In this document: positions 1 through 64,000 of the stretch, piece after piece | Layout: each line of letters starts with the position of its first letter | Numbering within the stretch: position 1 is the stretch's first letter | Origin: Mobula birostris | Lineage: Eukaryota | Assembly: GCF_030028105.1 (NCBI RefSeq) | Contig: NW_027277693.1 | Location: forward strand, 186,001-250,000 | DNA length: 64,000 nt | Reading direction: 5' to 3' | Notes under the pieces: generated by a model | Told to the model about the DNA's origin: nothing | Databases searched by the model: none | What the model saw: the letters and a program-made list of their open reading frames with translations, nothing else | Translations under genes and position numbers: made by a program

Positions 1-154
1 TGTCCCTTCTGGATCCAGAGCCGAGAGGAAGGTGTTGATGGTGGATGATTTCCCAGCCCCCACCAGGCCGACGAGCAGGATGTTTATACAGGAGTTTCCA
101 CAGCCCTCAGGGGGTTTGTAGTTACACAAATTGTTCCTCAGAGTCTCCAGATTC
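1..154 (-). CDS. IFI44L: Exon: start of IFI44-family P-loop domain (NLETLRNNLCNYKPPEGCGNSCINILLVGLVGAGKSSTINTFLSALDPEGT)
   Basis: Acceptor tggcag|G at 155/154. Walker A GxxGAGKSS is preceded by ILLVG and a YxP motif, as in IFI44/IFI44L. Confidence 0.8.
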
Positions 155-3100
155 CTGCCAGAGGCCAGGGAGACAGAGCATCAGCTGTCTGGGTGAAACG
201 GGTTAACAAATTAACACCCCGATTATGGGAACCTACCGTTTGTCCATGGTTGGGGAGTGAAAACAGCCATCCTCTGAAAACTCTGAAATGCAATGTGAAA
301 GTATTAATTTATTTGTTTTTTCATCTCGAGAATTAGGGGTGGCGTGCTCTCAGTAATGGACTGAATATAGAAACTCACTGCTTCCCATGTTTGGTGTGTA
401 AACCCAGTGATCGGTGCCGGTGTGCTGACTGCGCTTTAGCCTGTGGGGATCCAAGTCTGTTTCTTGCTTGCACTTTCACTTGGCTTGCGGCTGCTCAATG
501 TGCAAACTTGGGTAGGGTGATCAAGTGAAGCAGGAACCAGTAAAGAATTTTACAGTGAGACTACATTCATTCTGCCTTTGCTGTCATCCAGATTCAGCGA
601 CTCCACCCAGGGAGTACATGTTAACTCACAAAAAGAACCCTTCCTGTTTACAGTACAATCACCCACCAACAGGAAACATGACAGTTAACTTGTTCCCAAA
701 TTAAAGAAGTAGAAAAGCCCTTAACTCAGCAGTGGAGTTATAGGGACACCGCTAATACAGTGTTTACGTGGCAAGCTATTCTTGTTTTACGAGGCTGAGT
801 TGCTAGCTTGACGCTCAACCCGGCACGGATGGAAAGCGTGCCCAGGAGCGGCCCAACTGGGTTCGAACTCGGGAACCTTCGCTCCGGAGTCCGGCGCTGA
901 TCTCACTGCGCCACCAGCTGGCCATAAACACAACGTATTATGTACAAAATGATGGAGGAACTCAGCAGGCCAGACAGCATCAATGGAAAAGAGTACAGCC
1001 GATGCTTCAGACTGAAACCCTTCTTCGGAACTCCTGTTTGTGAACACACTGTGCGTTTGCCTGTCCTCTTGACTGCAACTTCAATCTCTCTCATCAGGCA
1101 GGGTTCCTAAACCATCCAGTCTCTGTACACAAGAGGAACATAATACATCTACACCTTTGATATGCCACGACTCGTGCCCCAATCCTTGCTTCTCATCGTT
1201 ACACTGAAGATTCACTGAGCTCTTTTCACTCTTCTCTTGTGTGCAGGATGAAAATGTCAAATGATCTAGTTGCTCACTGCACAATGAGGGAGTCTCACTG
1301 CCCTGCGGATCCTCGCTCGACCCTAGTGCACAACACACACATCAATCAGAAACCGGTAACCTGGGAGTTGGTGCTCAGGGTACTTTAGAACCCACGGAGA
1401 TTTTCTGTTCTGAGCCTCCCTCCCTCCCTCCCATCCCAGTCTGTCACTGACTGACTGGGATACCGTTCTGACACTTTCCCATAACGCCCACCCCAGACAC
1501 ACCTGCCCTAGGGCATTGAATTGGAGACTGAGGGAGTACAGAATGAGGCTAATCGGCCAACTATTTAATACACCAAGAATGAGGTTATTCGCCCAATAGT
1601 TCTGTGATGACCGATATGCCCAGCTGGATAAACCCAACTTCCTGAAGTCAACATTATTCGCTTAACCCTGCCTTTACATGCATCTATCCAGGTGCCCCTT
1701 CAATGATACCATTGTACCTGCTGCACCCACTTTCTTGGGCAGCTCAGTCTATATACTCACCACTCTATCGGTGAAAGAATTGCCCCTCAGGTCCTATTTA
1801 GACCTTTCCACTTCACCCTAAGTGACTACAATGTCTGACTGACTACAGTTAGTTCCATCATTTTCTCACACAAGACACACATCAATCATATCCCTCACAG
1901 TCTATATAGAAAGGTTACAGTGAAGCGTGAGGCGTGACAGGAAGAGACAGGTTTTACCCACCGGGAGAGGAATGTTCTCTCGATCTGGTTCTGTCACTGA
2001 GACTCTGTCTGATGGCCCGAATGGTATTTGGACAATGGCACTGAACTTTCTTCCTTTTGAGAATATCGCTGGTTTCTCTCCAAAGTACTCGATGAACTGC
2101 TGTTCCCTCATGGAATAACCCTGGACAGGTCCTTAACTTCTCCTCTCCCACATCTTGGGATTTCTGCAACAGAATCACAGCACAAGTGTCTTCCTTCCGC
2201 GCTCTTCCGCCTCCTGCAACACAGAGTAACAGAGTGTCTGGGTGCTGCTGTGGGATGGGTGTGTGTCCCACCCACTGGGTACATCAGCCCTGAGCTCAGC
2301 ACTTTCCACCTGGGGCTGTGCCCACCTTCCTGCCCCCGTGTGTGTTCAGTTGATGCTGACTATGTACAAGACAGCCCTCCCATCCCACTACTGGCACTCA
2401 CCTCCCCACACAAGCTACAGCACTGACAGTAGCATCATTTTTCCACTGGGACTTTCATCCCAGGAATGATCTCCCCACTCGAGCACAGAAAGTTCCAAAC
2501 ACCATTACACACAGGGGATGGGAACCGACCCATGTCCTGGAGAATGTTACACCAGGATCCACAGTCCATTACCTCACAGCTGTTTGTGGGAGCTTGCTCT
2601 GCACCATTATACATCCCCATCACAATGATAACTACTGTGAGATTTGGTGGCAGGGCAGCACAGGACATGACAAAGATAAGGAAGGTGCTACATCAATGCA
2701 GTGCCACTGTCCTACTGCGAACCAAATCCTAAGATGACACACAGTCATAATTATTGTATCTCAGAGGAACAGAAGAGCCAGTAGTCAGCAGAAATCTCCA
2801 AGGGAAGGGGATACCACGGAAGCGAATTAACTTCATGACTTCACCTGTGGACAGGACGAGAGTATCTACCTGTGACCCACTGCAGGGCATTTCGAAAATC
2901 CTCAATTTCATGAGACACATTGTAGACAAACAGGACACAGGGAATCCTTGGCCTTTCACACTGGTTGATATTCAGCTTCTTCACAATCTCTTCATGGACG
3001 GATCCTCGACCGTAACATTGCACTGTAAAACACAGAACCTGTGCTCACTCAGTCTGCCTCACACCAGCACATTTCACTCAAGGTGATTCCTAGTAACAAA

Positions 3101-6100
3101 AGGGAAGGGGATAGATTTAATGTTCCTCCAAGCTCAGTGACGGGCACCCATCAGCATGGGAATGGGCTCTGTTTCACTGTCAATCTGTCAGCAAATGGGA
3201 GTTCTCAAGGGATGTGAAAGCAGCAGGTTAAGTGGGGTAGTTTACAGAGGCGGGGAGGAGTGTTGCAGACAGTGGAGACCGCAGAGATGACATGGAGTGT
3301 AGGTTCCAGAGTGGGTCAGAGAGATGGGGAGGGGTCACAGATACTGGAGTGTTGTAGGTGTTGCTGAGGGTCACAGAGAATGGAAGTGCTGTAGGGTCCA
3401 TTTGGGCTCAGAGAGTGGGATGCGTAGGGAACAGAGAGGAAGGGAAAACAGACACACCGACAGGGTGAGGTATTGACGTGGGTGAGATAGTAAGCACCCT
3501 GACTCTCACAATGCACAGAATACCATCCGTGGAAGCATCGGGTCCACTGATACAGAGCCACATCCAACCTACAGGGACCTGTCACTGGGAGATGGCAGGA
3601 TGTGCCCTGTGGAGGCCCTTCAGCCCATTGAGACATTGGACAATACAGCAGGATACAGGCCCTTTGGCCCAACCACTCCTCACTGGCCATGGTGCCCATC
3701 CAGATTGTCCACATTGTCTGCATTACAACTGTATCTCTCCAAGTCCCACTCCCTCCATGTACCTATCCCAGTGCTTCTGAACGGATACTCTTGTACCTGC
3801 CTCAACCACTTCCCCTGTGAAAAAGACCAAAGACCAAAGCATAGTTATTATCAAAGTACATATATATCACCATATACACCCCTGAGATTCATTTCCTTGC
3901 TGACATACTCAATAAATCCATATTGGAATAGTAACCATAATAGTTTCACATACTCTCCACTGTCTGGGTGAGAAAGTTATCCCTTAGGCCCCTTTTAACT
4001 CTCTCCCCCTCACCCTTAACCCAGGGACTCTAACTGTGGATCCTCTGACCTGGGGAAAATGCTGTTACCATGAACCTTATCTTGCCCCAATAATTTTATT
4101 TACTTCTCTATTCTGTCTTCCACAACACCCTTCCTCACTATCAGCAGCACCCTCTAATTTTGCGTCATCCACAGATTTACTGATCAAGCCTTGTGCACTG
4201 GCACTCGAATCATTTCTCAAAATAGTAATGAAAGAAACCCAACACTGATCCCTGCAGAACACAGCTCATCAGCAGCCTCCATTCCGAAACACAACCTTCA
4301 ACCACCTCCCTCTGCTTTCGTCCTCCAAACCAATTTTGAATCCACCAATCTTGTCTAGATTCCTAACCATCCAGATTACCCTACCCGGTAAGATCTTGCC
4401 GAAGGCCTCACTGAACTACAAATAGACAACAACCACTGCTCTGCCCTCATCTGCATTTTCAGTCATCTCTTCAAATAGATTGAATACTGTTCACTAAGCA
4501 GAGCCTTTCATGCACAAAACCGTGCTGACTCTATTTAATCTGACTCCGTCCACTCAAATGCTGGTACACCCTGTCCTTCAGAACTCCCGTAGGTAACTTC
4601 CCCACTACTGATTTCGCACTGACTAGTGTGTCATTCCCTGGCATGAACTTCCTGCTCTTCTCAAACAACCAAACATGAGCTTCCTTCCAGTCTTCTGCAA
4701 CTTTTCTGGTGGCAAATGATGAGACAATAATCTCAGCAACAGACTCCACAATTTCTCCTCTCACCACCCACAAATTTCAAGGAAGCACTCACTCTGGCCC
4801 TGGGGATTCATCCACCAATACACGGTAAGGTTGCAAATATCAACCTTTCTGGAAATATGACCAGTCTCCAAAACTTCTCTACCTAATTCCCTTGAGTAAT
4901 CATGATTATCTCCTCAGTGAAAAAGGAGAAATATTCGTTAAGAATCTCACCCATGTCGTGCAGGTTAAGACACAGGTAGCCCTGCTAATGTCTGAAGGGA
5001 TCTACTCACTTGGTAACCACCCTTTTACTCATGATGTGGCTGCAAAATCTCTTGGGATTTTCCTTTACCTTTCCTGCCAGAGCCTTCTCACACCCTCTCT
5101 CTTTGCCATCATGATTTCACTCGATTGTTTTCTTATTCATTTGGGATTAAAGGATTACCCAAATTAGGTGCATGACCTAATTGAACTATATCCTTTCATA
5201 TTTTTCTTGATCAAAGTTTTTATATCTCTCATATTTTTGTATCCACCGAACTGACTCTCCATGATTTCATGCAATGCTTCCTACTAGACCAACAGACCAT
5301 GCGAGGTCTTATTGTAGGTTCTGCTAAATGGACAACATTCTCTGCCCGAACCTCATCTACCATTTTGGTCATTCTACAGACAGCTCTAAAGAGGTTCAAC
5401 TGCACAACGTTCCACTCACAACATCATGCAAACTCCTCCTAATCAGTCTCTGTCTACCCAAATACTGGGACATCCTATCCATCGAATTGCCCAGCACTAA
5501 CTTCCCCACAATTGACGTCAGGTTCACCGGTCTGTCATTCCTTGGCTTATCCCTTCCATCGTTCTTAATCTATGGAACAACATTGATCTCATTGCATTCT
5601 TCAGTGGCATCGTTCCCCAGTAACAAACAAGGAAGGAAATATCTCTGTAAGGGCCTCCGCTGTTTCCTCTCTAGCCTCCCATGGAGTCCCAGGAATCACT
5701 TAGTAAGGCCCTGGTGATTTATCCACTAAAATGCACTGTAAGTCTGCAAATAGCTTCTCCCTAGGAATATGTATGTCCCCCAATCCATCTTAACATGCTT
5801 CCCTCATCCTTTGAGCAATTGTGATTTTCAGTAAATAGGTTCAACAATCATTGAGAAGAAATATTTTTTATAATTTCAACCTATCTGCCCCCTCAAGTTA
5901 TAGACAGCCTGCTGATCCCCAACATGAACTTCTCCCTGACTAACCATCCTTTTAATCTTTACTGAGCTATAGAACCTCCTAGAATATTTCTTAATCTTAT
6001 CTGTCAGATCCATCTCATACCCTCAATTTGCCCTCCAGATTTACCTCGTGCATTCTTGATACTTTATAATCATCATGAAGTTGACTTGTCCCCAAATTAA

Positions 6101-9100
6101 ACACAATGTATTATGTGCAAAATGATGGAGGAACTCAGCAGGCCGGGCAGCATCAATAGAAAAGAGTACCGCCAATGCTTCGGACTGAGACCCTTCTTTG
6201 GGACTCCTGTTTGTGAACACAATGTATGCTTGCCTCTCCTCTTGACTGGAACTTCTTCTCCGAGCTCTTTTCGCTCTTCTCTTGCGTGCAGGTTGAAGAT
6301 GTCAAATGATCTGGTTGCTCATTGTACAATGAAGGAGTCTTGGAGTCTCTTCTTGGCGGCGTATGGAGTAAGACTTTTTTGTCATAGCTCCATCTTCACA
6401 ACTTACTTTCCACTGCTAGATTCGTTTTAAGTTTGAAAATTTATTATATTTGCTGAAGAATTTATGATTTAATTACAGTGGCTGATATTCGATCTGGAAC
6501 TGAATTAAGAAATGGCAAAACTCTGCCCGAACCTCAACATACAAAGAAATCAGAGGAACTTTCTACTTCAGAAAGAATGCTCTCTTTAATAGTGAAGATC
6601 GGTGCGGTGGATACCAAAATCGATAAATTGACAAATGCTAATGAAATGCTTGAAAATACCATTCTTGCTGTTCAGGAATCTTTGAAGAATCTGGAAGATC
6701 GATATCAGACGTTTAAGCAGAGCACTCATAGAATTGAAAGGGAACTGGAGTTAATGAATCAAACTATTAAAGAGCAGGATTTGAAGATGTCTTTTATGGA
6801 AAAGAAAATTAATGAGACTACTTCGGAGCTATTAAGGATTAAGACGAAAACGATTGATCTGGAAAGCAGAAATCGCAGGATGAATTTACAAAACTGGGTT
6901 TGCCTGAAAATACGGAAACCGGTGAGTCATTGAAGTTTTTTTCGAACATGTTATATTCATTCTTTAGTGACATTCTCGAAGCCTGTCCAGTATTGGACAG
7001 AGTCCACCGAATTCGACCTCCTAAGCCTTCAGCTGAAACGAAACCACGTCCTGTAATCCTGTGTTTCCATTATTTTACAACCAAATAAGCTATTCTTCGG
7101 AATGCAAGGAAAAGGGATAAGCTAATTTATAACAAAGTTATGATTCATATAGTTGAAGATTTTACTCCAGAGATTTATGCTGAAAGAATTAAATATTAGG
7201 AAGTTATGGCGTAACTTTTTAAAATTAACTGCCGCCTGTCTCTGCGTTATCTGGCTCGTCTGATGATTACTCCACCCAATGCTCATATAAAATGGATTGA
7301 CTCTCCAGGAGACAGTTGGAAATTTATAAAAGAGTTTCAGTCCACTTTGTAAGCAATTTGAAAAGCTGATCCTTAGCTGGGAGTTGTTTGTAACACCGTC
7401 GATGAAAGTCTGCTCCACGTTTTATGAATGCCCAGAACCAAACTTGGTTGACTCACTTAGATCTGCTGTTGTTTGCTTTAACAGTTAATGTAGTTTTGAA
7501 TTTAACATATATATATTTACTTACCTTTTCTTTGATTTGTAAGTCTTTAATATTATTTGTAGTATATTAGTTGCTTGGATTTATCCTTTTTTTTGAATAC
7601 ATGGCTGCGTATTTTAAATGGATTTAAGATGGCCGTCGTTAATTCGGTCTTAACTTTTGTTAGACATAATATGAAAATATTTGGAATCTGTTTACTTTAT
7701 GTATTCTTTGTTATTCCTTTTTGCTGGTGGTGACCTTTTACTTTGTAAGCAGGCGCGGCTATTTGGAGACAGGGGTTAAAGGTTATTAGAATAGCATGCT
7801 GTCCGCCTATTGGATGGTTTCTGAGTTTCCGGAGGAGGAGGGTGGATCTATTAGATTAGTTCTTTTTTCACTGGGCATTCCTGAGGAGTTTTTCTTTGTC
7901 AATCATTTTGCTTGTCTTTCTGATCGAGTCAAGCTTCGACCTTTGTTCCAATATAGGCTGCACCTGCGCATTAAATTACTTTATAAAATTTTTAAAATAA
8001 ACTTTAAGTATGGATCTCAATAAAATTAATATAACATCTTGGAATTTAACTGGTATGAACCAACCTATTAAGCGCAGAAAGATTTTTAAGAATTTAAAAA
8101 CACTTCATGCAGATATTATTCTAGCGCAGGAGACTCATTATCTGTAGGCAGGATGAAAATCGTTTTTTTAAATTTTGGAAGGGACCCTTATTTCATTCTT
8201 TATCAGTAAATAAAATAAGAGGGGTATCTATTTTTATTCATTCTAAAATCCCCTTTGTTCATTTTAATACTGTTACTGATTTAATTGGAAAATATTTAAT
8301 TGTCACTGGTCTGTTATGTGGTCAAAATGTGGCTTTGGTGTGTGTATATGCACCTAATATAGATAGCCCTGAATTTTTTAGGACCCTATTTTCTGTATTG
8401 CCAAATTTAAATGAATATAAGTGGATTATGGGCGGTGACTTTAACTGCTGTCTCAATACGTCGATTGACAGATTGTTCACCAATCCGTCACTTCCTAATA
8501 AAGCTGCAACTTGTATTAATTCTTTTTTATTAGAATATGGTTTGGTGGATATTTGGAGATTTAAATATCCTAAAGAAAACGATTTTTTCTCTTTTTTTCA
8601 CATGTATACCATAAAGATTCAAGAATTGATTATTTTTTGCTGGACACACGATTGGTGCCCCTGTTGCTGAGTGTGATCATGCACCTATGAAACTAACTTT
8701 GAAGTTTTCTGATACTCTTTGGATACCTCAGTGGAGATTTAATGTTTCATTGTTACAAGATTCAACTTTCATAAATTTTATTAAGGAGCAAATTTCTCTA
8801 CTTCTTGAATTAAATGCAACTGAGGGAGTGTCAAATTTGGTTATTTGGGATGCGATGAAACCTTTTCTTAGGGGACAGATAATTTCATATTCGGTAGATT
8901 CAAGAAGGAAAACTGAGGTGGAACTTTTGCTGATCACTAATAGGATTAAAGAAATAGATAAAGTTTCTTCAGTAAATGCCCAGTGAAGATCTCTTTAAGG
9001 AAAGGATGGAACTCCAAGCACAGCATGATTTTCTTTTGACTTTTCCCATTGAACAGCAACTTCTTAAATCCAAAAGCCAATTTTATATATATGGAGACAG

Positions 9101-12100
9101 GTCAGGCAAATTATTATCTGGTCAGTTAAAAGCAAATATGGTTAAAGACAGATCCTGAAAATACGAAGACCTGATAGAACTGAAACGGTACCTCCTTATG
9201 AAATTAGTAATATATTTATGGATTTCTACTCGAATCTTTATAAATCTGAACTTTCAGACAATATTACTTTCATGAATAGTTCTTTGCAAAAATTGAATAC
9301 ACCTAACATTTCTATTCAAGATATGAATACATTAGATGCACCTATTAAACAAGAGGAAATAGCAAGGGCTATATCCTCTTTCCGATCAGTTAAGGCTCCG
9401 GGACCAGATGGATATACAGTGGAATTTTATAAGACTTTTACTGATACACTTATACTTCATTTATGTCAAATATTCACTGATTCTATATCCTCTGGGACTC
9501 TCCCGAAAACTTTTTATGAAGCTTCAATCTCTTTAATTCCTGAAAAAGATAAAGATTTATTTGAATGCACTTCTTATAGACCAATTTCTCTATTGAATGT
9601 GGATTTTAAAATCCTTTCTAAGATCTTCGCTGATAGACTTGAGAGTACTTTACCTACTGTTATTTCCAGTGACCAAACTAGATTTATTAAAAATAGATAA
9701 TCACATTTTAACATTCGAAGATTACTAAATATTATTCATTCTTCTCCATCTAAAGAATCTGAATGTGTTGTTTCTCTTGATGCAGAGAAAGCCTTTGATA
9801 GGGTGGAGTGGTTTTACTTATTTGAGGTCTTGGAAAGATTTAATCTTGGCCCGGGATTTATTTCCTGGATTAAATTGATCTATCATGCTCCTATGGCTGT
9901 GGTTATAACTAATAATCAAAAATCAAAAATCTCCCCATTTTAGATTATATAGGGGTACTCGGCAGGGATGTCCTCTTAGCCCTTTATTATTTAACTTGGC
10001 CTCAGAACCCCTTGCTATTGCTCTTAGAGATTCTAATACTGTTCAGGGTATTAAGAGAGGGGACAAAATACACAAGGTTTCGTTATATACAGATGACCTG
10101 TAGTTTATATTTCAGCTCCTAGGAAATCTATTCCTTCTATGTTATCTACATTTTCTGAATTCAGTAGTTTTTCTGGGTATAATTTAAATTTACAGAAAAC
10201 TGAGTTACTTCCTATTAATGCAAACACGAGGAATTCTGCAGATGCTGGAAATTCAAGCAACACACCTAGTTGCTGGTGAACGCAGCAGGCCAGGCAGCGT
10301 CTCAATCCTGACGAAGGGCCTCGGCCTGAAACGTCGACTGTACCTCTTCCTAGAGATGCTGCCTGGCCTGCTGTGTTCACCAGCAACTTTGATGTGTGTT
10401 GCTTGTATTTCCAATTAATAATTACTTGGATCCATATCATCAAGTACCTTTCAGTATCGCTAAAAATTACTTTACCTATCCTGGTATTAAAGTTACTAAA
10501 AATTTTAAGGATCTCTATAAATATAACTTTTTTTTACATTAATTGATTACACCAAACAAATGCCTTCTAAATGGTCACCTATGACATTATCATTAACAGG
10601 TCGAATTAATGCTATTAAAATAATAGTTTTACCATATATATTTCAGGCAGTTCCTTCATTTGTTCCTAAAAAGTTCTTTGACAGAATAGATTCTATAATC
10701 TTATCTTATATTTGGAACAATAAAAATCCTAGATTGAGTAAACCCTTATTGCAGAAACTAAAAAAAGGATGGTGGTATGGCTTTGGCAAATTTTAGAATG
10801 TACTATTGGGCAATTAATATTCGATATATTACTTTTTGGATTCACTATTCAGATATATATGAATGTTCTTCATGGTTGGATTTGGAGGAAAAATCGGTGA
10901 AAGGTTTCTCTTTGGCCTATTTACTGGGAATTCCTCTTCCCTTTTGTTTTCGAAGATTAGTAGACAAGATTTTAATCCCATTATTAAACAGACATTAAGA
11001 ATTTGGTTTCAGTTTCGTCGATCTTTTGAGTTGAATAATTTTGTTCTTTCTAGTAATATCCATCTCAATTATTTTTTTAAACCATCAATTTTGGATAAGG
11101 CCTTTTTAATTTGGAAAACCAAGGGAATTATAACTTCTTCAGATTTGTTTTTAGGGGACTGTTTAATGTCTTTTTCTCAGTTAGTGGATAAATATGATTT
11201 ATCTAATGTACACTTTTTTAGATATTTACAAATTACGAATTTTTTACGTGGTTTGTTGCCATATTACCCTTCTGCTTATCAATCTAATATGACAGATGCT
11301 CTCTTTCAGTTTAAACCATTTCAAAAAGGGTTGATAGCTATAATCTATAAATGGTTATTGAACTCACGAATGATACCTAATGATAAAATTAAACGTGCTT
11401 GAGAATCGGAAATTCAGGAGTCATTTCCAGATAATCAATGGAGTAAAATTTTTCGTTTGGTTAATAACTCATCTATTTGTGCCCGTCATTCCTTGATACA
11501 GTTCAAGGTAGTGCACCGGGCCCATATGTCAAAGGATAAACAAGTGCGTATTTTTTTCAAATATCAATCCTATTTGTGACAGATGTAATATTGAGGTGGC
11601 CACTTTAACTCTTATGTATTGGTCTTGTATAAAGCTAGATAACTTTTGGAGAGATGCTTTTAAAATGCTATCAAAAGTCTTGGATCTGGATCTACAACCT
11701 AATTTTCTTACGGCAGTTTTTGGGATTGTCCCAAAGGAAGCAGGAAACATTCCTGTTTCCGCTCAACGTATAATATCCTTTTCGACTTTACTGGCTAGGA
11801 GAGCCATTTTACTGAATTGCAAGGATTGTAATCAACTTACAGTCTTTCATTGGCTTTCCTCCATTATGTGCTGTTTAAGTTTAGAGAAAATAAGAAGTCG
11901 GACATTTGATAGATCCTTTAAATTTGAGCAAATCTGGCAACATTTTATTCAATATTTTCATTTAATTTGATTTATTACTCTTCCAATTTTTTTTTTTGCA
12001 GTTTCAGATTTGATCAGAAAATCTTTTTTTTTGGTCATATCCTCAGAATGGACTGCCCAGTCCCTTCTTTTTTGTTTCTTTATTTTTGTATAGTGTAGTG

Positions 12101-15100
12101 GGGGTCTTTTCCCTTCATTTAAAATTCCTATTTATGAACTGATAAGAGGAGAATTGCTGTTTTCTTTTTTATTATATATTATATACTAGCTTAACACTAT
12201 GTATGATTTTGATGATGTCTATCTCAATCTTGGTTTGTATTGCTGTTGATATATATATTTGAGATAATTCTCCTCGTTTGTATTTATGCTCCTTGTAAAT
12301 TAATAAAAAGATTAATAAAGAAAGAAAGAGGAAGTCTCAGTGCCCTCCGGATCCTCGCTCGACCCTAGTGCACAACACACATATCAATCAGAAACCTGTA
12401 ACCTGGGATTTGGTGTTGATGTTACATTAGAACCGATGGGGATTTTCAGTTCTGACCCTCCCTCCCTCCCACACCCCCATCCCGGTGTGTCACTGACTGA
12501 CTGGGATACAGTTCTGACAGCTTCCCATCACACCCACCCCAGACACATCTGCCCTAGGACATGTAATTGGAGACCGAGGGATGTACAGAATGAGGCTATT
12601 CAGCCCATCGTTGAATACACCAACAACGAGGTTACTTGCCCAGTGAGTCTGTCATGACCAATATGCCCAGCTGGATAATCCCAGATTCCTGCAGTCAACT
12701 TTATCCGCTCTAATCCTGCCTTTTCATGCATCTATCCAGATGCCCCTTCAATGATACCATTGCACCTGCTGCACCCACTTTCTTGGGCAGCTCGATCTAT
12801 ATACTCACCAGCCGATGGGTCAAAGAATTCCCCCTCTGATTGTCCAAATTGTCTGCATTACAACTGTATCTCTCCACGTCCCACCCCCTCCATGTACCTA
12901 TCCCAGTGCTTCTGAAAGGATACTCTTGTACCTGCCTCAACCACTTCCCCTGTGGAAAAGACCAAAGACCAAAGTACAGTTATTATCACAGCACATATCT
13001 ATCACCATATAAAACCCTGAGATTCATTTCCTTGCTGGCATACTCTATAAATCCATATTAGAATAATAACCACAATAATTTCACAGACTCTCCACTGTCC
13101 CTTTTAACTCTCTCCCCTTCATCCTTAACCCAGGGACTCTAATTGTGGACTCCTCTGACCTGCGAGGGACATGCACCCTATCTTGCCGCTATGATTTTAT
13201 TTACTCCTCCATTCCGAATTCCACAACACCCTTCTTCACTATAATTAGTACCATTTAATTCTGTGTCAACCACAGATACACTGATCAAGCCTTGTGCACT
13301 GGCATTCGAATCATTTCTCAAAATAGTAATGAAAGAAACCCAACACTGATCCCTGCAGAACACAGCTCATCAGCAGCCTCCATTCCGAAACACAACCTTC
13401 AACCACCTCCCTCTGCTTTCGTCCTCCAAACCAATTGTGAATCCACCAATCTTGTCTAGATTCCTAACCATCCAGTTTACCCTACCTTGGAAGACCTTGT
13501 CGAAGGCCTCACTGAACTACAAATAGACAACAACCACTGCTCTGCCCACATCTGCCTTTTCAGTCACATCTTCAAATAGATTGAATACTGTTCAATAAGC
13601 AGAGCCTTTCATGCACAAAGCCGTGCTGACTCTATTTAATCTGACTCCGTCCACTCAAATGCTGGTACACCCCGACCCTCAGAACTCCCGTAGGTAACTT
13701 CCCCACTACTGATTTCACACTGACTGGTGTGTCGTTCCCGGGCATGACCTTCCTGCTCTTCTCAAACTACCAAACATGAGCTTCCTTCCAGTCTTCTGCA
13801 ACTTTTCTGGTGGCAAATGATGAGACAATAATCTCAGCAACAGACTCCACAATTTCTCCTCGAGCCACTCACAAATTTCAAGGAAGCACTCACACTGGCT
13901 CTGGGTATTTATCCACCAATACACGGTAAGGTTGCAAATATCAACCTTTCTGGAAATATGACCAGTCTCGAAAACATCTCTACCTAATTCCCTTGAGTAA
14001 TCAAGATTATCTCCTCATTTTAAAAGGGGAAATATTCGTTAAGAATCTCACCCATGTCGTGCAGATTAAGACACGGGTAGCCCTGCTAATGTCTGAAGGG
14101 ATCTACTCACTTAGTAACCACCCTTTTACTCATGATATGGCTGCAAAATCTCTTGGGATTTCCCTTCATCTTTTCTGTCAGATCCATCTCACACCCTCTC
14201 TCTTTGCCCTCATGATTTCACTCCTGATTGTTTTCTTAGTCATTTGGCATTAAAGCATTACCTGACACATGACATAATTGAACTATGTCCTTCCATTTTC
14301 TTCTTGACCAAAGCTTGTATATCTCTCATACTTTTGTATCCACCAATCTGTCTGTCCAGCATTTCATGCAACGCTTCCTACTGGACCAGCCTACCATGCG
14401 AGGTCTTATTGTAGGTTCTGCTAAATGGACAACATTCTCAGCCTGAATCTCATCTACAATTTTGGTCATTCCACAAACAGCTCTAAAGAGGTTCAACTGC
14501 ACAATTTTCCACTCACAACACAATGCAAACTCCCCCTAATCAGTCTCTATCTACCCAAAAACTAGAACATCCTATCCTTCCTATTGCCCACCACTAACAT
14601 CCCCACAATTGACGTCAGGTTCACTGGTCTGTCATTTCTTGGCTTATCCCTTCTATGGTTCTTAATCTATGGAACAACATTGACCTCATTCCATTCTTCA
14701 CTGGCATCATTTCCCAGTAACAAACAAGGAAGTAAATATTTCCGTAAGGGCATTCGCTGTTTCCTCTCCAGACCCCCACGGAGTTCCAGGAAGCACGTAG
14801 TAAGGCCCTGGTGATTTATCCACAAGGAATCACTGTAAGTCTGCAAATACCTGCTCCCTGGAAATATGTATGACCCCAATCCGTCTTAACATGCTTCCCT
14901 CATCCTTTGAGCAATTGTGATTTTCAGTAAATCAGTTCAGCAATCATTGAGGAGAATATTTCTTATAATTTCAACCTATCTGCCCCCTCAAGTTATAGAG
15001 AGCCTGCTGATCCCCAAGAGGAACTCTTACTAACCATCCCTTTAATATTTACTGAGCTACAGAACCTCCTAGAATTTTTCTCAATCTTATCTGTCTGATC

Positions 15101-18100
15101 CATCTCATACCCTCACTTTGCCCTCCAGATTTATCTCAAGTGCATTTTTTATATTTTTATAATCATCAAGAGATGAACTTGTCCCCAAATTAAACACAAT
15201 GTGTTATGTACAAAATGATGGAGGAACTCAGCAGGCCGGGCAGCATCAATGGAAAAGAGTAAAGCCGATGCTTCAGACTGAGACCCTTCATCGGGACTCC
15301 TGTTTGTGAACACAATGTACGCTTGCCTCTCCTCTTGACTGGAACTTCAGTCTCTCTCATCAGCCAGGGTTCCTAAACCATCCAGGCTCTGTACACAAGA
15401 GGTACATAATACATCTACACCCTTGTTATGCCATGAGTCGTGCCCCAATCCTTGCTTCTCACCGTTACACTGAAGCTTCTCTGAGCTCTTTTCGCTCTTC
15501 TCTTGCGTGCAGGTTGAAGATGTCTGATGATCTGGTTGCTCACTGTACAATGAGGGAGTCTCACTGCCCTGTGGATCCTCACTCGACACTGGTGCACAAC
15601 ACAGACATCAATCAGAAAACCTGTAACCTGGGATTTGGTGTTGATGTTACCTTAGAACCGATGGGGATTTTCTGTTCTGACCTTCCCTCCCTCCAATAAC
15701 CCTATCCCAGTGTGTCACTGTCTGACTGGGATACAGTTCTGACATTTTCCCATCACACCCACCTCAAACACACCTGCCCTACGGCATGTAATTGTAGACC
15801 GAAGGATGTACAGAATGAGGCTATTCAGCCCATCATTTAATACACCAAGAAAGAGGTTATTTGCCCAGTGAGTCTGTCATGACCAATATGCTCAGCTGGA
15901 TAAACCCAATTTCCTGCAGTCAACTTTATCCGTTCTAACCCTGTCTTTTCATGCATCCACCCAGGTGCCCCTTCAATGATACCATTGTACCTGCTGCACC
16001 CACTTTCTCGGGCAGCTCGGTCTATATACTCACCGCCCTACGGGTGAAAGAATTGCCCCTCAGGTTCTATTTAGACCTTTCCAATTCACCATAAGCATAT
16101 GCCCCAAGCTTTGGACTCTCCTGACGTGTGGGAAAGACTTGGCATACACCTTATCCTTGTCACACCATGATTTTATATATTTCTATATTATCATTACCTC
16201 CAACATGACAAGAAATAATGACCTAGTGTGGATAACCCCTCCCTATTACTCAGCACAGGCAACAGTCTTGCAATTCTCTGCCCAATTTCCAGTTTCACCA
16301 CATCTTTCCTAGAAAAGGGAGACCAAATTTCTGCACCATGTTCCATTTGCAGCCTCACCAATGACATTTTCAATGGCAACATAATGTCCTAGCTCTGTAC
16401 CCCACTGTTGAATGTCAGTGTCCTAAATGTTATTTTCTCCCAACATGTTCCCGCAGCTCAGGACATAAGGAGACGTTCTGAGCTTCTAAAGTGAGCTATT
16501 TCTCCTTAGTTATTATTTTAATAAACACACATCAAAGTTGCTGGTGAACGCAGCAGGCCAGGCAGCATCTGTAGGAAGAGGTGCAGTCAACGTTTCAGGC
16601 CGAGACCCTTCGTCAGGACTAACTGAAGGAAGAGTGGGTAAGGGATTGTTTGCGTTATTATTTTAATCTTTAATTTGTGTCAGATCAGATTAAAGATCTG
16701 TTTTTGTGTTACATCTACATTGAAACATTGAAACAGTCAGTGAAATGCTCATTTGCCTCGATGAACAACACAGTACAAGGGTGAGTTGGGGGGGGGGGGC
16801 GCCCGTACCTGTCACTGTGATCCCACTACCAACATAGCATGCGATCAGCTTACTCACACTAACCCTTTCCAAAATGGCAGGAAACTAGAATACTCAGTGG
16901 AAAAGTACTGCAGTCATGGGGAGAAAGTATAAACTCCTTAAAGGCAGCAGAGGAATTTAAAACGTCACCAGTGTCAGCCCTACAGGTAGAAATGGGAATA
17001 ATGCCTTTGGAAATAAGAAGGATGCAACTGATGGCAAACTACTGGGCTAACTTGCAGGGGCACAATGATTCTCACCCTACTAAAGGAGTGTTGCAGGAGT
17101 GCTGGGAAAATGGGAGGTTTCAGAGGGATACCTTTAGTCGGGTAGGGAATGATATCGCGAAAGAATGTGGAGTGTTTGATCTGAGGATAAGTCCTTCAGT
17201 AGTTTATCCGGTTGTAGCTCCATGGAAGCTTGTATGGCCTGACATAGACTGGCATTTGTTAGAGGTAAAAAGGAAAGAAAGATATAAAACAGATTTGGTA
17301 AATGCATTTAACTGTCATGTGATGGAAACTTATAGTGATTATACTCACATTTATACAGATGGTGCGAAGGAACCTGAAACAGGAGTGACAGGGTTTGGGG
17401 TGGTAATACCAGCAAAAGAAATTGGAATCAGCAGAAGAACATCTAATAAGTTAGGGGTGTTTACGGTGGAGATGCTGGCAGTGTTGGTTGCATTGCAATG
17501 GGTGCAGAAAGCCAGACAAGCCAAAGCATTGATATGTTCAGATTCATCCTCAGTTCTAGCAAGTTTAAGGTCTTTTCACACAAACAGTCGGCAAGATGTA
17601 CTTTATGAAGTCCTTCAGTTAGTTACAAGAATTGCAAATCAGGGAGGTCAGGTAAAATTTCTATGGGTTCCAGCACATGTAGGGGTGAAGGGGAATGAGA
17701 GGGTGGATGAGTTGGTAAAGAGGACGTTAAAGAAAGAAAATGTGGAAATGCACATTAGTATCAGTAAAGCAGAGGTTAAGTGTGTAATCTGGGAAAAAGT
17801 CAACCGAATGTGGCAAGAAAGATGGGACAGGGAGGGAAAAGGGAGGCATTTATATCAAATACAAAAGATTGTTGCAGGTACTAGGGTAGGTAATGGAAAC
17901 AGAAGAGAGAAAATTGTGTGGACTAGGTTAAGGCTGGGGCATTGTGCATTAAACAAAACATTGAAAATGATAGGGAAACACCAGACAGGATTGTGTGAGG
18001 AATGTCAGGAAGAGGAGTCAGTAGAACATGTAGTTTTGTGTTGCAGGAAGTATGGGATACAGAGAGAAATGATGAGAATTAAATTAAGGGAGTTGGGGGT

Positions 18101-21100
18101 GCAGGAATTCACATTAAAAGGGTTGCTGGGCATGGGTGCGAGAGCACAAGTCCGGGTATTTTTAGCGTTTTTAAGGGGTACAGGGTTTTTTTTGTAGGAT
18201 ATGACGAATAAACAGGAATAGGATACTAGGATGGTCAAAGATGGGAGNNNNNNNNNNNNNNNNNNNNNNNNNNNNNNNNNNNNNNNNNNNNNNNNNNNNN
18301 NNNNNNNNNNNNNNNNNNNNNNNNNNNNNNNNNNNNNNNNNNNNNNNNNNNNNNNNNNNNNNNNNNNNNNNNNNNNNNNNNNNNNNNNNNNNTTTAGAAT
18401 GTATGTCTAGTGCACATTCCGGAGCAGAGGGTGGCGGTAATGCACCATTAGGCTGGATGCCAACCGCCGTAAAACAAGATACAGACAGACAGAATTGAAC
18501 ACATATGGCTGCCACTGTAAAGTTTACACTAATCACTACAGAACTTCTTGGGATTTTTCTTAGCTTTATCTTCTAGATCGATCTCACACCCCCTCTTTTT
18601 GCCTCCTGATTTCCCTCTTGATAGTATTCTTAGTTATTTGATGTTAAGGGATTCACTGGAAAATAACCTAAATGCACCTTGTCTTTCCATATTTTTCTTG
18701 ACCAAAGCCTGAATATCTCTTGTCTTGACAGGTTTACCCTCCACTTCAGCAGGAACATACTGCCTCTGCAGGCTCGATATTTCTCAACTCCTGCCCTAAT
18801 CGCTCAGGGCGAGCGCCAAGCCTGTATTCTCACCGTTACACTTCTCCGAATTCCTGCTTCTCTTCCTTTGGCTCCATCCTGAAGAAATCGAACAATCCAA
18901 TTGTTCATTCACCACTGAAGGCTCATCACCCGGCAGACTGTCGTCCTGCACTACTGGAATGCCTACACGTCAGTCAGGAGCCTTTAAGCTCAGAATTGTT
19001 GCTAAATTGACCTCCGTACCCAAAGACATTTTGGACTGCGAACCTCCCTCCCTCACCCAGCAGTCACTGCCTGACCGACTATAGTTCGTTCCATCATTTT
19101 CCTACCCAAGACACACATCAATCACATCCCTCACATTCCATGTGAGAAGGTTTCAGTGAAGCGTGAGGTGTGACAGGGAGAGACGGGTTTTACCCACCGG
19201 GGGAGGAATGTTCTCTGGATCTGGTTCTGTCACTGAGACTCTGTCTGATGGCCCGAATGGTATTTGGACAATGGCACTGAACTTTCCTCCTAATGAGAAT
19301 ACCGCTGGTTTCTCTCCAAAGTACTCGATGAACTGCTGTTCCTTCATGGAATAACCCTGGATGAGTACTTATCTGCTCCTCTCTCACATCTCGGGATTTC
19401 TGCAACAGAATCACGGCACAGATGTCTTCCTTCAGCACTCTTCCGCCTCCTGTAACACAGAGTAACAGTGTGTCTGGGTGTTGTGGGATGGGTGTGTGTC
19501 CCACCCACTGGGTATATCAGTTTTGAGCTCAGTACCTTCCACCTGGGGCTGTGCCCACCTTCCTGCCCCCTGTGTGTGTCCAGTTGATGCTGACTATGTA
19601 CAAGACAGCCCTCCCATCCCACTACTGGCACTCACCTCCCCACACAAGCTACAGCACTGACAGTAGCATCATTTTTCCACTGGGACTTTCATCCCAGGAA
19701 TGCCCTCCCCACTCAGGGGCACAGAAAGTTCCAAACACCTTACACACAGGGGAAGGGAACCGACCCGTGTCCCGGACATTGTTACACCAGGATCCACAGT
19801 CCGTTACCTCACAGCTGTTTGTGGGAGCTTGCTCTGCACCATTATACATCCCCATCACAATGATAACTACTGTGAGCTTTGGTGGCAGGGCACCACAAGA
19901 CATGACAAGGATAAGGAAGGTGCTACATCAATGCAGTGCCACTGTCCTATTGTAAACCAAATCCCAGGATGTCACATAGTCAGAATTATTGTACCTCAGA
20001 GAAAGGGAAGAGCCAGTAGTCAGCAGAAGTCTCCAAGAGGAAGGGGATACCACGGAAGTAAATTGACTTCATGACTTCACCTGTGGAGAGGACGAGAGTA
20101 TCTACCTGTGACCCACTGCAGGGCATTTTGAAAATCCTCAGTTTCATGAGACACATTGTAGACAAACAGGACACTGGGAATCCTTGGCCTTTCACACTTG
20201 TTGATATTCAGCTGCTTCACAATCTCCTCATGGACGGATCCTCGACCGTAACATTGCACTGTAAAACACAGAACCTGTGCTCACTCAGTCTGCCTCACAC
20301 CAGCACATTTCACTCAAGGTGATTCCCAGTAACAGAAGGGAAGGGGATAGATTTAATGTTCCTCCGAGCTCAGAGTTGGACACGCATCAGCATGGGAATG
20401 GGCTCTGTTTCACTGTAAATGTGTCAGCAAATGGGAGTTCTCAAGGGATGTGAAAGCAGCAGGTTAAGTGGGGTAGTTTACAGAGGTGGGGAGGAGTGTT
20501 GGAGACAGTGGAGACCGCAGAGGTGACAAGGGGTGTAGGTTCCAGAGTGGATCAGAGAGATGGGGAGGGGTCACAGATACTGGAGTGTTGTAGGCATTGC
20601 TGAGGGTCACAGAGAATGGAAGTGCTACAGGGTCCATTTGGGCTCAGAGAGTGGGATGTGTGTAGGGAACGGAGGGGAAGGGGAAACAGACACACCGACA
20701 GGGTGAGGTATTGATCTGGGTGAGACAGTCAGCACTCTGACTCTCACAACACACAGAATACCATCCCTGGAAGCATCAGGTCCACAGATACAGAGCAACA
20801 TCCAATCTACAGGGACCTGTCACCGGGAGACTGCAGGATGTGCCCTGTGGAGGTCCTTCAGCCCATCGAGACATTGGACAATACAGCAGCATACAGGTCC
20901 TTTGGCCCAACCACTCCTCACTGGCCATGGTGCCCGTCCAGATTGTCTGCATTACAACTGTATCTCTCCATGTCCCACCCCCTCCATGTACCTATCCCAG
21001 TGCTTCTGAACGGATACTCTTGTACCTGCCTTAACCACTTCCCCTGTGAAAAAGATCAAAGCCCAAAGTACAGTTATTATCAAAGTACATATATATCACC

Positions 21101-24100
21101 ATATACACCCCTGAGATTCATTTCCTTGCTGGCATACTCAATAAATCCATATTAGAATAATAACCATAATAGTTTCACATACTCTCCACTGTCTGGGTGA
21201 GAAAGTTATCCCTTAGGCCCCTTTTAACTCTCTTCCCCTCACCCTTAACCCAGGGGCTCTAATTGTGGATTCTCTGACCTGGGGAAAAAACTGTTACCAT
21301 GAACCTTATCTTGCCTCGATGATTTTATTTACTTCTCTATTCTGTATTCCACAACATACTTCTTCATTATAAATAGCACCCTTTAATTTTGCATCATCCA
21401 CAGATTTACTGATAAAGCCTTGTGCACTGGCATTCGAATCATTTCTCAAAATAGTAATGAAAGAAACCCAACACTGATCCCTGCAGAACACAGCTCATCA
21501 GCAGCCTCCATTCCGAAACACAACCTTCAACCACCTCCCTCTGCTTTCGTCCTCCAAACCAATTGTGAATCCACCAATCTTGACTGGATTCCTAACCATC
21601 CAGTTTACCCTACCTTGCAAGACCTTGTCAAGGATCTCGCTGATCTACAAATAGACAACGTCCACTGCCCTGCCCACATCTGCCTTTTCAGTCATCTCTT
21701 CAAATAGATTGAATACTGTTCAATAAGCAGAGCTTTTTATGCACAAAGCCGTGCTGACTCTATTTAATCTGACTCCGTCCACTCAAATGCTGGTACACCC
21801 TGTCCCTCAGAACTCCCGTAGGTAACTTCCCCACTACTGATTTCACACTGACTGGTGTGTCATTCCCTGGCATGAACTTCCTGCTCTTCTCAAACAACCA
21901 AACATGAGCTTCCTTCCAGTCTTCTGCAACTTTTCTGGTGGCAAATGATGAGACAATAATCTCAGCAACAGACTCCACAATTTCTCCTCTCACCACCCAC
22001 AAATTTGAAGGAAGCACTCACTCTGGCCCTGGGGTTTCATCCACCAATATACCGTAAGGTTGCAAATATCAACCTTTCTGGAAATCTGACCAGTCTCCAA
22101 AACATCTCTACCTAATTCCCATGAGTAATCATGATTATCTCCTCAGTGAAAAAGGGGAAATATTCGTTAAGAATCTCACCCATGTTATGCAGGTCAAGAC
22201 ATATGTACCCTGCTAATGTCTGAAGGGATCTACTCACTTGGTAACCACCCTTTTAGTCATGATATAGCTGCAAAATCTCTTGGGATTTCCCTTCATCTTT
22301 TCTGTCAGATCCATCTCACACCCTCTCTCTTTGCCCTCATGATTTCACACTTGATTGTTTTCTTGGTCATTTGGTATTAAAGCATTACCTGGCGCATGAC
22401 ATAATTGAACTATGTCCTTCCATTTTCTCCTTGACAAAAGCTTGTATATCTCTCATACTTTTGTATCCACTAAACTGTCTGTCCAGGATTTCATACAATG
22501 CTTCCTACTGGACCAGCCTACCATGCGAGGTCTTATTGTAGGTTCTACTAAATGGACAGCGTTCTCAGCCTGAACCTCACCTACAATTTTGGTCATTCTA
22601 CAAACAGCTCTAAAGACGTTCAACTGCACAATTTTCCAGTCACACCATGCAAACTCCTCCTAATCAGTCTCTGTTTATCCAAATACTGGGACATCCAATC
22701 CCTCCGATTGCCCACCACTAACTTCCCCACAATTAATGTCGGGTTCACTGATCTGTCAATCCATGGCTTATCCCTTCTATCATTCTTAAACTACAGAATA
22801 ACATTGACCTCATTCCATTCTTCAGTGGCATTGTTTCCCAGTTACAAACAAGGAAGTAAGTATCTCTGAAAGGGCCTCCGCTGTTTCCTCTTTAGCCTCC
22901 CACGGAGTCCCAGGAAGCACTTAGTAAGGCCCTGGTGATTTATCAACTAGAATTCACTGTAAGGCTGCAAATACCTTCTCCCTGGAAATATGCATGACCC
23001 CAATCCGTCTTAACATGCTTCCCTCATCCTTTGAGCAATTGTGATTTTCAGTAAAACAGTTCAGCAATCACTGAGGAGAAATATTTCGTATAATTTCAAC
23101 CTATCTGCCCCATCAAGTTATAGAGAGCCTGCTGATCCCCAAGAGGAACTCCTCTCTAACCATCCTTTTAATATTTACTGAGCTATAGAACCTCCTAGAA
23201 TTTTCTTTAATCTCGTCTGTCAGATCCATCTCATACCCTCACTTTGCCCTCCAGATTTACCTCAAGTGCATTTTTTATATTTTTATAATCATCAAGAGAT
23301 GAACTTGTCCCCAAATTAAACACACTGCATTATGTACAAAATGATGGAGGAACTCAGCAGGCCGGGCAGCATCAATGGAAAAGAGTACAGCCGATGCTTC
23401 AGACTGAGACCCTTCTTCGGGACTCCTGTTTGTGAACACAATGTATGTTTGCCTCTCCCCTTGACTGGAACTTCAATCTCTCTCATCAGCCTGGGTTCCC
23501 AAACCATCCAGGCTCTGTACACAAGAGGAACATAATACATGTACACCGTTGATATGCCATGAATCGTGCCCCAATCCTTGCTTCTTACCGTTACACTGAA
23601 GCTGCTCTGCGTTCTTTTCGCTCTTCTAGTGCGTGTCGGTTGAAGATGTCAAGTTATCTGTTTGCTCACTGCTCAATGAGGAAGTCTCAGTGCCCTTTGG
23701 ATCCTTGCTCGACTCTAGTGCACACCACACATATCAATCAGCAACATGCAACCTGTGATTTGGTGTTGATGTTAACTTAGAACCCATGGGGATTTTCTCT
23801 TCTGACCCTCCCTCCTCCCACGCCCCAATCCCGGTGTGTCACTGACTGACTGTGAAACAGATCTGACAGTTTCCCATCAAACCCACCACAGACACACCTG
23901 CCCTAGGGCATGTAATGGGAGACTGAAGGATGTACAGAATGAGGCTATTCAGCCCATCGTTTAATACACCAAGAACGAGGTGATTTGCCCAGTGAGTCTG
24001 TGATGACCAATATGCTCAGCTGAATAAACCCGAATTCCTACAGTCAACTTTATCCGCTCTAATCCTGTCTTGTCATGCATCCACCCAGGTGCCTCTTCAA

Positions 24101-27100
24101 TGATACCATTGTACCTGCTGCACCCACTTTCTCGGGCAGCTCTGTCCATATACTCACCACCCTATGGGTGAAAGAATTGCCCCTCAGGTCCGATTTAAGA
24201 CCTTTCCGATTCACCCTAAGCATATGTCCCAAGCTTTGGACTCTCATGACATGTGGGAAAGACTGTTGGCATCCACCTTATCCTTGCCACACCATGATTT
24301 TAAATGTTGCTGTATTATCATCACCTCCTACATGACAGGAAATAATGACCTACTGTGGATAATCCCACACTATTGCTCAGTACAGGCAACAGTCCTGTAT
24401 TTCTCTGCCCAATATCCAGATTCATCACATCTTTCCTATAAAAGGGTGACCAAAATTCTGCACCACGTTTTATTTGCAGCCTCACCAATAACATTTTCAA
24501 CAGCAACATAACCTACTACTTCCACACTCAACAATTGAATGCCAGCGTGCTAAATGCTATTTTCTCCCAACATGTTCCTGCAGCTCAGGACATAAGCAGA
24601 ACTTCTGAGCTTCTAAAGTGAGCTATTTCTTCCCAGGTATCATTTTAATTCTAAAATAGTGACAGATCAGATTCAAGATATGGTTTTTCTGTTACATCTA
24701 CATTCAAACATTCAATGAAATGCTCGTTTTTCTGGATGAACAACACAGTACAAGGATGAGGTAGGGGCGGCCATAAGTGTCACCCTGCTTCCAGTGTCAA
24801 CATAGCATGCCCACAACTTACTAACAAAAAGGCTTTGGCACCGTAGCAGGAATCTAGAATACCCAAGGGAAAGCCACGGCAATCACAGAGAGAAAGTACA
24901 CACTCTGTCAGGACAACAGAAGGAATTGAAATGCCATGAGTCGTGCCCCAACTTCGCTTCTCACCGTTACACTGAAGCTGCTCTGCGTTCTTTTCGCTCT
25001 TCTCGTGCGTGTCGGTTGAAGATGTCAAGTTATCTGTTTGCTCACTGCTTAATGAGGAAGTCTCAGTGCCCTTTGGATCCTTGCTCGACCCTAGTGCACA
25101 CCACACATATCAATCAGCAACATGCAACCTGTGATTTGGTGTTGATGTTAACTTAGAACTGATGGGGATTTTCTGTTCTGACACTCCCTCCGCTCACGCC
25201 CCAATCCCTGTATGTCACTGACTGACTGTGAAACAGATCTGACAGTTTCCCATCAAACCCACCACAGACACACCTGCCCTCGGGCATGTAATGGGAGACT
25301 GAAGGATGTACAGAATGAGGCTATTCAGCCCATCGTTTAATACACCAAGAACGAGGTGATTTGCCCAGTGAGTCTGTGATGACCAATATGCCCAGCTGGA
25401 TAAACCCAATTTCCTGCAGTCAACTTTATCCGCTCTAACCCTGTCTTTTCATTCATCCACCCAGGTGCCCCTTCAATGATACCATTGTACCTGCTGCACC
25501 CACTGTCTCGGGCAGCTCGGTCTATATACGCACCACACTATGGGTGAAAGAATTGCCCCTCAGGTCCTATTTAGACCTTTCCGATTCACCCTAAGCATAT
25601 GTCCCAAGCTTTGGACTCTCATGACGTGTGGGAAAGACTGTTGGAATCCACCTTATCCTTGCCACACCATGATTTTAAATGTTCCTATATTATCATCACC
25701 TCCTACATGACAGGAAATAATGACCTACTGTGCATAATCCCACACTATTACTCAGTACAGGCAACAGTCTTGCAATTCTCTGCCCAATATCCAGATTCAT
25801 CACATCTTTCCTATAAAAGGGTGACCAAAATTCTGCACCACGTTTCATTTGCAGCCTCACCAATAACATTTTCAACAGCAACATAACCTACTAGTTCCAC
25901 ACTCAACAATTGAATGTCAGCGTGCTAAATGTTATTTTCTCCCAACATGTTCCTGCAGCTCAGGACATAAGCAGAACTTCTGAGCTTCTAAAGTGAGCTA
26001 TTTCTTCCCAGGTATCATTTTAATTCTAAAATAGTGACAGATCAGATTCAAGATTTGGTTTTTCTGTTACATCTACATTCAAACATTCAATGAAATGCTC
26101 GTTTTTCTGGATGAACAACACAGGACAAGGATGAGGTAGGGGCAGCCGTAAGTGTCACCCTGCTTCCAGTGTCAACATGGCATGCCCACAACTTACTAAC
26201 AAAAAGGCTTTGGCACCGTAGCAGGAATCTAGAATACCCAAGGGAAAGCCACGGCAATCACAGAGAGAAAGTACACACTCTTTCAGGACAACAGAAGGAA
26301 TTGAAATGCCATGAGTCGTGCCCCAACTTCGCTTCTCACCGTTACACTGAAGCTGCTCTGCGTTCTTTTCGCTCTTCTCGTGCGTGTCGGTTGAAGATGT
26401 CAAGTTATCTGTTTGCTCACTGCTCAATGAGGAAGTCTCAGTGCCCTTTGGATCCTTGCTCGACCCTAGTGCACACCACACATATCAATCAGCAACATGC
26501 AACCTGTGATTTGGTGTTGATGTTAACTTAGAACCGATGGGGATTTTCTGTTCTGACCCTCCCTCCTCCCACGCCCCAATCCCGGTGTGTCACTGACTGA
26601 CTGTGAAACAGATCTGACAGTTTCCCATCAAACCCACCACAGACACACCTGCCCTAGGGCATGTAATGGGAGACTGAAGGATGTACAGAATGAGGCTATT
26701 CAGCCCATCGTTTAATACACCAAGAACGAGGTGATTTGCCCAGTGAGTCTGTGATGACCAATATGCTCAGCTGAATAAACCCGAATTCCTACAGTCAACT
26801 TTATCCGCTCTAATCCTGTCTTGTCATGCATCCACCCAGGTGCCTCTTCAATGATACCATTGTACCTGCTGCACCCACTTTCTCGGGCAGCTCTGTCCAT
26901 ATACTCACCACCCTATGGGTGAAAGAATTGCCCCTCAGGTCCGATTTAAGACCTTTCCGATTCACCCTAAGCATATGTCCCAAGCTTTGGACTCTCATGA
27001 CATGTGGGAAAGACTGTTGGCATCCACCTTATCCTTGCCACACCATGATTTTAAATGTTGCTGTATTATCATCACCTCCTACATGACAGGAAATAATGAC

Positions 27101-30100
27101 CTACTGTGGATAATCCCACACTATTGCTCAGTACAGGCAACAGTCCTGTATTTCTCTGCCCAATATCCAGATTCATCACATCTTTCCTATAAAAGGGTGA
27201 CCAAAATTCTGCACCACGTTTTATTTGCAGCCTCACCAATAACATCTTCAACAGCAACATAACGTACTACTTCCACACTCAACAATTGAATATCAGCGTG
27301 CTAAATGCTATTTTCTCCCAACATGTTCCTGCAGCTCAGGACATAAGCAGAACTTCTGAGCTTCTAAAGTGAGCTATTTCTTCCCAGGTATCATTTTAAT
27401 TCTAAAATAGTGACAGATCAGATTCAAGATATGGTTTTTCTGTTACATCTACATTCAAACATTCAATGAAATGCTCGTTTTTCTGGATGAACAACACAGT
27501 ACAAGGATGAGGTAGGGGCGGCCATAAGTGTCACCCTGCTTCCAGTGTCAACATAGTATGCCCACAACTTACTAACAAAAAGGCTTTGGCACCGTAGGAG
27601 GAATCTAGAATACCCAAGGGAAAGCCACAGCAATCACAGAGAGAAAGTACACACTCTGTCAGGACAACAGAAGGAATTGAAATGCCATGAGTCGTGCCCC
27701 AACTTCGCTTCTCACCGTTACACTGAAGCTGCTCTGCGTTCTTTTCGCTCTTCTCGTGCGTGTCGGTTGAAGATGTCAAGTTATCTGTTTGCTCACTGCT
27801 TAATGAGGAAGTCTCAGTGCCCTTTGGATCCTTGCTCGACCCTAGTGCACACCACACATATCAATCAGCAACATGCAACCTGTGATTTGGTGTTGATGTT
27901 AACTTAGAACTGATGGGGATTTTCTGTTCTGACACTCCCTCCGCTCACGCCCCAATCCCTGTATGTCACTGACTGACTGTGAAACAGATCTGACAGTTTC
28001 CCATCAAACCCACCACAGACACACCTGCCCTCGGGCATGTAATGGGAGACTGAAGGATGTACAGAATGAGGCTATTCAGCCCATCGTTTAATACACCAAG
28101 AACGAGGTGATTTGCCCAGTGAGTCTGTGATGACCAATATGCCCAGCTGGATAAACCCAATTTCCTGCAGTCAACTTTATCCGCTCTAACCCTGTCTTTT
28201 CATTCATCCACCCAGGTGCCCCTTCAATGATACCATTGTACCTGCTGCACCCACTGTCTCGGGCAGCTCTGTCCATATACGCACCACCCTATGGGTGAAA
28301 GAATTGCCCCTCAGGTCCTATTTAGACCTTTCCGATTCACCCTAAGCATATGTCCCAAGCTTTGGACTCTCATGACGTGTGGGAAAGACTGTTGGAATCC
28401 ACCTTATCCTTGCCACACCATGATTTTAAATGTTCCTATATTATCATCACCTCCTACATGACAGGAAATAATGACCTACTGTGCATAATCCCACACTATT
28501 ACTCAGTACAGGCAACAGTCTTGCAATTCTCTGCCCAATATCCAGATTCATCACATCTTTCCTATAAAAGGGTGACCAAAATTCTGCACCACGTTTCATT
28601 TGCAGCCTCACCAATAACATTTTCAACAGCAACATAACCTACTAGTTCCACACTCAACAATTGAATGTCAGCGTGCTAAATGTTATTTTCTCCCAACATG
28701 TTCCTGCAGCTCAGGACATAAGCAGAACTTCTGAGCTTCTAAAGTGAGCTATTTCTTCCCAGGTATCATTTTAATTCTAAAATAGTGACAGATCAGATTC
28801 AAGATTTGGTTTTTCTGTTACATCTACATTCAAACATTCAATGAAATGCTCGTTTTTCTGGATGAACAACACAGGACAAGGATGAGGTAGGGGCAGCCGT
28901 AAGTGTCACCCTGCTTCCAGTGTCAACATGGCATGCCCACAACTTACTAACAAAAAGGCTTTGGCACCGTAGCAGGAATCTAGAATACCCAAGGGAAAGC
29001 CACGGCAATCACAGAGAGAAAGTACTCACTCTTTCAGGACAACAGAAGGAATTGAAATGCCATGAGTCGTGCCCCAACTTCGCTTCTCACCGTTACACTG
29101 AAGCTGCTCTGCGTTCTTTTCGCTCTTCTCGTGCGTGTCGGTTGAAGATGTCAAGTTATCTGTTTGCTCACTGCTTAATGAGGAAGTCTCAGTGCCCTTT
29201 GGATCCTTGCTCGACCCTAGTGCACACCACACATATCAATCAGCAACATGCAACCTGTGATTTGGTGTTGATGTTAACTTAGAACTGATGGGGATTTTCT
29301 GTTCTGACACTCCCTCCGCTCACGCCCCAATCCCTGTATGTCACTGACTGACTGTGAAACAGATCTGACAGTTTCCCATCAAACCCACCACAGACACATC
29401 TGCCCTCGGGCATGTAATGGGAGACTGAAGGATGTACAGAATGAGGCTATTCAGCCCATCGTTTAATACACCAAGAACGAGGTGATTTGCCCAGTGAGTC
29501 TGTGATGACCAATATGCCCAGCTGGATAAACCCAATTTCCTGCAGTCAACTTTATCCGCTCTAACCCTGTCTTTTCATTCATCCACCCAGGTGCCCCTTC
29601 AATGATACCATTGTACCTGCTGCACCCACTGTCTCGGGCAGCTCTGTCCATATACGCACCACCCTATGGGTGAAAGAATTGCCCCTCAGGTCCTATTTAG
29701 ACCTTTCCGATTCACCCTAAGCATATGTCCCAAGCTTTGGACTCTCATGACGTGTGGGAAAGACTGTTGGAATCCACCTTATCCTTGCCACACCATGATT
29801 TTAAATGTTCCTATATTATCATCACCTCCTACATGACAGGAAATAATGACCTACTGTGCATAATCCCACACTATTACTCAGTACAGGCAACAGTCTTGCA
29901 ATTCTCTGCCCAACATCCAGATTCATCACATCTTTCCTATAAAAGGGTGACCAAAATTCTGCACCACGTTTCATTTGCAGCCTCACCAATAACATTTTCA
30001 ACAGCAACATAACCTACTAGTTCCACACTCAACAATTGAATGTCAGCGTGCTAAATGTTATTTTCTCCCAACATGTTCCTGCAGCTCAGGACATAACCAG

Positions 30101-33100
30101 AACTTCTGAGCTTCTAAAGTGAGCTATTTCTTCCCAGGTATCATTTTAATTCTAAAATAGTGACAGATCAGATTCAAGATTTGGTTTTTCTGTTACATCT
30201 GCATTCAAACATTCAATGAAATGCTCGTTTTTCTGGATGAACAACACAGGACAAGGATGAGGTAGGGGCAGCCGTAAGAGTCACCCTGCTTCCAGTGTCA
30301 ACATGGCATGCCCACAACTTACTAACAAAAAGGCTTTGGCACCGTAGCAGGAATCTAGAATACCCAAGGGAAAGCCACGGCAATCACAGAGAGAAAGTAC
30401 ACACTCTTTCAGGACAACAGAAGGAATTGAAATGCCATGAGTCGTGCCCCAACTTCGCTTCTCACCGTTACACTGAAGCTGCTCTGCGTTCTTTTCGCTC
30501 TTCTCGTGCGTGTCGGTTGAAGATGTCAAGTTATCTGTTTGCTCACTGCTCAATGAGGAAGTCTCAGTGCCCTTTGGATCCTTGCTCGACCCTAGTGCAC
30601 ACCACACATATCAATCAGCAACATGCAACCTGTGATTTGGTGTTGATGTTAACTTAGAACCGATGGGGATTTTCTGTTCTGACCCTCCCTCCTCCCACGC
30701 CCCAATCCCTGTGTGTCACTGACTGACTGTGAAACAGATCTGACAGTTTCCCATCAAACCCACCACAGACACACCTGCCCTCGGGCATGTAATGGGAGAC
30801 TGAAGGATGTACAGAATGAGGCTATTCAGCCCATCGTTTATTACGCCAAGAACGAGGTGATTTGTCCAGTGAGTCTGTGATGACCAATATGCCCAGCTGG
30901 ATAAACCCAATTTCCTGCAGTCAACTTTATCCGCTCTAACCCTGTCTTTTCATGCATCCACCCAGGTGCCCCTTCAATGATACCATTGTACCTGCTGCAC
31001 CCACTGTCTCGGGCAGCTCTGTCCATATACGCACCACCCTATGGGTGAAAGAATTGCCCCTCAGGTCCTATTTAGACCATTCCGATTCACACTAAGCATA
31101 TGTCCCAAGCTTTGGACTCTCATGACGTGTAGGAAAGACTGTTGGCATCCACCTTATCCTTGCCACACCATGATTTTAAAAGTTCCTATATTATCATCAC
31201 CTCCTACATGACAGGAAATAATGACCTACTGTGGATAATCCCACACTATTACTCAGTACAGGCAACAGTCTTGCAATTCTCTGCCCAATATCCAGATTCA
31301 TCACATCTTTCCTATAAAAGGGTGACCAAAATTCTGCACCACGTTTCATTTGCAGCCTCACCAATAACATTTTCAACAGCAACATAACCTACTAGTTCCA
31401 CACTCAACAATTGAATGCCAGCGTGCTAAATGTTATTTTCTCCCAACATGTTCCTGCAGCTCGGGACATAAGCAGAACTTCTGAGCTTCTAAAGTGAGCT
31501 ATTTCTTCCCAGGTATCATTTTAATTCTAAAATAGTGACAGATCAGATTCAAGATTTGGTTTTTCTGTTACATCTACATTCAAACATTCAATGAAATGCT
31601 CATTTTTCTGGATGAACAACACAGTACAAGGATGAGGTAGGGGCAGCCGTAAGTGTCACCCTGCTTCCAGTGTCAACATAGCATGCCCACAACTTACTAA
31701 CAAAAAGGCTTTGGCACCGTAGCAGGAATCTAGAATACCCAATGGAAAGCCACGGCAATCACAAAGAGAAAGTACACACTCTTTCAGGACAACAGAAGGA
31801 ATTGAAATGCCATGGGTCGTGCCCCAATCTTCGCTTCTCACCGTTACACTGAAGCTGCTCTGCGTTCTTTTTGCTCTTCTCGTGCGTGTCGGTTGAAGAT
31901 GTCAAGTTATCTGTTTGCTCACTGCTCAATGAGGAAGTCTCAGTGCCCTTTGGATCCTTGCTCGACCCTAGTGCACACCACACATATCAATCAGCAACAT
32001 GCAACCTGTAATTTGGTGTTGATGTTAACTTAGAACCGATGGGGATTTTCTGTTCTGACCCTCCCTCCTCCCACGCCCCAATCCCGGTGTGTCACTGACT
32101 GACTGTGAAACAGATCTGACAGTTTCCCATCAAACCCACCACAGACACACCTGCCCTAAGGCATGTAATGGGAGACTGAAGGATGTACAGAATGAGGCTA
32201 TTCAGCCCATCGTTTAATACACCAAGAACGAGGTGATTTGCCCAGTGAGTCTGTGATGACCAATATGCCCAGCTGGATAAACCCAATTTCCTGCAGTCAA
32301 CTTTATCCGCTCTAACCCTGTCTTTTCATTCATCCACCCAGGTGCCCCTTCAATGATACCATTGTACCTGCTGCACCCACTGTCTCGGGCAGCTCTGTCC
32401 ATATACGCACCACCCTATGGGTGAAAGAATTGCCCCTCAGGTCCTATTTAGACCTTTCCGATTCACCCTAAGCATATGTCCCAAGCTTTGGACTCTCATG
32501 ACGTGTGGGAAAGACTGTTGGAATCCACCTTATCCTTGCCACACCATGATTTTAAATGTTCCTATATTATCATCACCTCCTACATGACAGGAAATAATGA
32601 CCTACTGTGCATAATCCCACACTATTACTCAGTACAGGCAACAGTCTTGCAATTCTCTGCCCAACATCCAGATTCATCACATCTTTCCTATAAAAGGGTG
32701 ACCAAAATTCTGCACCACGTTTCATTTGCAGCCTCACCAATAACATTTTCAACAGCAACATAACCTACTAGTTCCACACTCAACAATTGAATGTCAGCGT
32801 GCTAAATGTTATTTTCTCCCAACATGTTCCTGCAGCTCAGGACATAACCAGAACTTCTGAGCTTCTAAAGTGAGCTATTTCTTCCCAGGTATCATTTTAA
32901 TTCTAAAATAGTGACAGATCAGATTCAAGATTTGGTTTTTCTGTTACATCTACATTCAAACATTCAATGAAATGCTCGTTTTTCTGGATGAACAACACAG
33001 GACAAGGATGAGGTAGGGGCAGCCGTAAGTGTCACCCTGCTTCCAGTGTCAACATGGCATGCCCACAACTTACTAACAAAAAGGCTTTGGCACCGTAGCA

Positions 33101-36100
33101 GGAATCTAGAATACCCAAGGGAAAGCCACGGCAATCACAGAGAGAAAGTACACACTCTTTCAGGACAACAGAAGGAATTGAAATGCCATGAGTCGTGCCC
33201 CAACTTCGCTTCTCACCGTTACACTGAAGCTGCTCTGCGTTCTTTTCGCTCTTCTCGTGCGTGTCGGTTGAAGATGTCAAGTTATCTGTTTGCTCACTGC
33301 TCAATGAGGAAGTCTCAGTGCCCTTTGGATCCTTGCTCGACCCTAGTGCACACCACACATATCAATCAGCAACATGCAACCTGTGATTTGGTGTTGATGT
33401 TAACTTAGAACCGATGGGGATTTTCTGTTCTGACCCTCCCTCCTCCCACGCCCCAATCCCTGTGTGTCACTGACTGACTGTGAAACAGATCTGACAGTTT
33501 CCCATCAAACCCACCACAGACACACCTGCCCTCGAGCATGTAATGGGAGACTGAAGGATGTACAGAATGAGGCTATTCAGCCCATCGTTTATTACACCAA
33601 GAACGAGGTGATTTGTCCAGTGAGTCTGTGATGACCAATATGCCCAGCTGGATAAACCCAATTTCCTGCAGTCAACTTTATCCGCTCTAACCCTGTCTTT
33701 TCATGCATCCACCCAGGTGCCCCTTCAATGATACCATTGTACCTGCTGCACCCACTGTCTCGGGCAGCTCTGTCCATATACGCACCACCCTATGGGTGAA
33801 AGAATTGCCCCTCAGGTCCTATTTAGACCATTCCGATTCACACTAAGCATATGTCCCAAGCTTTGGACTCTCATGACGTGTAGGAAAGACTGTTGGCATC
33901 CACCTTATCCTTGCCACACCATGATTTTAAAAGTTCCTATATTATCATCACCTCCTACATGACAGGAAATAATGACCTACTGTGGATAATCCCACACTAT
34001 TACTCAGTACAGGCAACAGTCTTGCAATTCTCTGCCCAATATCCAGATTCATCACATCTTTCCTATAAAAGGGTGACCAAAATTCTGCACCACGTTTCAT
34101 TTGCAGCCTCACCAATAACATTTTCAACAGCAACATAACCTACTAGTTCCACACTCAACAATTGAATGCCAGCGTGCTAAATGTTATTTTCTCCCAACAT
34201 GTTCCTGCAGCTCGGGACATAAGCAGAACTTCTGAGCTTCTAAAGTGAGCTATTTCTTCCCAGGTATCATTTTAATTCTAAAATAGTGACAGATCAGATT
34301 CAAGATTTGGTTTTTCTGTTACATCTACATTCAAACATTCAATGAAATGCTCGTTTTTCTGGATGAACAACACAGGACAAGGATGAGGTAGGGGCAGCCG
34401 TAAGTGTCACCCTGCTTCCAGTGTCAACATGGCATGCCCACAACTTACTAACAAAAAGGCTTTGGCACCGTAGCAGGAATCTAGAATACCCAAGGGAAAG
34501 CCACGGCAATCACAGAGAGAAAGTACACACTCTTTCAGGACAACAGAAGGAATTGAAATGCCATGAGTCGTGCCCCAACTTCGCTTCTCACCGTTACACT
34601 GAAGCTGCTCTGCGTTCTTTTCGCTCTTCTCGTGCGTGTCGGTTGAAGATGTCAAGTTATCTGTTTGCTCACTGCTCAATGAGGAAGTCTCAGTGCCCTT
34701 TGGATCCTTGCTCGACCCTACTGCACACCACACATATCAATCAGCAACATGCAACCTGTGATTTGGTGTTGATGTTAACTTAGAACCGATGGGGATTTTC
34801 TGTTCTGACCCTCCCTCCTCCCACGCCCCAATCCCTGTGTGTCACTGACTGACTGTGAAACAGATCTGACAGTTTCCCATCAAACCCACCACAGACACAC
34901 CTGCCCTCGGGCATGTAATGGGAGACTGAAGGATGTACAGAATGAGGCTATTCAGCCCATCGTTTATTACACCAAGAACGAGGTGATTTGTCCAGTGAGT
35001 CTGTGATGACCAATATGCCCAGCTGGATAAACCCAATTTCCTGCAGTCAACTTTATCCGCTCTAACCCTGTCTTTTCATGCATCCACCCAGGTGCCCCTT
35101 CAATGATACCATTGTACCTGCTGCACCCACTGTCTCGGGCAGCTCTGTCCATATACGCACCACCCTATGGGTGAAAGAATTGCCCCTCAGGTCCTATTTA
35201 GACCATTCCGATTCACACTAAGCATATGTCCCAAGCTTTGGACTCTCATGACGTGTAGGAAAGACTGTTGGCATCCACCTTATCCTTGCCACACCATGAT
35301 TTTAAAAGTTCCTATATTATCATCACCTCCTACATGACAGGAAATAATGACCTACTGTGGATAATCCCACACTATTACTCAGTACAGGCAACAGTCTTGC
35401 AATTCTCTGCCCAATATCCAGATTCATCACATCTTTCCTATAAAAGGGTGACCAAAATTCTGCACCACGTTTCATTTGCAGCCTCACCAATAACATTTTC
35501 AACAGCAACATAACCTACTAGTTCCACACTCAACAATTGAATGCCAGCGTGCTAAATGTTATTTTCTCCCAACATGTTCCTGCAGCTCGGGACATAAGCA
35601 GAACTTCTGAGCTTCTAAAGTGAGCTATTTCTTCCCAGGTATCATTTTAATTCTAAAATAGTGACAGATCAGATTCAAGATTTGGTTTTTCTGTTACATC
35701 TACATTCAAACATTCAATGAAATGCTCGTTTTTCTGGATGAACAACACAGTACAAGGATGAGGTAGGGGCAGCCGTAAGTGTCACCCTGCTTCCAGTGTC
35801 AACATAGCATGCCCACAACTTACTAACAAAAAGGCTTTGGCACCGTAGCAGGAATCTAGAATACCCAATGGAAAGCCACGGCAATCACAAAGAGAAAGTA
35901 CACACTCTTTCAGGACAACAGAAGGAATTGAAATGCCATGGGTCGTGCCCCAATCTTCGCTTCTCACCGTTACACTGAAGCTGCTCTGCGTTCTTTTTGC
36001 TCTTCTCGTGCGTGTCGGTTGAAGATGTCAAGTTATCTGTTTGCTCACTGCTCAATGAGGAAGTCTCAGTGCCCTTTGGATCCTTGCTCGACCCTAGTGC

Positions 36101-39100
36101 ACACCACACATATCAATCAGCAACATGCAACCTGTGATTTGGTGTTGATGTTAACTTAGAACCGATGGGGATTTTCTGTTCTGACCCTCCCTCCTCCCAC
36201 GCCCCAATCCCGGTGTGTCACTGACTGACTGTGAAACAGATCTGACAGTTTCCCATCAAACCCACCACAGACACACCTGCCCTAAGGCATGTAATGGGAG
36301 ACTGAAGGATGTACAGAATGAGGCTATTCAGCCCATCGTTTAATACACCAAGAACGAGGTGATTTGCCCAGTGAGTCTGTGATGACCAATATGCCCAGCT
36401 GGATAAACCCAATTTTCTGCAGTCAACTTTATCCGCTCTAACCCTGTCTTTTCATGCATCCACCCAGGTGCCCCTTCAAAGATACCATTGTACCTGCTGC
36501 ACCCACTTTCTCGGGCAGCTCTGTCTATATACGCACCAACGTACAGGTGAAAGAATTGCCCCTCAGGTCCTATTTAGACCTTTCCGATTCACCCTAAGCA
36601 GATGTCCCAAACTTTGGACTCTCATGACGTGTGGGAAAGACTGTTGGCACCCACCTTATCCTTGCCACACCATGATTTTAAATGTTCCTATATTATCATC
36701 ACCTCCTACATGACAGGAAATAATGACCTACTGTGCATAATCCCACACTATTACTCAGTACAGGCAACAGTCTTGCAATTCTCTGCCCAATATCCAGATT
36801 CATCACATCTTTCCTATAAAAGGGTGACCAAAATTCTGCACCACGTTTCATTTGCAGCCTCACCAATAACATTTTCAACAGCAACATAACCTACTAGTTC
36901 CACACTCAACAATTGAATGCCAGCGTGCTAAATGTTATTTTCTCCCAACATGTTCCTGCAGCTCAGGACATAAGCAGAACTTCTGAGCTTCTAAAGTGAG
37001 CTATTTCTTCCCAGGTATCATTTTAATTCTAAAATAGTGACAGATCAGATTCAAGATTTGGTTTTTCTGTTACATCTACATTCAAACATTCAATGAAATG
37101 CTCGTTTATCTGGATCAACAACACAGTACAAGGATGAGGTAGGGGCAGCCGTAGTGTCACCCTGCTTCCAGTGTCAACATGGCATGCCCACAACTTACTA
37201 ACAAAAAGGCTTTGGCACCATAGCAGGAATCTAGAATACCCAAGGGAAAGCCACGGCAATCACAGAGAGAAAGTACACACTCTTTCAGGACAACAGAAGG
37301 AATTGAAATGCCATGAGTCGTGCCCCAACTTCGCTTCTCACCGTTACATTGAAGCTGCTCTGCGTTCTTTTCGCTCTTCTAGTGCGTGTCGGTTGAAGAT
37401 GTCAAGTTATCTGTTTGCTCACTGCTCAATGAGGAAGTCTCAGTGCCCTTTGGATCCTTGCTCGACCCTAGTGCACACCACACATATCAATCAGCAACAT
37501 GCAACCTGTGATTTGGTGTTGATGTTAACTTAGAACCGATGGGGATTTTCTGTTCTGACCCTCCCTCCTCCCACGCCCCAATCCCTGTGTGTCACTGACT
37601 GACTGTGAAACGGATCTGACAGTTTCCCATCAAACCCACCACAGACACACCTGCCCTCGGGCATGTAATGGGAGACTGAAGGATGTACAGAATGAGGCTA
37701 TTCAGCCCATCGTTTATTACACCAAGAACGAGGTGATTTGCCCAGTGAGTCTGTGATGACCAATATGCCCAGCTGGATAAACCCAATTTCCTGCAGTCAA
37801 CTTTATCCGCTCTAACCCTGTCTTTTCATGCATCCACCCAGGTGCCCCTTCAATGATACCATTGTACCTGCTGCACCCACTGTCTCGGGCAGCTCTGTCT
37901 ATATACGCACCACCCTATGGGTGAAAGAATTGCCCCTCAGGTCCTATTTAGACCATTCTGATTCACACTAAGCATATGTCCCAAGCTTTGGACTCTCATG
38001 ACGTGTAGGAAATACTGTTGGCATCCACCTTATCCTTGCCACACCATGATTTTAAATGTTCCTATATTATCATCACCTCCTACATGACAGGAAATAATGA
38101 CCTACTGTGGATAATCCCACACTATTACTCAGTACAGGCAACAGTCTTGCAATTCTCTGCCCAATATCCAGATTCATCACATCTTTCCTATAAAAGGGTG
38201 ACCAAAATTCTGCACCACGTTTCATTTGCAGCCTCACCAATAACATTTTCAACAGCAACATAACCTACTAGTTCCACACTCAACAATTGAATGCCAGCGT
38301 GCTAAATGTTATTTTCTCCCAACATGTTCCTGCAGCTCAGGACATAAGCAGAACTTCTGAGCTTCTAAAGTGAGCTATTTCTTCCCAGGTATCATTTTAA
38401 TTCTAAAATAGTGACAGATCAGATTCAAGATTTGGTTTTTCTGTTACATCTACATTCAAACATTCAATGAAATGCTCGTTTTTCTGGATGAACAACACAG
38501 TACAAGGATGAGGTAGGGGCGGCCATAAGTGTCACCCTGTTTCCAGTGTCAACATAGCATGCCCACAACTTACTAACAAAAAGGCTTTGGCACCGTAGCA
38601 GGAATCTAGAATACCCAATGGAAAGCCACGGCAATCACAGAGAGAAAGTACACACTCTTTCAGGACAACAGAAGGAATTGAAATGTCATGAGTCGTGCCC
38701 CAATCTTCGCTTCTCACCGTTACACTGAAGCTGCTCTGCGTTCTTTTCGATCTTCTCGTGCGTGTCGGTTGAAGACGTCAAGTTATCTGTTTGCTCACTG
38801 CTCAATGAGGAAGTCTCAGTGCCCTTTGGATCCTTGCTCGACCCTAGTGCACACCACACATATCAATCAGCAACATGCAACCTGTAATTTGGTGTTGATG
38901 TTAACTTAGAACCTATGGGGATTTTCTCTTCTGACCCTCCCTCCTCCCACACCCCAATCCCGGTGTGTCACTGACTGACTGTGAAACAGATCTGACAGTT
39001 TCCCATCAAACGCACCACAGACACATCTGCCCTAGGGCATGTAATGGGAGACTGAAGGATGTACAGAATGAGGCTATTCAGCCCATCGTTTAATACGCCA

Positions 39101-42100
39101 AGAAGGAGGTGATTTGCCCAGTGAGTCTGTGATGACCAATATGCCCAGCTGGATATACCCAATTTCCTGCAGTCAACTTTATCCGCTCTAACCCTGTCTT
39201 TTCATGCATCCACCCAGGTGCCCCTTCAATGATAGCATTGTACCTGCTGCACCCACTGTCTCGGGCAGCTCTGTCTATATACGCACCACCCTATGGGTGA
39301 AAGAATTGCCCCTCAGGTCCTATTTAGACCATTCCGATTCACCCTAAGCAGATGTCCCAAGCTTTGGACTCTCATGACATGTGGGAAAGACTGTTGGCAT
39401 CCAGCTTATACTTGCCACACCATGATTCTTTATATTTCTATATCATCACCACCTGCTGTGTTACAACGAATAATGACCTAGAATGGAAAACCCCTCCCTA
39501 TTATTCAACACTGGCAACAGTCTTGCAATTCTCTGCCCAATTTCCAGTTTAACCAAATCTTTCCTCTTAAAGGGTGACCAAAACTCTGCACCATGTTCGA
39601 ATGGCAGCCTCACCAATAACATTTTCAACGGCAACATAATGCTCTAGTTCCGTATTCAATGCCCAACTAATGAATGTCAACGGGCTGAATGGTACTTTTT
39701 CCCAACATGATCCTGCAGCTCAGGACAGAAGCAGACCATCTGAGCTTCTAAAGTGAGCTATTTCTCCTCAGGTATTATTTTAATCTTAAAATAGTGACAG
39801 ATCAGATTAAAGATCTGTTTGTGTGTTAGTTCTACATTGAATCATTGAAACATTCAGTGAAATGCTCGTTTGCCTCAATGAACAACACAGTACAAGGATG
39901 AGCTGGGGGGTGCGCCCGTAGCTGTCACTGTGATCCCATTACCAACGTAACATGCGATCAACTTACTTACACTAACCCTTTGCGAAATGGCAGGAAACTG
40001 AATACTTCATGGAAACCTACTGCAGTCATGGGGAGAAAGTACAAACTCCTTAAAGACAGTGGTGGGAGTTGAACACACATGGCTGCTACTGTAAAGTTTA
40101 TGCTAATCACTACAGAATTTCTTGGGATTTTCCTTAACCTTATCTTCTAGACCCATCTCACACCCTCTCTCTTTGCCCTCCTGATTTCCCTCTTGATAGT
40201 ATTCTTAGTCATTCAATGTTAAGGGATTCACTGGGAAATAACCTAATTGCACCTTGTCCTTCCATATTTTTCTTGACCAAAGCCTGAATATCTCTCGTCT
40301 TGACAGGTTTACCCTCCACTTCGACAGGAACATACTGCCTCTGCAGACTTGATATTTCTCAACTCCTGCCCTAATCGCTCAGGGCGAGCCCCAAGCCTGC
40401 ATTCTCACCGTTACACTTCTCCGAATTCCTGCCTCTCTTCCTTTGGCTCCATCCTGAAGGAATCGAACAATCCAATAGTTCATTCACCACCGAAGTCTCA
40501 TCGTCCGGCGCATTGTCACCGCGCCCTACTGGAAAACATACACATCATTCAGAAGCCTGAAGATTTATCTCCCTTATGTCACTGTAAGGCTGCCAATACC
40601 ACCTCCCTGGTCATAAGACTGTCCACCAAAACATTTCCACGTTTCCCGTATTTCTTGAGCATGCTCAGTAAACACTGAGGAAAAATACATTTTAAAACCA
40701 CACCCATCTCCAGCTGCAGAAGACATCGGCAGCCTTGCTGATATCTAAGGGAACCTACTCTCTTGCCAGCCACTCTTTTACTCTTGATTAAACGTCTTGG
40801 GATTTTCTTAACCTCACCTGCCAGATTCATCTTTTACTCTCTCTTTTCTCTGATGATCTTCCTTTTGAGAGTATTCTGAGCCTTTCTAATTCAAGGGATT
40901 CACAAATCCTAGACCAAAACATTCCTTCAGTTAGTCCTGACGAAGGGTCTCGGCCTGAAACGTCGACTGCACCTCTTCCTAGAGATGCTGCCTGGCCTGC
41001 TGCGTTCACCAGCAACTTTGATGTGTGTTACCAAAATACTCTGTGTGTTTCATTCTTTTTCCTGATCAGAACTTGACAATCTCTCATCATCCAGAATTCC
41101 CCACACTTGCCAGGTTTACCGTTCACCTCAAAGGAACATATTGCCCCTTAACTCTCAATCTCTCTGCAGTCATGCCCCAAGCCTGCCCTCTCACCGTTAC
41201 AGTTAAGCTTTTCTGAGCTACTGCCATTCGTCTCTGGGCTCCAGATTGAAGAACTACGAGAAGCCGATCGTTCATTTGACACTGATAGGGTCTTACCACC
41301 CTGCAGATCTTCACTCCACCCTATTGCACAACACAAACAGCATATTGTTACCTGGGAATTGGTACTGAATTGACCTCAGGACCCATGGGGGATTCCTTCT
41401 CTGACCCACCCACCCTCCTTCCTGCTGTATCTTCTGACTGACTGGGGTACAGACCCATCACTCTCCCCCCACTACCACCCCAGACACACATCTGACACGT
41501 CCCTTATGTTTGTAGTGGGAAGTTTACAGTGTAAAATGAGGTGTAGCAATAGAGAGTCAGGTTTTACCCACCGGAGCAGGAACCTCCTCTGGGTCGGGTC
41601 CTGTCGATGAGACTCTGTTTGACAGTCTGAATCACTGTGGGGCACTGGTACGTCTTTGATCTACTCCACCAGCTACTGGAATCCATCCAGAATACACGAA
41701 AAACTTTAGTTCCCTCATGGAATAACCCTGAATTTTTTGTTATCTTCTCCTCTCTGACAGCTGTGGATTTCTGCAATAGAATCACGGCACAGATGTCTTC
41801 CTTCTGCACCAAACCTCCTCCTGAAACACAGAGTAACAGAGTGAGCTGGGTGATGCCGTGGGAGGGCTGTGTGTCCCTCAGGGTACATCAGCACCTTCCA
41901 CCCAGGGCTGTGCCCTCCCTCCTGCCCCCTGTATGCCCGGGTGGTGTTGTGGTGATGCTGTCTGTGTACAAGGCAGTCCTCACACCCCCACTACAGGCAC
42001 TCACGTCCCACAGGAGGTACAGCACAGGGATTTTCAGCCCAACCACCAGCTCCCCTATCAGGTGCACAGAAAGATCCACATACACCATTTCACACAGAGC

Positions 42101-45100
42101 GAGGGAGCCCAAGTGTGTGTCCCGGACAACGTTGCATCAGAATACCTGGTAGATTGCCCCACTGATGTTTGTGGGAGCTCGTTGTGCACCAATACACATC
42201 TCCCATCACAATAACAACCTCTGTCCCCTCGACAGATACAACTGGGCAGGACATTATCATCTTCAGAAAGCCATTTCATCAGTGCATGTCCCTGATTTAT
42301 AAATGAATCAATCACAAGGAACACACACAGTGTTAGTGTGCTCCTCAGGTAGGGAAGAGCCAGCAGAGATCAGAAGCCCCAAAAGGGAAGGGTTTTCATG
42401 GAAATGTTATCAGTCAGTGACTTCACCTGTGCTAGAAGAAATAAACAGGTAGACTATTTTCTAACTTGCGAGAAAATTCAAAAATCTGAGGACTTAGGAG
42501 TCCTTGTGCAGGTTAATTTGCAGCTTGAGTCATTGGTGAGGAAGGCAGGTACAATGTTAGCATTCATTTCAAGAGGACTAGAATATAAAAGCAAGGATGT
42601 AATGTTGAGGCTTTATAGAGCATTGATGAGGCCTCACTTGAAGAATTGAGTGATTTCGGCCCCTTTTATAAGAAGGGATGTGCTGACATTGCAGAGGACA
42701 TTCATGAAAACAATTCCAGGATTGAAAGGCTTGTCATATGAAGAGTGTTGATGGCTCTGGGTCTGAACTTATTGGAATTCAAAAGAACGAGAGGTGACCT
42801 CATTGAAACCTACAGAATGTTAAAAGACCTTGATTGAGTCGATGTGGAGAGTATGTGTCCTCTGGTGGGGGAGTCTAAAACCAGAGGACACAGCCACAAA
42901 ATTGAGGGAATGGAGATGAGGAGAAATTTCTTTATCCAGAGAGTGGTGAATCTGTGGAATTCATTGTCACAGGTGGCTGTGGAGGCCAAATCATTGGGTA
43001 TATTTAAGGTTCTTGATTAGTCAGGGCATGAAGAGATACCGGGAGATGGCAGGAAATTGGAGCTGAGAGAAAGAATGGATCAGCATGATAAAATGGTGGA
43101 GCAGATTTGATGGGCCAAATGGCCTAATTCTGCTCCTATATCTCATGGTCTTATTAATTATTTACCTGTGACCCAGTGAAAGGCATTCTTAATATCCAGA
43201 ATTTCATGAGACACTTTGTAGACAAAGAGAACACAGGGAACCTCTGGCTCTTCACAATGGGAGATGTCCAGCTCCTTCACAATCTTCTTATGGATCTCTC
43301 CCCGACCGTAACATTGCACTGTGAAACACAGAGTGTGAGTTCATCTCCCAGTCTCAGTGTGTCACCCAGAGATGCACCCGGTCTCACTTCTCCCACATGA
43401 GGGGTAGGATGTTACAGACAGGTAGATGATAGTGTAGTGGGGTAGACGGAGGATAGTGGGGATAGTGGAAAGTGTGGGGGCAGGAGGGAATGGTAGAGAT
43501 TGGGATGGAGAGGTGAGGAGCGTGGGGATGGAGGGATGGGGGTGGTGAGGGCAGTATCCCCCATCCCTTTCCCCACTGTCACTCACCTAACACTCTCTCC
43601 ACAAACTCTACGTCCACACTAGACCGGATAATTTTGAAAATGCCGGTTTCGCGTAAAAACCACAGGCGTCACACTAGGCATTTTTAAAAATACTTCTGTC
43701 CACATTAAAACAGATATTTGGGTGAATCTCTTCCTACTAGGCATGCGCAGGACACACAGAAAACAAGCGAAGAGGAAACGGAGACACGAGGAAATCTGCA
43801 GATGCTGGAAATTCAAGCAACACACACAAAAAATGCTGGTGAACGCAGCAGGTCGGGCAGCATCTATAGGAAGAGATACTGTCGACGTTTTGGGCCTGAC
43901 CTGCTGCGGTCACCAGCATTTTTTGAAGAGGAAACGGTATACTTGGTGCGCGTTTGTCTAGTTACAGACTAGAAAAACCCGTTACCCATACACACTACGC
44001 CGGATATTAGTCGCTTTCAGATTTATTCACTCTGGAGAGCAAATCTGAAAATCTCCACACTAGACCAGATAAATCCGTAACCGAAGATTTTTCTCTTCGT
44101 TTTGACACTGAAATGGCGTTTTCCTCCCGCGAAAACGGAGATGTTCAGAAACACTCTCCAGAGTGAATAAATCTGAAAACGCCTTACATCCGGTGTAGTG
44201 TGTACGGAGTAACTGGATATTTTTAAAACCGCTGTCATGACGTGCCGGAACAAATGGTGGCGGCAGCGCGGCATTTCATTGTTTTCCAGAACGCAACCTC
44301 CAATACCACAACAATATGACAATGGATGTGTAACAGCCTAATGTAACATTGTATGGAAATACAAGATAACACTGATGCTTTATTAATGTATTGTTTGTGC
44401 AAACATTCAATAGATGCAATTGTCACTTTTGCCCAGTAATTCGTTTTATTGCACGTGTTAAATACAGCAAAATAAAACACAAAGACATGGCAACAGTAAA
44501 GGGAAACAAATGAGGGACAGCAAATTTCACTTTTGCCCAGTAACAAGCCTTATTGTATTTAGTTGTAGCTGTCGTCCCTTTCACCGAAGAGACTATGGCT
44601 ATAGGAAATGTTTCTGGACAAAGGCGCAGCAAGTCTTTTGTTTGGCAATTTCCTTTTGAGTTTTTCTAGTCTGTAACTGGACAAACGCGCAACAAGTACT
44701 GTATCCCGGTTCCTCTTCGCTTGTTTGCTGTAGCCTGCGCATGCCCAGTAGGAGAAGATTCGCCCAAATAGACCGGATAATTTTGAAAACGCCGGTTTCG
44801 AGTAAAAACGACAGGCGTCCACATTACGCGTTCTTCAAAATACCTCCGTTTTCATTAAAACGGATATTTGGGCGAATCTACTCCTACTGGGCATGCGCAG
44901 ACACATCCGCAGAAAACAAGCGAAGAGGAAAAGGTGTAATATTTACGTTTCCGCGGCAGCGTTGTGCTATTTCCATAGAATAAAGCTAGAGTACCAACAA
45001 CAACAGCGAAAGAAAGTTTTCAACAATGTCTTCGAGGAATACTAAGAAAACCTCCGCTGGAAAAATCAGACCGGACTTCTTCGTTTAGACAGACAATGAA

Positions 45101-45987
45101 GACGAGCTGTTTCTGCGAGTTACAAACGACTACAAAGTCAGCAAAGCAGTAGAGATATTTAATTCCAAACAAACTATTAACGTAGACAATAAAGTAAACA
45201 ACACACGCATGAAGCCGTCCTCTATCCAAGATCAACAAGAGATTCGAATCTTCTGCCGCCAGACCTGCGCAGTAATGACACTAATAGTTTTAAAGATAGA
45301 CTCAATCAAATCAATTTGGGGGATCTAGTCAAAAAAGCTCACTCTACAATTTAAGTCTCACGCCGTTCACGCGACTGTGCGTTATGACAGCCGTCCGGCA
45401 GTGCTTGCGCAGTACCAAGCAGAAGCAGAAAAAACATTGTTGTTGTGGTGTTGTCATTATAGCGTTTGTAGATATCTCCATTATCCCGTCCTCACTACAA
45501 CGCGAAACAATCGTTTTCAAATTTACACCCTCTGGAGAGTGTTTTCGAAAATCTCCGTTTTCGGGGGATGAAAACGCCGTTTCAGTGTGGACGGAGAGTC
45601 AAAACGAAGAGAAAAAGCTTCGTTTTCAAATTTATCCGGCGTAGTGAGGTCGCTTAATGTGGACAGAGGTATTTTTTTAAAACGCCTAGTGTGGACTCCT
45701 GTCGTTTTTACGCGAAACCGGCGTTTTCAAAATTATCTGGTCTTGTGAGGACGGAGCCTCATCAGTCAAAGTCCTCTCCCTCTGTCAAATATCCCTATCT
45801 CGCCCCGTCCCATTTCCATCACACCGCCCTCCCTCTGCTTCCCCGAACGCCTCTCCCTCACCCCACCCGACCTCTCTTCCTGTCCCTCCGCCTTGTTCTC
45901 CCACATTCACCAACTCCTCCTTCCCCTCACCCGCCGCCCTGTCACCCCCACAAATCACCCTCACCCACCGTTGCACCGAATCCCCAT
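1..45987 (-). CDS. Multi-exon IFI44/IFI44L-like gene model (3' end runs off window): start exon, 3 copies of a two-exon alpha/beta domain, many linker exons, then P-loop GTPase-like domain
   Basis: Chain of AG/GT-bounded exons, all phase 1-1 until exon 237-282 (phase 1-2), which joins exon 1-154 in frame. Connectivity is inferred from phase compatibility; there is no transcript evidence. Confidence 0.7.
237..282 (-). CDS. 46-nt connector exon (EFSEDGCFHSPTMDKR), phase 1 to 2
   Basis: tttcacattgcatttcag|AG...AAACG|gtaggt; joins exon 1-154 in frame. Confidence 0.7.
573..680. repeat. ~108-bp dispersed repeat; inverted copy at 63892-64000
   Basis: cctttgctgtcatccagattcagcgactccacccaggg...aggaaacatg matches the reverse complement of the window end. 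Confidence 0.8.
706..923 (-). mobile_element. tRNA-derived SINE
   Basis: Minus strand GGCCAGCTGGTGGCGCAGTG (A box) and GAGTTCGAACCC (B box). Absent at paralogous empty sites near 6090, 15185 and 23310 (cccaaattaaacac). Confidence 0.75.
1197..1322 (-). pseudogene. Linker exon copy with mutated donor (AACG|atgaga instead of gtgaga)
   Basis: Open frame GSSEDPQGSETPSLCSEQLDHLTFSSCTQEKSEKSSVNLQCN; acceptor cactag intact; donor GT changed to AT. Confidence 0.6.
1962..2213 (-). CDS. Domain copy 1, exon B (GGGRARKEDTCAVILLQK...GLFHEGTAVHRVLW...HSSP), 252 nt, phase 1-1
   Basis: gtgttgcag|GA ... CCCG|gtgggt; open frame conserved in three paralogous copies. Confidence 0.8.
2870..3022 (-). CDS. Domain copy 1, exon A (VQCYGRGSVHEEIVKKLNINQCERPRIPCVLFVYNVSHEIEDFRNALQWVT), 153 nt, phase 1-1
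   Basis: tgtgttttacag|TG ... ACAG|gtagat; conserved in three copies. Confidence 0.8.
3524..3568 (-). CDS. Possible 45-nt mini-exon (GWMWLCISGPDASTD), phase 1-1
   Basis: tccctgtag|GT...GATG|gtattc; paralog at 20762-20806 is also open; donor is weak. Confidence 0.35.
3630..6090 (-). mobile_element. Mosaic of old degraded CR1 LINE fragments (duplicated at ~12840-15190 and ~20870-23310)
   Basis: Remnant CR1 ORF2 motifs: EDWKEAHV..LF.K, SVVGKL, ISKSVDDAKL. Confidence 0.7.
6341..12327 (+). mobile_element. Full-length but decayed LINE-1 (ORF1 ~6478-7300; ORF2 EN-RT-CCHC ~8010-11970; A-rich tail)
   Basis: ORF1 coiled coil plus DLESRNRR and RVHR..KPRPVI; ORF2 YAPN, GGDFN, KAPGPDG, YRPISLLNVDFKILSKI. 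Many stops and frameshifts. Tail AATAAAAAGATTAATAAAGAAAGAAA; diverged TSD gaaggagtct / gaggaagtct. Confidence 0.92.
10219..10410. mobile_element. Penelope-derived palindromic short element inserted in LINE-1 ORF2, with hammerhead motif at 10303-10340 (+)
   Basis: Inverted arms (caagcaacacac..gttgctggtgaacgcagcaggccaggcagc / gctgcctggcctgctgtgttcaccagcaac..gtgtgttgcttg) around CTGACGA-AGGG..CCT-GAAACGTC. Confidence 0.7.
15463..15588 (-). CDS. Linker exon, 126 nt, phase 1-1 (VSSEDPQGSETPSLYSEQPDHQTSSTCTQEKSEKSSEKLQCN)
   Basis: gtgcaccag|TG ... TGTAACG|gtgaga; open frame. Confidence 0.65.
16585..16620 (-). ncRNA. Minimal (Penelope-type) hammerhead ribozyme motif, sense to the host pre-mRNA
   Basis: AGUC-CUGACGA-AGGGUCUCGGCCU-GAAA-CGUU-GACU. 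Confidence 0.6.
16958..18491 (+). mobile_element. 5'-truncated I/Nimb-clade LINE: RNase H domain plus C-terminal CCHC; (GACA)n tail
   Basis: ORF 16971-18197 has IYTDG, ICSDSSS, FLWVPAHVGVKGNERVD, RLRLGH, CEECQEEESVEHVVLCC. The empty site is visible at ~40055-40080. Confidence 0.85.
18248..18392. other. Assembly gap (Ns)
   Basis: Run of n. Confidence 1.
18834..18950 (-). CDS. Linker exon type 2, 117 nt, phase 1-1 (VQDDSLPGDEPSVVNEQLDCSISSGWSQRKRSRNSEKCN)
   Basis: ttccagtag|TG (NAGNAG) ... TGTAACG|gtgaga; paralog at 40409-40525. Confidence 0.65.
19198..19449 (-). CDS. Domain copy 2, exon B, 252 nt, phase 1-1
   Basis: gtgttacag|GA ... CCCG|gtgggt; GGGRVLKEDICAVILLQK...GLFHEGTAVHRVLW. Confidence 0.8.
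20106..20258 (-). CDS. Domain copy 2, exon A, 153 nt, phase 1-1
   Basis: ttttacag|TG ... ACAG|gtagat; VQCYGRGSVHEEIVKQLNINKCERPRIPSVLFVYNVSHETEDFQNALQWVT. Confidence 0.8.
20762..20806 (-). CDS. Possible 45-nt mini-exon (DWMLLCICGPDASRD)
   Basis: tccctgtag|AT...GATG|gtattc; paralog of 3524-3568. Confidence 0.35.
23589..23714 (-). pseudogene. Array linker exon with in-frame TAG (23626-23628)
   Basis: CAC GAG changed to CAC TAG; splice sites intact (cactag| ... AACG|gtaaga). Confidence 0.6.
24965..25090 (-). CDS. Array linker exon (GSSKDPKGTETSSLSSEQTDNLTSSTDTHEKSEKNAEQLQCN)
   Basis: gtgcactag|GG...AACG|gtgaga, 126 nt, open. Confidence 0.55.
26340..26465 (-). CDS. Array linker exon
   Basis: Same splice sites, open frame. 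Confidence 0.55.
27716..27841 (-). CDS. Array linker exon
   Basis: Same splice sites, open frame. Confidence 0.55.
29091..29216 (-). CDS. Array linker exon
   Basis: Same splice sites, open frame. Confidence 0.55.
30466..30591 (-). CDS. Array linker exon
   Basis: Same splice sites, open frame. Confidence 0.55.
31842..31967 (-). CDS. Array linker exon (E>K variant)
   Basis: Same splice sites, open frame. Confidence 0.55.
33217..33342 (-). CDS. Array linker exon
   Basis: Same splice sites, open frame. Confidence 0.55.
34592..34717 (-). CDS. Array linker exon (acceptor variant cagtag, NAGNAG)
   Basis: Open frame; both AGs preserve phase 1. Confidence 0.55.
35968..36093 (-). CDS. Array linker exon (E>K variant)
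   Basis: Same splice sites, open frame. Confidence 0.55.
37342..37467 (-). pseudogene. Array linker exon with in-frame TAG (37379-37381)
   Basis: Same GAG>TAG change as the 23589 copy; splice sites intact. Confidence 0.6.
38718..38843 (-). CDS. Array linker exon (S>I variant), first in transcription order
   Basis: Same splice sites, open frame. Confidence 0.55.
40409..40525 (-). CDS. Linker exon type 2, 117 nt (GRGDNAPDDETSVVNELLDCSIPSGWSQRKRGRNSEKCN)
   Basis: gttttccagtag|GG ... TGTAACG|gtgaga. Confidence 0.65.
40933..40968 (+). ncRNA. Minimal (Penelope-type) hammerhead ribozyme motif within a short repeat (~40923-41030)
   Basis: AGUC-CUGACGA-AGGGUCUCGGCCU-GAAA-CGUC^GACU; stem I AGUC/GACU; palindromic ACGU stem III. 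Confidence 0.65.
41195..41320 (-). CDS. Divergent linker exon, 126 nt, phase 1-1 (GWSEDLQGGKTLSVSNERSASRSSSIWSPETNGSSSEKLNCN)
   Basis: gtgcaatag|GG ... TGTAACG|gtgaga; length, frame and splice sites preserved despite strong divergence from the array exons. Confidence 0.7.
41572..41820 (-). CDS. Domain copy 3, exon B, 249 nt, phase 1-1
   Basis: gtgtttcag|GA ... TCCG|gtgggt; GGGLVQKEDICAVILLQKSTAVREEKITKNSGLFHEGTKVFRVFW; one codon shorter than copies 1 and 2. Confidence 0.8.
42434..43152 (+). mobile_element. CR1 LINE 3' fragment in the A3-B3 intron
   Basis: MLAFISRGLEYKSKDVMLRLYRALMRPHL, QRVVNLWNSL, CR1-type 3' UTR ending ctatatctcatggtctta. Confidence 0.85.
43166..43318 (-). CDS. Domain copy 3, exon A, 153 nt (VQCYGRGEIHKKIVKELDISHCEEPEVPCVLFVYKVSHEILDIKNAFHWVT)
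   Basis: tgtgtttcacag|TG ... ACAG|gtaaat; not in the ORF track in this frame, translated by hand. Confidence 0.8.
43608..45758. mobile_element. Non-autonomous PIF/Harbinger composite DNA transposon
   Basis: ~100-bp TIRs (ctacgtccacactagaccggataattttgaaaa.gccggtttcgcgtaaaaa, inverted at 45660-45758), an internal third end at ~44770, and a Myb/SANT-like ORF relic at 45026-45157 (DFFV*TDNEDELFLRVTNDYKVSKAVE). Confidence 0.75.
45969..45987 (-). CDS. Putative first coding exon (MGIRCN, phase-1 donor)
   Basis: caggATGG strong Kozak; TGCAACG|gtgggt donor; adjacent to a CpG-rich promoter-like region; in frame with exon A3. Confidence 0.55.
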
Positions 45988-45989
45988 CC

Positions 45990-46220
45990 TGCACGTATTT
46001 CTCCCACTTTCTGATCAGTCATTTCCGTGTTTACGCACACGAGGGCGGGGCCTTCCACCATACTCCAATTCTATTCGTCTGAGAAGCTGGCAGTCAGCGC
46101 GACAACTCTCTGTGAATGGATAGCAACACTTTGAAACTCCACCGACTGTCATTGGTCGAGCCGACCGCCTGTCATGGCGTAGAGGCGGGATCTGGGTTAC
46201 AGCCCCGCCCCCTGGCGCCG
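45990..46220 (-). promoter_or_regulatory. Putative promoter: GC boxes, CCAAT boxes, ETS core, IRF-like GAAAGTG
   Basis: gggcgggg 46043-46050, gccccgcccc ~46202, CCAAT 46065 and ATTGG 46151, CGGAAAT (minus) 46021-46027, AGAAAGTGGGAGAAA (minus) ~45998-46012; locally CpG-rich. Confidence 0.45.
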
Positions 46221-46409
46221 AGGTGTTCTATTGCAGGGGCGCAGGATGGAGCTGGATGGAGAACGGCTGAAGCTCCAACTGCTGGGCCGGAGTTACGAGT
46301 ACGCTGCTGGCTGTGGGGTGTTGTGGGGGGCATTCTGTGGGAATATTGACCGACGGCCTCTATAGGTCCGGAACGATATTCGTACACGGTCCCTTGCAAA
46401 CTCTGATAG

Positions 46410-46640
46410 AATGGCAGGGAGGGAGACTAATGGTGACGGCAATAGCACGGAGTGTGGGTGGGGAGAGGGACTGAGAACAGGAAGGTGAAGGGTCGGAAGA
46501 AAAAGAAAGGAGGTGTGTCTAGTGTAGGCGGATCGGAAAGTGAGGGAGGTGAAGTTGAGGAGGAGGGCCCGAGGGCAAAATTGCTAAATGTAGTGGTAAG
46601 ATTTGAGCGGGAAGAGGGAGTAAAGAAAATCGATCCTTGA
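46410..46640 (+). mobile_element. 5' fragment of I/Nimb-clade LINE ORF1
   Basis: KVKGRKKKKGG..SESEG..LNVVVRFEREEGVKKIDP resembles fish Nimb-type ORF1 N-termini (recalled resemblance, not searched). Confidence 0.45.
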
Positions 46641-46889
46641 GTGGGGATGGACGAATGAACAAGGCATGTGGTATGTGGAGTTGTGGGTGGTAGGTGCAGG
46701 CGAAGGAAGGGTGTAGACAGCAGTAACCTGTGTTGTTCATCCATGTGTTGAACTGTAGGGGGAGGAGGGCAGAGGGGAGGTGTTGGCGCTGAGGGAGCAT
46801 TGGGTGCCTTGGTACCTGGGCTGGTGTGCAGAGGGGGTGTGACAGGAGGGCAACTGTCAAACCTATTGAAGAAATGGTGCATCTCTACT

Positions 46890-47225
46890 GTGCATCTGCA
46901 GAGGGACGTGAGTATAGATGTGCACAGACCAGCTCTCTTCAGCCGCTCAGAAAGTGGAGACATTGGTGAGCTTTCCTGTGGAGGATGTGTTCTGGGACCA
47001 TGTGAGATGTGCATTCCCAGGACTCTGAAACTGCTCAAGTTTCTGCCAGAGTGTCACTGATATAAAGAGGGTGTGAGTTCTCCTCAATAACCATCTCTTT
47101 TGTCTTGTTGACATTGATGAAGAGGTTATTTGCCTGGCACCAGGCCTTGAGCTCTTCCACCTCCTCTCTGTAGGCCATCTCATTGTTGTTGGTGATGAGC
47201 CCCACCACTGTCATATCATCTGATT
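46890..47225 (-). mobile_element. Rex1/L2-like LINE RT 3' fragment
   Basis: DDMTVVGLITNNNEMAYREEVEELKAWCQANNL..NVNKTKEMV-type motif. Confidence 0.65.
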
Positions 47226-47619
47226 TGGGTCAGAACTGATCTCTGCTTGTCTTCATTCCTCTGCTGTCACCTTTCTCCATCTTCACTGCTTCTCCAGCCA
47301 TCAAGTGTTCACTTTCCCCTCCACTTTATACTTCCCCCTCCCCAATACAGTCTCCACATGCAGACTTTCACTACCCTCTGCCTAAAGAAGTTCTGACACA
47401 TCAGTTTGAAACCACCAGCCCATTATCTTTAGTTATTTCCCTTGTTCCAGACCCTGATGAAATCATCCAAAATCTCCCCTGTCAAAACAGTCTTAGACCT
47501 TTGAATAAGGTCACTCCTCATTCTTCTAAAGTCTAAGCAATGCAGACACAAACTGTTTAGTCTTTCTTGACAGCACAGCTTTTGCCAATCTGGTGATCCC
47601 AAACCAGAAACCATCGGAT

Positions 47620-49630
47620 AACCTCAAGATCTATTACACACTAAAAACTGGTGACCCTGACCTTGACAAGAAACCAAGATACAACCTCAGGAAAGTAATC
47701 AGCGATGCCGTGAGACAACACCAGTGTAACATCAAGTTCCAACATGATGTCTGTTATGTCAAGGCTTACATGCAAGAACAGACTTCAAAATGAACTTGGG
47801 CAGCATCGTGTCAAGAGCACATCGATTCCAGATGAGTTTTTCGTGTCCATCCACACTTTGAACAGAAATCACCACCCAACCAACAGACTCCAGAGTATCT
47901 GAATCTACAGTCACCATTGTAAACGTAAGATCAGTATTCAGGAGGGTGAACTCACGGAAAGCATCCGGCCTGGATGGTTTTCCTGCCCATATCCTGAGAT
48001 CATGTGGGGATCAGCTGGCAGGGTTATTTGGAGGTACTTTTATCCACTTCCTGCTGCAATTTGATGTTTTCACCAACTCTAGGAAGACCACTGCATACTG
48101 GTACCGAAGAAAAACAAGGTAATGTGCCCCTTATCGATTACCGCCCAGTAGCTCTGACATTATCATGATGAAGTGATTCGAGGTGTTGGTCATGGATCAG
48201 TCTAATCTAGTTTTCCAGACAATCTCAACCAATATTGATTTGCCTACCACTGCAATATATCCATATGTATAAGTCAACACCCCCTCCAACCTCCTCCCCC
48301 CATTCTATACTCAATTCAGGGGCATTTTAACAGTACAGACACCCATGCCAGACTGTTGTTTGTTGTCTACCATTCTGCCTTCAGTGCCAGAATTCCAAAC
48401 AAACTCATCACCAAACTCAGGGATCTGGGAATCAATGCCTCCCTCAGAAACTGGATCTTCGACTTCCTGACCAACAGACCACACACAGGAAGGACAGGCA
48501 GCAACACAAACACCACGATTATTAAGAACATTGATTCTTCACAAGGTTGCATGCTCAGCCCCCTACTCTACCCTGTTCACCTTTGGGACTGTCATCTAGT
48601 GCCTCTGACATCCACCATTATGAGGTGTTTCAAGAGGTTTGTCATGACGCACATTAACTCCAGCCTCCTAGACAACCTCAACCCACTGCAATTCACCTAC
48701 CACCATGTTCTCTGGTAACCACCATCTCCCTGGTCCTGTACTCATCCCTGGAGCACTGGGACAGTGAGAACACCAACTTTAAAGATTGGTTGTCATTTCA
48801 GCTCTGTGCTCAATACCATAATTCAAAGCAAACTCATCTCCAAACTCCTAGAGCTGGGAATCAACACCTCCGTTGGATCGGTGACTTTCTAACCAACAGA
48901 TCACAATCAATAGGGACAGGCCCATTTGGTGACTTTCTAACCAACAGGCACAATCAATAGGGATTGTCTCACCTCTGCCACGATTATTCGCAAAACTGAT
49001 GGTCCAAAAGACTGGGTCCACAGCCCCACACACCACTCCCTGTACACTCATGTCTGTGTGGCCAGATTCTGCTCTATCTCCATCTACAAGTTTGTAGATG
49101 AACTTAGTGAGTTGTATGTAAAATCACAACGAGTTGGAGTACAGGAAGGAGATAGAGTACCCAGTGACAAGGTGTCATGATAACAACCCTTTCCCTCGAT
49201 GCTAACAAAATGAAAGAGCTGGTGACTGATTAAAGAAAGAGGAGCAGTGTACATGTTCCTGTCTACATCAATGATACTGATGTTCAGAGATTCAAGTTAC
49301 CAGGATTAAACATCACCTATACCCTGTCATAGTCCACCTACATCATCATCACGTCAAAGAAAGCTCTCAAATGCCTGTAATTCCTCAGGAGGTGGAACTG
49401 GCTCACAGCGTGCCCTCAATCCTCATGAATTTTTATCTATGCACCATAGAAAGTATCCTATCTAGACTCACCACGGCTTGGTATGGCAACTGCTCTGCCT
49501 AAGAAACAAGAAACAGCAGAGAACTGAGGACAAAGCTCAGCACATCACGGAACACAAACTCCTCTTTCTGAACTTAGTCAATATTTCTTGCTGCCTCAGT
49601 AAAATATCCAGCAGAATCAAAGACATGAAT
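47620..49630 (+). mobile_element. Degraded Rex1/Babar/L2-type LINE RT region with internal duplications
   Basis: KASGLDG, DYRPVALT, LFV.YHSAF, WIFDFLTNRP, QGCMLSPLLY, YKFVD. Confidence 0.7.
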
Positions 49631-49944
49631 ATGCACATGTCAACTAATTACTATTTCATTGTGATGGTATTTAACTCCATTCTTTTCAATGTAGCGCTTA
49701 TCGAGATTTGAGCAAAGCACAGCAATGTTTCACTGTCTGCTTGCATTCAGCCTTGCCTGGGAAATTGGACTGTCAAGTCAACTGACTCTGAATACTAGCG
49801 GTAATCATTTATAATTAGTTGTTTCTTTCCGCTGCAGTGTTGGCTTTGCTTTCTATTTGAGAGTTTTAGTTAATGGCCCTGTTTGGCCGAGTGTTTATTG
49901 TTTTCTTTACCATCTAACTCTGTTGTAGGGGACAAGCTACAGAC

Positions 49945-51345
49945 AATGGAATCTGTTCTCAGATTCCTCAATGTTACGGAAGCATTGAGGCAGATAATCT
50001 TGTGCTGAAAAGCCTAGTCTCATCAGGTGGAATTGGTATCATCCCTAGCTGCAACGGTTGAACAGCTCACTGCAGCCAATCGGACACGGGTTTCTGCGAT
50101 TTCCACTCTCTCGGCTGCCATCCACCAGCTCACTGTGGACAGCCAGCATCAGCTGACAGCCATTAACGCTCTTGCCAATGTAATTCAGCATCTTTTGGCC
50201 GCCTCAGTCCCACTCCCAGCATCTCACAGGTCCTCCTTTTCTGCTGCCTGGACAATCTCTGCTATTAATGATCCTGCTCCTGTGCCCGGACCAGAACTGA
50301 CTCTCATCTTCGGACTCTCACAGTCTCCTATGTTGGTACAGGAACCGAGAATTCCACCACCAGACAGATATTCTGGTGATCCTGACAGCTGCGCGGAATT
50401 TTATTAGCCAATGCGCGACGAAATTCCAAGCCCAACCTGGTCATTTTGATTATGATGCACGAAAGCTGGCGTACATGGTCAATCTTCCAGATGGACATCC
50501 ACTCTGCCTGCTAAGTGCTTTACGGGAGCAAAGCTGCCTCACAGCCCAGTCATTCCGACATCTCATGGCGGTGTTAAGGAGGGTTTTTGGTCTTCCAATA
50601 CAGGGTTAGGAGGCCACCTCCGACTGTTGGACCTGCGCCAAGGCAGAGGAATGGCAGGAGCCTATGTAGGCAAATTCCACACACTTGCAGCAGAGATAGG
50701 TGGGAATGAGAGAATTCTCATCACTGCCTTCCAGTGTGGACTGAACGCAGGGGTCTGGCACAAGATCGCTGTCCAGAATGAGCAGGATAGTCTGGATGAC
50801 CTGTTAATCTGGTTTTTCGAGTGTACAACCGGGTAAGTGGGTGGCACAGGGAAAGAATGTTTCAAGCTTCTTACACAGCATCTGATCACCGTCATTCCTC
50901 GCCCTCTCTCTCTCCTTCACCACCCAGCACCCAGTCTACGGAGGAGCCTATGCAAGTAGGGATACACCTGTCTCAGGAGGAACGAGAGTGGCACAGGAGA
51001 ACAGGTTCCTGCCTCTACTGTGGCGATCCAGGACACTTCCGGGTGGCATGTCCCCAGCACACATTAAAAGAGAATTCCCATCAGCAGGGAGAGGAATCGT
51101 GATGGGTTGGTGCTGTCTTCAGTCAGCTTCCCCAAACTGTGTAATGCTCACAGCTTCCTTGTCATGGAGGTCTCAAACACATGAACTTAAAGTATTTATC
51201 GACTCCGGTGCAGTCGGGAATCTCATGGACATCTCTCTAGCTCAAAGATGGGGAGTTCCGACTTGGGAATTAAGAGAAAAGATCACCGTCAAGCGTTGGA
51301 CGGTTGACCTCTGGGCACCGGCCAAATCCACCATTGCTTTGTCTT
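49945..51345 (+). mobile_element. Degraded Ty3/Gypsy (sushi-like) gag-protease
   Basis: [42 protein letters not shown] zinc knuckle, FIDSGA protease; frameshifted. Confidence 0.85.
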
Positions 51346-51873
51346 GTGGTCTAATCTGAAAGAATACGTCATGTGAGTGTTCTGTCATATCTTCTGCCTT
51401 CACTCACATTTCCTCAACTGACATATCTTTGTGTATTTAATATTTCAGTTATACTCAATTTGATATATTTAAGGAATTGCGTCTATATATATTGGTTGAT
51501 TAAACATTCTTGTTTGTTTAAATAATCTATAATGTGTTATATGTACAGATACATGAATTACATACGTCAACATGCTACCACGTGATACGTGCGCACCTCA
51601 CTTAAAGTAAACTTGACGTTGGACCCATCTTTTTGGACTCCCATGTCTTCCTTTGAATTGGTTTAATATTTTAAAATTACCAACAAAAACAATCTTGTCC
51701 TCACATTGTTTGACTGGAATATCCAGAGGGACCTACTCTCTATCAACATTAAACTGCTTAAACAAACAGTTACACAAACACGAGGAATTCTGCAGATGCT
51801 GGAAATTCAAGCAACACACATCAAAGTTGCTGGTGAACGCAGCAGGCCAGGCAGCATCTCTAGGAAGAGGTAC

Positions 51874-51909
51874 AGTCGACGTTTCGGGCCAAGACCCTTC
51901 GTCAGGACT
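51874..51909 (-). ncRNA. Minimal hammerhead motif in Penelope-derived short repeat (~51773-51910)
   Basis: AGUC-CUGACGA-A-GGGUCUUGGCCC-GAAA-CGUC^GACU. Confidence 0.6.
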
Positions 51910-52399
51910 CAGAACAAACAGTTAATCAGTTGAAAACTGAAACCTATTTCCCTCATAAAATCATTCCCCAGAATATGTTCTTGAGCAGTTGGCAAGTTGA
52001 TGAGCAGAACTGAGTGGGACACACTCAGTTGTCCCAACTGTATGTTCAGTGGTGTAGTCAGCTGCCCTGCTGTGAATGTCCTGTAAATCCAGATAAAATA
52101 ATATTATCTTGCACTTCCCAATGGTTCACTGACTGTGGATTTATTCAGGGTGGTTCAAGAGCCTCTGGTGTCCCAAAACAGTTTATATGACAGCCTCCTA
52201 CCCGAGCTTCTACAAGAGGTCGACCCGCACCAGCCCACCCTGTGGTGCACTCCAATGTAACTGAGGCCTGACACCGTCATTGTGTACTTGAGACCCCACA
52301 GGTAACTCGGCAGAGGGTTGTGGATTTCCATCGGCACCCTGGACATGACATTGCGGTAATGTAGTTGAACTTCTGGGGCAATAAAACTTCTGTTACATC

Positions 52400-53150
52400 C
52401 TGTCCTTTCCCAACCCGTCTGGGTTGTGGGCAGACCCTAGCAAAATATTTCCATGGGGTCCAGTATTCATAACAGGAGGATTGTCGACATTCTGACCGCG
52501 TCCTTGACCACCCCTTCCAGTAGGTGGTGCTGCTGAGCGTGACGATGGCTTACCCTGTTAGACACCCCGTCCCCCTTCATTCTGCCGCTACACACCTTGT
52601 TCTCCCATAGGGGACATTTTAGAACCTGTTTCCCCTTATCCTCCATCATACCTTTCTCCCTTCCCTCTCCCATTCTCGTTTCATCCTTCTGAGAAACCAT
52701 GCTTCAGTGTGTGTGCATCTGTGGGATCATACATTTCACACACTCTTCTGCTCTCCTCAGTACTGTGTGATACCAGAGTCTTCAGCCAGTTAATACTCTG
52801 TTGTTGAGTCAAATCTCACCTGTCCAAAATGGAAATATAAACACTTGAGAAAACTGACCATAACTTTGTCACAGATGCAGTGGGGTGCTCTCCTTTTCAC
52901 GGTCTACACTTATGTAGAGCCTCCACTGGGTTACTTTGATTAGTTCCTGCAGCTTTTAATGGAGTGTCCAGTAAATCACACAGTGTCCCTTGGCCTTGTG
53001 CCTGTTCCTCTGGCAGGGCTGAGGGAAACACTGGTTAGACACCGAAGTGTTAACTTCTGCTCCTTTGCTCCATCTAAACTGTGAATTATCTTGTGCTGCT
53101 GACTGAGCTGGAAAAGGTCTCGAGGATCGTCTTCCAGCCTACACTTTGAT
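52400..53150 (-). mobile_element. Possible decayed retroviral/LTR gag remnant
   Basis: Degenerate knuckle CYEYWTPWKYFARVCPQP after a G/R/Q-rich stretch; many stops. Confidence 0.3.
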
Positions 53151-53204
53151 ATATTCATAGTTATCGCACTCAACTGGGCCACGCCAAAAGGTGTTGTGTC
53201 ACAT

Positions 53205-53860
53205 CTATGTCAGGATGCTGTTTCTTGACTGTAGCTCAGCGTTTAACACCATCACTCCTACAGTCCTAATCGATAAAATACAGAACCTGGGTCTCTGTGC
53301 CTCCCTCTGCAATTGGAGCCTCGACTTCCTAACTGGAAGACCACAATCCATACGGATTGGTATTAATAACTCCTCTTGCTGGTAATCAACACTGGCACAC
53401 CTCAGGGATGTGTGCTTAGCCCACTGCTCTACTCTCTCTATACCCAGGACTGTGTGGCTAGGCATAGCTCAAATGCCATCCATAAATTTGCTGATGATGC
53501 AACCATTATTGGCAGAATCTCAGATGGAGATTAGAGAGCGTACAGGAGCAAAATATACCAGCTAGTTGACTGGTTTCACAGCAACAACCTTGCATTGAAT
53601 GTCAGTAAATCCAAACAGCTGATTGTGGATTTCAGAAAGGGTAGGACAAGATACCATGAACCAATCCTCAGAGGGATCAGAAGTGGAGAGAGCGAGCAAT
53701 TTCAGGTTCCAGGGTGTCAAGCTCACTGAGGATCTAACCTGGTCCCAATATATCGATGCAGCTGTAAAGAAGGTAAGGCACTGGCTATATTTCACCGAAG
53801 ACACTCTAAAACTTCTGCAGATGTACTGTGGAGAGTATTCCAACACTGCTGTAAATAAGA
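53205..53860 (+). mobile_element. Rex1/L2-type LINE RT fragment
   Basis: [45 protein letters not shown]. Confidence 0.8.
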
Positions 53861-53864
53861 AACT

Positions 53865-54365
53865 GCTGACAGAGCATAGGTGCTTTACAAAGCGATTTCC
53901 CAATCTATATTGGGTTTCACCGATATACAGGAGGTCACACTGGCAGCACCGGACACAGTATATGACCACAACAAACTCACAGGTGAAGTGTCTTCTCATT
54001 TGGAAGGACTGTTTGGGCCCTGAATGGTGGTGAGGGAGGAGGTGTAGGGGCAGGTGCACCGTCCGCCAGTAAAAGCAGGATCTCCCAGTGGCCACCCATT
54101 TTAATTTCACTTCAAATTCCCATTCAGATACATCAAACCATGGTCTCTTTCACTGTCATGATGAGGCCAGCCACCCCTCCTTCTTCCGGTTTCACCTATC
54201 ACCTTGTGTTTCACTCTCTCCCCACCCCAACCCATTTTTAATTCTACTCATCAACTTTTCTCCCCCAGTCCTGCTGAAGGGCCTCGGCCATAAACATCGA
54301 CTGTACTCTTTTCCGTGGAAGCTGCCTGGCCTGCTGAGTTCCTCCAGCATTCTGTGTGTGTTGCT
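53865..54365. mobile_element. Penelope-like element remnant: GIY-YIG endonuclease (5' part inverted) plus terminal repeat with decayed hammerhead
   Basis: Minus: FTCEFVVVIYCVRCCQCDLLYIGETQYRLGNRFVKHLCSV. Plus from 54061: VRQ*KQDLPVATHFN..SHSD. Then ctgctgaagggcctcggccataaacatcgact. Confidence 0.8.
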
Positions 54366-54374
54366 CTCATTTCC

Positions 54375-55420
54375 TTTCTTCTGCCTCCCTCCCGTTTGGA
54401 AGTGTAGAGTGACATTTACAATTTTCCAGTCCTTTAGCACCATGCCAGAACCTACTGATTCTTGATAGGTAATTACTAATGCCTCCACAATCACTTCAGC
54501 TACCTCTTTCAGAACCCTGGCGTGTAGTCCATCTGGACCAGATGACTTATCTACCTTCAGACATTGAGGCTTCTGAAGCACCTTCTCCCTGGTAATAGCA
54601 ACTGCACTCACTTTTGCCCCGTGATGTTCTTGAACTTCCAGCATACTGCTAGTGTCTTCCACAGTGAATACTGATACAAAATACTTATTCAGTTCATCTA
54701 CCATTTCCTCGTCCCACATTACTACCTCTCAGCATTATTTTCCAGGCTCCAATATCTAATCTCAACTTTCATTTATTCTTTATATATCTGAAAAATCTTT
54801 TGGTATCGTCTTTGATATTATTGGCTAGATTACATCCATCTTTCCTCTTTTCCATCCTTATGGCTTTCTAAGTTGCCTTCTGCTGGTTTTTAAAAATGTC
54901 CCATTCCACTATATTCCCACTGATATTTCTCTATTATATGCCCTCTCTTTTGTTTTTATGTTGTCTTTGACTTTCTTTGTCAGCCACAGTTTCTTCATCC
55001 TGCCTTTATAACACTTCTTCTCTGAGATCGTGTATCTGCTGTGTGCCTTCCTAAATGTTCCCAAAACTCTAGCTATTGTGGTTCTGCCATCAGCCCTGGT
55101 AGGTCCCCTTTCAATCAACTCAGGCAACCTCCTCTCTCATGCCTCTATAATTTATTTTACTCCACTGTAATACTGACAGATCTGACTTCAACTTCCCCCT
55201 CACAAATTGCACAGTGAATTCTATCATTTTACGATTACTGCCTCCTCAGGGTCCCTTTATCTGAAGCTCCCTTATCAAATCCAGTTCATTATGCAACACC
55301 CAAACCAATACAGCCTTTCCCCTTGTGGGTTCAACCTAAACCTGCTCTCACAAGTCATCTTGTAGGCATCCTATGAATTCCATCTCTTGAGATCTAGAAC
55401 CAACCTGATTTTCCCAATCA
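54375..55420 (-). mobile_element. CR1 LINE ORF2 fragment
   Basis: LNKYFVSVFTVED, KSSGPDGLHARVLKEVAE, DWKIVNVT. Confidence 0.85.
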
Positions 55421-56369
55421 CTTCAGTTAAATTCAAGTTTAATTGTCATTCAACCATATATGAATACTCATGAATACAGTCAAATGAGACAGTGTTACTC
55501 AAGGGCCAAGGTGCAAAACACAGCACCAACAGTCACTCCCAGCACACATAGCATGTATAGGGTAGAACAATCCAGCCACTCTATAAAAGAGTCCAAACTC
55601 AAGCCATCAAATGCTGCTGCAATCAGCAGATGACCACAACAGGGCGTGTCTTCTACCAAGTGAACATTAGGGGAGCTGGGGAGCAGCAGCCACTCCAGTG
55701 CGGACACTGCGCGACACTGCCCCCGGTGGAGCACACTGGCTCCAACACCTCTCTTCTGATGGCTGGAACAGGTGATACTGTGAATTTAGGCCTAGTCTTT
55801 GCACATACAAGATGGTAACTACATATAGTATAACAGTAGAATATGACCATGCAATGTATATTTATATTTAGTACTGACTCTGAATTCATTGCCAAGTAAA
55901 CACCGGGGGGTGGGGTAGCACCAGCTCCAGCCTGGATGCTACTCCAAATTATCTCCCCTGGTGGGACACATAGGCTCCAACTCCTCTCTCCTGGTGGCTG
56001 TAAACTGGCAACACCATGGCTTGAGGCTCTGGGTCCATTGAATGCCACTGAAATCTGCCATCATCCACAAACAGAGCTTGTCTCCTGCTGAGCAAACACT
56101 GGGGAGTGGGGAGGGTCAGCACCACTTCCAGCATTTCACCACAACACCGCCCCCAGTGGAGCGCAATGACTCCAACGCCTCTCTCCGGTCGGCTGTAAAC
56201 AGGCGACGTCTTGGCTTGAGGGTGAGCTCTCGCTATGACTGAGGCCACACATCCCCTCTGCCATGCGACCTTGCTCACCGCCAGTAAATCTATAAATCCA
56301 ATTTATGGCATTCCACGTTAACAATGCATTCCATACTACCCCTCTGCTTATCTGCCTGTCCTTTCCATA

Positions 56370-57842
56370 CAGGAAATTATAGGCCAGTGACTCTCACATC
56401 AGTTGTGGGTAAGTTTTTGGAAGGTATTCTAAGTGACTGGATATATAGTTATTTTGATAGACGTGGGTTAATTAAGGATAATGAGATTGGCTTTGTGCTT
56501 GCGAGGTCATGTCCAGCCAATCTTATTAGATTAGACTAGATTATGAGGACACACAGTCCTCTTTTATTATCATTTAGTAATGCTTGCATAAAGAAATGAT
56601 ACAATGTTCCTCCAGTATGATATCACGGAAACACAAGACAAACCAAGACTGAAAAAAACTCACAGAAACCACATAATTATAACATATAGTTGCAACAGTG
56701 CAAAGCAATACCGTAATTTGATCAAGAACAGACCATGGGCACGGTAAAAGAAAAAGTCTCAAAGTCTCTCGGAAGTCCCATCATCTCACGCAGACTGTAG
56801 AAGGAAGAAAAACTCTCCCTGCCATAAACCTCCAGTGCTGCAAATTTGCTGAAGTAGCACCCTGGAACCACCCGACCACAGCCGACTCTTGAGTCCGTTC
56901 GAAAACTTTGAGCCTCCGACCAGCCCTCCAACACCGAGCACCGAGCACCATCTCTGCCGAGCGCTTCGACCCCGGCCCCCGCTGCCAAGTAATAAGCAAA
57001 GCTGATGAGTTGGGGCCTTCTCCTCTGGAGATTCTCGATCGCACAGTAGCAGTGGCAGCGAAGCTGGCATTTCAGAAGTTTCTCCAGATGTTCCTCTGTG
57101 CTTCGCACATCTGTCTCCATCAAATCAGGATTGTGCACGGTACCTACTTAACAAATAGCAATATCATTTCGGAGCGGCAGTGCGCGCTGCGCCACGCTGC
57201 CATCTTCTCCTCCTCTCCATATATAGAGATATAAGGAGCTTTTTGAGGAAGTTAACAGGAAAGTTGATAAAGGCTTGGCAGTGGATGTTGTCTACGTGGA
57301 CTTCAGTAAGGCATTTGACAACATCCCATTTGGGACGCTGGTCAAGAAGGTTTAGTTGCTCGGCATTCAGGATGAGGTAGTAAATTGGATTAGACATTGT
57401 CTTTGTGGGAGAAGCCAGCGAGTGGTGGTAGAGGGTTGCCTCTCTGGAAGCCTGTGACTGGTGGTGTGCTGCAGGGATCGGTGCTGGGTCCTTTGTTGCT
57501 TGTCATCTGCATCAGTGAACTGGATGATAATATGGTTAACTGGATCAGCAAACACCAAAGGTATGGTAGACAGTGAGGAAGGCTTTCATGAAAAATGACA
57601 GATGGAATTTAATGCAGACAGGTGCGAGATATTCCACTTTGGTAGGACAAACGAGGGTAGGTCCTACACAGTGAACGGTAGGGCACAGAGGAGTGTGGTA
57701 GAGCAAAAGGATCTGGGAATACAGGTCCATAATTCATGAAAAGTGGAATGACACGTAGATAGGTTCGTAAAGAAAGCTTTTGGCACATTGGCCTTCATAA
57801 ATCGATGTTTTGAGTACTGGAGATGGGATGTTATGTTGAATT
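56370..57842 (+). mobile_element. CR1 RT fragment interrupted by a ~690-bp minus-strand element (56530-57220, (TCTAA)n-like tail)
   Basis: GNYRPVTLTSVVGK before the insert, then VDVVYVDFSKAFD and QGSVLGPLL after it. Confidence 0.75.
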
Positions 57843-58389
57843 TGTCATCGTCGTGGCTATCCCTCGAGGTCGAGGATGATGGTCTTCATTCTGAAGAAGT
57901 GGCCCACGGAGTGAAGACGCCTCTGTGCGTATATTTGTTTAACGTGTACTTGATGTTGCACTCCAAGGAGCACACGATACTTCATAAATCAACCAACTGA
58001 TTCCAATGGCATGGAAACCACGACGATTGGAGCTGATGGATTTGTTGCAGCCTTTATCATCCTTCACAGCCATTGAGTTCGAGCTAACAAGCTGTTCATG
58101 AGACGGTTCGCAAAATGTTGGTTAGCGAACAATCTCGCACTCCATCAGTAAAAGGCAAGAACAAAATCATTGGAGTTGTCCATTTCCACAGTCCTCACCC
58201 ATTTCTTATTTGAAGCGATGCTTCCATTTCCTAAAGCCATTCCCAGGCTAGGTGCACATGACTCTGGGAAACCACTGTTCCCATGGGAAGGCAGGAACTC
58301 CATCGGGGATTGAGTGATATGGGAAACAATGGCAACATCAGCTAATCAAGGAGCAAAGATGAAGCCGACGTGTTGGACAGGGGAGGGGA

Positions 58390-61300
58390 CATAGAAACAT
58401 AGAAACATAGAAAATAGGTGCAAGAGTAGGCCATTCGGCCCTTCGAGCCTGCACCGCCACTTATTATGATCATGGCTGATCATCCAACTCAGAACCCTGC
58501 ACCAGCCTTACCTCCATACCCCCTGATCCCCGTAGCCACAAGGGCCATATCTAAATCCCTCTTAAATATAGCCAATGAACTGGCCTCAACTGTTTCCTGT
58601 GGCAGAGAATTCCACAGATTCACCACTCTCTGTGTGAAGAAGTTTTTCCTAATCTCGGTCCTAAAAGGCTTCCCCTCTATCCTCAAACTGTGACCCCTCG
58701 TTCTGGACTTCCCCAACATCGGGAACAATCTTCCTGCATCTAGCCTGTCCAATCCCTTTAGGATCTTATACGTTTCAATCAGATCCCCCATCAATCTTCT
58801 AAATTCCAACGAGTACAAGCCCAGTTCATCCAATCTTTCTTCATATGAAAGTCCTGCCATCCCAGGAATCAATCTGGTGAACCTTCTCTGTACTCCCTCT
58901 ATGGCAAGGATGTCTTTCCTCAGATTAGGGGACCAAAACTGCACACAATACTCCAGGTGTGGTCTCACCAAGGCCTTGTACAACTGCAGTAGTACCTCCC
59001 TGCTCCTGTACTCAAATCCTCTCGCTATAAATGCCAGCATACCATTCGCCTTTTTCACCGCCTGCTGAACCTGCATGCCCACTTTCAAAGACTGGTGTAT
59101 AATGACACCCAGGTCTCGTTGCACCTCCCCTTTTCCTAATCGGCCACCATTCAGATAATAATCTGTTTTCCTATTTTTGCCACCAAAGTGGATAACTTCA
59201 CATTTATCCACATTAAATTGCATCTGCCATGAATTTGCCCACTCACCCAACCTATCCAAGTCACCCTGCATCCTCTTAGCATCCTCCTCACAGCTAACAC
59301 TGCCACCCAGCTTCGTGTCATCCGCAAACTTGGAGATGCTGCATTTAATTCCCTCATCCAAGTCATTAATATATATTGTAAACAACTGGGGTCCCAGCAC
59401 TGAGCCTTGCGGTACCCCACTAGTCACCGCCTGCCATTCTGAAAAGGTCCCATTTATTCCCACTCCTTGCTTCCTGTCTGCTAACCAACTCTCCACCCAC
59501 ACCAATACCTTACCCCCAATACCGTGTGCTTTAAGTTTGCACACTAATCTCTTGTGTGGGACCTTGTCAAAAGCCTTCTGAAAATCCAAATATACCACAT
59601 CCACTGGTTCTCCCCTATCCGCTCTACTAGTTACATTCTCAAAAAATTCTATGAGATTCGTCAGACATGATTTTCCTTTCACAAATCCATGCTGACTTTG
59701 TCCGATCATTTCACCGCTTTCCAAATGTGCTGTTATCACATCTTTGATAACTGACTCCAGCAGTTTCCCCACCACCGACGTTAGGCTAACCGGTCTATAA
59801 TTCCCCGGTTTCTCTCTCCCTCCTTTTTTAAAAAGTAGAGTTACATTAGCCACCCTCCAATCCTCAGGAACTAGTCCAGAATCTAATGAGTTTTGAAAAA
59901 TTATCACTGATGCATCCACTATTTCTTGGGCTACTTCCTTAAGCACCCTGGGATGCAGACCATCTGGCCCTGGGGATTTATCTGCCTTCAATCCCTTCAA
60001 TTTACCTAACACCACTTCCCTACTAACATGTATTTCGCTCAGTTCCTCCATCTCACTGGACCCTCTGTCCCCTACTATTTCTGGAAGATTATTTATGTCC
60101 TCCTTAGTGAAGACAGAACCAAAGTAATTATTCAATTGGTCTGCCATGTCCTTGTTCCCCATGATCAATTCACCTGTTTCTGTCTGCAGGGGACCTACAT
60201 TTGTCTTTACCAGTCTTTTCCTTTTTACATATCTATAAAAGCTTTTACAGTCCGTTTTTATGTTGCCTGCCAGTTTTCTCTCATAATCTTTTTTCCCCTT
60301 CCTAATTAAGCCCTTTGTCCTCCTCTGCTGAACTCTGAATTTCTCCCAGTCTTCAGGTGAGCCACTTTCTCTGGCTAATTTGTATGCTTCTTCTTTGGAA
60401 TTGATACTATCCCTAATTTCTCTTGTCAGCCACGGGTGCACTACCTTCCTTGATTTATTCTTTTGCCAAACTGGGATGAACATTTGTTGCAGTTCATCCA
60501 TGCAACCTTTAAATGCTTGCCATTGCATATCCACCGTCAATCCTTTAAGTGTCATTTGCCAGTCTATCTTAGCTAATTCACGTCTCATACCTTCAAAGTT
60601 ACCCCTCTTTAAATTCAGAACCTTTGTTTCTGAATTAACTATGTCACTCTCCATCTTAATGAAGAATTCCACCATATTATGGTCACTCTTACCCAAGGGG
60701 CCTCTCACGACAAGATTGCTAATTAACCCTTCCTCATTGCTCAAAACCCAGTCCAGAATAGCCTGCTCTCTAGTTGGTTCCTCGACATGTTGGTTCATAA
60801 AACCATCCCGCATACATTCCAAGAAATCCTCTTCCTCAGCACCTTTACCAATTTGGTTCACCCAATCTACATGTAGATTGAAGTCACCCATTATAACTGC
60901 TGTTCCTTTATTGCACACACTTCTAATTTCCTGTTTAATACCATCTCCGACCTCACTACTACTGTTAGGTGGCCTGTACACAACTCCCACCAGCGTCTTC
61001 TGCTCCTTAGTGTTACGCAGCTCTACCCATATCGATTCCACATCTTCCCGACTTATGTCCTTCCTTTCTATTGCGTTAATCTCTTCTTTAACCAGCAACG
61101 CCACCCCACCTCCCCTTCCTTCATGTCTATCCCTCCTGAATATTGAATATCCCTGAACGTTGAGCTCCCATCCCTGGTCACCCTGGAGCCATGTCTCTGT
61201 GATCCCAACTATATCATAATCATTAATAACAATCTGCACTTTCAATTCATCCACCTTATTACGAATGCTCCTTGCATTGACACACAAAGCCTTCAGGCGC

Positions 61301-61846
61301 TCTTTTACAACTCTCTTAGCCCTTATACAGTTATGCTGAAAAGTGGCCCTTTTTAATGCTTGCCCTGGATTTTTCGGCCTGCCACTTTTACTTTCCTCCA
61401 TAGTACTTTTTGTTTCTACCCTCACTTTACACCCCTCTGCCTCTCTGCACTGGTTCCCATCCCCCTGTAGTGAACTAACCTCCTCACGCCTAGCATCTTT
61501 AATTTGATTCCCACCCCCCAACCATTCTAGTTTAAAGTCACCTCAGTAGCCCCCGCTAATCTCCCTGCCAGGATATTGGTCCCCCTAGGATTCAAGTGCA
61601 ACCCGTCCTTTTTGTACAGGTCACGCCTGCGCCAAAAGAGGTCCCAATGATCCAAAAACTTGAATCCCTGCCCCCTGCTCCAATCCCTCAGCCACGCATT
61701 TATCCTCCACCTCATCGCATTCCTACTCTCACTGTCGCGTGGCACAGGCAGTAATCCTGAGATTACTACCTTTGCGGTCCTTTTTCTCAACTCCCTTCCT
61801 AGCTCCCTATATTGTCCTTTCAGGACCTCATCCCTTTTCCTACCTA
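58390..61846 (-). mobile_element. Young CR1 LINE: C-terminal ORF1 (SGNH esterase-like), intact ORF2, (TTTCTATG)n tail
   Basis: ORF1 KVVISGLLPVPR..DGLHLN at 61527-61846; tail catagaaacatagaaacatagaaa at 58390. Confidence 0.95.
58489..61521 (-). CDS. CR1 ORF2: APE endonuclease plus reverse transcriptase (1010 aa, uninterrupted)
   Basis: NARSIRNK, GITETWL, MGDFN, SDHN, YLDFQKAFD, QGSVLGP, KFADD. Confidence 0.95.
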   Translation of the reverse strand: MGGGNQIKDARREEVSSLQGDGNQCREAEGCKVRVETKSTMEESKSGRPKNPGQALKRATFQHNCIRAKRVVKERLKALCVNARSIRNKVDELKVQIVINDYDIVGITETWLQGDQGWELNVQGYSIFRRDRHEGRGGGVALLVKEEINAIERKDISREDVESIWVELRNTKEQKTLVGVVYRPPNSSSEVGDGIKQEIRSVCNKGTAVIMGDFNLHVDWVNQIGKGAEEEDFLECMRDGFMNQHVEEPTREQAILDWVLSNEEGLISNLVVRGPLGKSDHNMVEFFIKMESDIVNSETKVLNLKRGNFEGMRRELAKIDWQMTLKGLTVDMQWQAFKGCMDELQQMFIPVWQKNKSRKVVHPWLTREIRDSINSKEEAYKLARESGSPEDWEKFRVQQRRTKGLIRKGKKDYERKLAGNIKTDCKSFYRYVKRKRLVKTNVGPLQTETGELIMGNKDMADQLNNYFGSVFTKEDINNLPEIVGDRGSSEMEELSEIHVSREVVLGKLKGLKADKSPGPDGLHPRVLKEVAQEIVDASVIIFQNSLDSGLVPEDWRVANVTLLFKKGGREKPGNYRPVSLTSVVGKLLESVIKDVITAHLESGEMIGQSQHGFVKGKSCLTNLIEFFENVTSRADRGEPVDVVYLDFQKAFDKVPHKRLVCKLKAHGIGGKVLVWVESWLADRKQGVGINGTFSEWQAVTSGVPQGSVLGPQLFTIYINDLDEGIKCSISKFADDTKLGGSVSCEEDAKRMQGDLDRLGEWANSWQMQFNVDKCEVIHFGGKNRKTDYYLNGGRLGKGEVQRDLGVIIHQSLKVGMQVQQAVKKANGMLAFIARGFEYRSREVLLQLYKALVRPHLEYCVQFWSPNLRKDILAIEGVQRRFTRLIPGMAGLSYEERLDELGLYSLEFRRLMGDLIETYKILKGLDRLDAGRLFPMLGKSRTRGHSLRIEGKPFRTEIRKNFFTQRVVNLWNSLPQETVEASSLAIFKRDLDMALVATGIRGYGGKAGAGF

Positions 61847-63764
61847 TCCTCAAACTGTGACCCTCATTCTGGACTTCCCCAACATCGGGAACAATCTTCC
61901 TGCATCTAGCCTGTCCAATCCCTTTAGGATTTTATACGTTTCAATCAGATCCCCCCTCAATCTTCTAAATTCCAATGAGTACAAGCCCAGTTCATCCAGT
62001 CTTTCTTCATATGAAAGTCCTGCCATCCCAGGAATCAATCTGGTGAACCTTCTTTGTACTCCCTCTATGGCAAGGATGTCTTTCCTCAGATTAGGGGACC
62101 AAAACTGCACACAATACTCCAGGTGTGGTCTCATCAAGGCCTTGTACAACTGCAGTAGTACCTCCCTGCTCCTGTACTCAAATCCTCTTACTATAAATGC
62201 CAGCATACCATTCGCCTTTTTCACCGCCTGCTGTACCTGCATGCCCATTTTCAATGACTGGTGTATAATGACACCCAGGTCTCGTTGCACCTCCCTTTTT
62301 CCTAATCAGCCACCATTCAGATAGTAATCTGGTTTCCTATTTTTGCCACCAAAGTGGATAACTTCACATTTATCCACATTAAATTGCATCTGCCACGAAT
62401 TTGCCCACTCACCTAACCTATCCAAGTCACCCTGCATCCTCTTAGCATTCTCCTCACAGCTAACACTGCCGCCCAGCTTTGTGTCATCCGCAAACTTGGA
62501 GATGCTGCATTTAATTCCCTCATCCAAGTCATTAATATATATTGTAAACAACTGGGGTCCCAGCACTGAGCCTTGCGGTACCCCATTAGTCACTGCCTGC
62601 CATTCTGAAAAGGTCCCGTTTATTCCCACTCTTTGCTTCCTGTCTGCTAACCAATTCTCTATCCACATCAATACCTTACCCCCAATACCATGTACTTTAA
62701 GTTTGCACACTAATCTCCTGTGTGGGACCTTGTCAAAAGCCTTTTGAAAATCCAAATATACCACATCCACTGGTTCTCCCCTATCCACTCTACTAGTTAC
62801 ATCCTCAAAAAATTCTATGAGATTCGTCAGACATGATTTTCCTTTCACAAATCCATGCTGACTTTGTCCGATCATTTCACCGCTTTTCAAATGTGCTGTT
62901 ATCACATCTTTGATAACTGACTCCAGCAGTTTCCCCACCACCGACGTTAGGCTAACCGGTCTATAATCCCCCGGTTTCTCTCTCCCTCCTTTTTTAAAAA
63001 GTAGAGTTACATTAGCCACCCTCCAATCCTCAGGAACTAGTCCAGAATCTAATGAGTTTTGAAAAATTATCACTAATGCATCCACTATTTCTTGGGCTAC
63101 TTCCTTAAGCACTCTGGGATACAGACCATCTGGCCCTAGGGATTTATCTGCCTTTAATCCCTTCAATTTACCCAACACCACTTTCCTACTAACATGTATT
63201 TCGCTCAGTTCCTCCATCTCACTGGACCCTCTGTCCCCTACTATTTCTGGAAGATTATTTATGTCCTCCTTAGTGAAGACAGAACCAAAGTAATTATTCA
63301 ATTGGTCTGCCATGTCCTTGCTCCCCATAATCAATTCACCTGTTTCTGTCTGTAGGGGACCTACATTTGTCTTTACCAGTCTTTTCCTTTTTACATATCT
63401 ATAAAAGCTTTTACAGTCAGTTTTTATGTTCCCTGCCAGTTTTCTCACATAATCTTTTTTCCCCTTCCTAATTAAGCCCTTTGCCCTCCTCTGCTGAACT
63501 CTGAATTTCTCCCAGTCCTCAGGTGAGCCACTTTTTCTGGCTAATTTGTATGCTCCTTCTTTGGAATTGATAATATCCCTACTTTCTCTTGTCAGCCACG
63601 GGTGCACTACCTTCCTTGATTTATTCTTTTGCCAAACTGGGATGAACAATTGTTGTAGTTCATCCATGGAATCCTTAAATGCTTGCCATTGCATATCCAC
63701 CGTCAATCCTTTAAGTGTCATTTGCCAGTCTATCTTAGCTAATTCACGTCTCATACCTTCAAAG
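61844..63764 (-). mobile_element. Second near-identical CR1 ORF2 segment, truncated at both ends, one nonsense (CGA>TGA at 62306)
   Basis: Duplicates ~58677-60598; fused to ORF1 of the first copy at a ctat microhomology. Confidence 0.9.
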
Positions 63765-64000
63765 GACGTGAGGAGACTCAGCACAATGTCCACAGACTCA
63801 CAGGGAAGGTGAAGGAAAGGGAATTGAATGGAGGTCAATAACATGCCCTGGTGGAACAATGCGACCGAATTTCCCCGGTGGAAAGTACCAACATGTTTCC
63901 TGTTCGTGGGTGATTGTACTGTAAACAGGAAGGGCTCTTTTTGTGAGTTAATGTGTACGCCCTGGGTGGAGTCGCTGAATCCGGACGACAGCAAAGGTGG

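What the first reader, a model, noticed from the sequence alone, without database searches (positions are those of the whole stretch)
1..45987. Giant modular IFI44-like gene: three copies of an unrecognised domain plus a linker-exon array fused to a P-loop domain, in place of TLDc
Seen: exons 45987-45969, A3, B3, linkers, A2, B2, linkers, A1, B1, 282-237 and 154-1 have canonical GT-AG sites and splice in frame. Skipping damaged copies gives up to ~1090 codons to the window edge. Known: IFI44/IFI44L are interferon-stimulated proteins with an N-terminal TLDc and a C-terminal P-loop domain. Inference: this is a lineage-specific immune GTPase-like protein with a replaced, triplicated N-terminal module on extensible tethers, an architecture I do not recognise. 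The ORF track hides it almost entirely.
Basis: partly seen in the sequence, partly recalled or inferred. Interest (0 to 1): 0.88.

Follow-up and report, generated by a model that had tools for sequence, protein, structure and literature searches.

The report
Manta ray modular IFI44-like gene
In the giant manta ray, repeated exons for a small shark-and-ray protein domain that nobody has described are spliced onto an interferon-type GTPase gene, but a single giant protein from the whole 46-kb stretch is not shown.

Summary
All listed minus-strand exons exist with AG/GT borders. All internal cassettes are phase 1-1. A 12-copy, 1375-bp tandem array carries one 126-nt Ser/Thr/Glu-rich exon per unit.

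The window is Mobula birostris. Exons A (153 nt) and B (249/252 nt) together encode one domain of about 132 aa. It has no Pfam or PDB match. It occurs, one to five per protein, in RefSeq 'uncharacterized proteins' of rays and sharks.

RNA contigs and an exactly matching database model (P0003) join A2-B2-linker-A1-B1 to the P-loop exons. Three-module fusions to a complete GTPase domain exist in the red stingray.

Not supported:
- 'In place of TLDc'. Ray and shark relatives are about 270-aa proteins without TLDc, and their own first exon survives at 388-379.
- One giant ORF. Two array exons carry stops, and database models split the locus into a 250-aa product and a product of at least 443 aa.

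The N gap is intronic. Interest is moderate: a new variant of a known kind.

The parts
45969..45987 (-). e1: first coding exon, MGIRCN, phase 0->1, GT donor
   Evidence: It is residues 1-6 of database models P0008, P0015 and P0016.
43166..43318 (-). A3 exon (153 nt, phase 1-1), first half of A-B domain copy 3
   Evidence: It matches residues 8-57 of P0008 exactly.
41572..41820 (-). B3 exon (249 nt, phase 1-1), second half of domain copy 3
   Evidence: It matches residues 59-140 of P0008 exactly.
41195..41320 (-). Diverged linker exon (126 nt, open, AG/GT); not used in the database models
40409..40528 (-). Type-2 linker exon with tandem acceptors at 40528 and 40525 (a NAGNAG pair)
   Evidence: P0015 and P0008 differ by the one residue this predicts.
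23549..40058 (-). 12-unit tandem array, period about 1375 bp. Each unit carries a 126-nt phase 1-1 linker exon. Acceptors are at 38843, 37467, 36093, 34717, 33342, 31967, 30591, 29216, 27841, 26465, 25090 and 23714. The exons at 37467 and 23714 carry an in-frame stop.
   Evidence: Exons 38843 and 37467 are used in P0008, P0015 and P0016.
20106..20258 (-). A2 exon (153 nt)
   Evidence: It matches residues 3-52 of P0003 exactly.
19198..19449 (-). B2 exon (252 nt)
   Evidence: It matches residues 54-136 of P0003. A contig carrying B2's letters at 4 diagnostic sites is present in runs X4 and X6.
18834..18953 (-). Type-2 linker exon, copy b (120 nt, open); skipped in P0003
18248..18392 (.). Assembly gap (145 N), intronic, inside a copy-specific insertion at 16948-18491
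15463..15588 (-). Linker exon used between B2 and A1
   Evidence: It matches residues 138-178 of P0003. A 29-letter loose end at A1's acceptor matches only this exon's 3' end in the window.
2870..3022 (-). A1 exon (153 nt)
   Evidence: It matches residues 180-229 of P0003.
1962..2213 (-). B1 exon (252 nt). An alternative internal acceptor at 2163 puts a stop 17 codons on, read in A's phase.
   Evidence: (joints 2870|2213 and 2870|2163).
1197..1322 (-). Linker exon whose 126-nt donor reads AT here. It is skipped in organism A contigs and used in organism B contig X13.
379..388 (-). Native first coding exon of the short GTPase form (MGS, GT donor), bypassed by the long forms
   Evidence: The short relatives begin MGSxFSK.
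237..282 (-). e282: 46-nt exon, phase 1->2. It contains an ATG in CCAACCATGG context.
   Evidence: The joints 1962|282 and 237|154 are in runs X4 and X6. It matches residues 315-328 of P0003.
1..154 (-). P-loop exon (GLVGAGKSS), running off the window
   Evidence: It matches residues 330-380 of P0003. Relatives are named IFI44-like.

Best explanation
This is a manta-ray member of an elasmobranch cluster of short GTPases of about 270 aa that NCBI names IFI44-like. They have no TLDc domain.

The gene keeps its own first exon (MGS, 388-379). It also lies downstream, on the same strand, of a field of cassette exons. These are three pairs of A+B exons, each pair encoding one undescribed domain of about 132 aa, plus Ser/Thr/Glu-rich linker exons. 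One linker exon has been amplified with its intron into a 12-unit tandem array.

Every cassette is phase 1-1, and the GTPase gene's first intron is phase 1. Any subset of cassettes therefore splices in frame into exon e282.

Shown:
- The path linker-A1-B-e282-P-loop exists in RNA contigs, where the B exon may be B1 or B2.
- The path A2-B2-linker-A1-B1-e282-e154 exists in a database model.
- A separate database model runs e1-A3-B3-linkers and stops at a nonsense codon in array unit 2.

Inferred:
- The locus yields a family of isoforms: multi-domain A-B proteins with or without the GTPase end, rather than one giant protein.
- The A-B domains are binding or adaptor modules held on flexible, disordered spacers, and they recruit or regulate the NTPase domain in innate immunity.
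For: - Exon borders, phases and open frames.
- Splice joints in RNA-type contigs of two runs of organism A (1962|282 and 237|154 in X4 and X6). The joint 2870|2213 shows as loose ends in X4 and X11. A1's acceptor is joined to the unique 3' end of the exon at 15588-15463.
- P0003 (443 aa) matches seven window exons letter for letter. P0008, P0015 and P0016 match e1, A3, B3 and two array exons.
- The B exon alone finds 14 proteins in 1.84 billion. Thirteen come from sharks or rays (the window's P0003 among them); the fourteenth, P0013, is from a Logan assembly and has no name. Several hold 2-5 modules.
- Fusions of A-B modules to the same GTPase family occur in Hemitrygon akajei (P0080: three modules plus a complete domain) and in Mobula hypostoma (P0002, P0060, P0083).
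- The window's first module groups with the first module of a five-module Hypanus sabinus protein, support 100/93.
- The array exon is the least variable part of its unit. Mean pairwise difference is 0.013 against 0.069 for the unit, and only 4.1% of equal-size windows are as low.
- The B frame stays open in all three copies despite 30-34% nucleotide divergence. The only indel is 3 nt, and dN/dS is 0.44-0.47.
Against: - dN/dS of the A exon between old and young copies is 0.74-1.05 on few sites. B's nucleotide identity (66-70%) is no higher than that of the flanking intron (68-69%).
- The contig laid on B1 at 2051-2066 carries B2's letters, so the B exon joined to e282 may be B2 or a close paralogue rather than B1.
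- The runs are only guessed to be RNA, and they are assembled contigs, not reads.
- The alternative acceptor at 2163 (X6, X11) and organism B's joint from the linker to e154 both break the frame.
- P0003 ends 63 residues past the window ('...KGTNFQP'). That is about 150 residues short of its relatives, so the fused product may lack half the GTPase domain, or the model may be incomplete.
- No evidence bears on function, expression pattern or interferon response. The ISRE-type pattern gave 2 matches against 1.86 expected.
- The contig is an unplaced 301-kb scaffold, and the array's copy number was not checked against reads.
Confidence: 0.6

Rival explanations
1. One reading: one transcription unit from e1 (45987) to the P-loop exons makes a single protein of about 1060-1100 or more codons. 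It would hold three A-B domains and a linker tract about ten exons long, with the damaged cassettes skipped.
For: - All exons are on one strand, all are phase 1-1, and all have AG/GT borders.
- e1 is the only family-type first exon in the window (M..RCN, as in P0001, P0010 and P0060).
- Five-module proteins of 819 aa are modelled in Hypanus sabinus.
- Nothing of the family lies upstream of 43340 or on the plus strand.
Against: - No contig or model links B3 or the array to A2.
- Models from e1 include array exon 37467 and stop there.
- 2 of the 12 array exons are nonsense.
- P0003 starts with its own Met. Its likeliest source, by my inference, is the single ATGG|gtgaga site downstream of the array, at 22183.
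- Relatives in other rays carry one or two linkers between modules, never a long run.
Confidence: 0.15
2. The functional product is only the short GTPase of about 255-268 aa. It would start at the MGS exon or at the ATG inside e282. The upstream A/B/linker exons would be 5'-leader or read-through noise from a neighbouring A-B gene, and the chimeras would not be translated into stable protein.
For: - The native MGS exon with a GT donor is at 388-379, and there is an ATG in CCAACCATGG context in e282.
- A paralogue isoform, P0026, starts at exactly that Met.
- Frame-breaking splice variants exist.
- Contigs run unspliced through 254-570 (table 8).
- Constraint on the A exon is weak.
- P0003's GTPase part is truncated.
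Against: - The in-frame joint from B to e282 is the one seen in two runs, while no MGS-to-e282 joint was listed.
- The same fusion is modelled independently in three ray species and with modules from both clades of the domain tree.
- The open frames of all three A-B copies are intact.
Confidence: 0.15
3. Assembly artefact. The 12-unit array, or the join across the N gap, is a mis-assembly or collapsed haplotig on an unplaced scaffold, so the apparent gene layout is not real.
For: - The contig is 300,960 bp, whereas paralogues sit on a 171-Mb chromosome.
- There is a 145-N gap inside the locus.
- The array was never checked against reads.
Against: - Units differ from one another by 4-15%, with identity falling as distance grows. 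Duplicated assembly of a single unit would not give that pattern.
- The flanks of the gap are colinear with the paralogous unit.
- DNA-type runs of the same organism hold 49-70% of sampled words of 1-3100.
- The model's intron spans the gap.
Confidence: 0.1

Closest known systems
IFI44 / IFI44L (interferon-induced protein 44 family) of tetrapods and teleosts
   Same: - The C-terminal P-loop GTPase-like domain has G1 (GAGKSS), a WDSAG-type G3 and a GTKFE-type G4-like motif, seen in the alignment to Rab1a.
- NCBI names 19 of the 37 relatives found 'interferon-induced protein 44-like'.
- The family is expanded in fish: 19 zebrafish members, 7 of them interferon-induced, in a passage read from bioRxiv 10.1101/693333.
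   Different: - There is no TLDc domain, which the review PMC5614904 (passage read) lists as a putative domain of IFI44.
- The elasmobranch relatives are about 270-aa proteins starting MGS.
- Here the N-terminus is an array of A-B domains and linker cassettes.
- Direct comparison with a mammalian IFI44 sequence was not made.
Elasmobranch 'uncharacterized protein' A-B family in RefSeq. Examples: XP_059825542.1 of Hypanus sabinus (819 aa), XP_062912719.1 of Mobula hypostoma (705 aa), XP_072910181.1 of Hemitrygon akajei (658 aa)
   Same: - The same two-exon domain of about 132 aa, with CYGxGxxH, P.VLFVYKVS, LRNALQW, EDICAVILLEK and VRILW blocks.
- The same linker types and the same multi-module layout.
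- Some members carry the same GTPase end.
   Different: - This locus has the 12-unit linker-exon array.
- The stingray fusion has no linkers and a degenerate Walker A segment.
- Many paralogues are single-module proteins with an N-terminal hydrophobic anchor.
Shark IFI44-like proteins with N-terminal acidic repeat cassettes (for example Carcharodon carcharias LOC121270969, Hemiscyllium ocellatum LOC132833880)
   Same: The same GTPase domain is preceded by tandem, near-identical Ser/Asp/Glu-rich repeats of about 38-39 aa. Their number differs between isoforms (P0042 against P0043, P0046 against P0050). This is the same principle of a cassette-built spacer.
   Different: The repeat sequences are unrelated, and these proteins have no A-B domain (one search found none in P0042-P0050).
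GIMAP / AIG1 GTPases, and flavodoxin- or TIR-like alpha/beta folds (leads for the A-B fold)
   Same: - Sub-threshold AIG1 matches of the module to AIG1 profile positions about 68-157, in 2 proteins (E 0.0017 and 0.09).
- The Atlas's own low-confidence model of P0012 lies nearest to chordate hypothetical proteins, then to TIR and flavodoxin-type models at TM 0.31-0.44.
   Different: - All of these are below curated or meaningful thresholds.
- There is no P-loop in A-B.
- The profile-profile comparison with the locus's own GTPase family found nothing.

Membership tests
IFI44/IFI44L family | N-terminal TLDc domain | tested here: not met
   Pfam scans found no TLDc match in P0003 (E up to 1), in 6 relatives (E up to 0.1), or in the A, B and linker exons (E up to 10).
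IFI44/IFI44L family | GTPase-like P-loop domain with a Walker A (G1) motif | tested here: met
   GLVGAGKSS is in exon 154-1. P-loop families match only below their cut-offs. Paralogue P0026 aligns weakly to Rab and septin chains over G1, G3 and G4 (best E 0.0086).
IFI44/IFI44L family | Sequence homology to bona fide (mammalian) IFI44 | tested here: inconclusive
   37 relatives were found, with E down to 2e-96, and 19 are named 'interferon-induced protein 44-like' by NCBI. Those names are automatic. No mammalian IFI44 sequence was available from a tool for comparison.
IFI44/IFI44L family | Induction by interferon | not testable with these tools
   The ISRE-like pattern (recalled from memory) gave 2 matches against 1.86 expected. 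One lies 512 bp upstream of e1. No stimulated RNA data were available.
Elasmobranch A-B domain family (unnamed) | A module of about 132 aa encoded by a 153-nt and a 249/252-nt phase 1-1 exon, with the conserved CYGxGxxH...VLFVY...ILLxK...RxxW blocks | tested here: met
   The HMM built from alignment A1 finds the module in 36 of 71 stored proteins. That includes both window-encoded models: two full modules in P0003 and one in P0008.
AIG1/GIMAP GTPases (for the A-B domain) | Pfam AIG1 match above the gathering score | tested here: not met
   The best matches are 18.1 bits against a cut-off of 27 (P0010) and 12.5 bits (P0013). There was none in the other A-B proteins scanned.
TIR or flavodoxin-like fold (for the A-B domain) | Structural superposition with TM above 0.5 on a confident model | tested here: inconclusive
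   Only the Atlas's own model of P0012 was available (pTM 0.45, pLDDT 0.61).

The most novel reading that the evidence does not exclude
The A-B module is an undescribed, elasmobranch-wide innate-immune binding domain, possibly with a flavodoxin- or TIR-like fold. Rays would deploy it as a combinatorial cytosolic sensor or adaptor system. Phase-1 cassette splicing would set how many A-B domains are strung together, and a copy-number-variable 12-unit exon array would set how long a disordered tether separates them from an IFI44-like NTPase. That would give a germline-encoded, splice-tunable family of multivalent GTPase effectors.
Probability: 0.15. Interest if true: 0.8.

Novelty: new variant of a known kind. 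Interest (0 to 1): 0.55.

Why it matters
IFI44 and IFI44L are prominent interferon-stimulated genes whose biochemistry is poorly understood.

Sharks and rays carry a large family of short versions without TLDc. In rays these are repeatedly joined to arrays of an unknown domain. This gives a natural experiment on which partners the GTPase domain works with, and it adds a new domain family to the cartilaginous-fish immune repertoire.

The locus is also a clean example of exon shuffling in progress: symmetric phase-1 cassettes, a recent 12-fold tandem amplification of an exon with its intron, and nonsense and splice-site mutations that decide which cassettes can be used.

None of this is described in the papers I could search. 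The proteins sit in RefSeq as 'uncharacterized'.

Tried and rejected
- Tandem Repeats Finder gave 0 rows, because its period limit of 500 is below the 1375-bp unit. Self-BLAST was used instead.
- The search for homologous proteins with the B1 exon alone found nothing. Its length window of 46-145 aa excludes the real proteins, so this is not evidence of absence.
- Idea: A-B is a degenerate copy of the locus's own GTPase domain. Local hhalign of 39 modules against 26 short relatives gave probability 0.5% and E 0.12 over 4 columns. Rejected as undetectable.
- Idea: A-B is part of an AIG1/GIMAP domain. Only 2 sub-threshold hits. Kept as a lead only.
- PDB sequence searches with the A1 profile and with P0010 gave only chance-level hits (E 0.099 and 0.45-0.79).
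- The ISRE-type pattern is not enriched.
- Rfam (gathering thresholds) and ARAGORN found nothing in the window.
- A search of our own findings for interferon/GTPase notes on this genome gave nothing useful.
- Literature. The searches were IFI44+elasmobranch (1 paper, on pufferfish), IFI44+shark (78 papers, 15 listed, none on this by title or abstract), IFI44+TLDc+GTPase (3 papers), IFI44+cartilaginous fish (5 papers), a badly posed five-term search in which none of the 12 papers listed out of 1,989 held the IFI44 term, and Mobula birostris+genome assembly (5 papers). I saw listings only, plus passages of three papers. No supplements were asked for. Supplementary gene lists of shark and ray genome papers could mention this family, and I did not see them.
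- I could not look beyond window position 1, so whether the rest of the GTPase domain is intact is unknown.
- The joined model was never built, searched or folded. Joined context comes only from stored database proteins.

Full report
WHAT IS IN THE SEQUENCE

Everything relevant lies on the minus strand. A self-comparison shows three kinds of repeat:
- A tandem array at 23549-40058 with a period of about 1375 bp and 12 units. Mean identity is 0.956 between neighbours and falls with distance.
- Young segmental duplicates: 1829-6255 matches 19065-23474 at 91.6%, and 12842-16522 matches 20936-24649 at 89.9%.
- An old copy: 41174-42224 matches 18813-19873 at 67.8%.
Tandem Repeats Finder saw none of this, because its period limit is 500.

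From the sequence and scripts I fixed the exon table:
- e1, 45987-45969: MGIRCN, phase 0->1.
- A3, A2 and A1: 153 nt each.
- B3: 249 nt. B2 and B1: 252 nt each.
- A diverged linker at 41320-41195.
- Two 'type-2' linkers at 40528/40525-40409 and 18953-18834.
- Twelve array linkers of 126 nt.
- Linkers at 15588-15463 and 1322-1197.
- e282, 46 nt, phase 1->2.
- The P-loop exon 154-1, carrying GLVGAGKSS.

All internal exons have AG/GT borders, and all A, B and linker exons are phase 1->1. There are two kinds of damage. Two of the 12 array exons (37467 and 23714) share an in-frame stop. The 126-nt donor of linker 1322 reads AT.

Intact exons add up to 3180 nt, which is 1060 codons (lengths only).

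THE GAP

The 145 N at 18248-18392 lie in an intron, 442 nt from the nearest upstream exon end (18834) and 2660 nt from the next exon (15588). The flanks 18492-18983 and 16656-16947 match 40066-40558 and 39773-40059. Those two segments are adjacent and in the same order in the older unit. The gap therefore sits in a copy-specific insertion. No frame depends on it. Continuity is supported only indirectly, and I say so.

SEARCHES, EXON BY EXON

Joined context comes only from stored database proteins.
- Pfam finds nothing for A, B or linker exons, and only sub-threshold P-loop families for exon 154-1.
- The word-indexed search with B1 was blank, which its length window explains.
- The exhaustive HMMER search with B1 found 14 proteins in 1.84 billion, 10 of them at E up to 1e-10.
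- Twelve of these carry RefSeq names, all 'uncharacterized protein'. They come from Mobula birostris, M. hypostoma, Hypanus sabinus, Hemitrygon akajei, Amblyraja radiata, Heptranchias perlo and Mustelus asterias. One is from a Logan assembly without a name. One (P0003) is shown without a name because the window encodes it.
- The window is therefore giant manta ray, on a 300,960-bp contig.

TWO DATABASE MODELS MAP EXACTLY ONTO THE WINDOW

P0003 (443 aa) is, in order:
- Met
- A2, residues 3-52
- B2, residues 54-136
- exon 15588, residues 138-178
- A1, residues 180-229
- B1, residues 231-313
- e282, residues 315-328
- e154, residues 330-380
- 63 further residues beyond the window

P0008, P0015 and P0016 (250, 251 and 200 aa) run e1, A3 (skipped in P0016), B3, type-2 linker, array exon 38843, then array exon 37467 up to its stop. 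P0008 and P0015 differ by the residue expected from the tandem acceptors at 40528 and 40525.

RNA EVIDENCE

One run search and one lay of four runs on 1-6000 were allowed. The runs are Logan contigs whose RNA nature is a guess. The GT-AG joints show that spliced RNA is in them.

Organism A gave:
- 237|154 and 1962|282, in X4 and X6.
- 2870|2213, as loose ends in X4 and X11.
- 2870|2163, in X6 and X11.
- A 29-letter loose end at A1's acceptor (X4; shorter in X6 and X11). In the window it matches only the 3' end of exon 15588-15463.

Three cautions apply:
- The contig over 2051-2066 carries B2's letters at all four sites where B1 and B2 differ there. B2 is therefore expressed, and the B exon at the e282 joint could be B2 or a close paralogue.
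- The 2163 acceptor gives a stop after 17 codons in A's phase.
- In organism B (X13) the path is B, then linker 1322-1197, then e154. This uses the donor that is AT in this window and skips e282, which breaks the frame after 4 codons.
Splicing here is clearly noisy.

WHAT THE P-LOOP GENE IS

Searching only residues 318-443 of P0003 gave 37 proteins among 119 candidates. Nineteen are named 'interferon-induced protein 44-like', 16 are 'uncharacterized', one is P0003 itself and one is unnamed.

Most are 255-290 aa. Eighteen of the 35 listed begin MGSx[F/L/Y]SK, followed directly by the e282-type segment (…DGCFH.PTMD.RNL…). The window has that very exon, ATGGGAAGCA|gt at 388-379, preceded by the same upstream peptide as paralogue P0032.

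No TLDc match appears in P0003 or in six relatives. The base gene is thus a short IFI44-like GTPase without TLDc. The A/B/linker exons enter through its phase-1 first intron, bypassing the MGS exon. The phrase 'in place of TLDc' is therefore wrong for this lineage.

P0003 ends at '…KGTNFQP', about 150 residues before its relatives end.

WHAT A-B IS

An alignment of 17 mostly single-module proteins and an HMM built from it (132 positions, found in 36 of 71 stored proteins, one to five modules each) show that A and B are the two halves of one domain. The alignment has 9 invariant and 11 nearly invariant columns. The conserved blocks are CYGxGxxH, P.VLFVYKVS, LRNALQW, EDICAVILLEK and VRILW.

Many single-module paralogues have an N-terminal hydrophobic segment. 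Isoforms with A alone or B alone exist.

No fold could be assigned:
- No Pfam family matches. The only recurring hint is AIG1, below threshold in 2 proteins.
- No PDB sequence matches.
- There is no similarity to the locus's own GTPase family by profile-profile comparison.
- The Atlas's own low-confidence model of P0012 is nearest to chordate hypothetical proteins, then to TIR and flavodoxin-type models at TM 0.31-0.44. Feature hits are chordate hypotheticals below 0.9, including a zebrafish-style 'si:ch211-245h14.1' cluster. These are leads only.

IS THE FUSION PECULIAR TO THIS WINDOW?

No.
- Hemitrygon akajei XP_072910181.1 (P0080, 658 aa) is three A-B modules followed by e282-type sequence and a complete GTPase domain. 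Its Walker A segment is degenerate.
- M. hypostoma P0002 (705 aa), P0060 and P0083 join A-B modules to the C-terminal half of the domain.
- H. sabinus P0001 (819 aa, 'isoform X11') has five A and four B segments and no GTPase end.
- In a maximum-likelihood tree of 39 modules, the window's A3-B3 pairs with the first module of P0001 (100/93). A1-B1 and A2-B2 fall with later modules of P0001 and P0002. The multi-module layout therefore predates the split of manta and whiptail stingrays.
- Fusions involve modules of both major clades.
- Sharks have the same GTPase preceded by their own acidic tandem cassettes, in variable number and without A-B.

CONSTRAINT

- Copy 3 against copies 1 and 2: A has 79% nucleotide identity and dN/dS 0.74-1.05. 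B has 66-70% identity and dN/dS 0.44-0.47 with a single 3-nt indel.
- This constraint is weak, and B is no better conserved than its intron. Even so, all frames are open.
- In the array, the exon window has a mean pairwise difference of 0.013 against 0.069 for the unit, and only 4.1% of windows are as low. One caveat: the 12th unit as I cut it runs past the array end and inflates the downstream values.
- The array linker peptide has 15 of 41 residues Ser/Thr, 8 acidic and 4 hydrophobic. It looks like a disordered spacer.

READING

Best supported (0.6): this is a short IFI44-like GTPase gene with an upstream field of phase-1 cassettes. It gives a family of isoforms: A-B proteins with or without the GTPase end.

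The one-giant-protein reading (0.15) is not excluded, but no model or contig supports it, and the nonsense unit that the database models include argues against it.

Two further readings remain possible:
- The chimeras are untranslated leaders or read-through products (0.15).
- The layout is an assembly artefact (0.1).

Function is inferred only. I propose multivalent binding modules on flexible tethers that recruit or regulate an NTPase, in innate immunity. The grounds are the family's name, the expansion of IFI44 genes in fish (passage of bioRxiv 10.1101/693333) and the clustering of A-B and IFI44-like genes on the same contigs.

NOVELTY

The proteins are public but unnamed. My searches found no paper on them (listings and three passages only, and no supplements seen). 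I confirm the structure, with 10 of 12 exons intact, but not its use as a tunable linker.

Noticed in passing
window 58489-61521 (-) and 61850-63994 (-): An uninterrupted 1010-aa LINE ORF with endonuclease and reverse-transcriptase domains (RVT_1 at E 5.6e-34, Exo_endo_phos at E 6e-12). A second, partial copy follows, 96.8% identical over 1.9 kb. Degenerate pieces of the same kind of element (tail '...RVVSIWTELPEKV...') sit inside every unit of the linker array and in the introns upstream of A1 and A2.
   Followed up: partly
window about 780-1000 and 3801-4000: Summed contig depth jumps to 8,759-26,655 at 801-1000 and to 700-4,819 at 3801-4000 in all four runs, so these are high-copy interspersed repeats. 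The first looks tRNA-derived by eye, but ARAGORN and Rfam call nothing there.
   Followed up: partly
window 6256-12837: An AT-rich block (GC 0.33-0.37) interrupts the duplicated unit exactly where a further A-B pair would be expected. It is flanked by a truncated linker (12364-12325) and a damaged one (6340-6256). It is probably an insertion or replacement that removed one module.
   Followed up: no
window 40525/40528: Tandem acceptors three bases apart (a NAGNAG pair) on the type-2 linker account for the one-residue difference between RefSeq isoforms X1 (251 aa) and X2 (250 aa).
   Followed up: yes
window 18758-18669 and 40333-40244 (-): An ORF just downstream of each type-2 linker (MFLLKWRVNLSRQ...) is about 90% identical to the N-terminus of another M. 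birostris model (P0009, XP_072122155.1). It may be an internal alternative first exon.
   Followed up: no
window 22183 (-): This is the only ATGG|gtgaga site between the array and A2. By inference, it is the likeliest source of the initiator Met of model P0003. The site lies in LINE-derived intron sequence.
   Followed up: no
stored proteins P0042-P0050 (sharks), P0020 (Mustelus asterias), P0080 (Hemitrygon akajei): Shark IFI44-like proteins carry their own tandem acidic cassettes of about 38-39 aa, in variable number. One Mustelus protein is a tandem duplication of the whole GTPase domain. The stingray three-module fusion has a degenerate Walker A segment, so it may be a pseudo-GTPase.
   Followed up: partly
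window 155-483, run X6: One 832-nt contig matches 483-851 well, matches 5-155 with 13 differences, and has 153 unmatched letters between. It probably comes from a paralogous short IFI44-like gene, not from this locus.
   Followed up: no

Follow-up and report, generated by a model that had tools for sequence, protein, structure and literature searches.

The window analysed here, a stretch of 64,000 nucleotides from Mobula birostris, contains a modular cartilaginous-fish gene with all exons in phase 1-1 and, inside it, a tandem array of 12 units (23555..39400). All features described below lie on the minus strand and are taken in gene order. Ahead of the array are the coding end of the first exon (45969..45987; six codons and one base, with a phase-1 donor), which forms the N-terminus of the NCBI M. 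birostris protein P0010, and exons A3 (43166..43318; 153 nt, phase 1-1) and B3 (41572..41820; 249 nt, phase 1-1), which encode the first and second halves of an uncharacterised alpha/beta domain, here termed AB. A3 is in P0010, and B3 matches it at 100%. Two spacer exons follow, namely C3 (41195..41320), a diverged 126-nt spacer that is not in P0010 (isoform X2), and D3 (40409..40525), a 117-nt spacer with a tandem CAGTAG acceptor that is.

Beyond the array, a second AB domain is encoded by A2 (20106..20258), exon two of the separate NCBI model P0011, and B2 (19198..19449), also in P0011; these are followed by the 117-nt spacer D2 (18834..18950), not in P0011, and the single-copy spacer C2 (15463..15588), which is in P0011 and is more closely related to the array exon than any other paralogue is (68% amino acid identity). 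A third AB domain, A1 (2870..3022) and B1 (1962..2213), is likewise in P0011. The first-pass annotation had stated that diverged relatives at 41195-41320 and 15463-15588 and of the 117-nt type share boundaries and frame with the array exon, and they do, including both 117-nt spacers. The remaining spacer copies of the window are defunct: C1 (1197..1322), not in P0011, has lost its donor (GT>AT), and a second copy (6255..12364) is split into halves at 12364-12325 and 6340-6255 by a LINE of about 6 kb on the opposite strand, with an RVT_1 match at 9146-9697. The window ends within the start of an IFI44-like P-loop GTPase (1..388), with an ATG exon at 388-379, exon E at 282-237 (phase 1 to 2), and exon G at 154-1, where the P-loop is intact. 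An N gap (18248-18392) lies between the array and the GTPase exons.

NCBI divides this locus into two gene models. P0010, compared as isoform X2 and one of three members of its cluster, joins the first exon to A3-B3-D3 and array copies 1 and 2 only, ending at a stop in copy 2. P0011 (A2-B2-C2-A1-B1-E-G) starts past the array and joins B1 to the GTPase exons E-G; the GTPase has an ATG exon of its own. A further protein, P0021, matched none of the modules and was discarded as spurious.

The array consists, as first proposed, of 12 units of about 1,375 bp with 12 exons (spacing, 1,374 to 1,376 bp, from self-BLAST and exon positions), each unit comprising an intron of about 1,250 nt, with a decayed LINE reverse-transcriptase 3' fragment, and one 126-nt exon. 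The quoted splice and exon motif had no exact match on the plus strand and was found on the reverse complement. Self-BLAST of the window traced the array between 23549 and about 40058. The acceptor-proximal 700 nt or so match copy 1 at no less than 97% identity, and this figure drops to 62 to 88% past about 39400, so the originally noted end near 39400 is right. The donor-proximal half of the internal array intron is 62 to 88% identical to the intron before copy 1, and the rest is at least 97% identical. Tandem Repeats Finder, with a period limit of 500, did not detect the array, and an Rfam search gave no match.

The array exon and its stop copies

All 12 copies of the array exon are 126 nt long, in phase 1-1, bounded by AG/GT, and composed of 42 codons ending in QCN. 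S, T, E, or K is specified by 24 of the 41 whole codons, giving a low-complexity spacer. Of the 12 copies, 11 have exactly the acceptor quoted in the first-pass annotation, the exception being copy 4 with a tandem CAGTAG acceptor, and 11 have the donor gtgaga (gtaaga in copy 12). That annotation also called the acceptor weak, and it is pyrimidine poor (7 to 8 of 17 positions; exons A, B, E, and G have 10 to 13), with a branch-point-like CTGAT at -27. The suggested check of linker disorder produced a low-confidence structure prediction (pLDDT mostly below 50), and a Pfam scan found no match for spacer exons C or D or for exon B. Since P0010 exactly equals the exon join, the claim that the exon is real is credible. 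Exons of the array type also occur in annotated proteins of several rays, and we therefore rejected noncoding satellite DNA as a description.

The earlier annotation missed a feature of copies 2 and 12. Copy 1 (38718..38843) is open and present in P0010. Copy 2 (37342..37467), where P0010 terminates, carries an in-frame TAG at exon nucleotides 87 to 89 (37381-37379). Copies 3 to 11 (24965..36093; 126 nt each, with lowest coordinates 35968, 34592, 33217, 31842, 30466, 29091, 27716, 26340, and 24965) are all open, and the edge copy 12 (23589..23714), the one with donor gtaaga, has a TAG at 23628-23626. The reading frame is thus open in 10 of 12 copies, and the two stops are the identical GAG>TAG change in exons whose splice sites are intact and as good as those of other copies. 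Because the 40 nt upstream of the acceptor are identical across the array, copy 4 excepted, the stop copies bear no evident mark for skipping. Rescue through a cryptic acceptor created by the TAG was considered and rejected, since only 37 nt would remain, in the wrong frame and leading into a stop.

These stops limit the adjustable linker that had been envisaged. Copies were said to be gained, lost, or skipped freely; the frame is indeed kept in all 12, but freedom fails for the two stop copies. Variable inclusion is in keeping with spacer exons skipped between annotated isoforms, yet it requires both copies 2 and 12 to be skipped because each carries an in-frame TAG. By calculation, 25% of transcripts would get past both stops at 50% inclusion, and the full 420-residue linker form would make up at most 0.45% of transcripts under independent splicing. 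The supposed spacing of up to about 420 residues between domain copies 3 and 2 is not borne out, as the annotated protein ends in array copy 2, short of domain copy 2.

The AB domain and the IFI44-like GTPase

Matches to the AB domain flanking the array were confined to cartilaginous fish. In Pfam, exon A3 had one weak match (E 0.15), and whole family members had no match that passed the cut-off; a PDB sequence search yielded no match with E under 0.56, and the ESM Atlas returned "hypothetical protein" clusters only, at 0.87 to 0.88, under the 0.9 lead threshold. Two AlphaFold models show a five-stranded alpha/beta sandwich. The best fold matches of model 1 were the GTPase 2qtf (Z 8.5, rmsd 2.9, 119 residues aligned) and the TIR-STING structure 9lmq (Z 8.0, rmsd 3.6, 114 aligned), model 2 reached a best Z of 8.0, and Foldseek with the AB models found none at E<=0.001; these fold searches did not separate GTPase, TIR, and flavodoxin folds. 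Profile-profile alignment gave no support (probability 0.2%) to the idea, now set aside, that the AB domain arose from the adjacent IFI44-like GTPase as a degenerate copy.

Human IFI44 carries an N-terminal TLDc domain, and Pfam scans of P0010 and P0011 showed no TLD match. Exon G and its continuation are 54 to 86% identical to 33 other proteins, with 17 of 34 rows named interferon-induced protein 44-like; identity as an IFI44-type P-loop GTPase holds for the exon G region only, where P-loop Pfam matches all fell below cut-off. Of 19 zebrafish ifi44 genes, 7 are induced (10.1101/693333). The AB domain adjoins, and is sometimes fused with, IFI44-like GTPases, such fusions being annotated in 3 of the 38 proteins examined. 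The label "immune gene" is not sustained for the array itself, its sole basis being the adjacent IFI44-like GTPase with its own ATG exon. Literature searches did not find a family combining an uncharacterised AB domain with an IFI44-like GTPase.

Origin of the array and its probable effect

The 12 units differ pairwise by 3 to 49 substitutions, with no identical pair, and their alignment contains 93 substitution columns and 3 indel columns. Private sites occur in 10 of 11 internal units, incompatibility by the four-gamete test affects 161 of 1,485 informative site pairs, and offsets 1, 2, and 3 include near-identical units. Judged from these sequences, the units appear to have evolved in concert by crossover and conversion. 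Variable columns number 5 of 126 in the exon and 88 of 1,251 in the intron (Fisher p=0.26), and within-array pi is 0.012 versus 0.022, a nonsignificant difference in the direction of constraint from tests of low power (126 nt). Compared with C2, the exon is 85% identical and the 200 nt upstream 87%, with pN 0.15 and pS 0.12 (15 nonsynonymous and 3 synonymous changes), and among type-C peptides outside the C3-like clade, that of the array lies on the longest branch (0.36). The exon thus seems to be diverging no slower than its own intron, with no significant constraint on the peptide.

Spacer copy number differs between species and paralogues (one M. birostris assembly). P0008, the likely M. 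hypostoma counterpart by 81% identity and exon order only, has no spacer run. In Hypanus sabinus LOC132393843 (P0003), five consecutive spacer exons of a 49-residue type lie between AB domains, all open in the model. These are 56 to 66% identical to the array peptide and sit on a separate tree branch, which argues for an independent expansion, and annotated isoforms X11 to X13 differ in spacer exons.

We consider it probable that the array is a recently amplified macrosatellite in which the stops of copies 2 and 12 mainly truncate the protein, long-linker isoforms being a minority. An older spacer-to-spacer duplication would have seeded the array, and unequal crossing-over with gene conversion, to which the mosaic units point, would then have raised the copies to 12. 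Expansion may have been tolerated since an added exon leaves the frame intact and contributes a spacer that is probably unstructured. In the assembled haplotype, ordinary splicing would yield one AB domain followed by about 110 to 150 spacer residues, as in the NCBI model, and transcripts spliced beyond a stop copy would be candidate targets of decay. With stops in copies 2 and 12, the array would therefore mainly disconnect the first domain from those downstream and from the IFI44-like GTPase, which would amount to fission of the gene or its partial decay as constraint relaxed, and long-linker isoforms would be those that skip both stop copies. The repeat is thus more likely to cut the protein short than to serve as a freely adjustable linker.

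Several observations count against truncation. The pyrimidine-poor acceptor means that skipping may be common; variability in the exon is roughly half that in the intron, and 10 of the 12 copies have no stop. The open Hypanus run indicates that expansion recurs and can stay coding. Furthermore, NCBI models are predictions, and short reads place poorly in such arrays.

Alternatively, variable inclusion and copy number may generate a protein ladder with 0 to 420 added spacer residues between AB domains, maintained by selection, with the stop copies acting as gates or being specific to this haplotype. Symmetric exons, the weak acceptor, the Hypanus isoforms and open run, and the EBNA-LP precedent, in which a repeat-encoded ladder exists alongside a stop in one unit (PMC5686732), fit such a functional accordion, but we judge it unlikely given the NCBI model terminating in copy 2, the unmarked stop copies, the rarity of the all-ten-copies form, and nonsignificant peptide constraint. 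A more elaborate version, very unlikely as a whole, sees the array as an accordion gated by its stops within an antiviral locus, with a TIR-like or pseudo-GTPase domain as the linked domain and spacer runs selected independently in Mobula and Hypanus. If it were true, the per-copy inclusion rate would set both spacer length and the ratio of short one-domain to long multidomain forms, the long protein might end in the IFI44-like GTPase, and the AB domain would be an undescribed module of cartilaginous fish.

That copies 3 to 12 are unspliced passenger DNA, with the upstream gene ending in or just after copy 2 and the downstream module being an independent gene, seems highly improbable. The division into P0010 and P0011 agrees with it, as do AATAAA at five sites within the array on the gene's strand and, in the stretch separating the array from A2, an ATG at 22183 with a donor after it; however, copies 3 to 11 have the same splice signals as copies 1 and 2, the ATG at 22183 sits in a LINE fragment, and A2 is not preceded by a copy of the true first exon. 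An assembly artefact, with the array over-expanded or the two stops as consensus errors, is scarcely plausible. The window is seemingly on a small contig (300,960 bases) with an N gap, and another paralogue is found in identical form on both a chromosome and a 50,942-base contig, which shows that this family has redundant scaffolds. However, the substitutional, mosaic differences among units and their private sites argue against the over-expansion raised in the first-pass annotation (an under-count of copies is possible), and the same substitution is unlikely to occur twice as random error. Concatenation of two haplotypes (6+6) was rejected, because 21 to 45 substitutions separate units at offset 6 and the most similar pairs are 1 to 3 units apart. 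Lastly, a Dscam-like cluster with one copy per transcript is hardly credible. Mutual exclusion is common among tandem duplicated exons (PMC9013439), but in the models copy 2 is joined to copy 1 and five Hypanus copies follow one another, annotated proteins (gene models, not reads) containing consecutive copies where a Dscam1-type cluster has one, and copies encoding a near-identical peptide offer no diversity to a choice of one.

Significance and comparison with known systems

The array illustrates both the gain and loss of spacer exons in all-phase-1 modular genes and the splitting of a gene by a single nonsense change within a repeat. Its near-identical exons form a clean natural test of exon definition: SNPs tell the 12 copies apart, so the inclusion of each could be measured in a single long-read cDNA run. 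The AB domain/IFI44-like GTPase family may outweigh the array in importance for innate immunity of sharks and rays. Typical IFI44-like GTPases of cartilaginous fish resemble the exon G region at the identities given above but are standalone proteins of about 270 residues without array or AB domains. Hypanus LOC132393843 belongs to the same gene family and shares consecutive spacers between AB domains, but its five 49-residue spacers are all open in the model, unlike the 42-codon array exon with two stops.

With head-to-tail, kilobase-scale, exon-bearing units that preserve frame, the array belongs to the macrosatellite class of the NBPF and LPA KIV-2 type. Human NBPF/Olduvai repeats are recently expanded intragenic tandem units of about 1.6 kb (PMC9584774), each with coding exons; Olduvai comprises exon doublets with strong splicing enhancers (PMC9313022), whereas a Mobula unit contains a single exon, the acceptor is weak, and two copies carry stops. 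No sequence relationship between spacer and Olduvai was found, the spacer having no Pfam match. Each LPA kringle IV type 2 unit encodes a folded kringle, and polymorphism is established there, whereas the Mobula array is known from one assembly. Also an intragenic coding tandem repeat, KIV-2 has a nonsense variant, R21X, within the repeat region (PMC7442989). Its units are larger, at about 5.6 kb.

The Epstein-Barr virus IR1 repeat contributes W1W2 exons of EBNA-LP from each 3-kb unit, and skipping produces a size ladder; in strain B95-8, one IR1 unit carries a GAG>TAG stop, with the protein lowered and shortened, and IR1 edge variants are stable and able to seed conversion (PMC5686732). IR1 is viral, has two exons and a promoter per unit, and its ladder is seen by western blot, whereas the Mobula array is in a host gene, has one exon per unit, and is known from sequence and models; the likeness is one of analogy, not homology. 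Collectively, the array is a tolerated exon-bearing macrosatellite of a kind already known from NBPF, LPA KIV-2, and EBV IR1.

The repeated exon and the gene that contains it

An exact copy of the motif quoted in the first-pass annotation is missing from the window's plus strand, and the motif recurs on the reverse complement; thus, the gene runs from right to left. By self-BLAST of the window, the tandem array extends from 23549 to ~40058, and the array exon was as that annotation had described it, with 12 copies of 126 nt (23555..39400), spaced 1374 to 1376 bp apart, bounded by AG and GT, in phase 1-1, and ending in QCN. Its diverged relatives were also correctly said to share this length and frame: spacer exons C3 (41195-41320) and C2 (15463-15588) align without gaps across 126 nt, versus 11 gap openings in the upstream 200 nt. 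The acceptor is weak, as claimed, with pyrimidines at 7 to 8 of 17 positions compared with 10 to 13 of 17 in the A and B exons (halves of an uncharacterized AB domain) and the E and G exons (start of an IFI44-like GTPase), and a branch-point-like CTGAT lies at -27. A GAG>TAG change common to copies 2 and 12, numbered in the order of transcription, was absent from that account, whose observation stands and whose interpretation was borne out only in part.

On the minus strand, the exon order is a first exon (ending at 45969), A3, B3, C3, D3, the 12 array exons, A2, B2, D2, an N gap, C2, a LINE-split spacer copy, A1, B1, C1, E, and G. Every exon from A3 through C1 is a multiple of three in phase 1, and the C1 (1197-1322) donor is changed from GT to AT. 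The first coding exon ends in Cys-Asn and a phase-1 donor, as do all C and D spacer exons, and may therefore share their origin. The 250-aa NCBI protein P0010, which carries the label Mobula birostris and is given as isoform X2, matches A3-B3-D3-copy 1-copy 2 letter for letter until the TAG, omitting C3, and P0011 (NCBI, 443 aa) matches A2-B2-C2-A1-B1-E-G across 378 residues, omitting D2 and C1. These joins indicate that NCBI ends the protein in array copy 2 and splits the locus in two; from these predicted models, the array exon is probably real. An ATG followed by a donor at 22183 (also at 14055 and 4954), within a LINE fragment, could be a candidate start of P0011.

Several smaller features accompany these exons. 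Tandem CAGTAG acceptors occur at D3 (40525), D2 (18950), and array copy 4 (34717). AATAAA is present on the gene's strand in only five array units (34968, 33593, 30842, 27225, and 24474), a possible intronic polyadenylation signal. The stop-creating change (37379-37385, 23626-23632) also yields a 7-nt match to the array exon's own acceptor, but splicing there, as read from the sequence, shifts the frame into a stop. A plus-strand LINE of ~6 kb (6341-12324; RVT_1 match, 9146-9697), presumably L1-like, interrupts the spacer copy midway; it has an A-rich tail, and its target-site duplication is imperfect. Inside the D2-C2 intron, beside the sole assembly gap (18248-18392), a frame of 444 codons (16863-18194) contains an RNase H domain. 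On the minus strand, an uninterrupted 1017-codon endonuclease and reverse-transcriptase frame adjoins an interrupted copy with 96.8% identity (58492-61542 and 61853-64000), a young LINE that we take to be CR1-like. Broken frames at 50000-51400 carry a CCHC zinc-knuckle-like motif, with no Pfam match in the one frame scanned, and resemble an LTR-retrotransposon remnant.

Probable origin of the array and tests for selection on the spacer

All 12 units carry a decayed LINE reverse-transcriptase fragment. Units 2 to 12 differ pairwise by 3 to 49 substitutions, and their alignment shows substitutions in 93 columns and indels in 3; 10 of 11 have private sites, the closest pairs lie at offsets of 1, 2, and 3, and 161 of 1485 informative site pairs fail the four-gamete test. 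This pattern fits repeated unequal exchange and conversion rather than duplicated reads. Compared with the intron before copy 1, the internal intron is 62 to 88% identical in its donor-proximal half and at least 97% identical in the remainder, suggesting an old spacer-to-spacer junction that was recently amplified. Elsewhere, P0012 and P0013 are identical across 508 residues, one on a 50,942-base contig and the other on a chromosome, pointing to redundant scaffolds for this family in the assembly.

No selection on the array linker was detectable from within-array diversity or from pN/pS against C2, where counts are small. Variable columns number 5/126 in the exon and 88/1251 in the intron (p=0.26), with diversities of 0.012 versus 0.022. 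The array exon is 85% identical to C2 and the adjacent intron 87%; on small counts, pN and pS are 0.15 and 0.12 for this pair and 0.07 and 0.21 for C2 versus C1. Since pN is near pS in some domain exon pairs as well, the whole family may be evolving fast or loosely.

The AB domain, the GTPase, and their relatives

Exons A and B encode a domain of ~135 aa that AlphaFold predicts to be a five-stranded alpha/beta sandwich, with D and C spacers mostly below a pLDDT of 50. Its named matches are in sharks and rays only; Pfam, PDB, and Atlas searches gave no assignment, GTPases and TIR tied as matches to the predicted fold, and profile comparison with the IFI44-like GTPase detected no similarity. Exon G opens that P-loop GTPase (17 of 34 matches named interferon-induced protein 44-like). 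An ATG exon of its own lies at 388, as in standalone relatives, and the GTPase is thus probably an adjacent gene, joined on in some cases. In Hemitrygon P0027 and P0028, the AB domain is fused to an IFI44-like domain whose P-loop is degenerate; that of exon G is intact. The sole basis for calling this an immune gene is that part of the zebrafish ifi44 genes are interferon-induced (10.1101/693333). Among the matches listed, judged by title and opening of the abstract, we found no description of this family in the IFI44 literature on cartilaginous fish, sharks, and elasmobranchs or in that on intragenic repeated exons and linker length.

Exon-profile mapping of 38 proteins found consecutive type-C spacers in Hypanus P0003 (five) and P0010 (two) and in no other. 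In Hypanus, the run consists of 49-aa spacers, 56 to 66% identical to the array peptide, on a separate branch. Among the predicted Hypanus LOC132393965 models X2, X11, X12, and X13, the differences are a missing B exon, a missing C exon, and one valine gained via a tandem acceptor, the last (X11, X12) equivalent to the window's CAGTAG acceptors. In the likely M. hypostoma counterpart, spacers are single and C1 is intact. Some AB-domain relatives (P0020, P0024, P0035, and P0038) show, by eye, a hydrophobic stretch N-terminal of the domain, resembling a membrane anchor. Shark IFI44-like proteins P0059, P0060, P0063, and P0067 have their own N-terminal S/D/E-rich repeats, the number varying by isoform and species; variable spacer repeats may thus be a habit of this cluster.

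Proposed consequences of the two stops and comparable systems

Symmetric exons, 12 copies, two stops, and equal splice signals are the observed basis of the splicing we propose. If each copy had a similar inclusion probability p, a fraction (1-p)^2 would pass both stops, falling from 25% for p=0.5 to 1% for p=0.9; transcripts combining all ten open copies would stay at or below 0.45%. Nonsense-mediated decay follows a general 50-55-nt rule. The TAG sits 37 nt upstream of the array exon's own donor, and with junctions after the stop, onward-spliced messages would be decay targets under that rule. An edge-copy stop would be removable only by crossover within ~70 nt of downstream homology and should therefore persist at any copy number. 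On balance, we favor as the likeliest outcome a gene that is splitting and yields a short one-domain protein, alongside a minority of long-linker forms. The first-pass annotation had instead proposed that copies are freely gained, lost, or skipped, as an accordion; the frame is kept in 12 of 12 copies, but the stops in copies 2 and 12 oppose it, and this proposal, which would call for low inclusion or stop-free haplotypes elsewhere, is unlikely. An accordion gated by the stops is quite improbable. The gene models examined do not fit a mutually exclusive exon cluster.

Tandem duplication of exons is common (PMC9013439), and on its sequence this array has the structural features of a coding macrosatellite. 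It would work like the NBPF/Olduvai repeats (PMC9313022, PMC9584774), LPA KIV-2, which has an in-repeat nonsense variant (PMC7442989), and EBV IR1, in which GAG>TAG in one unit changes the EBNA-LP ladder; the stable edge variants of IR1 may likewise parallel the expected persistence of the array's edge-copy stop (PMC5686732).
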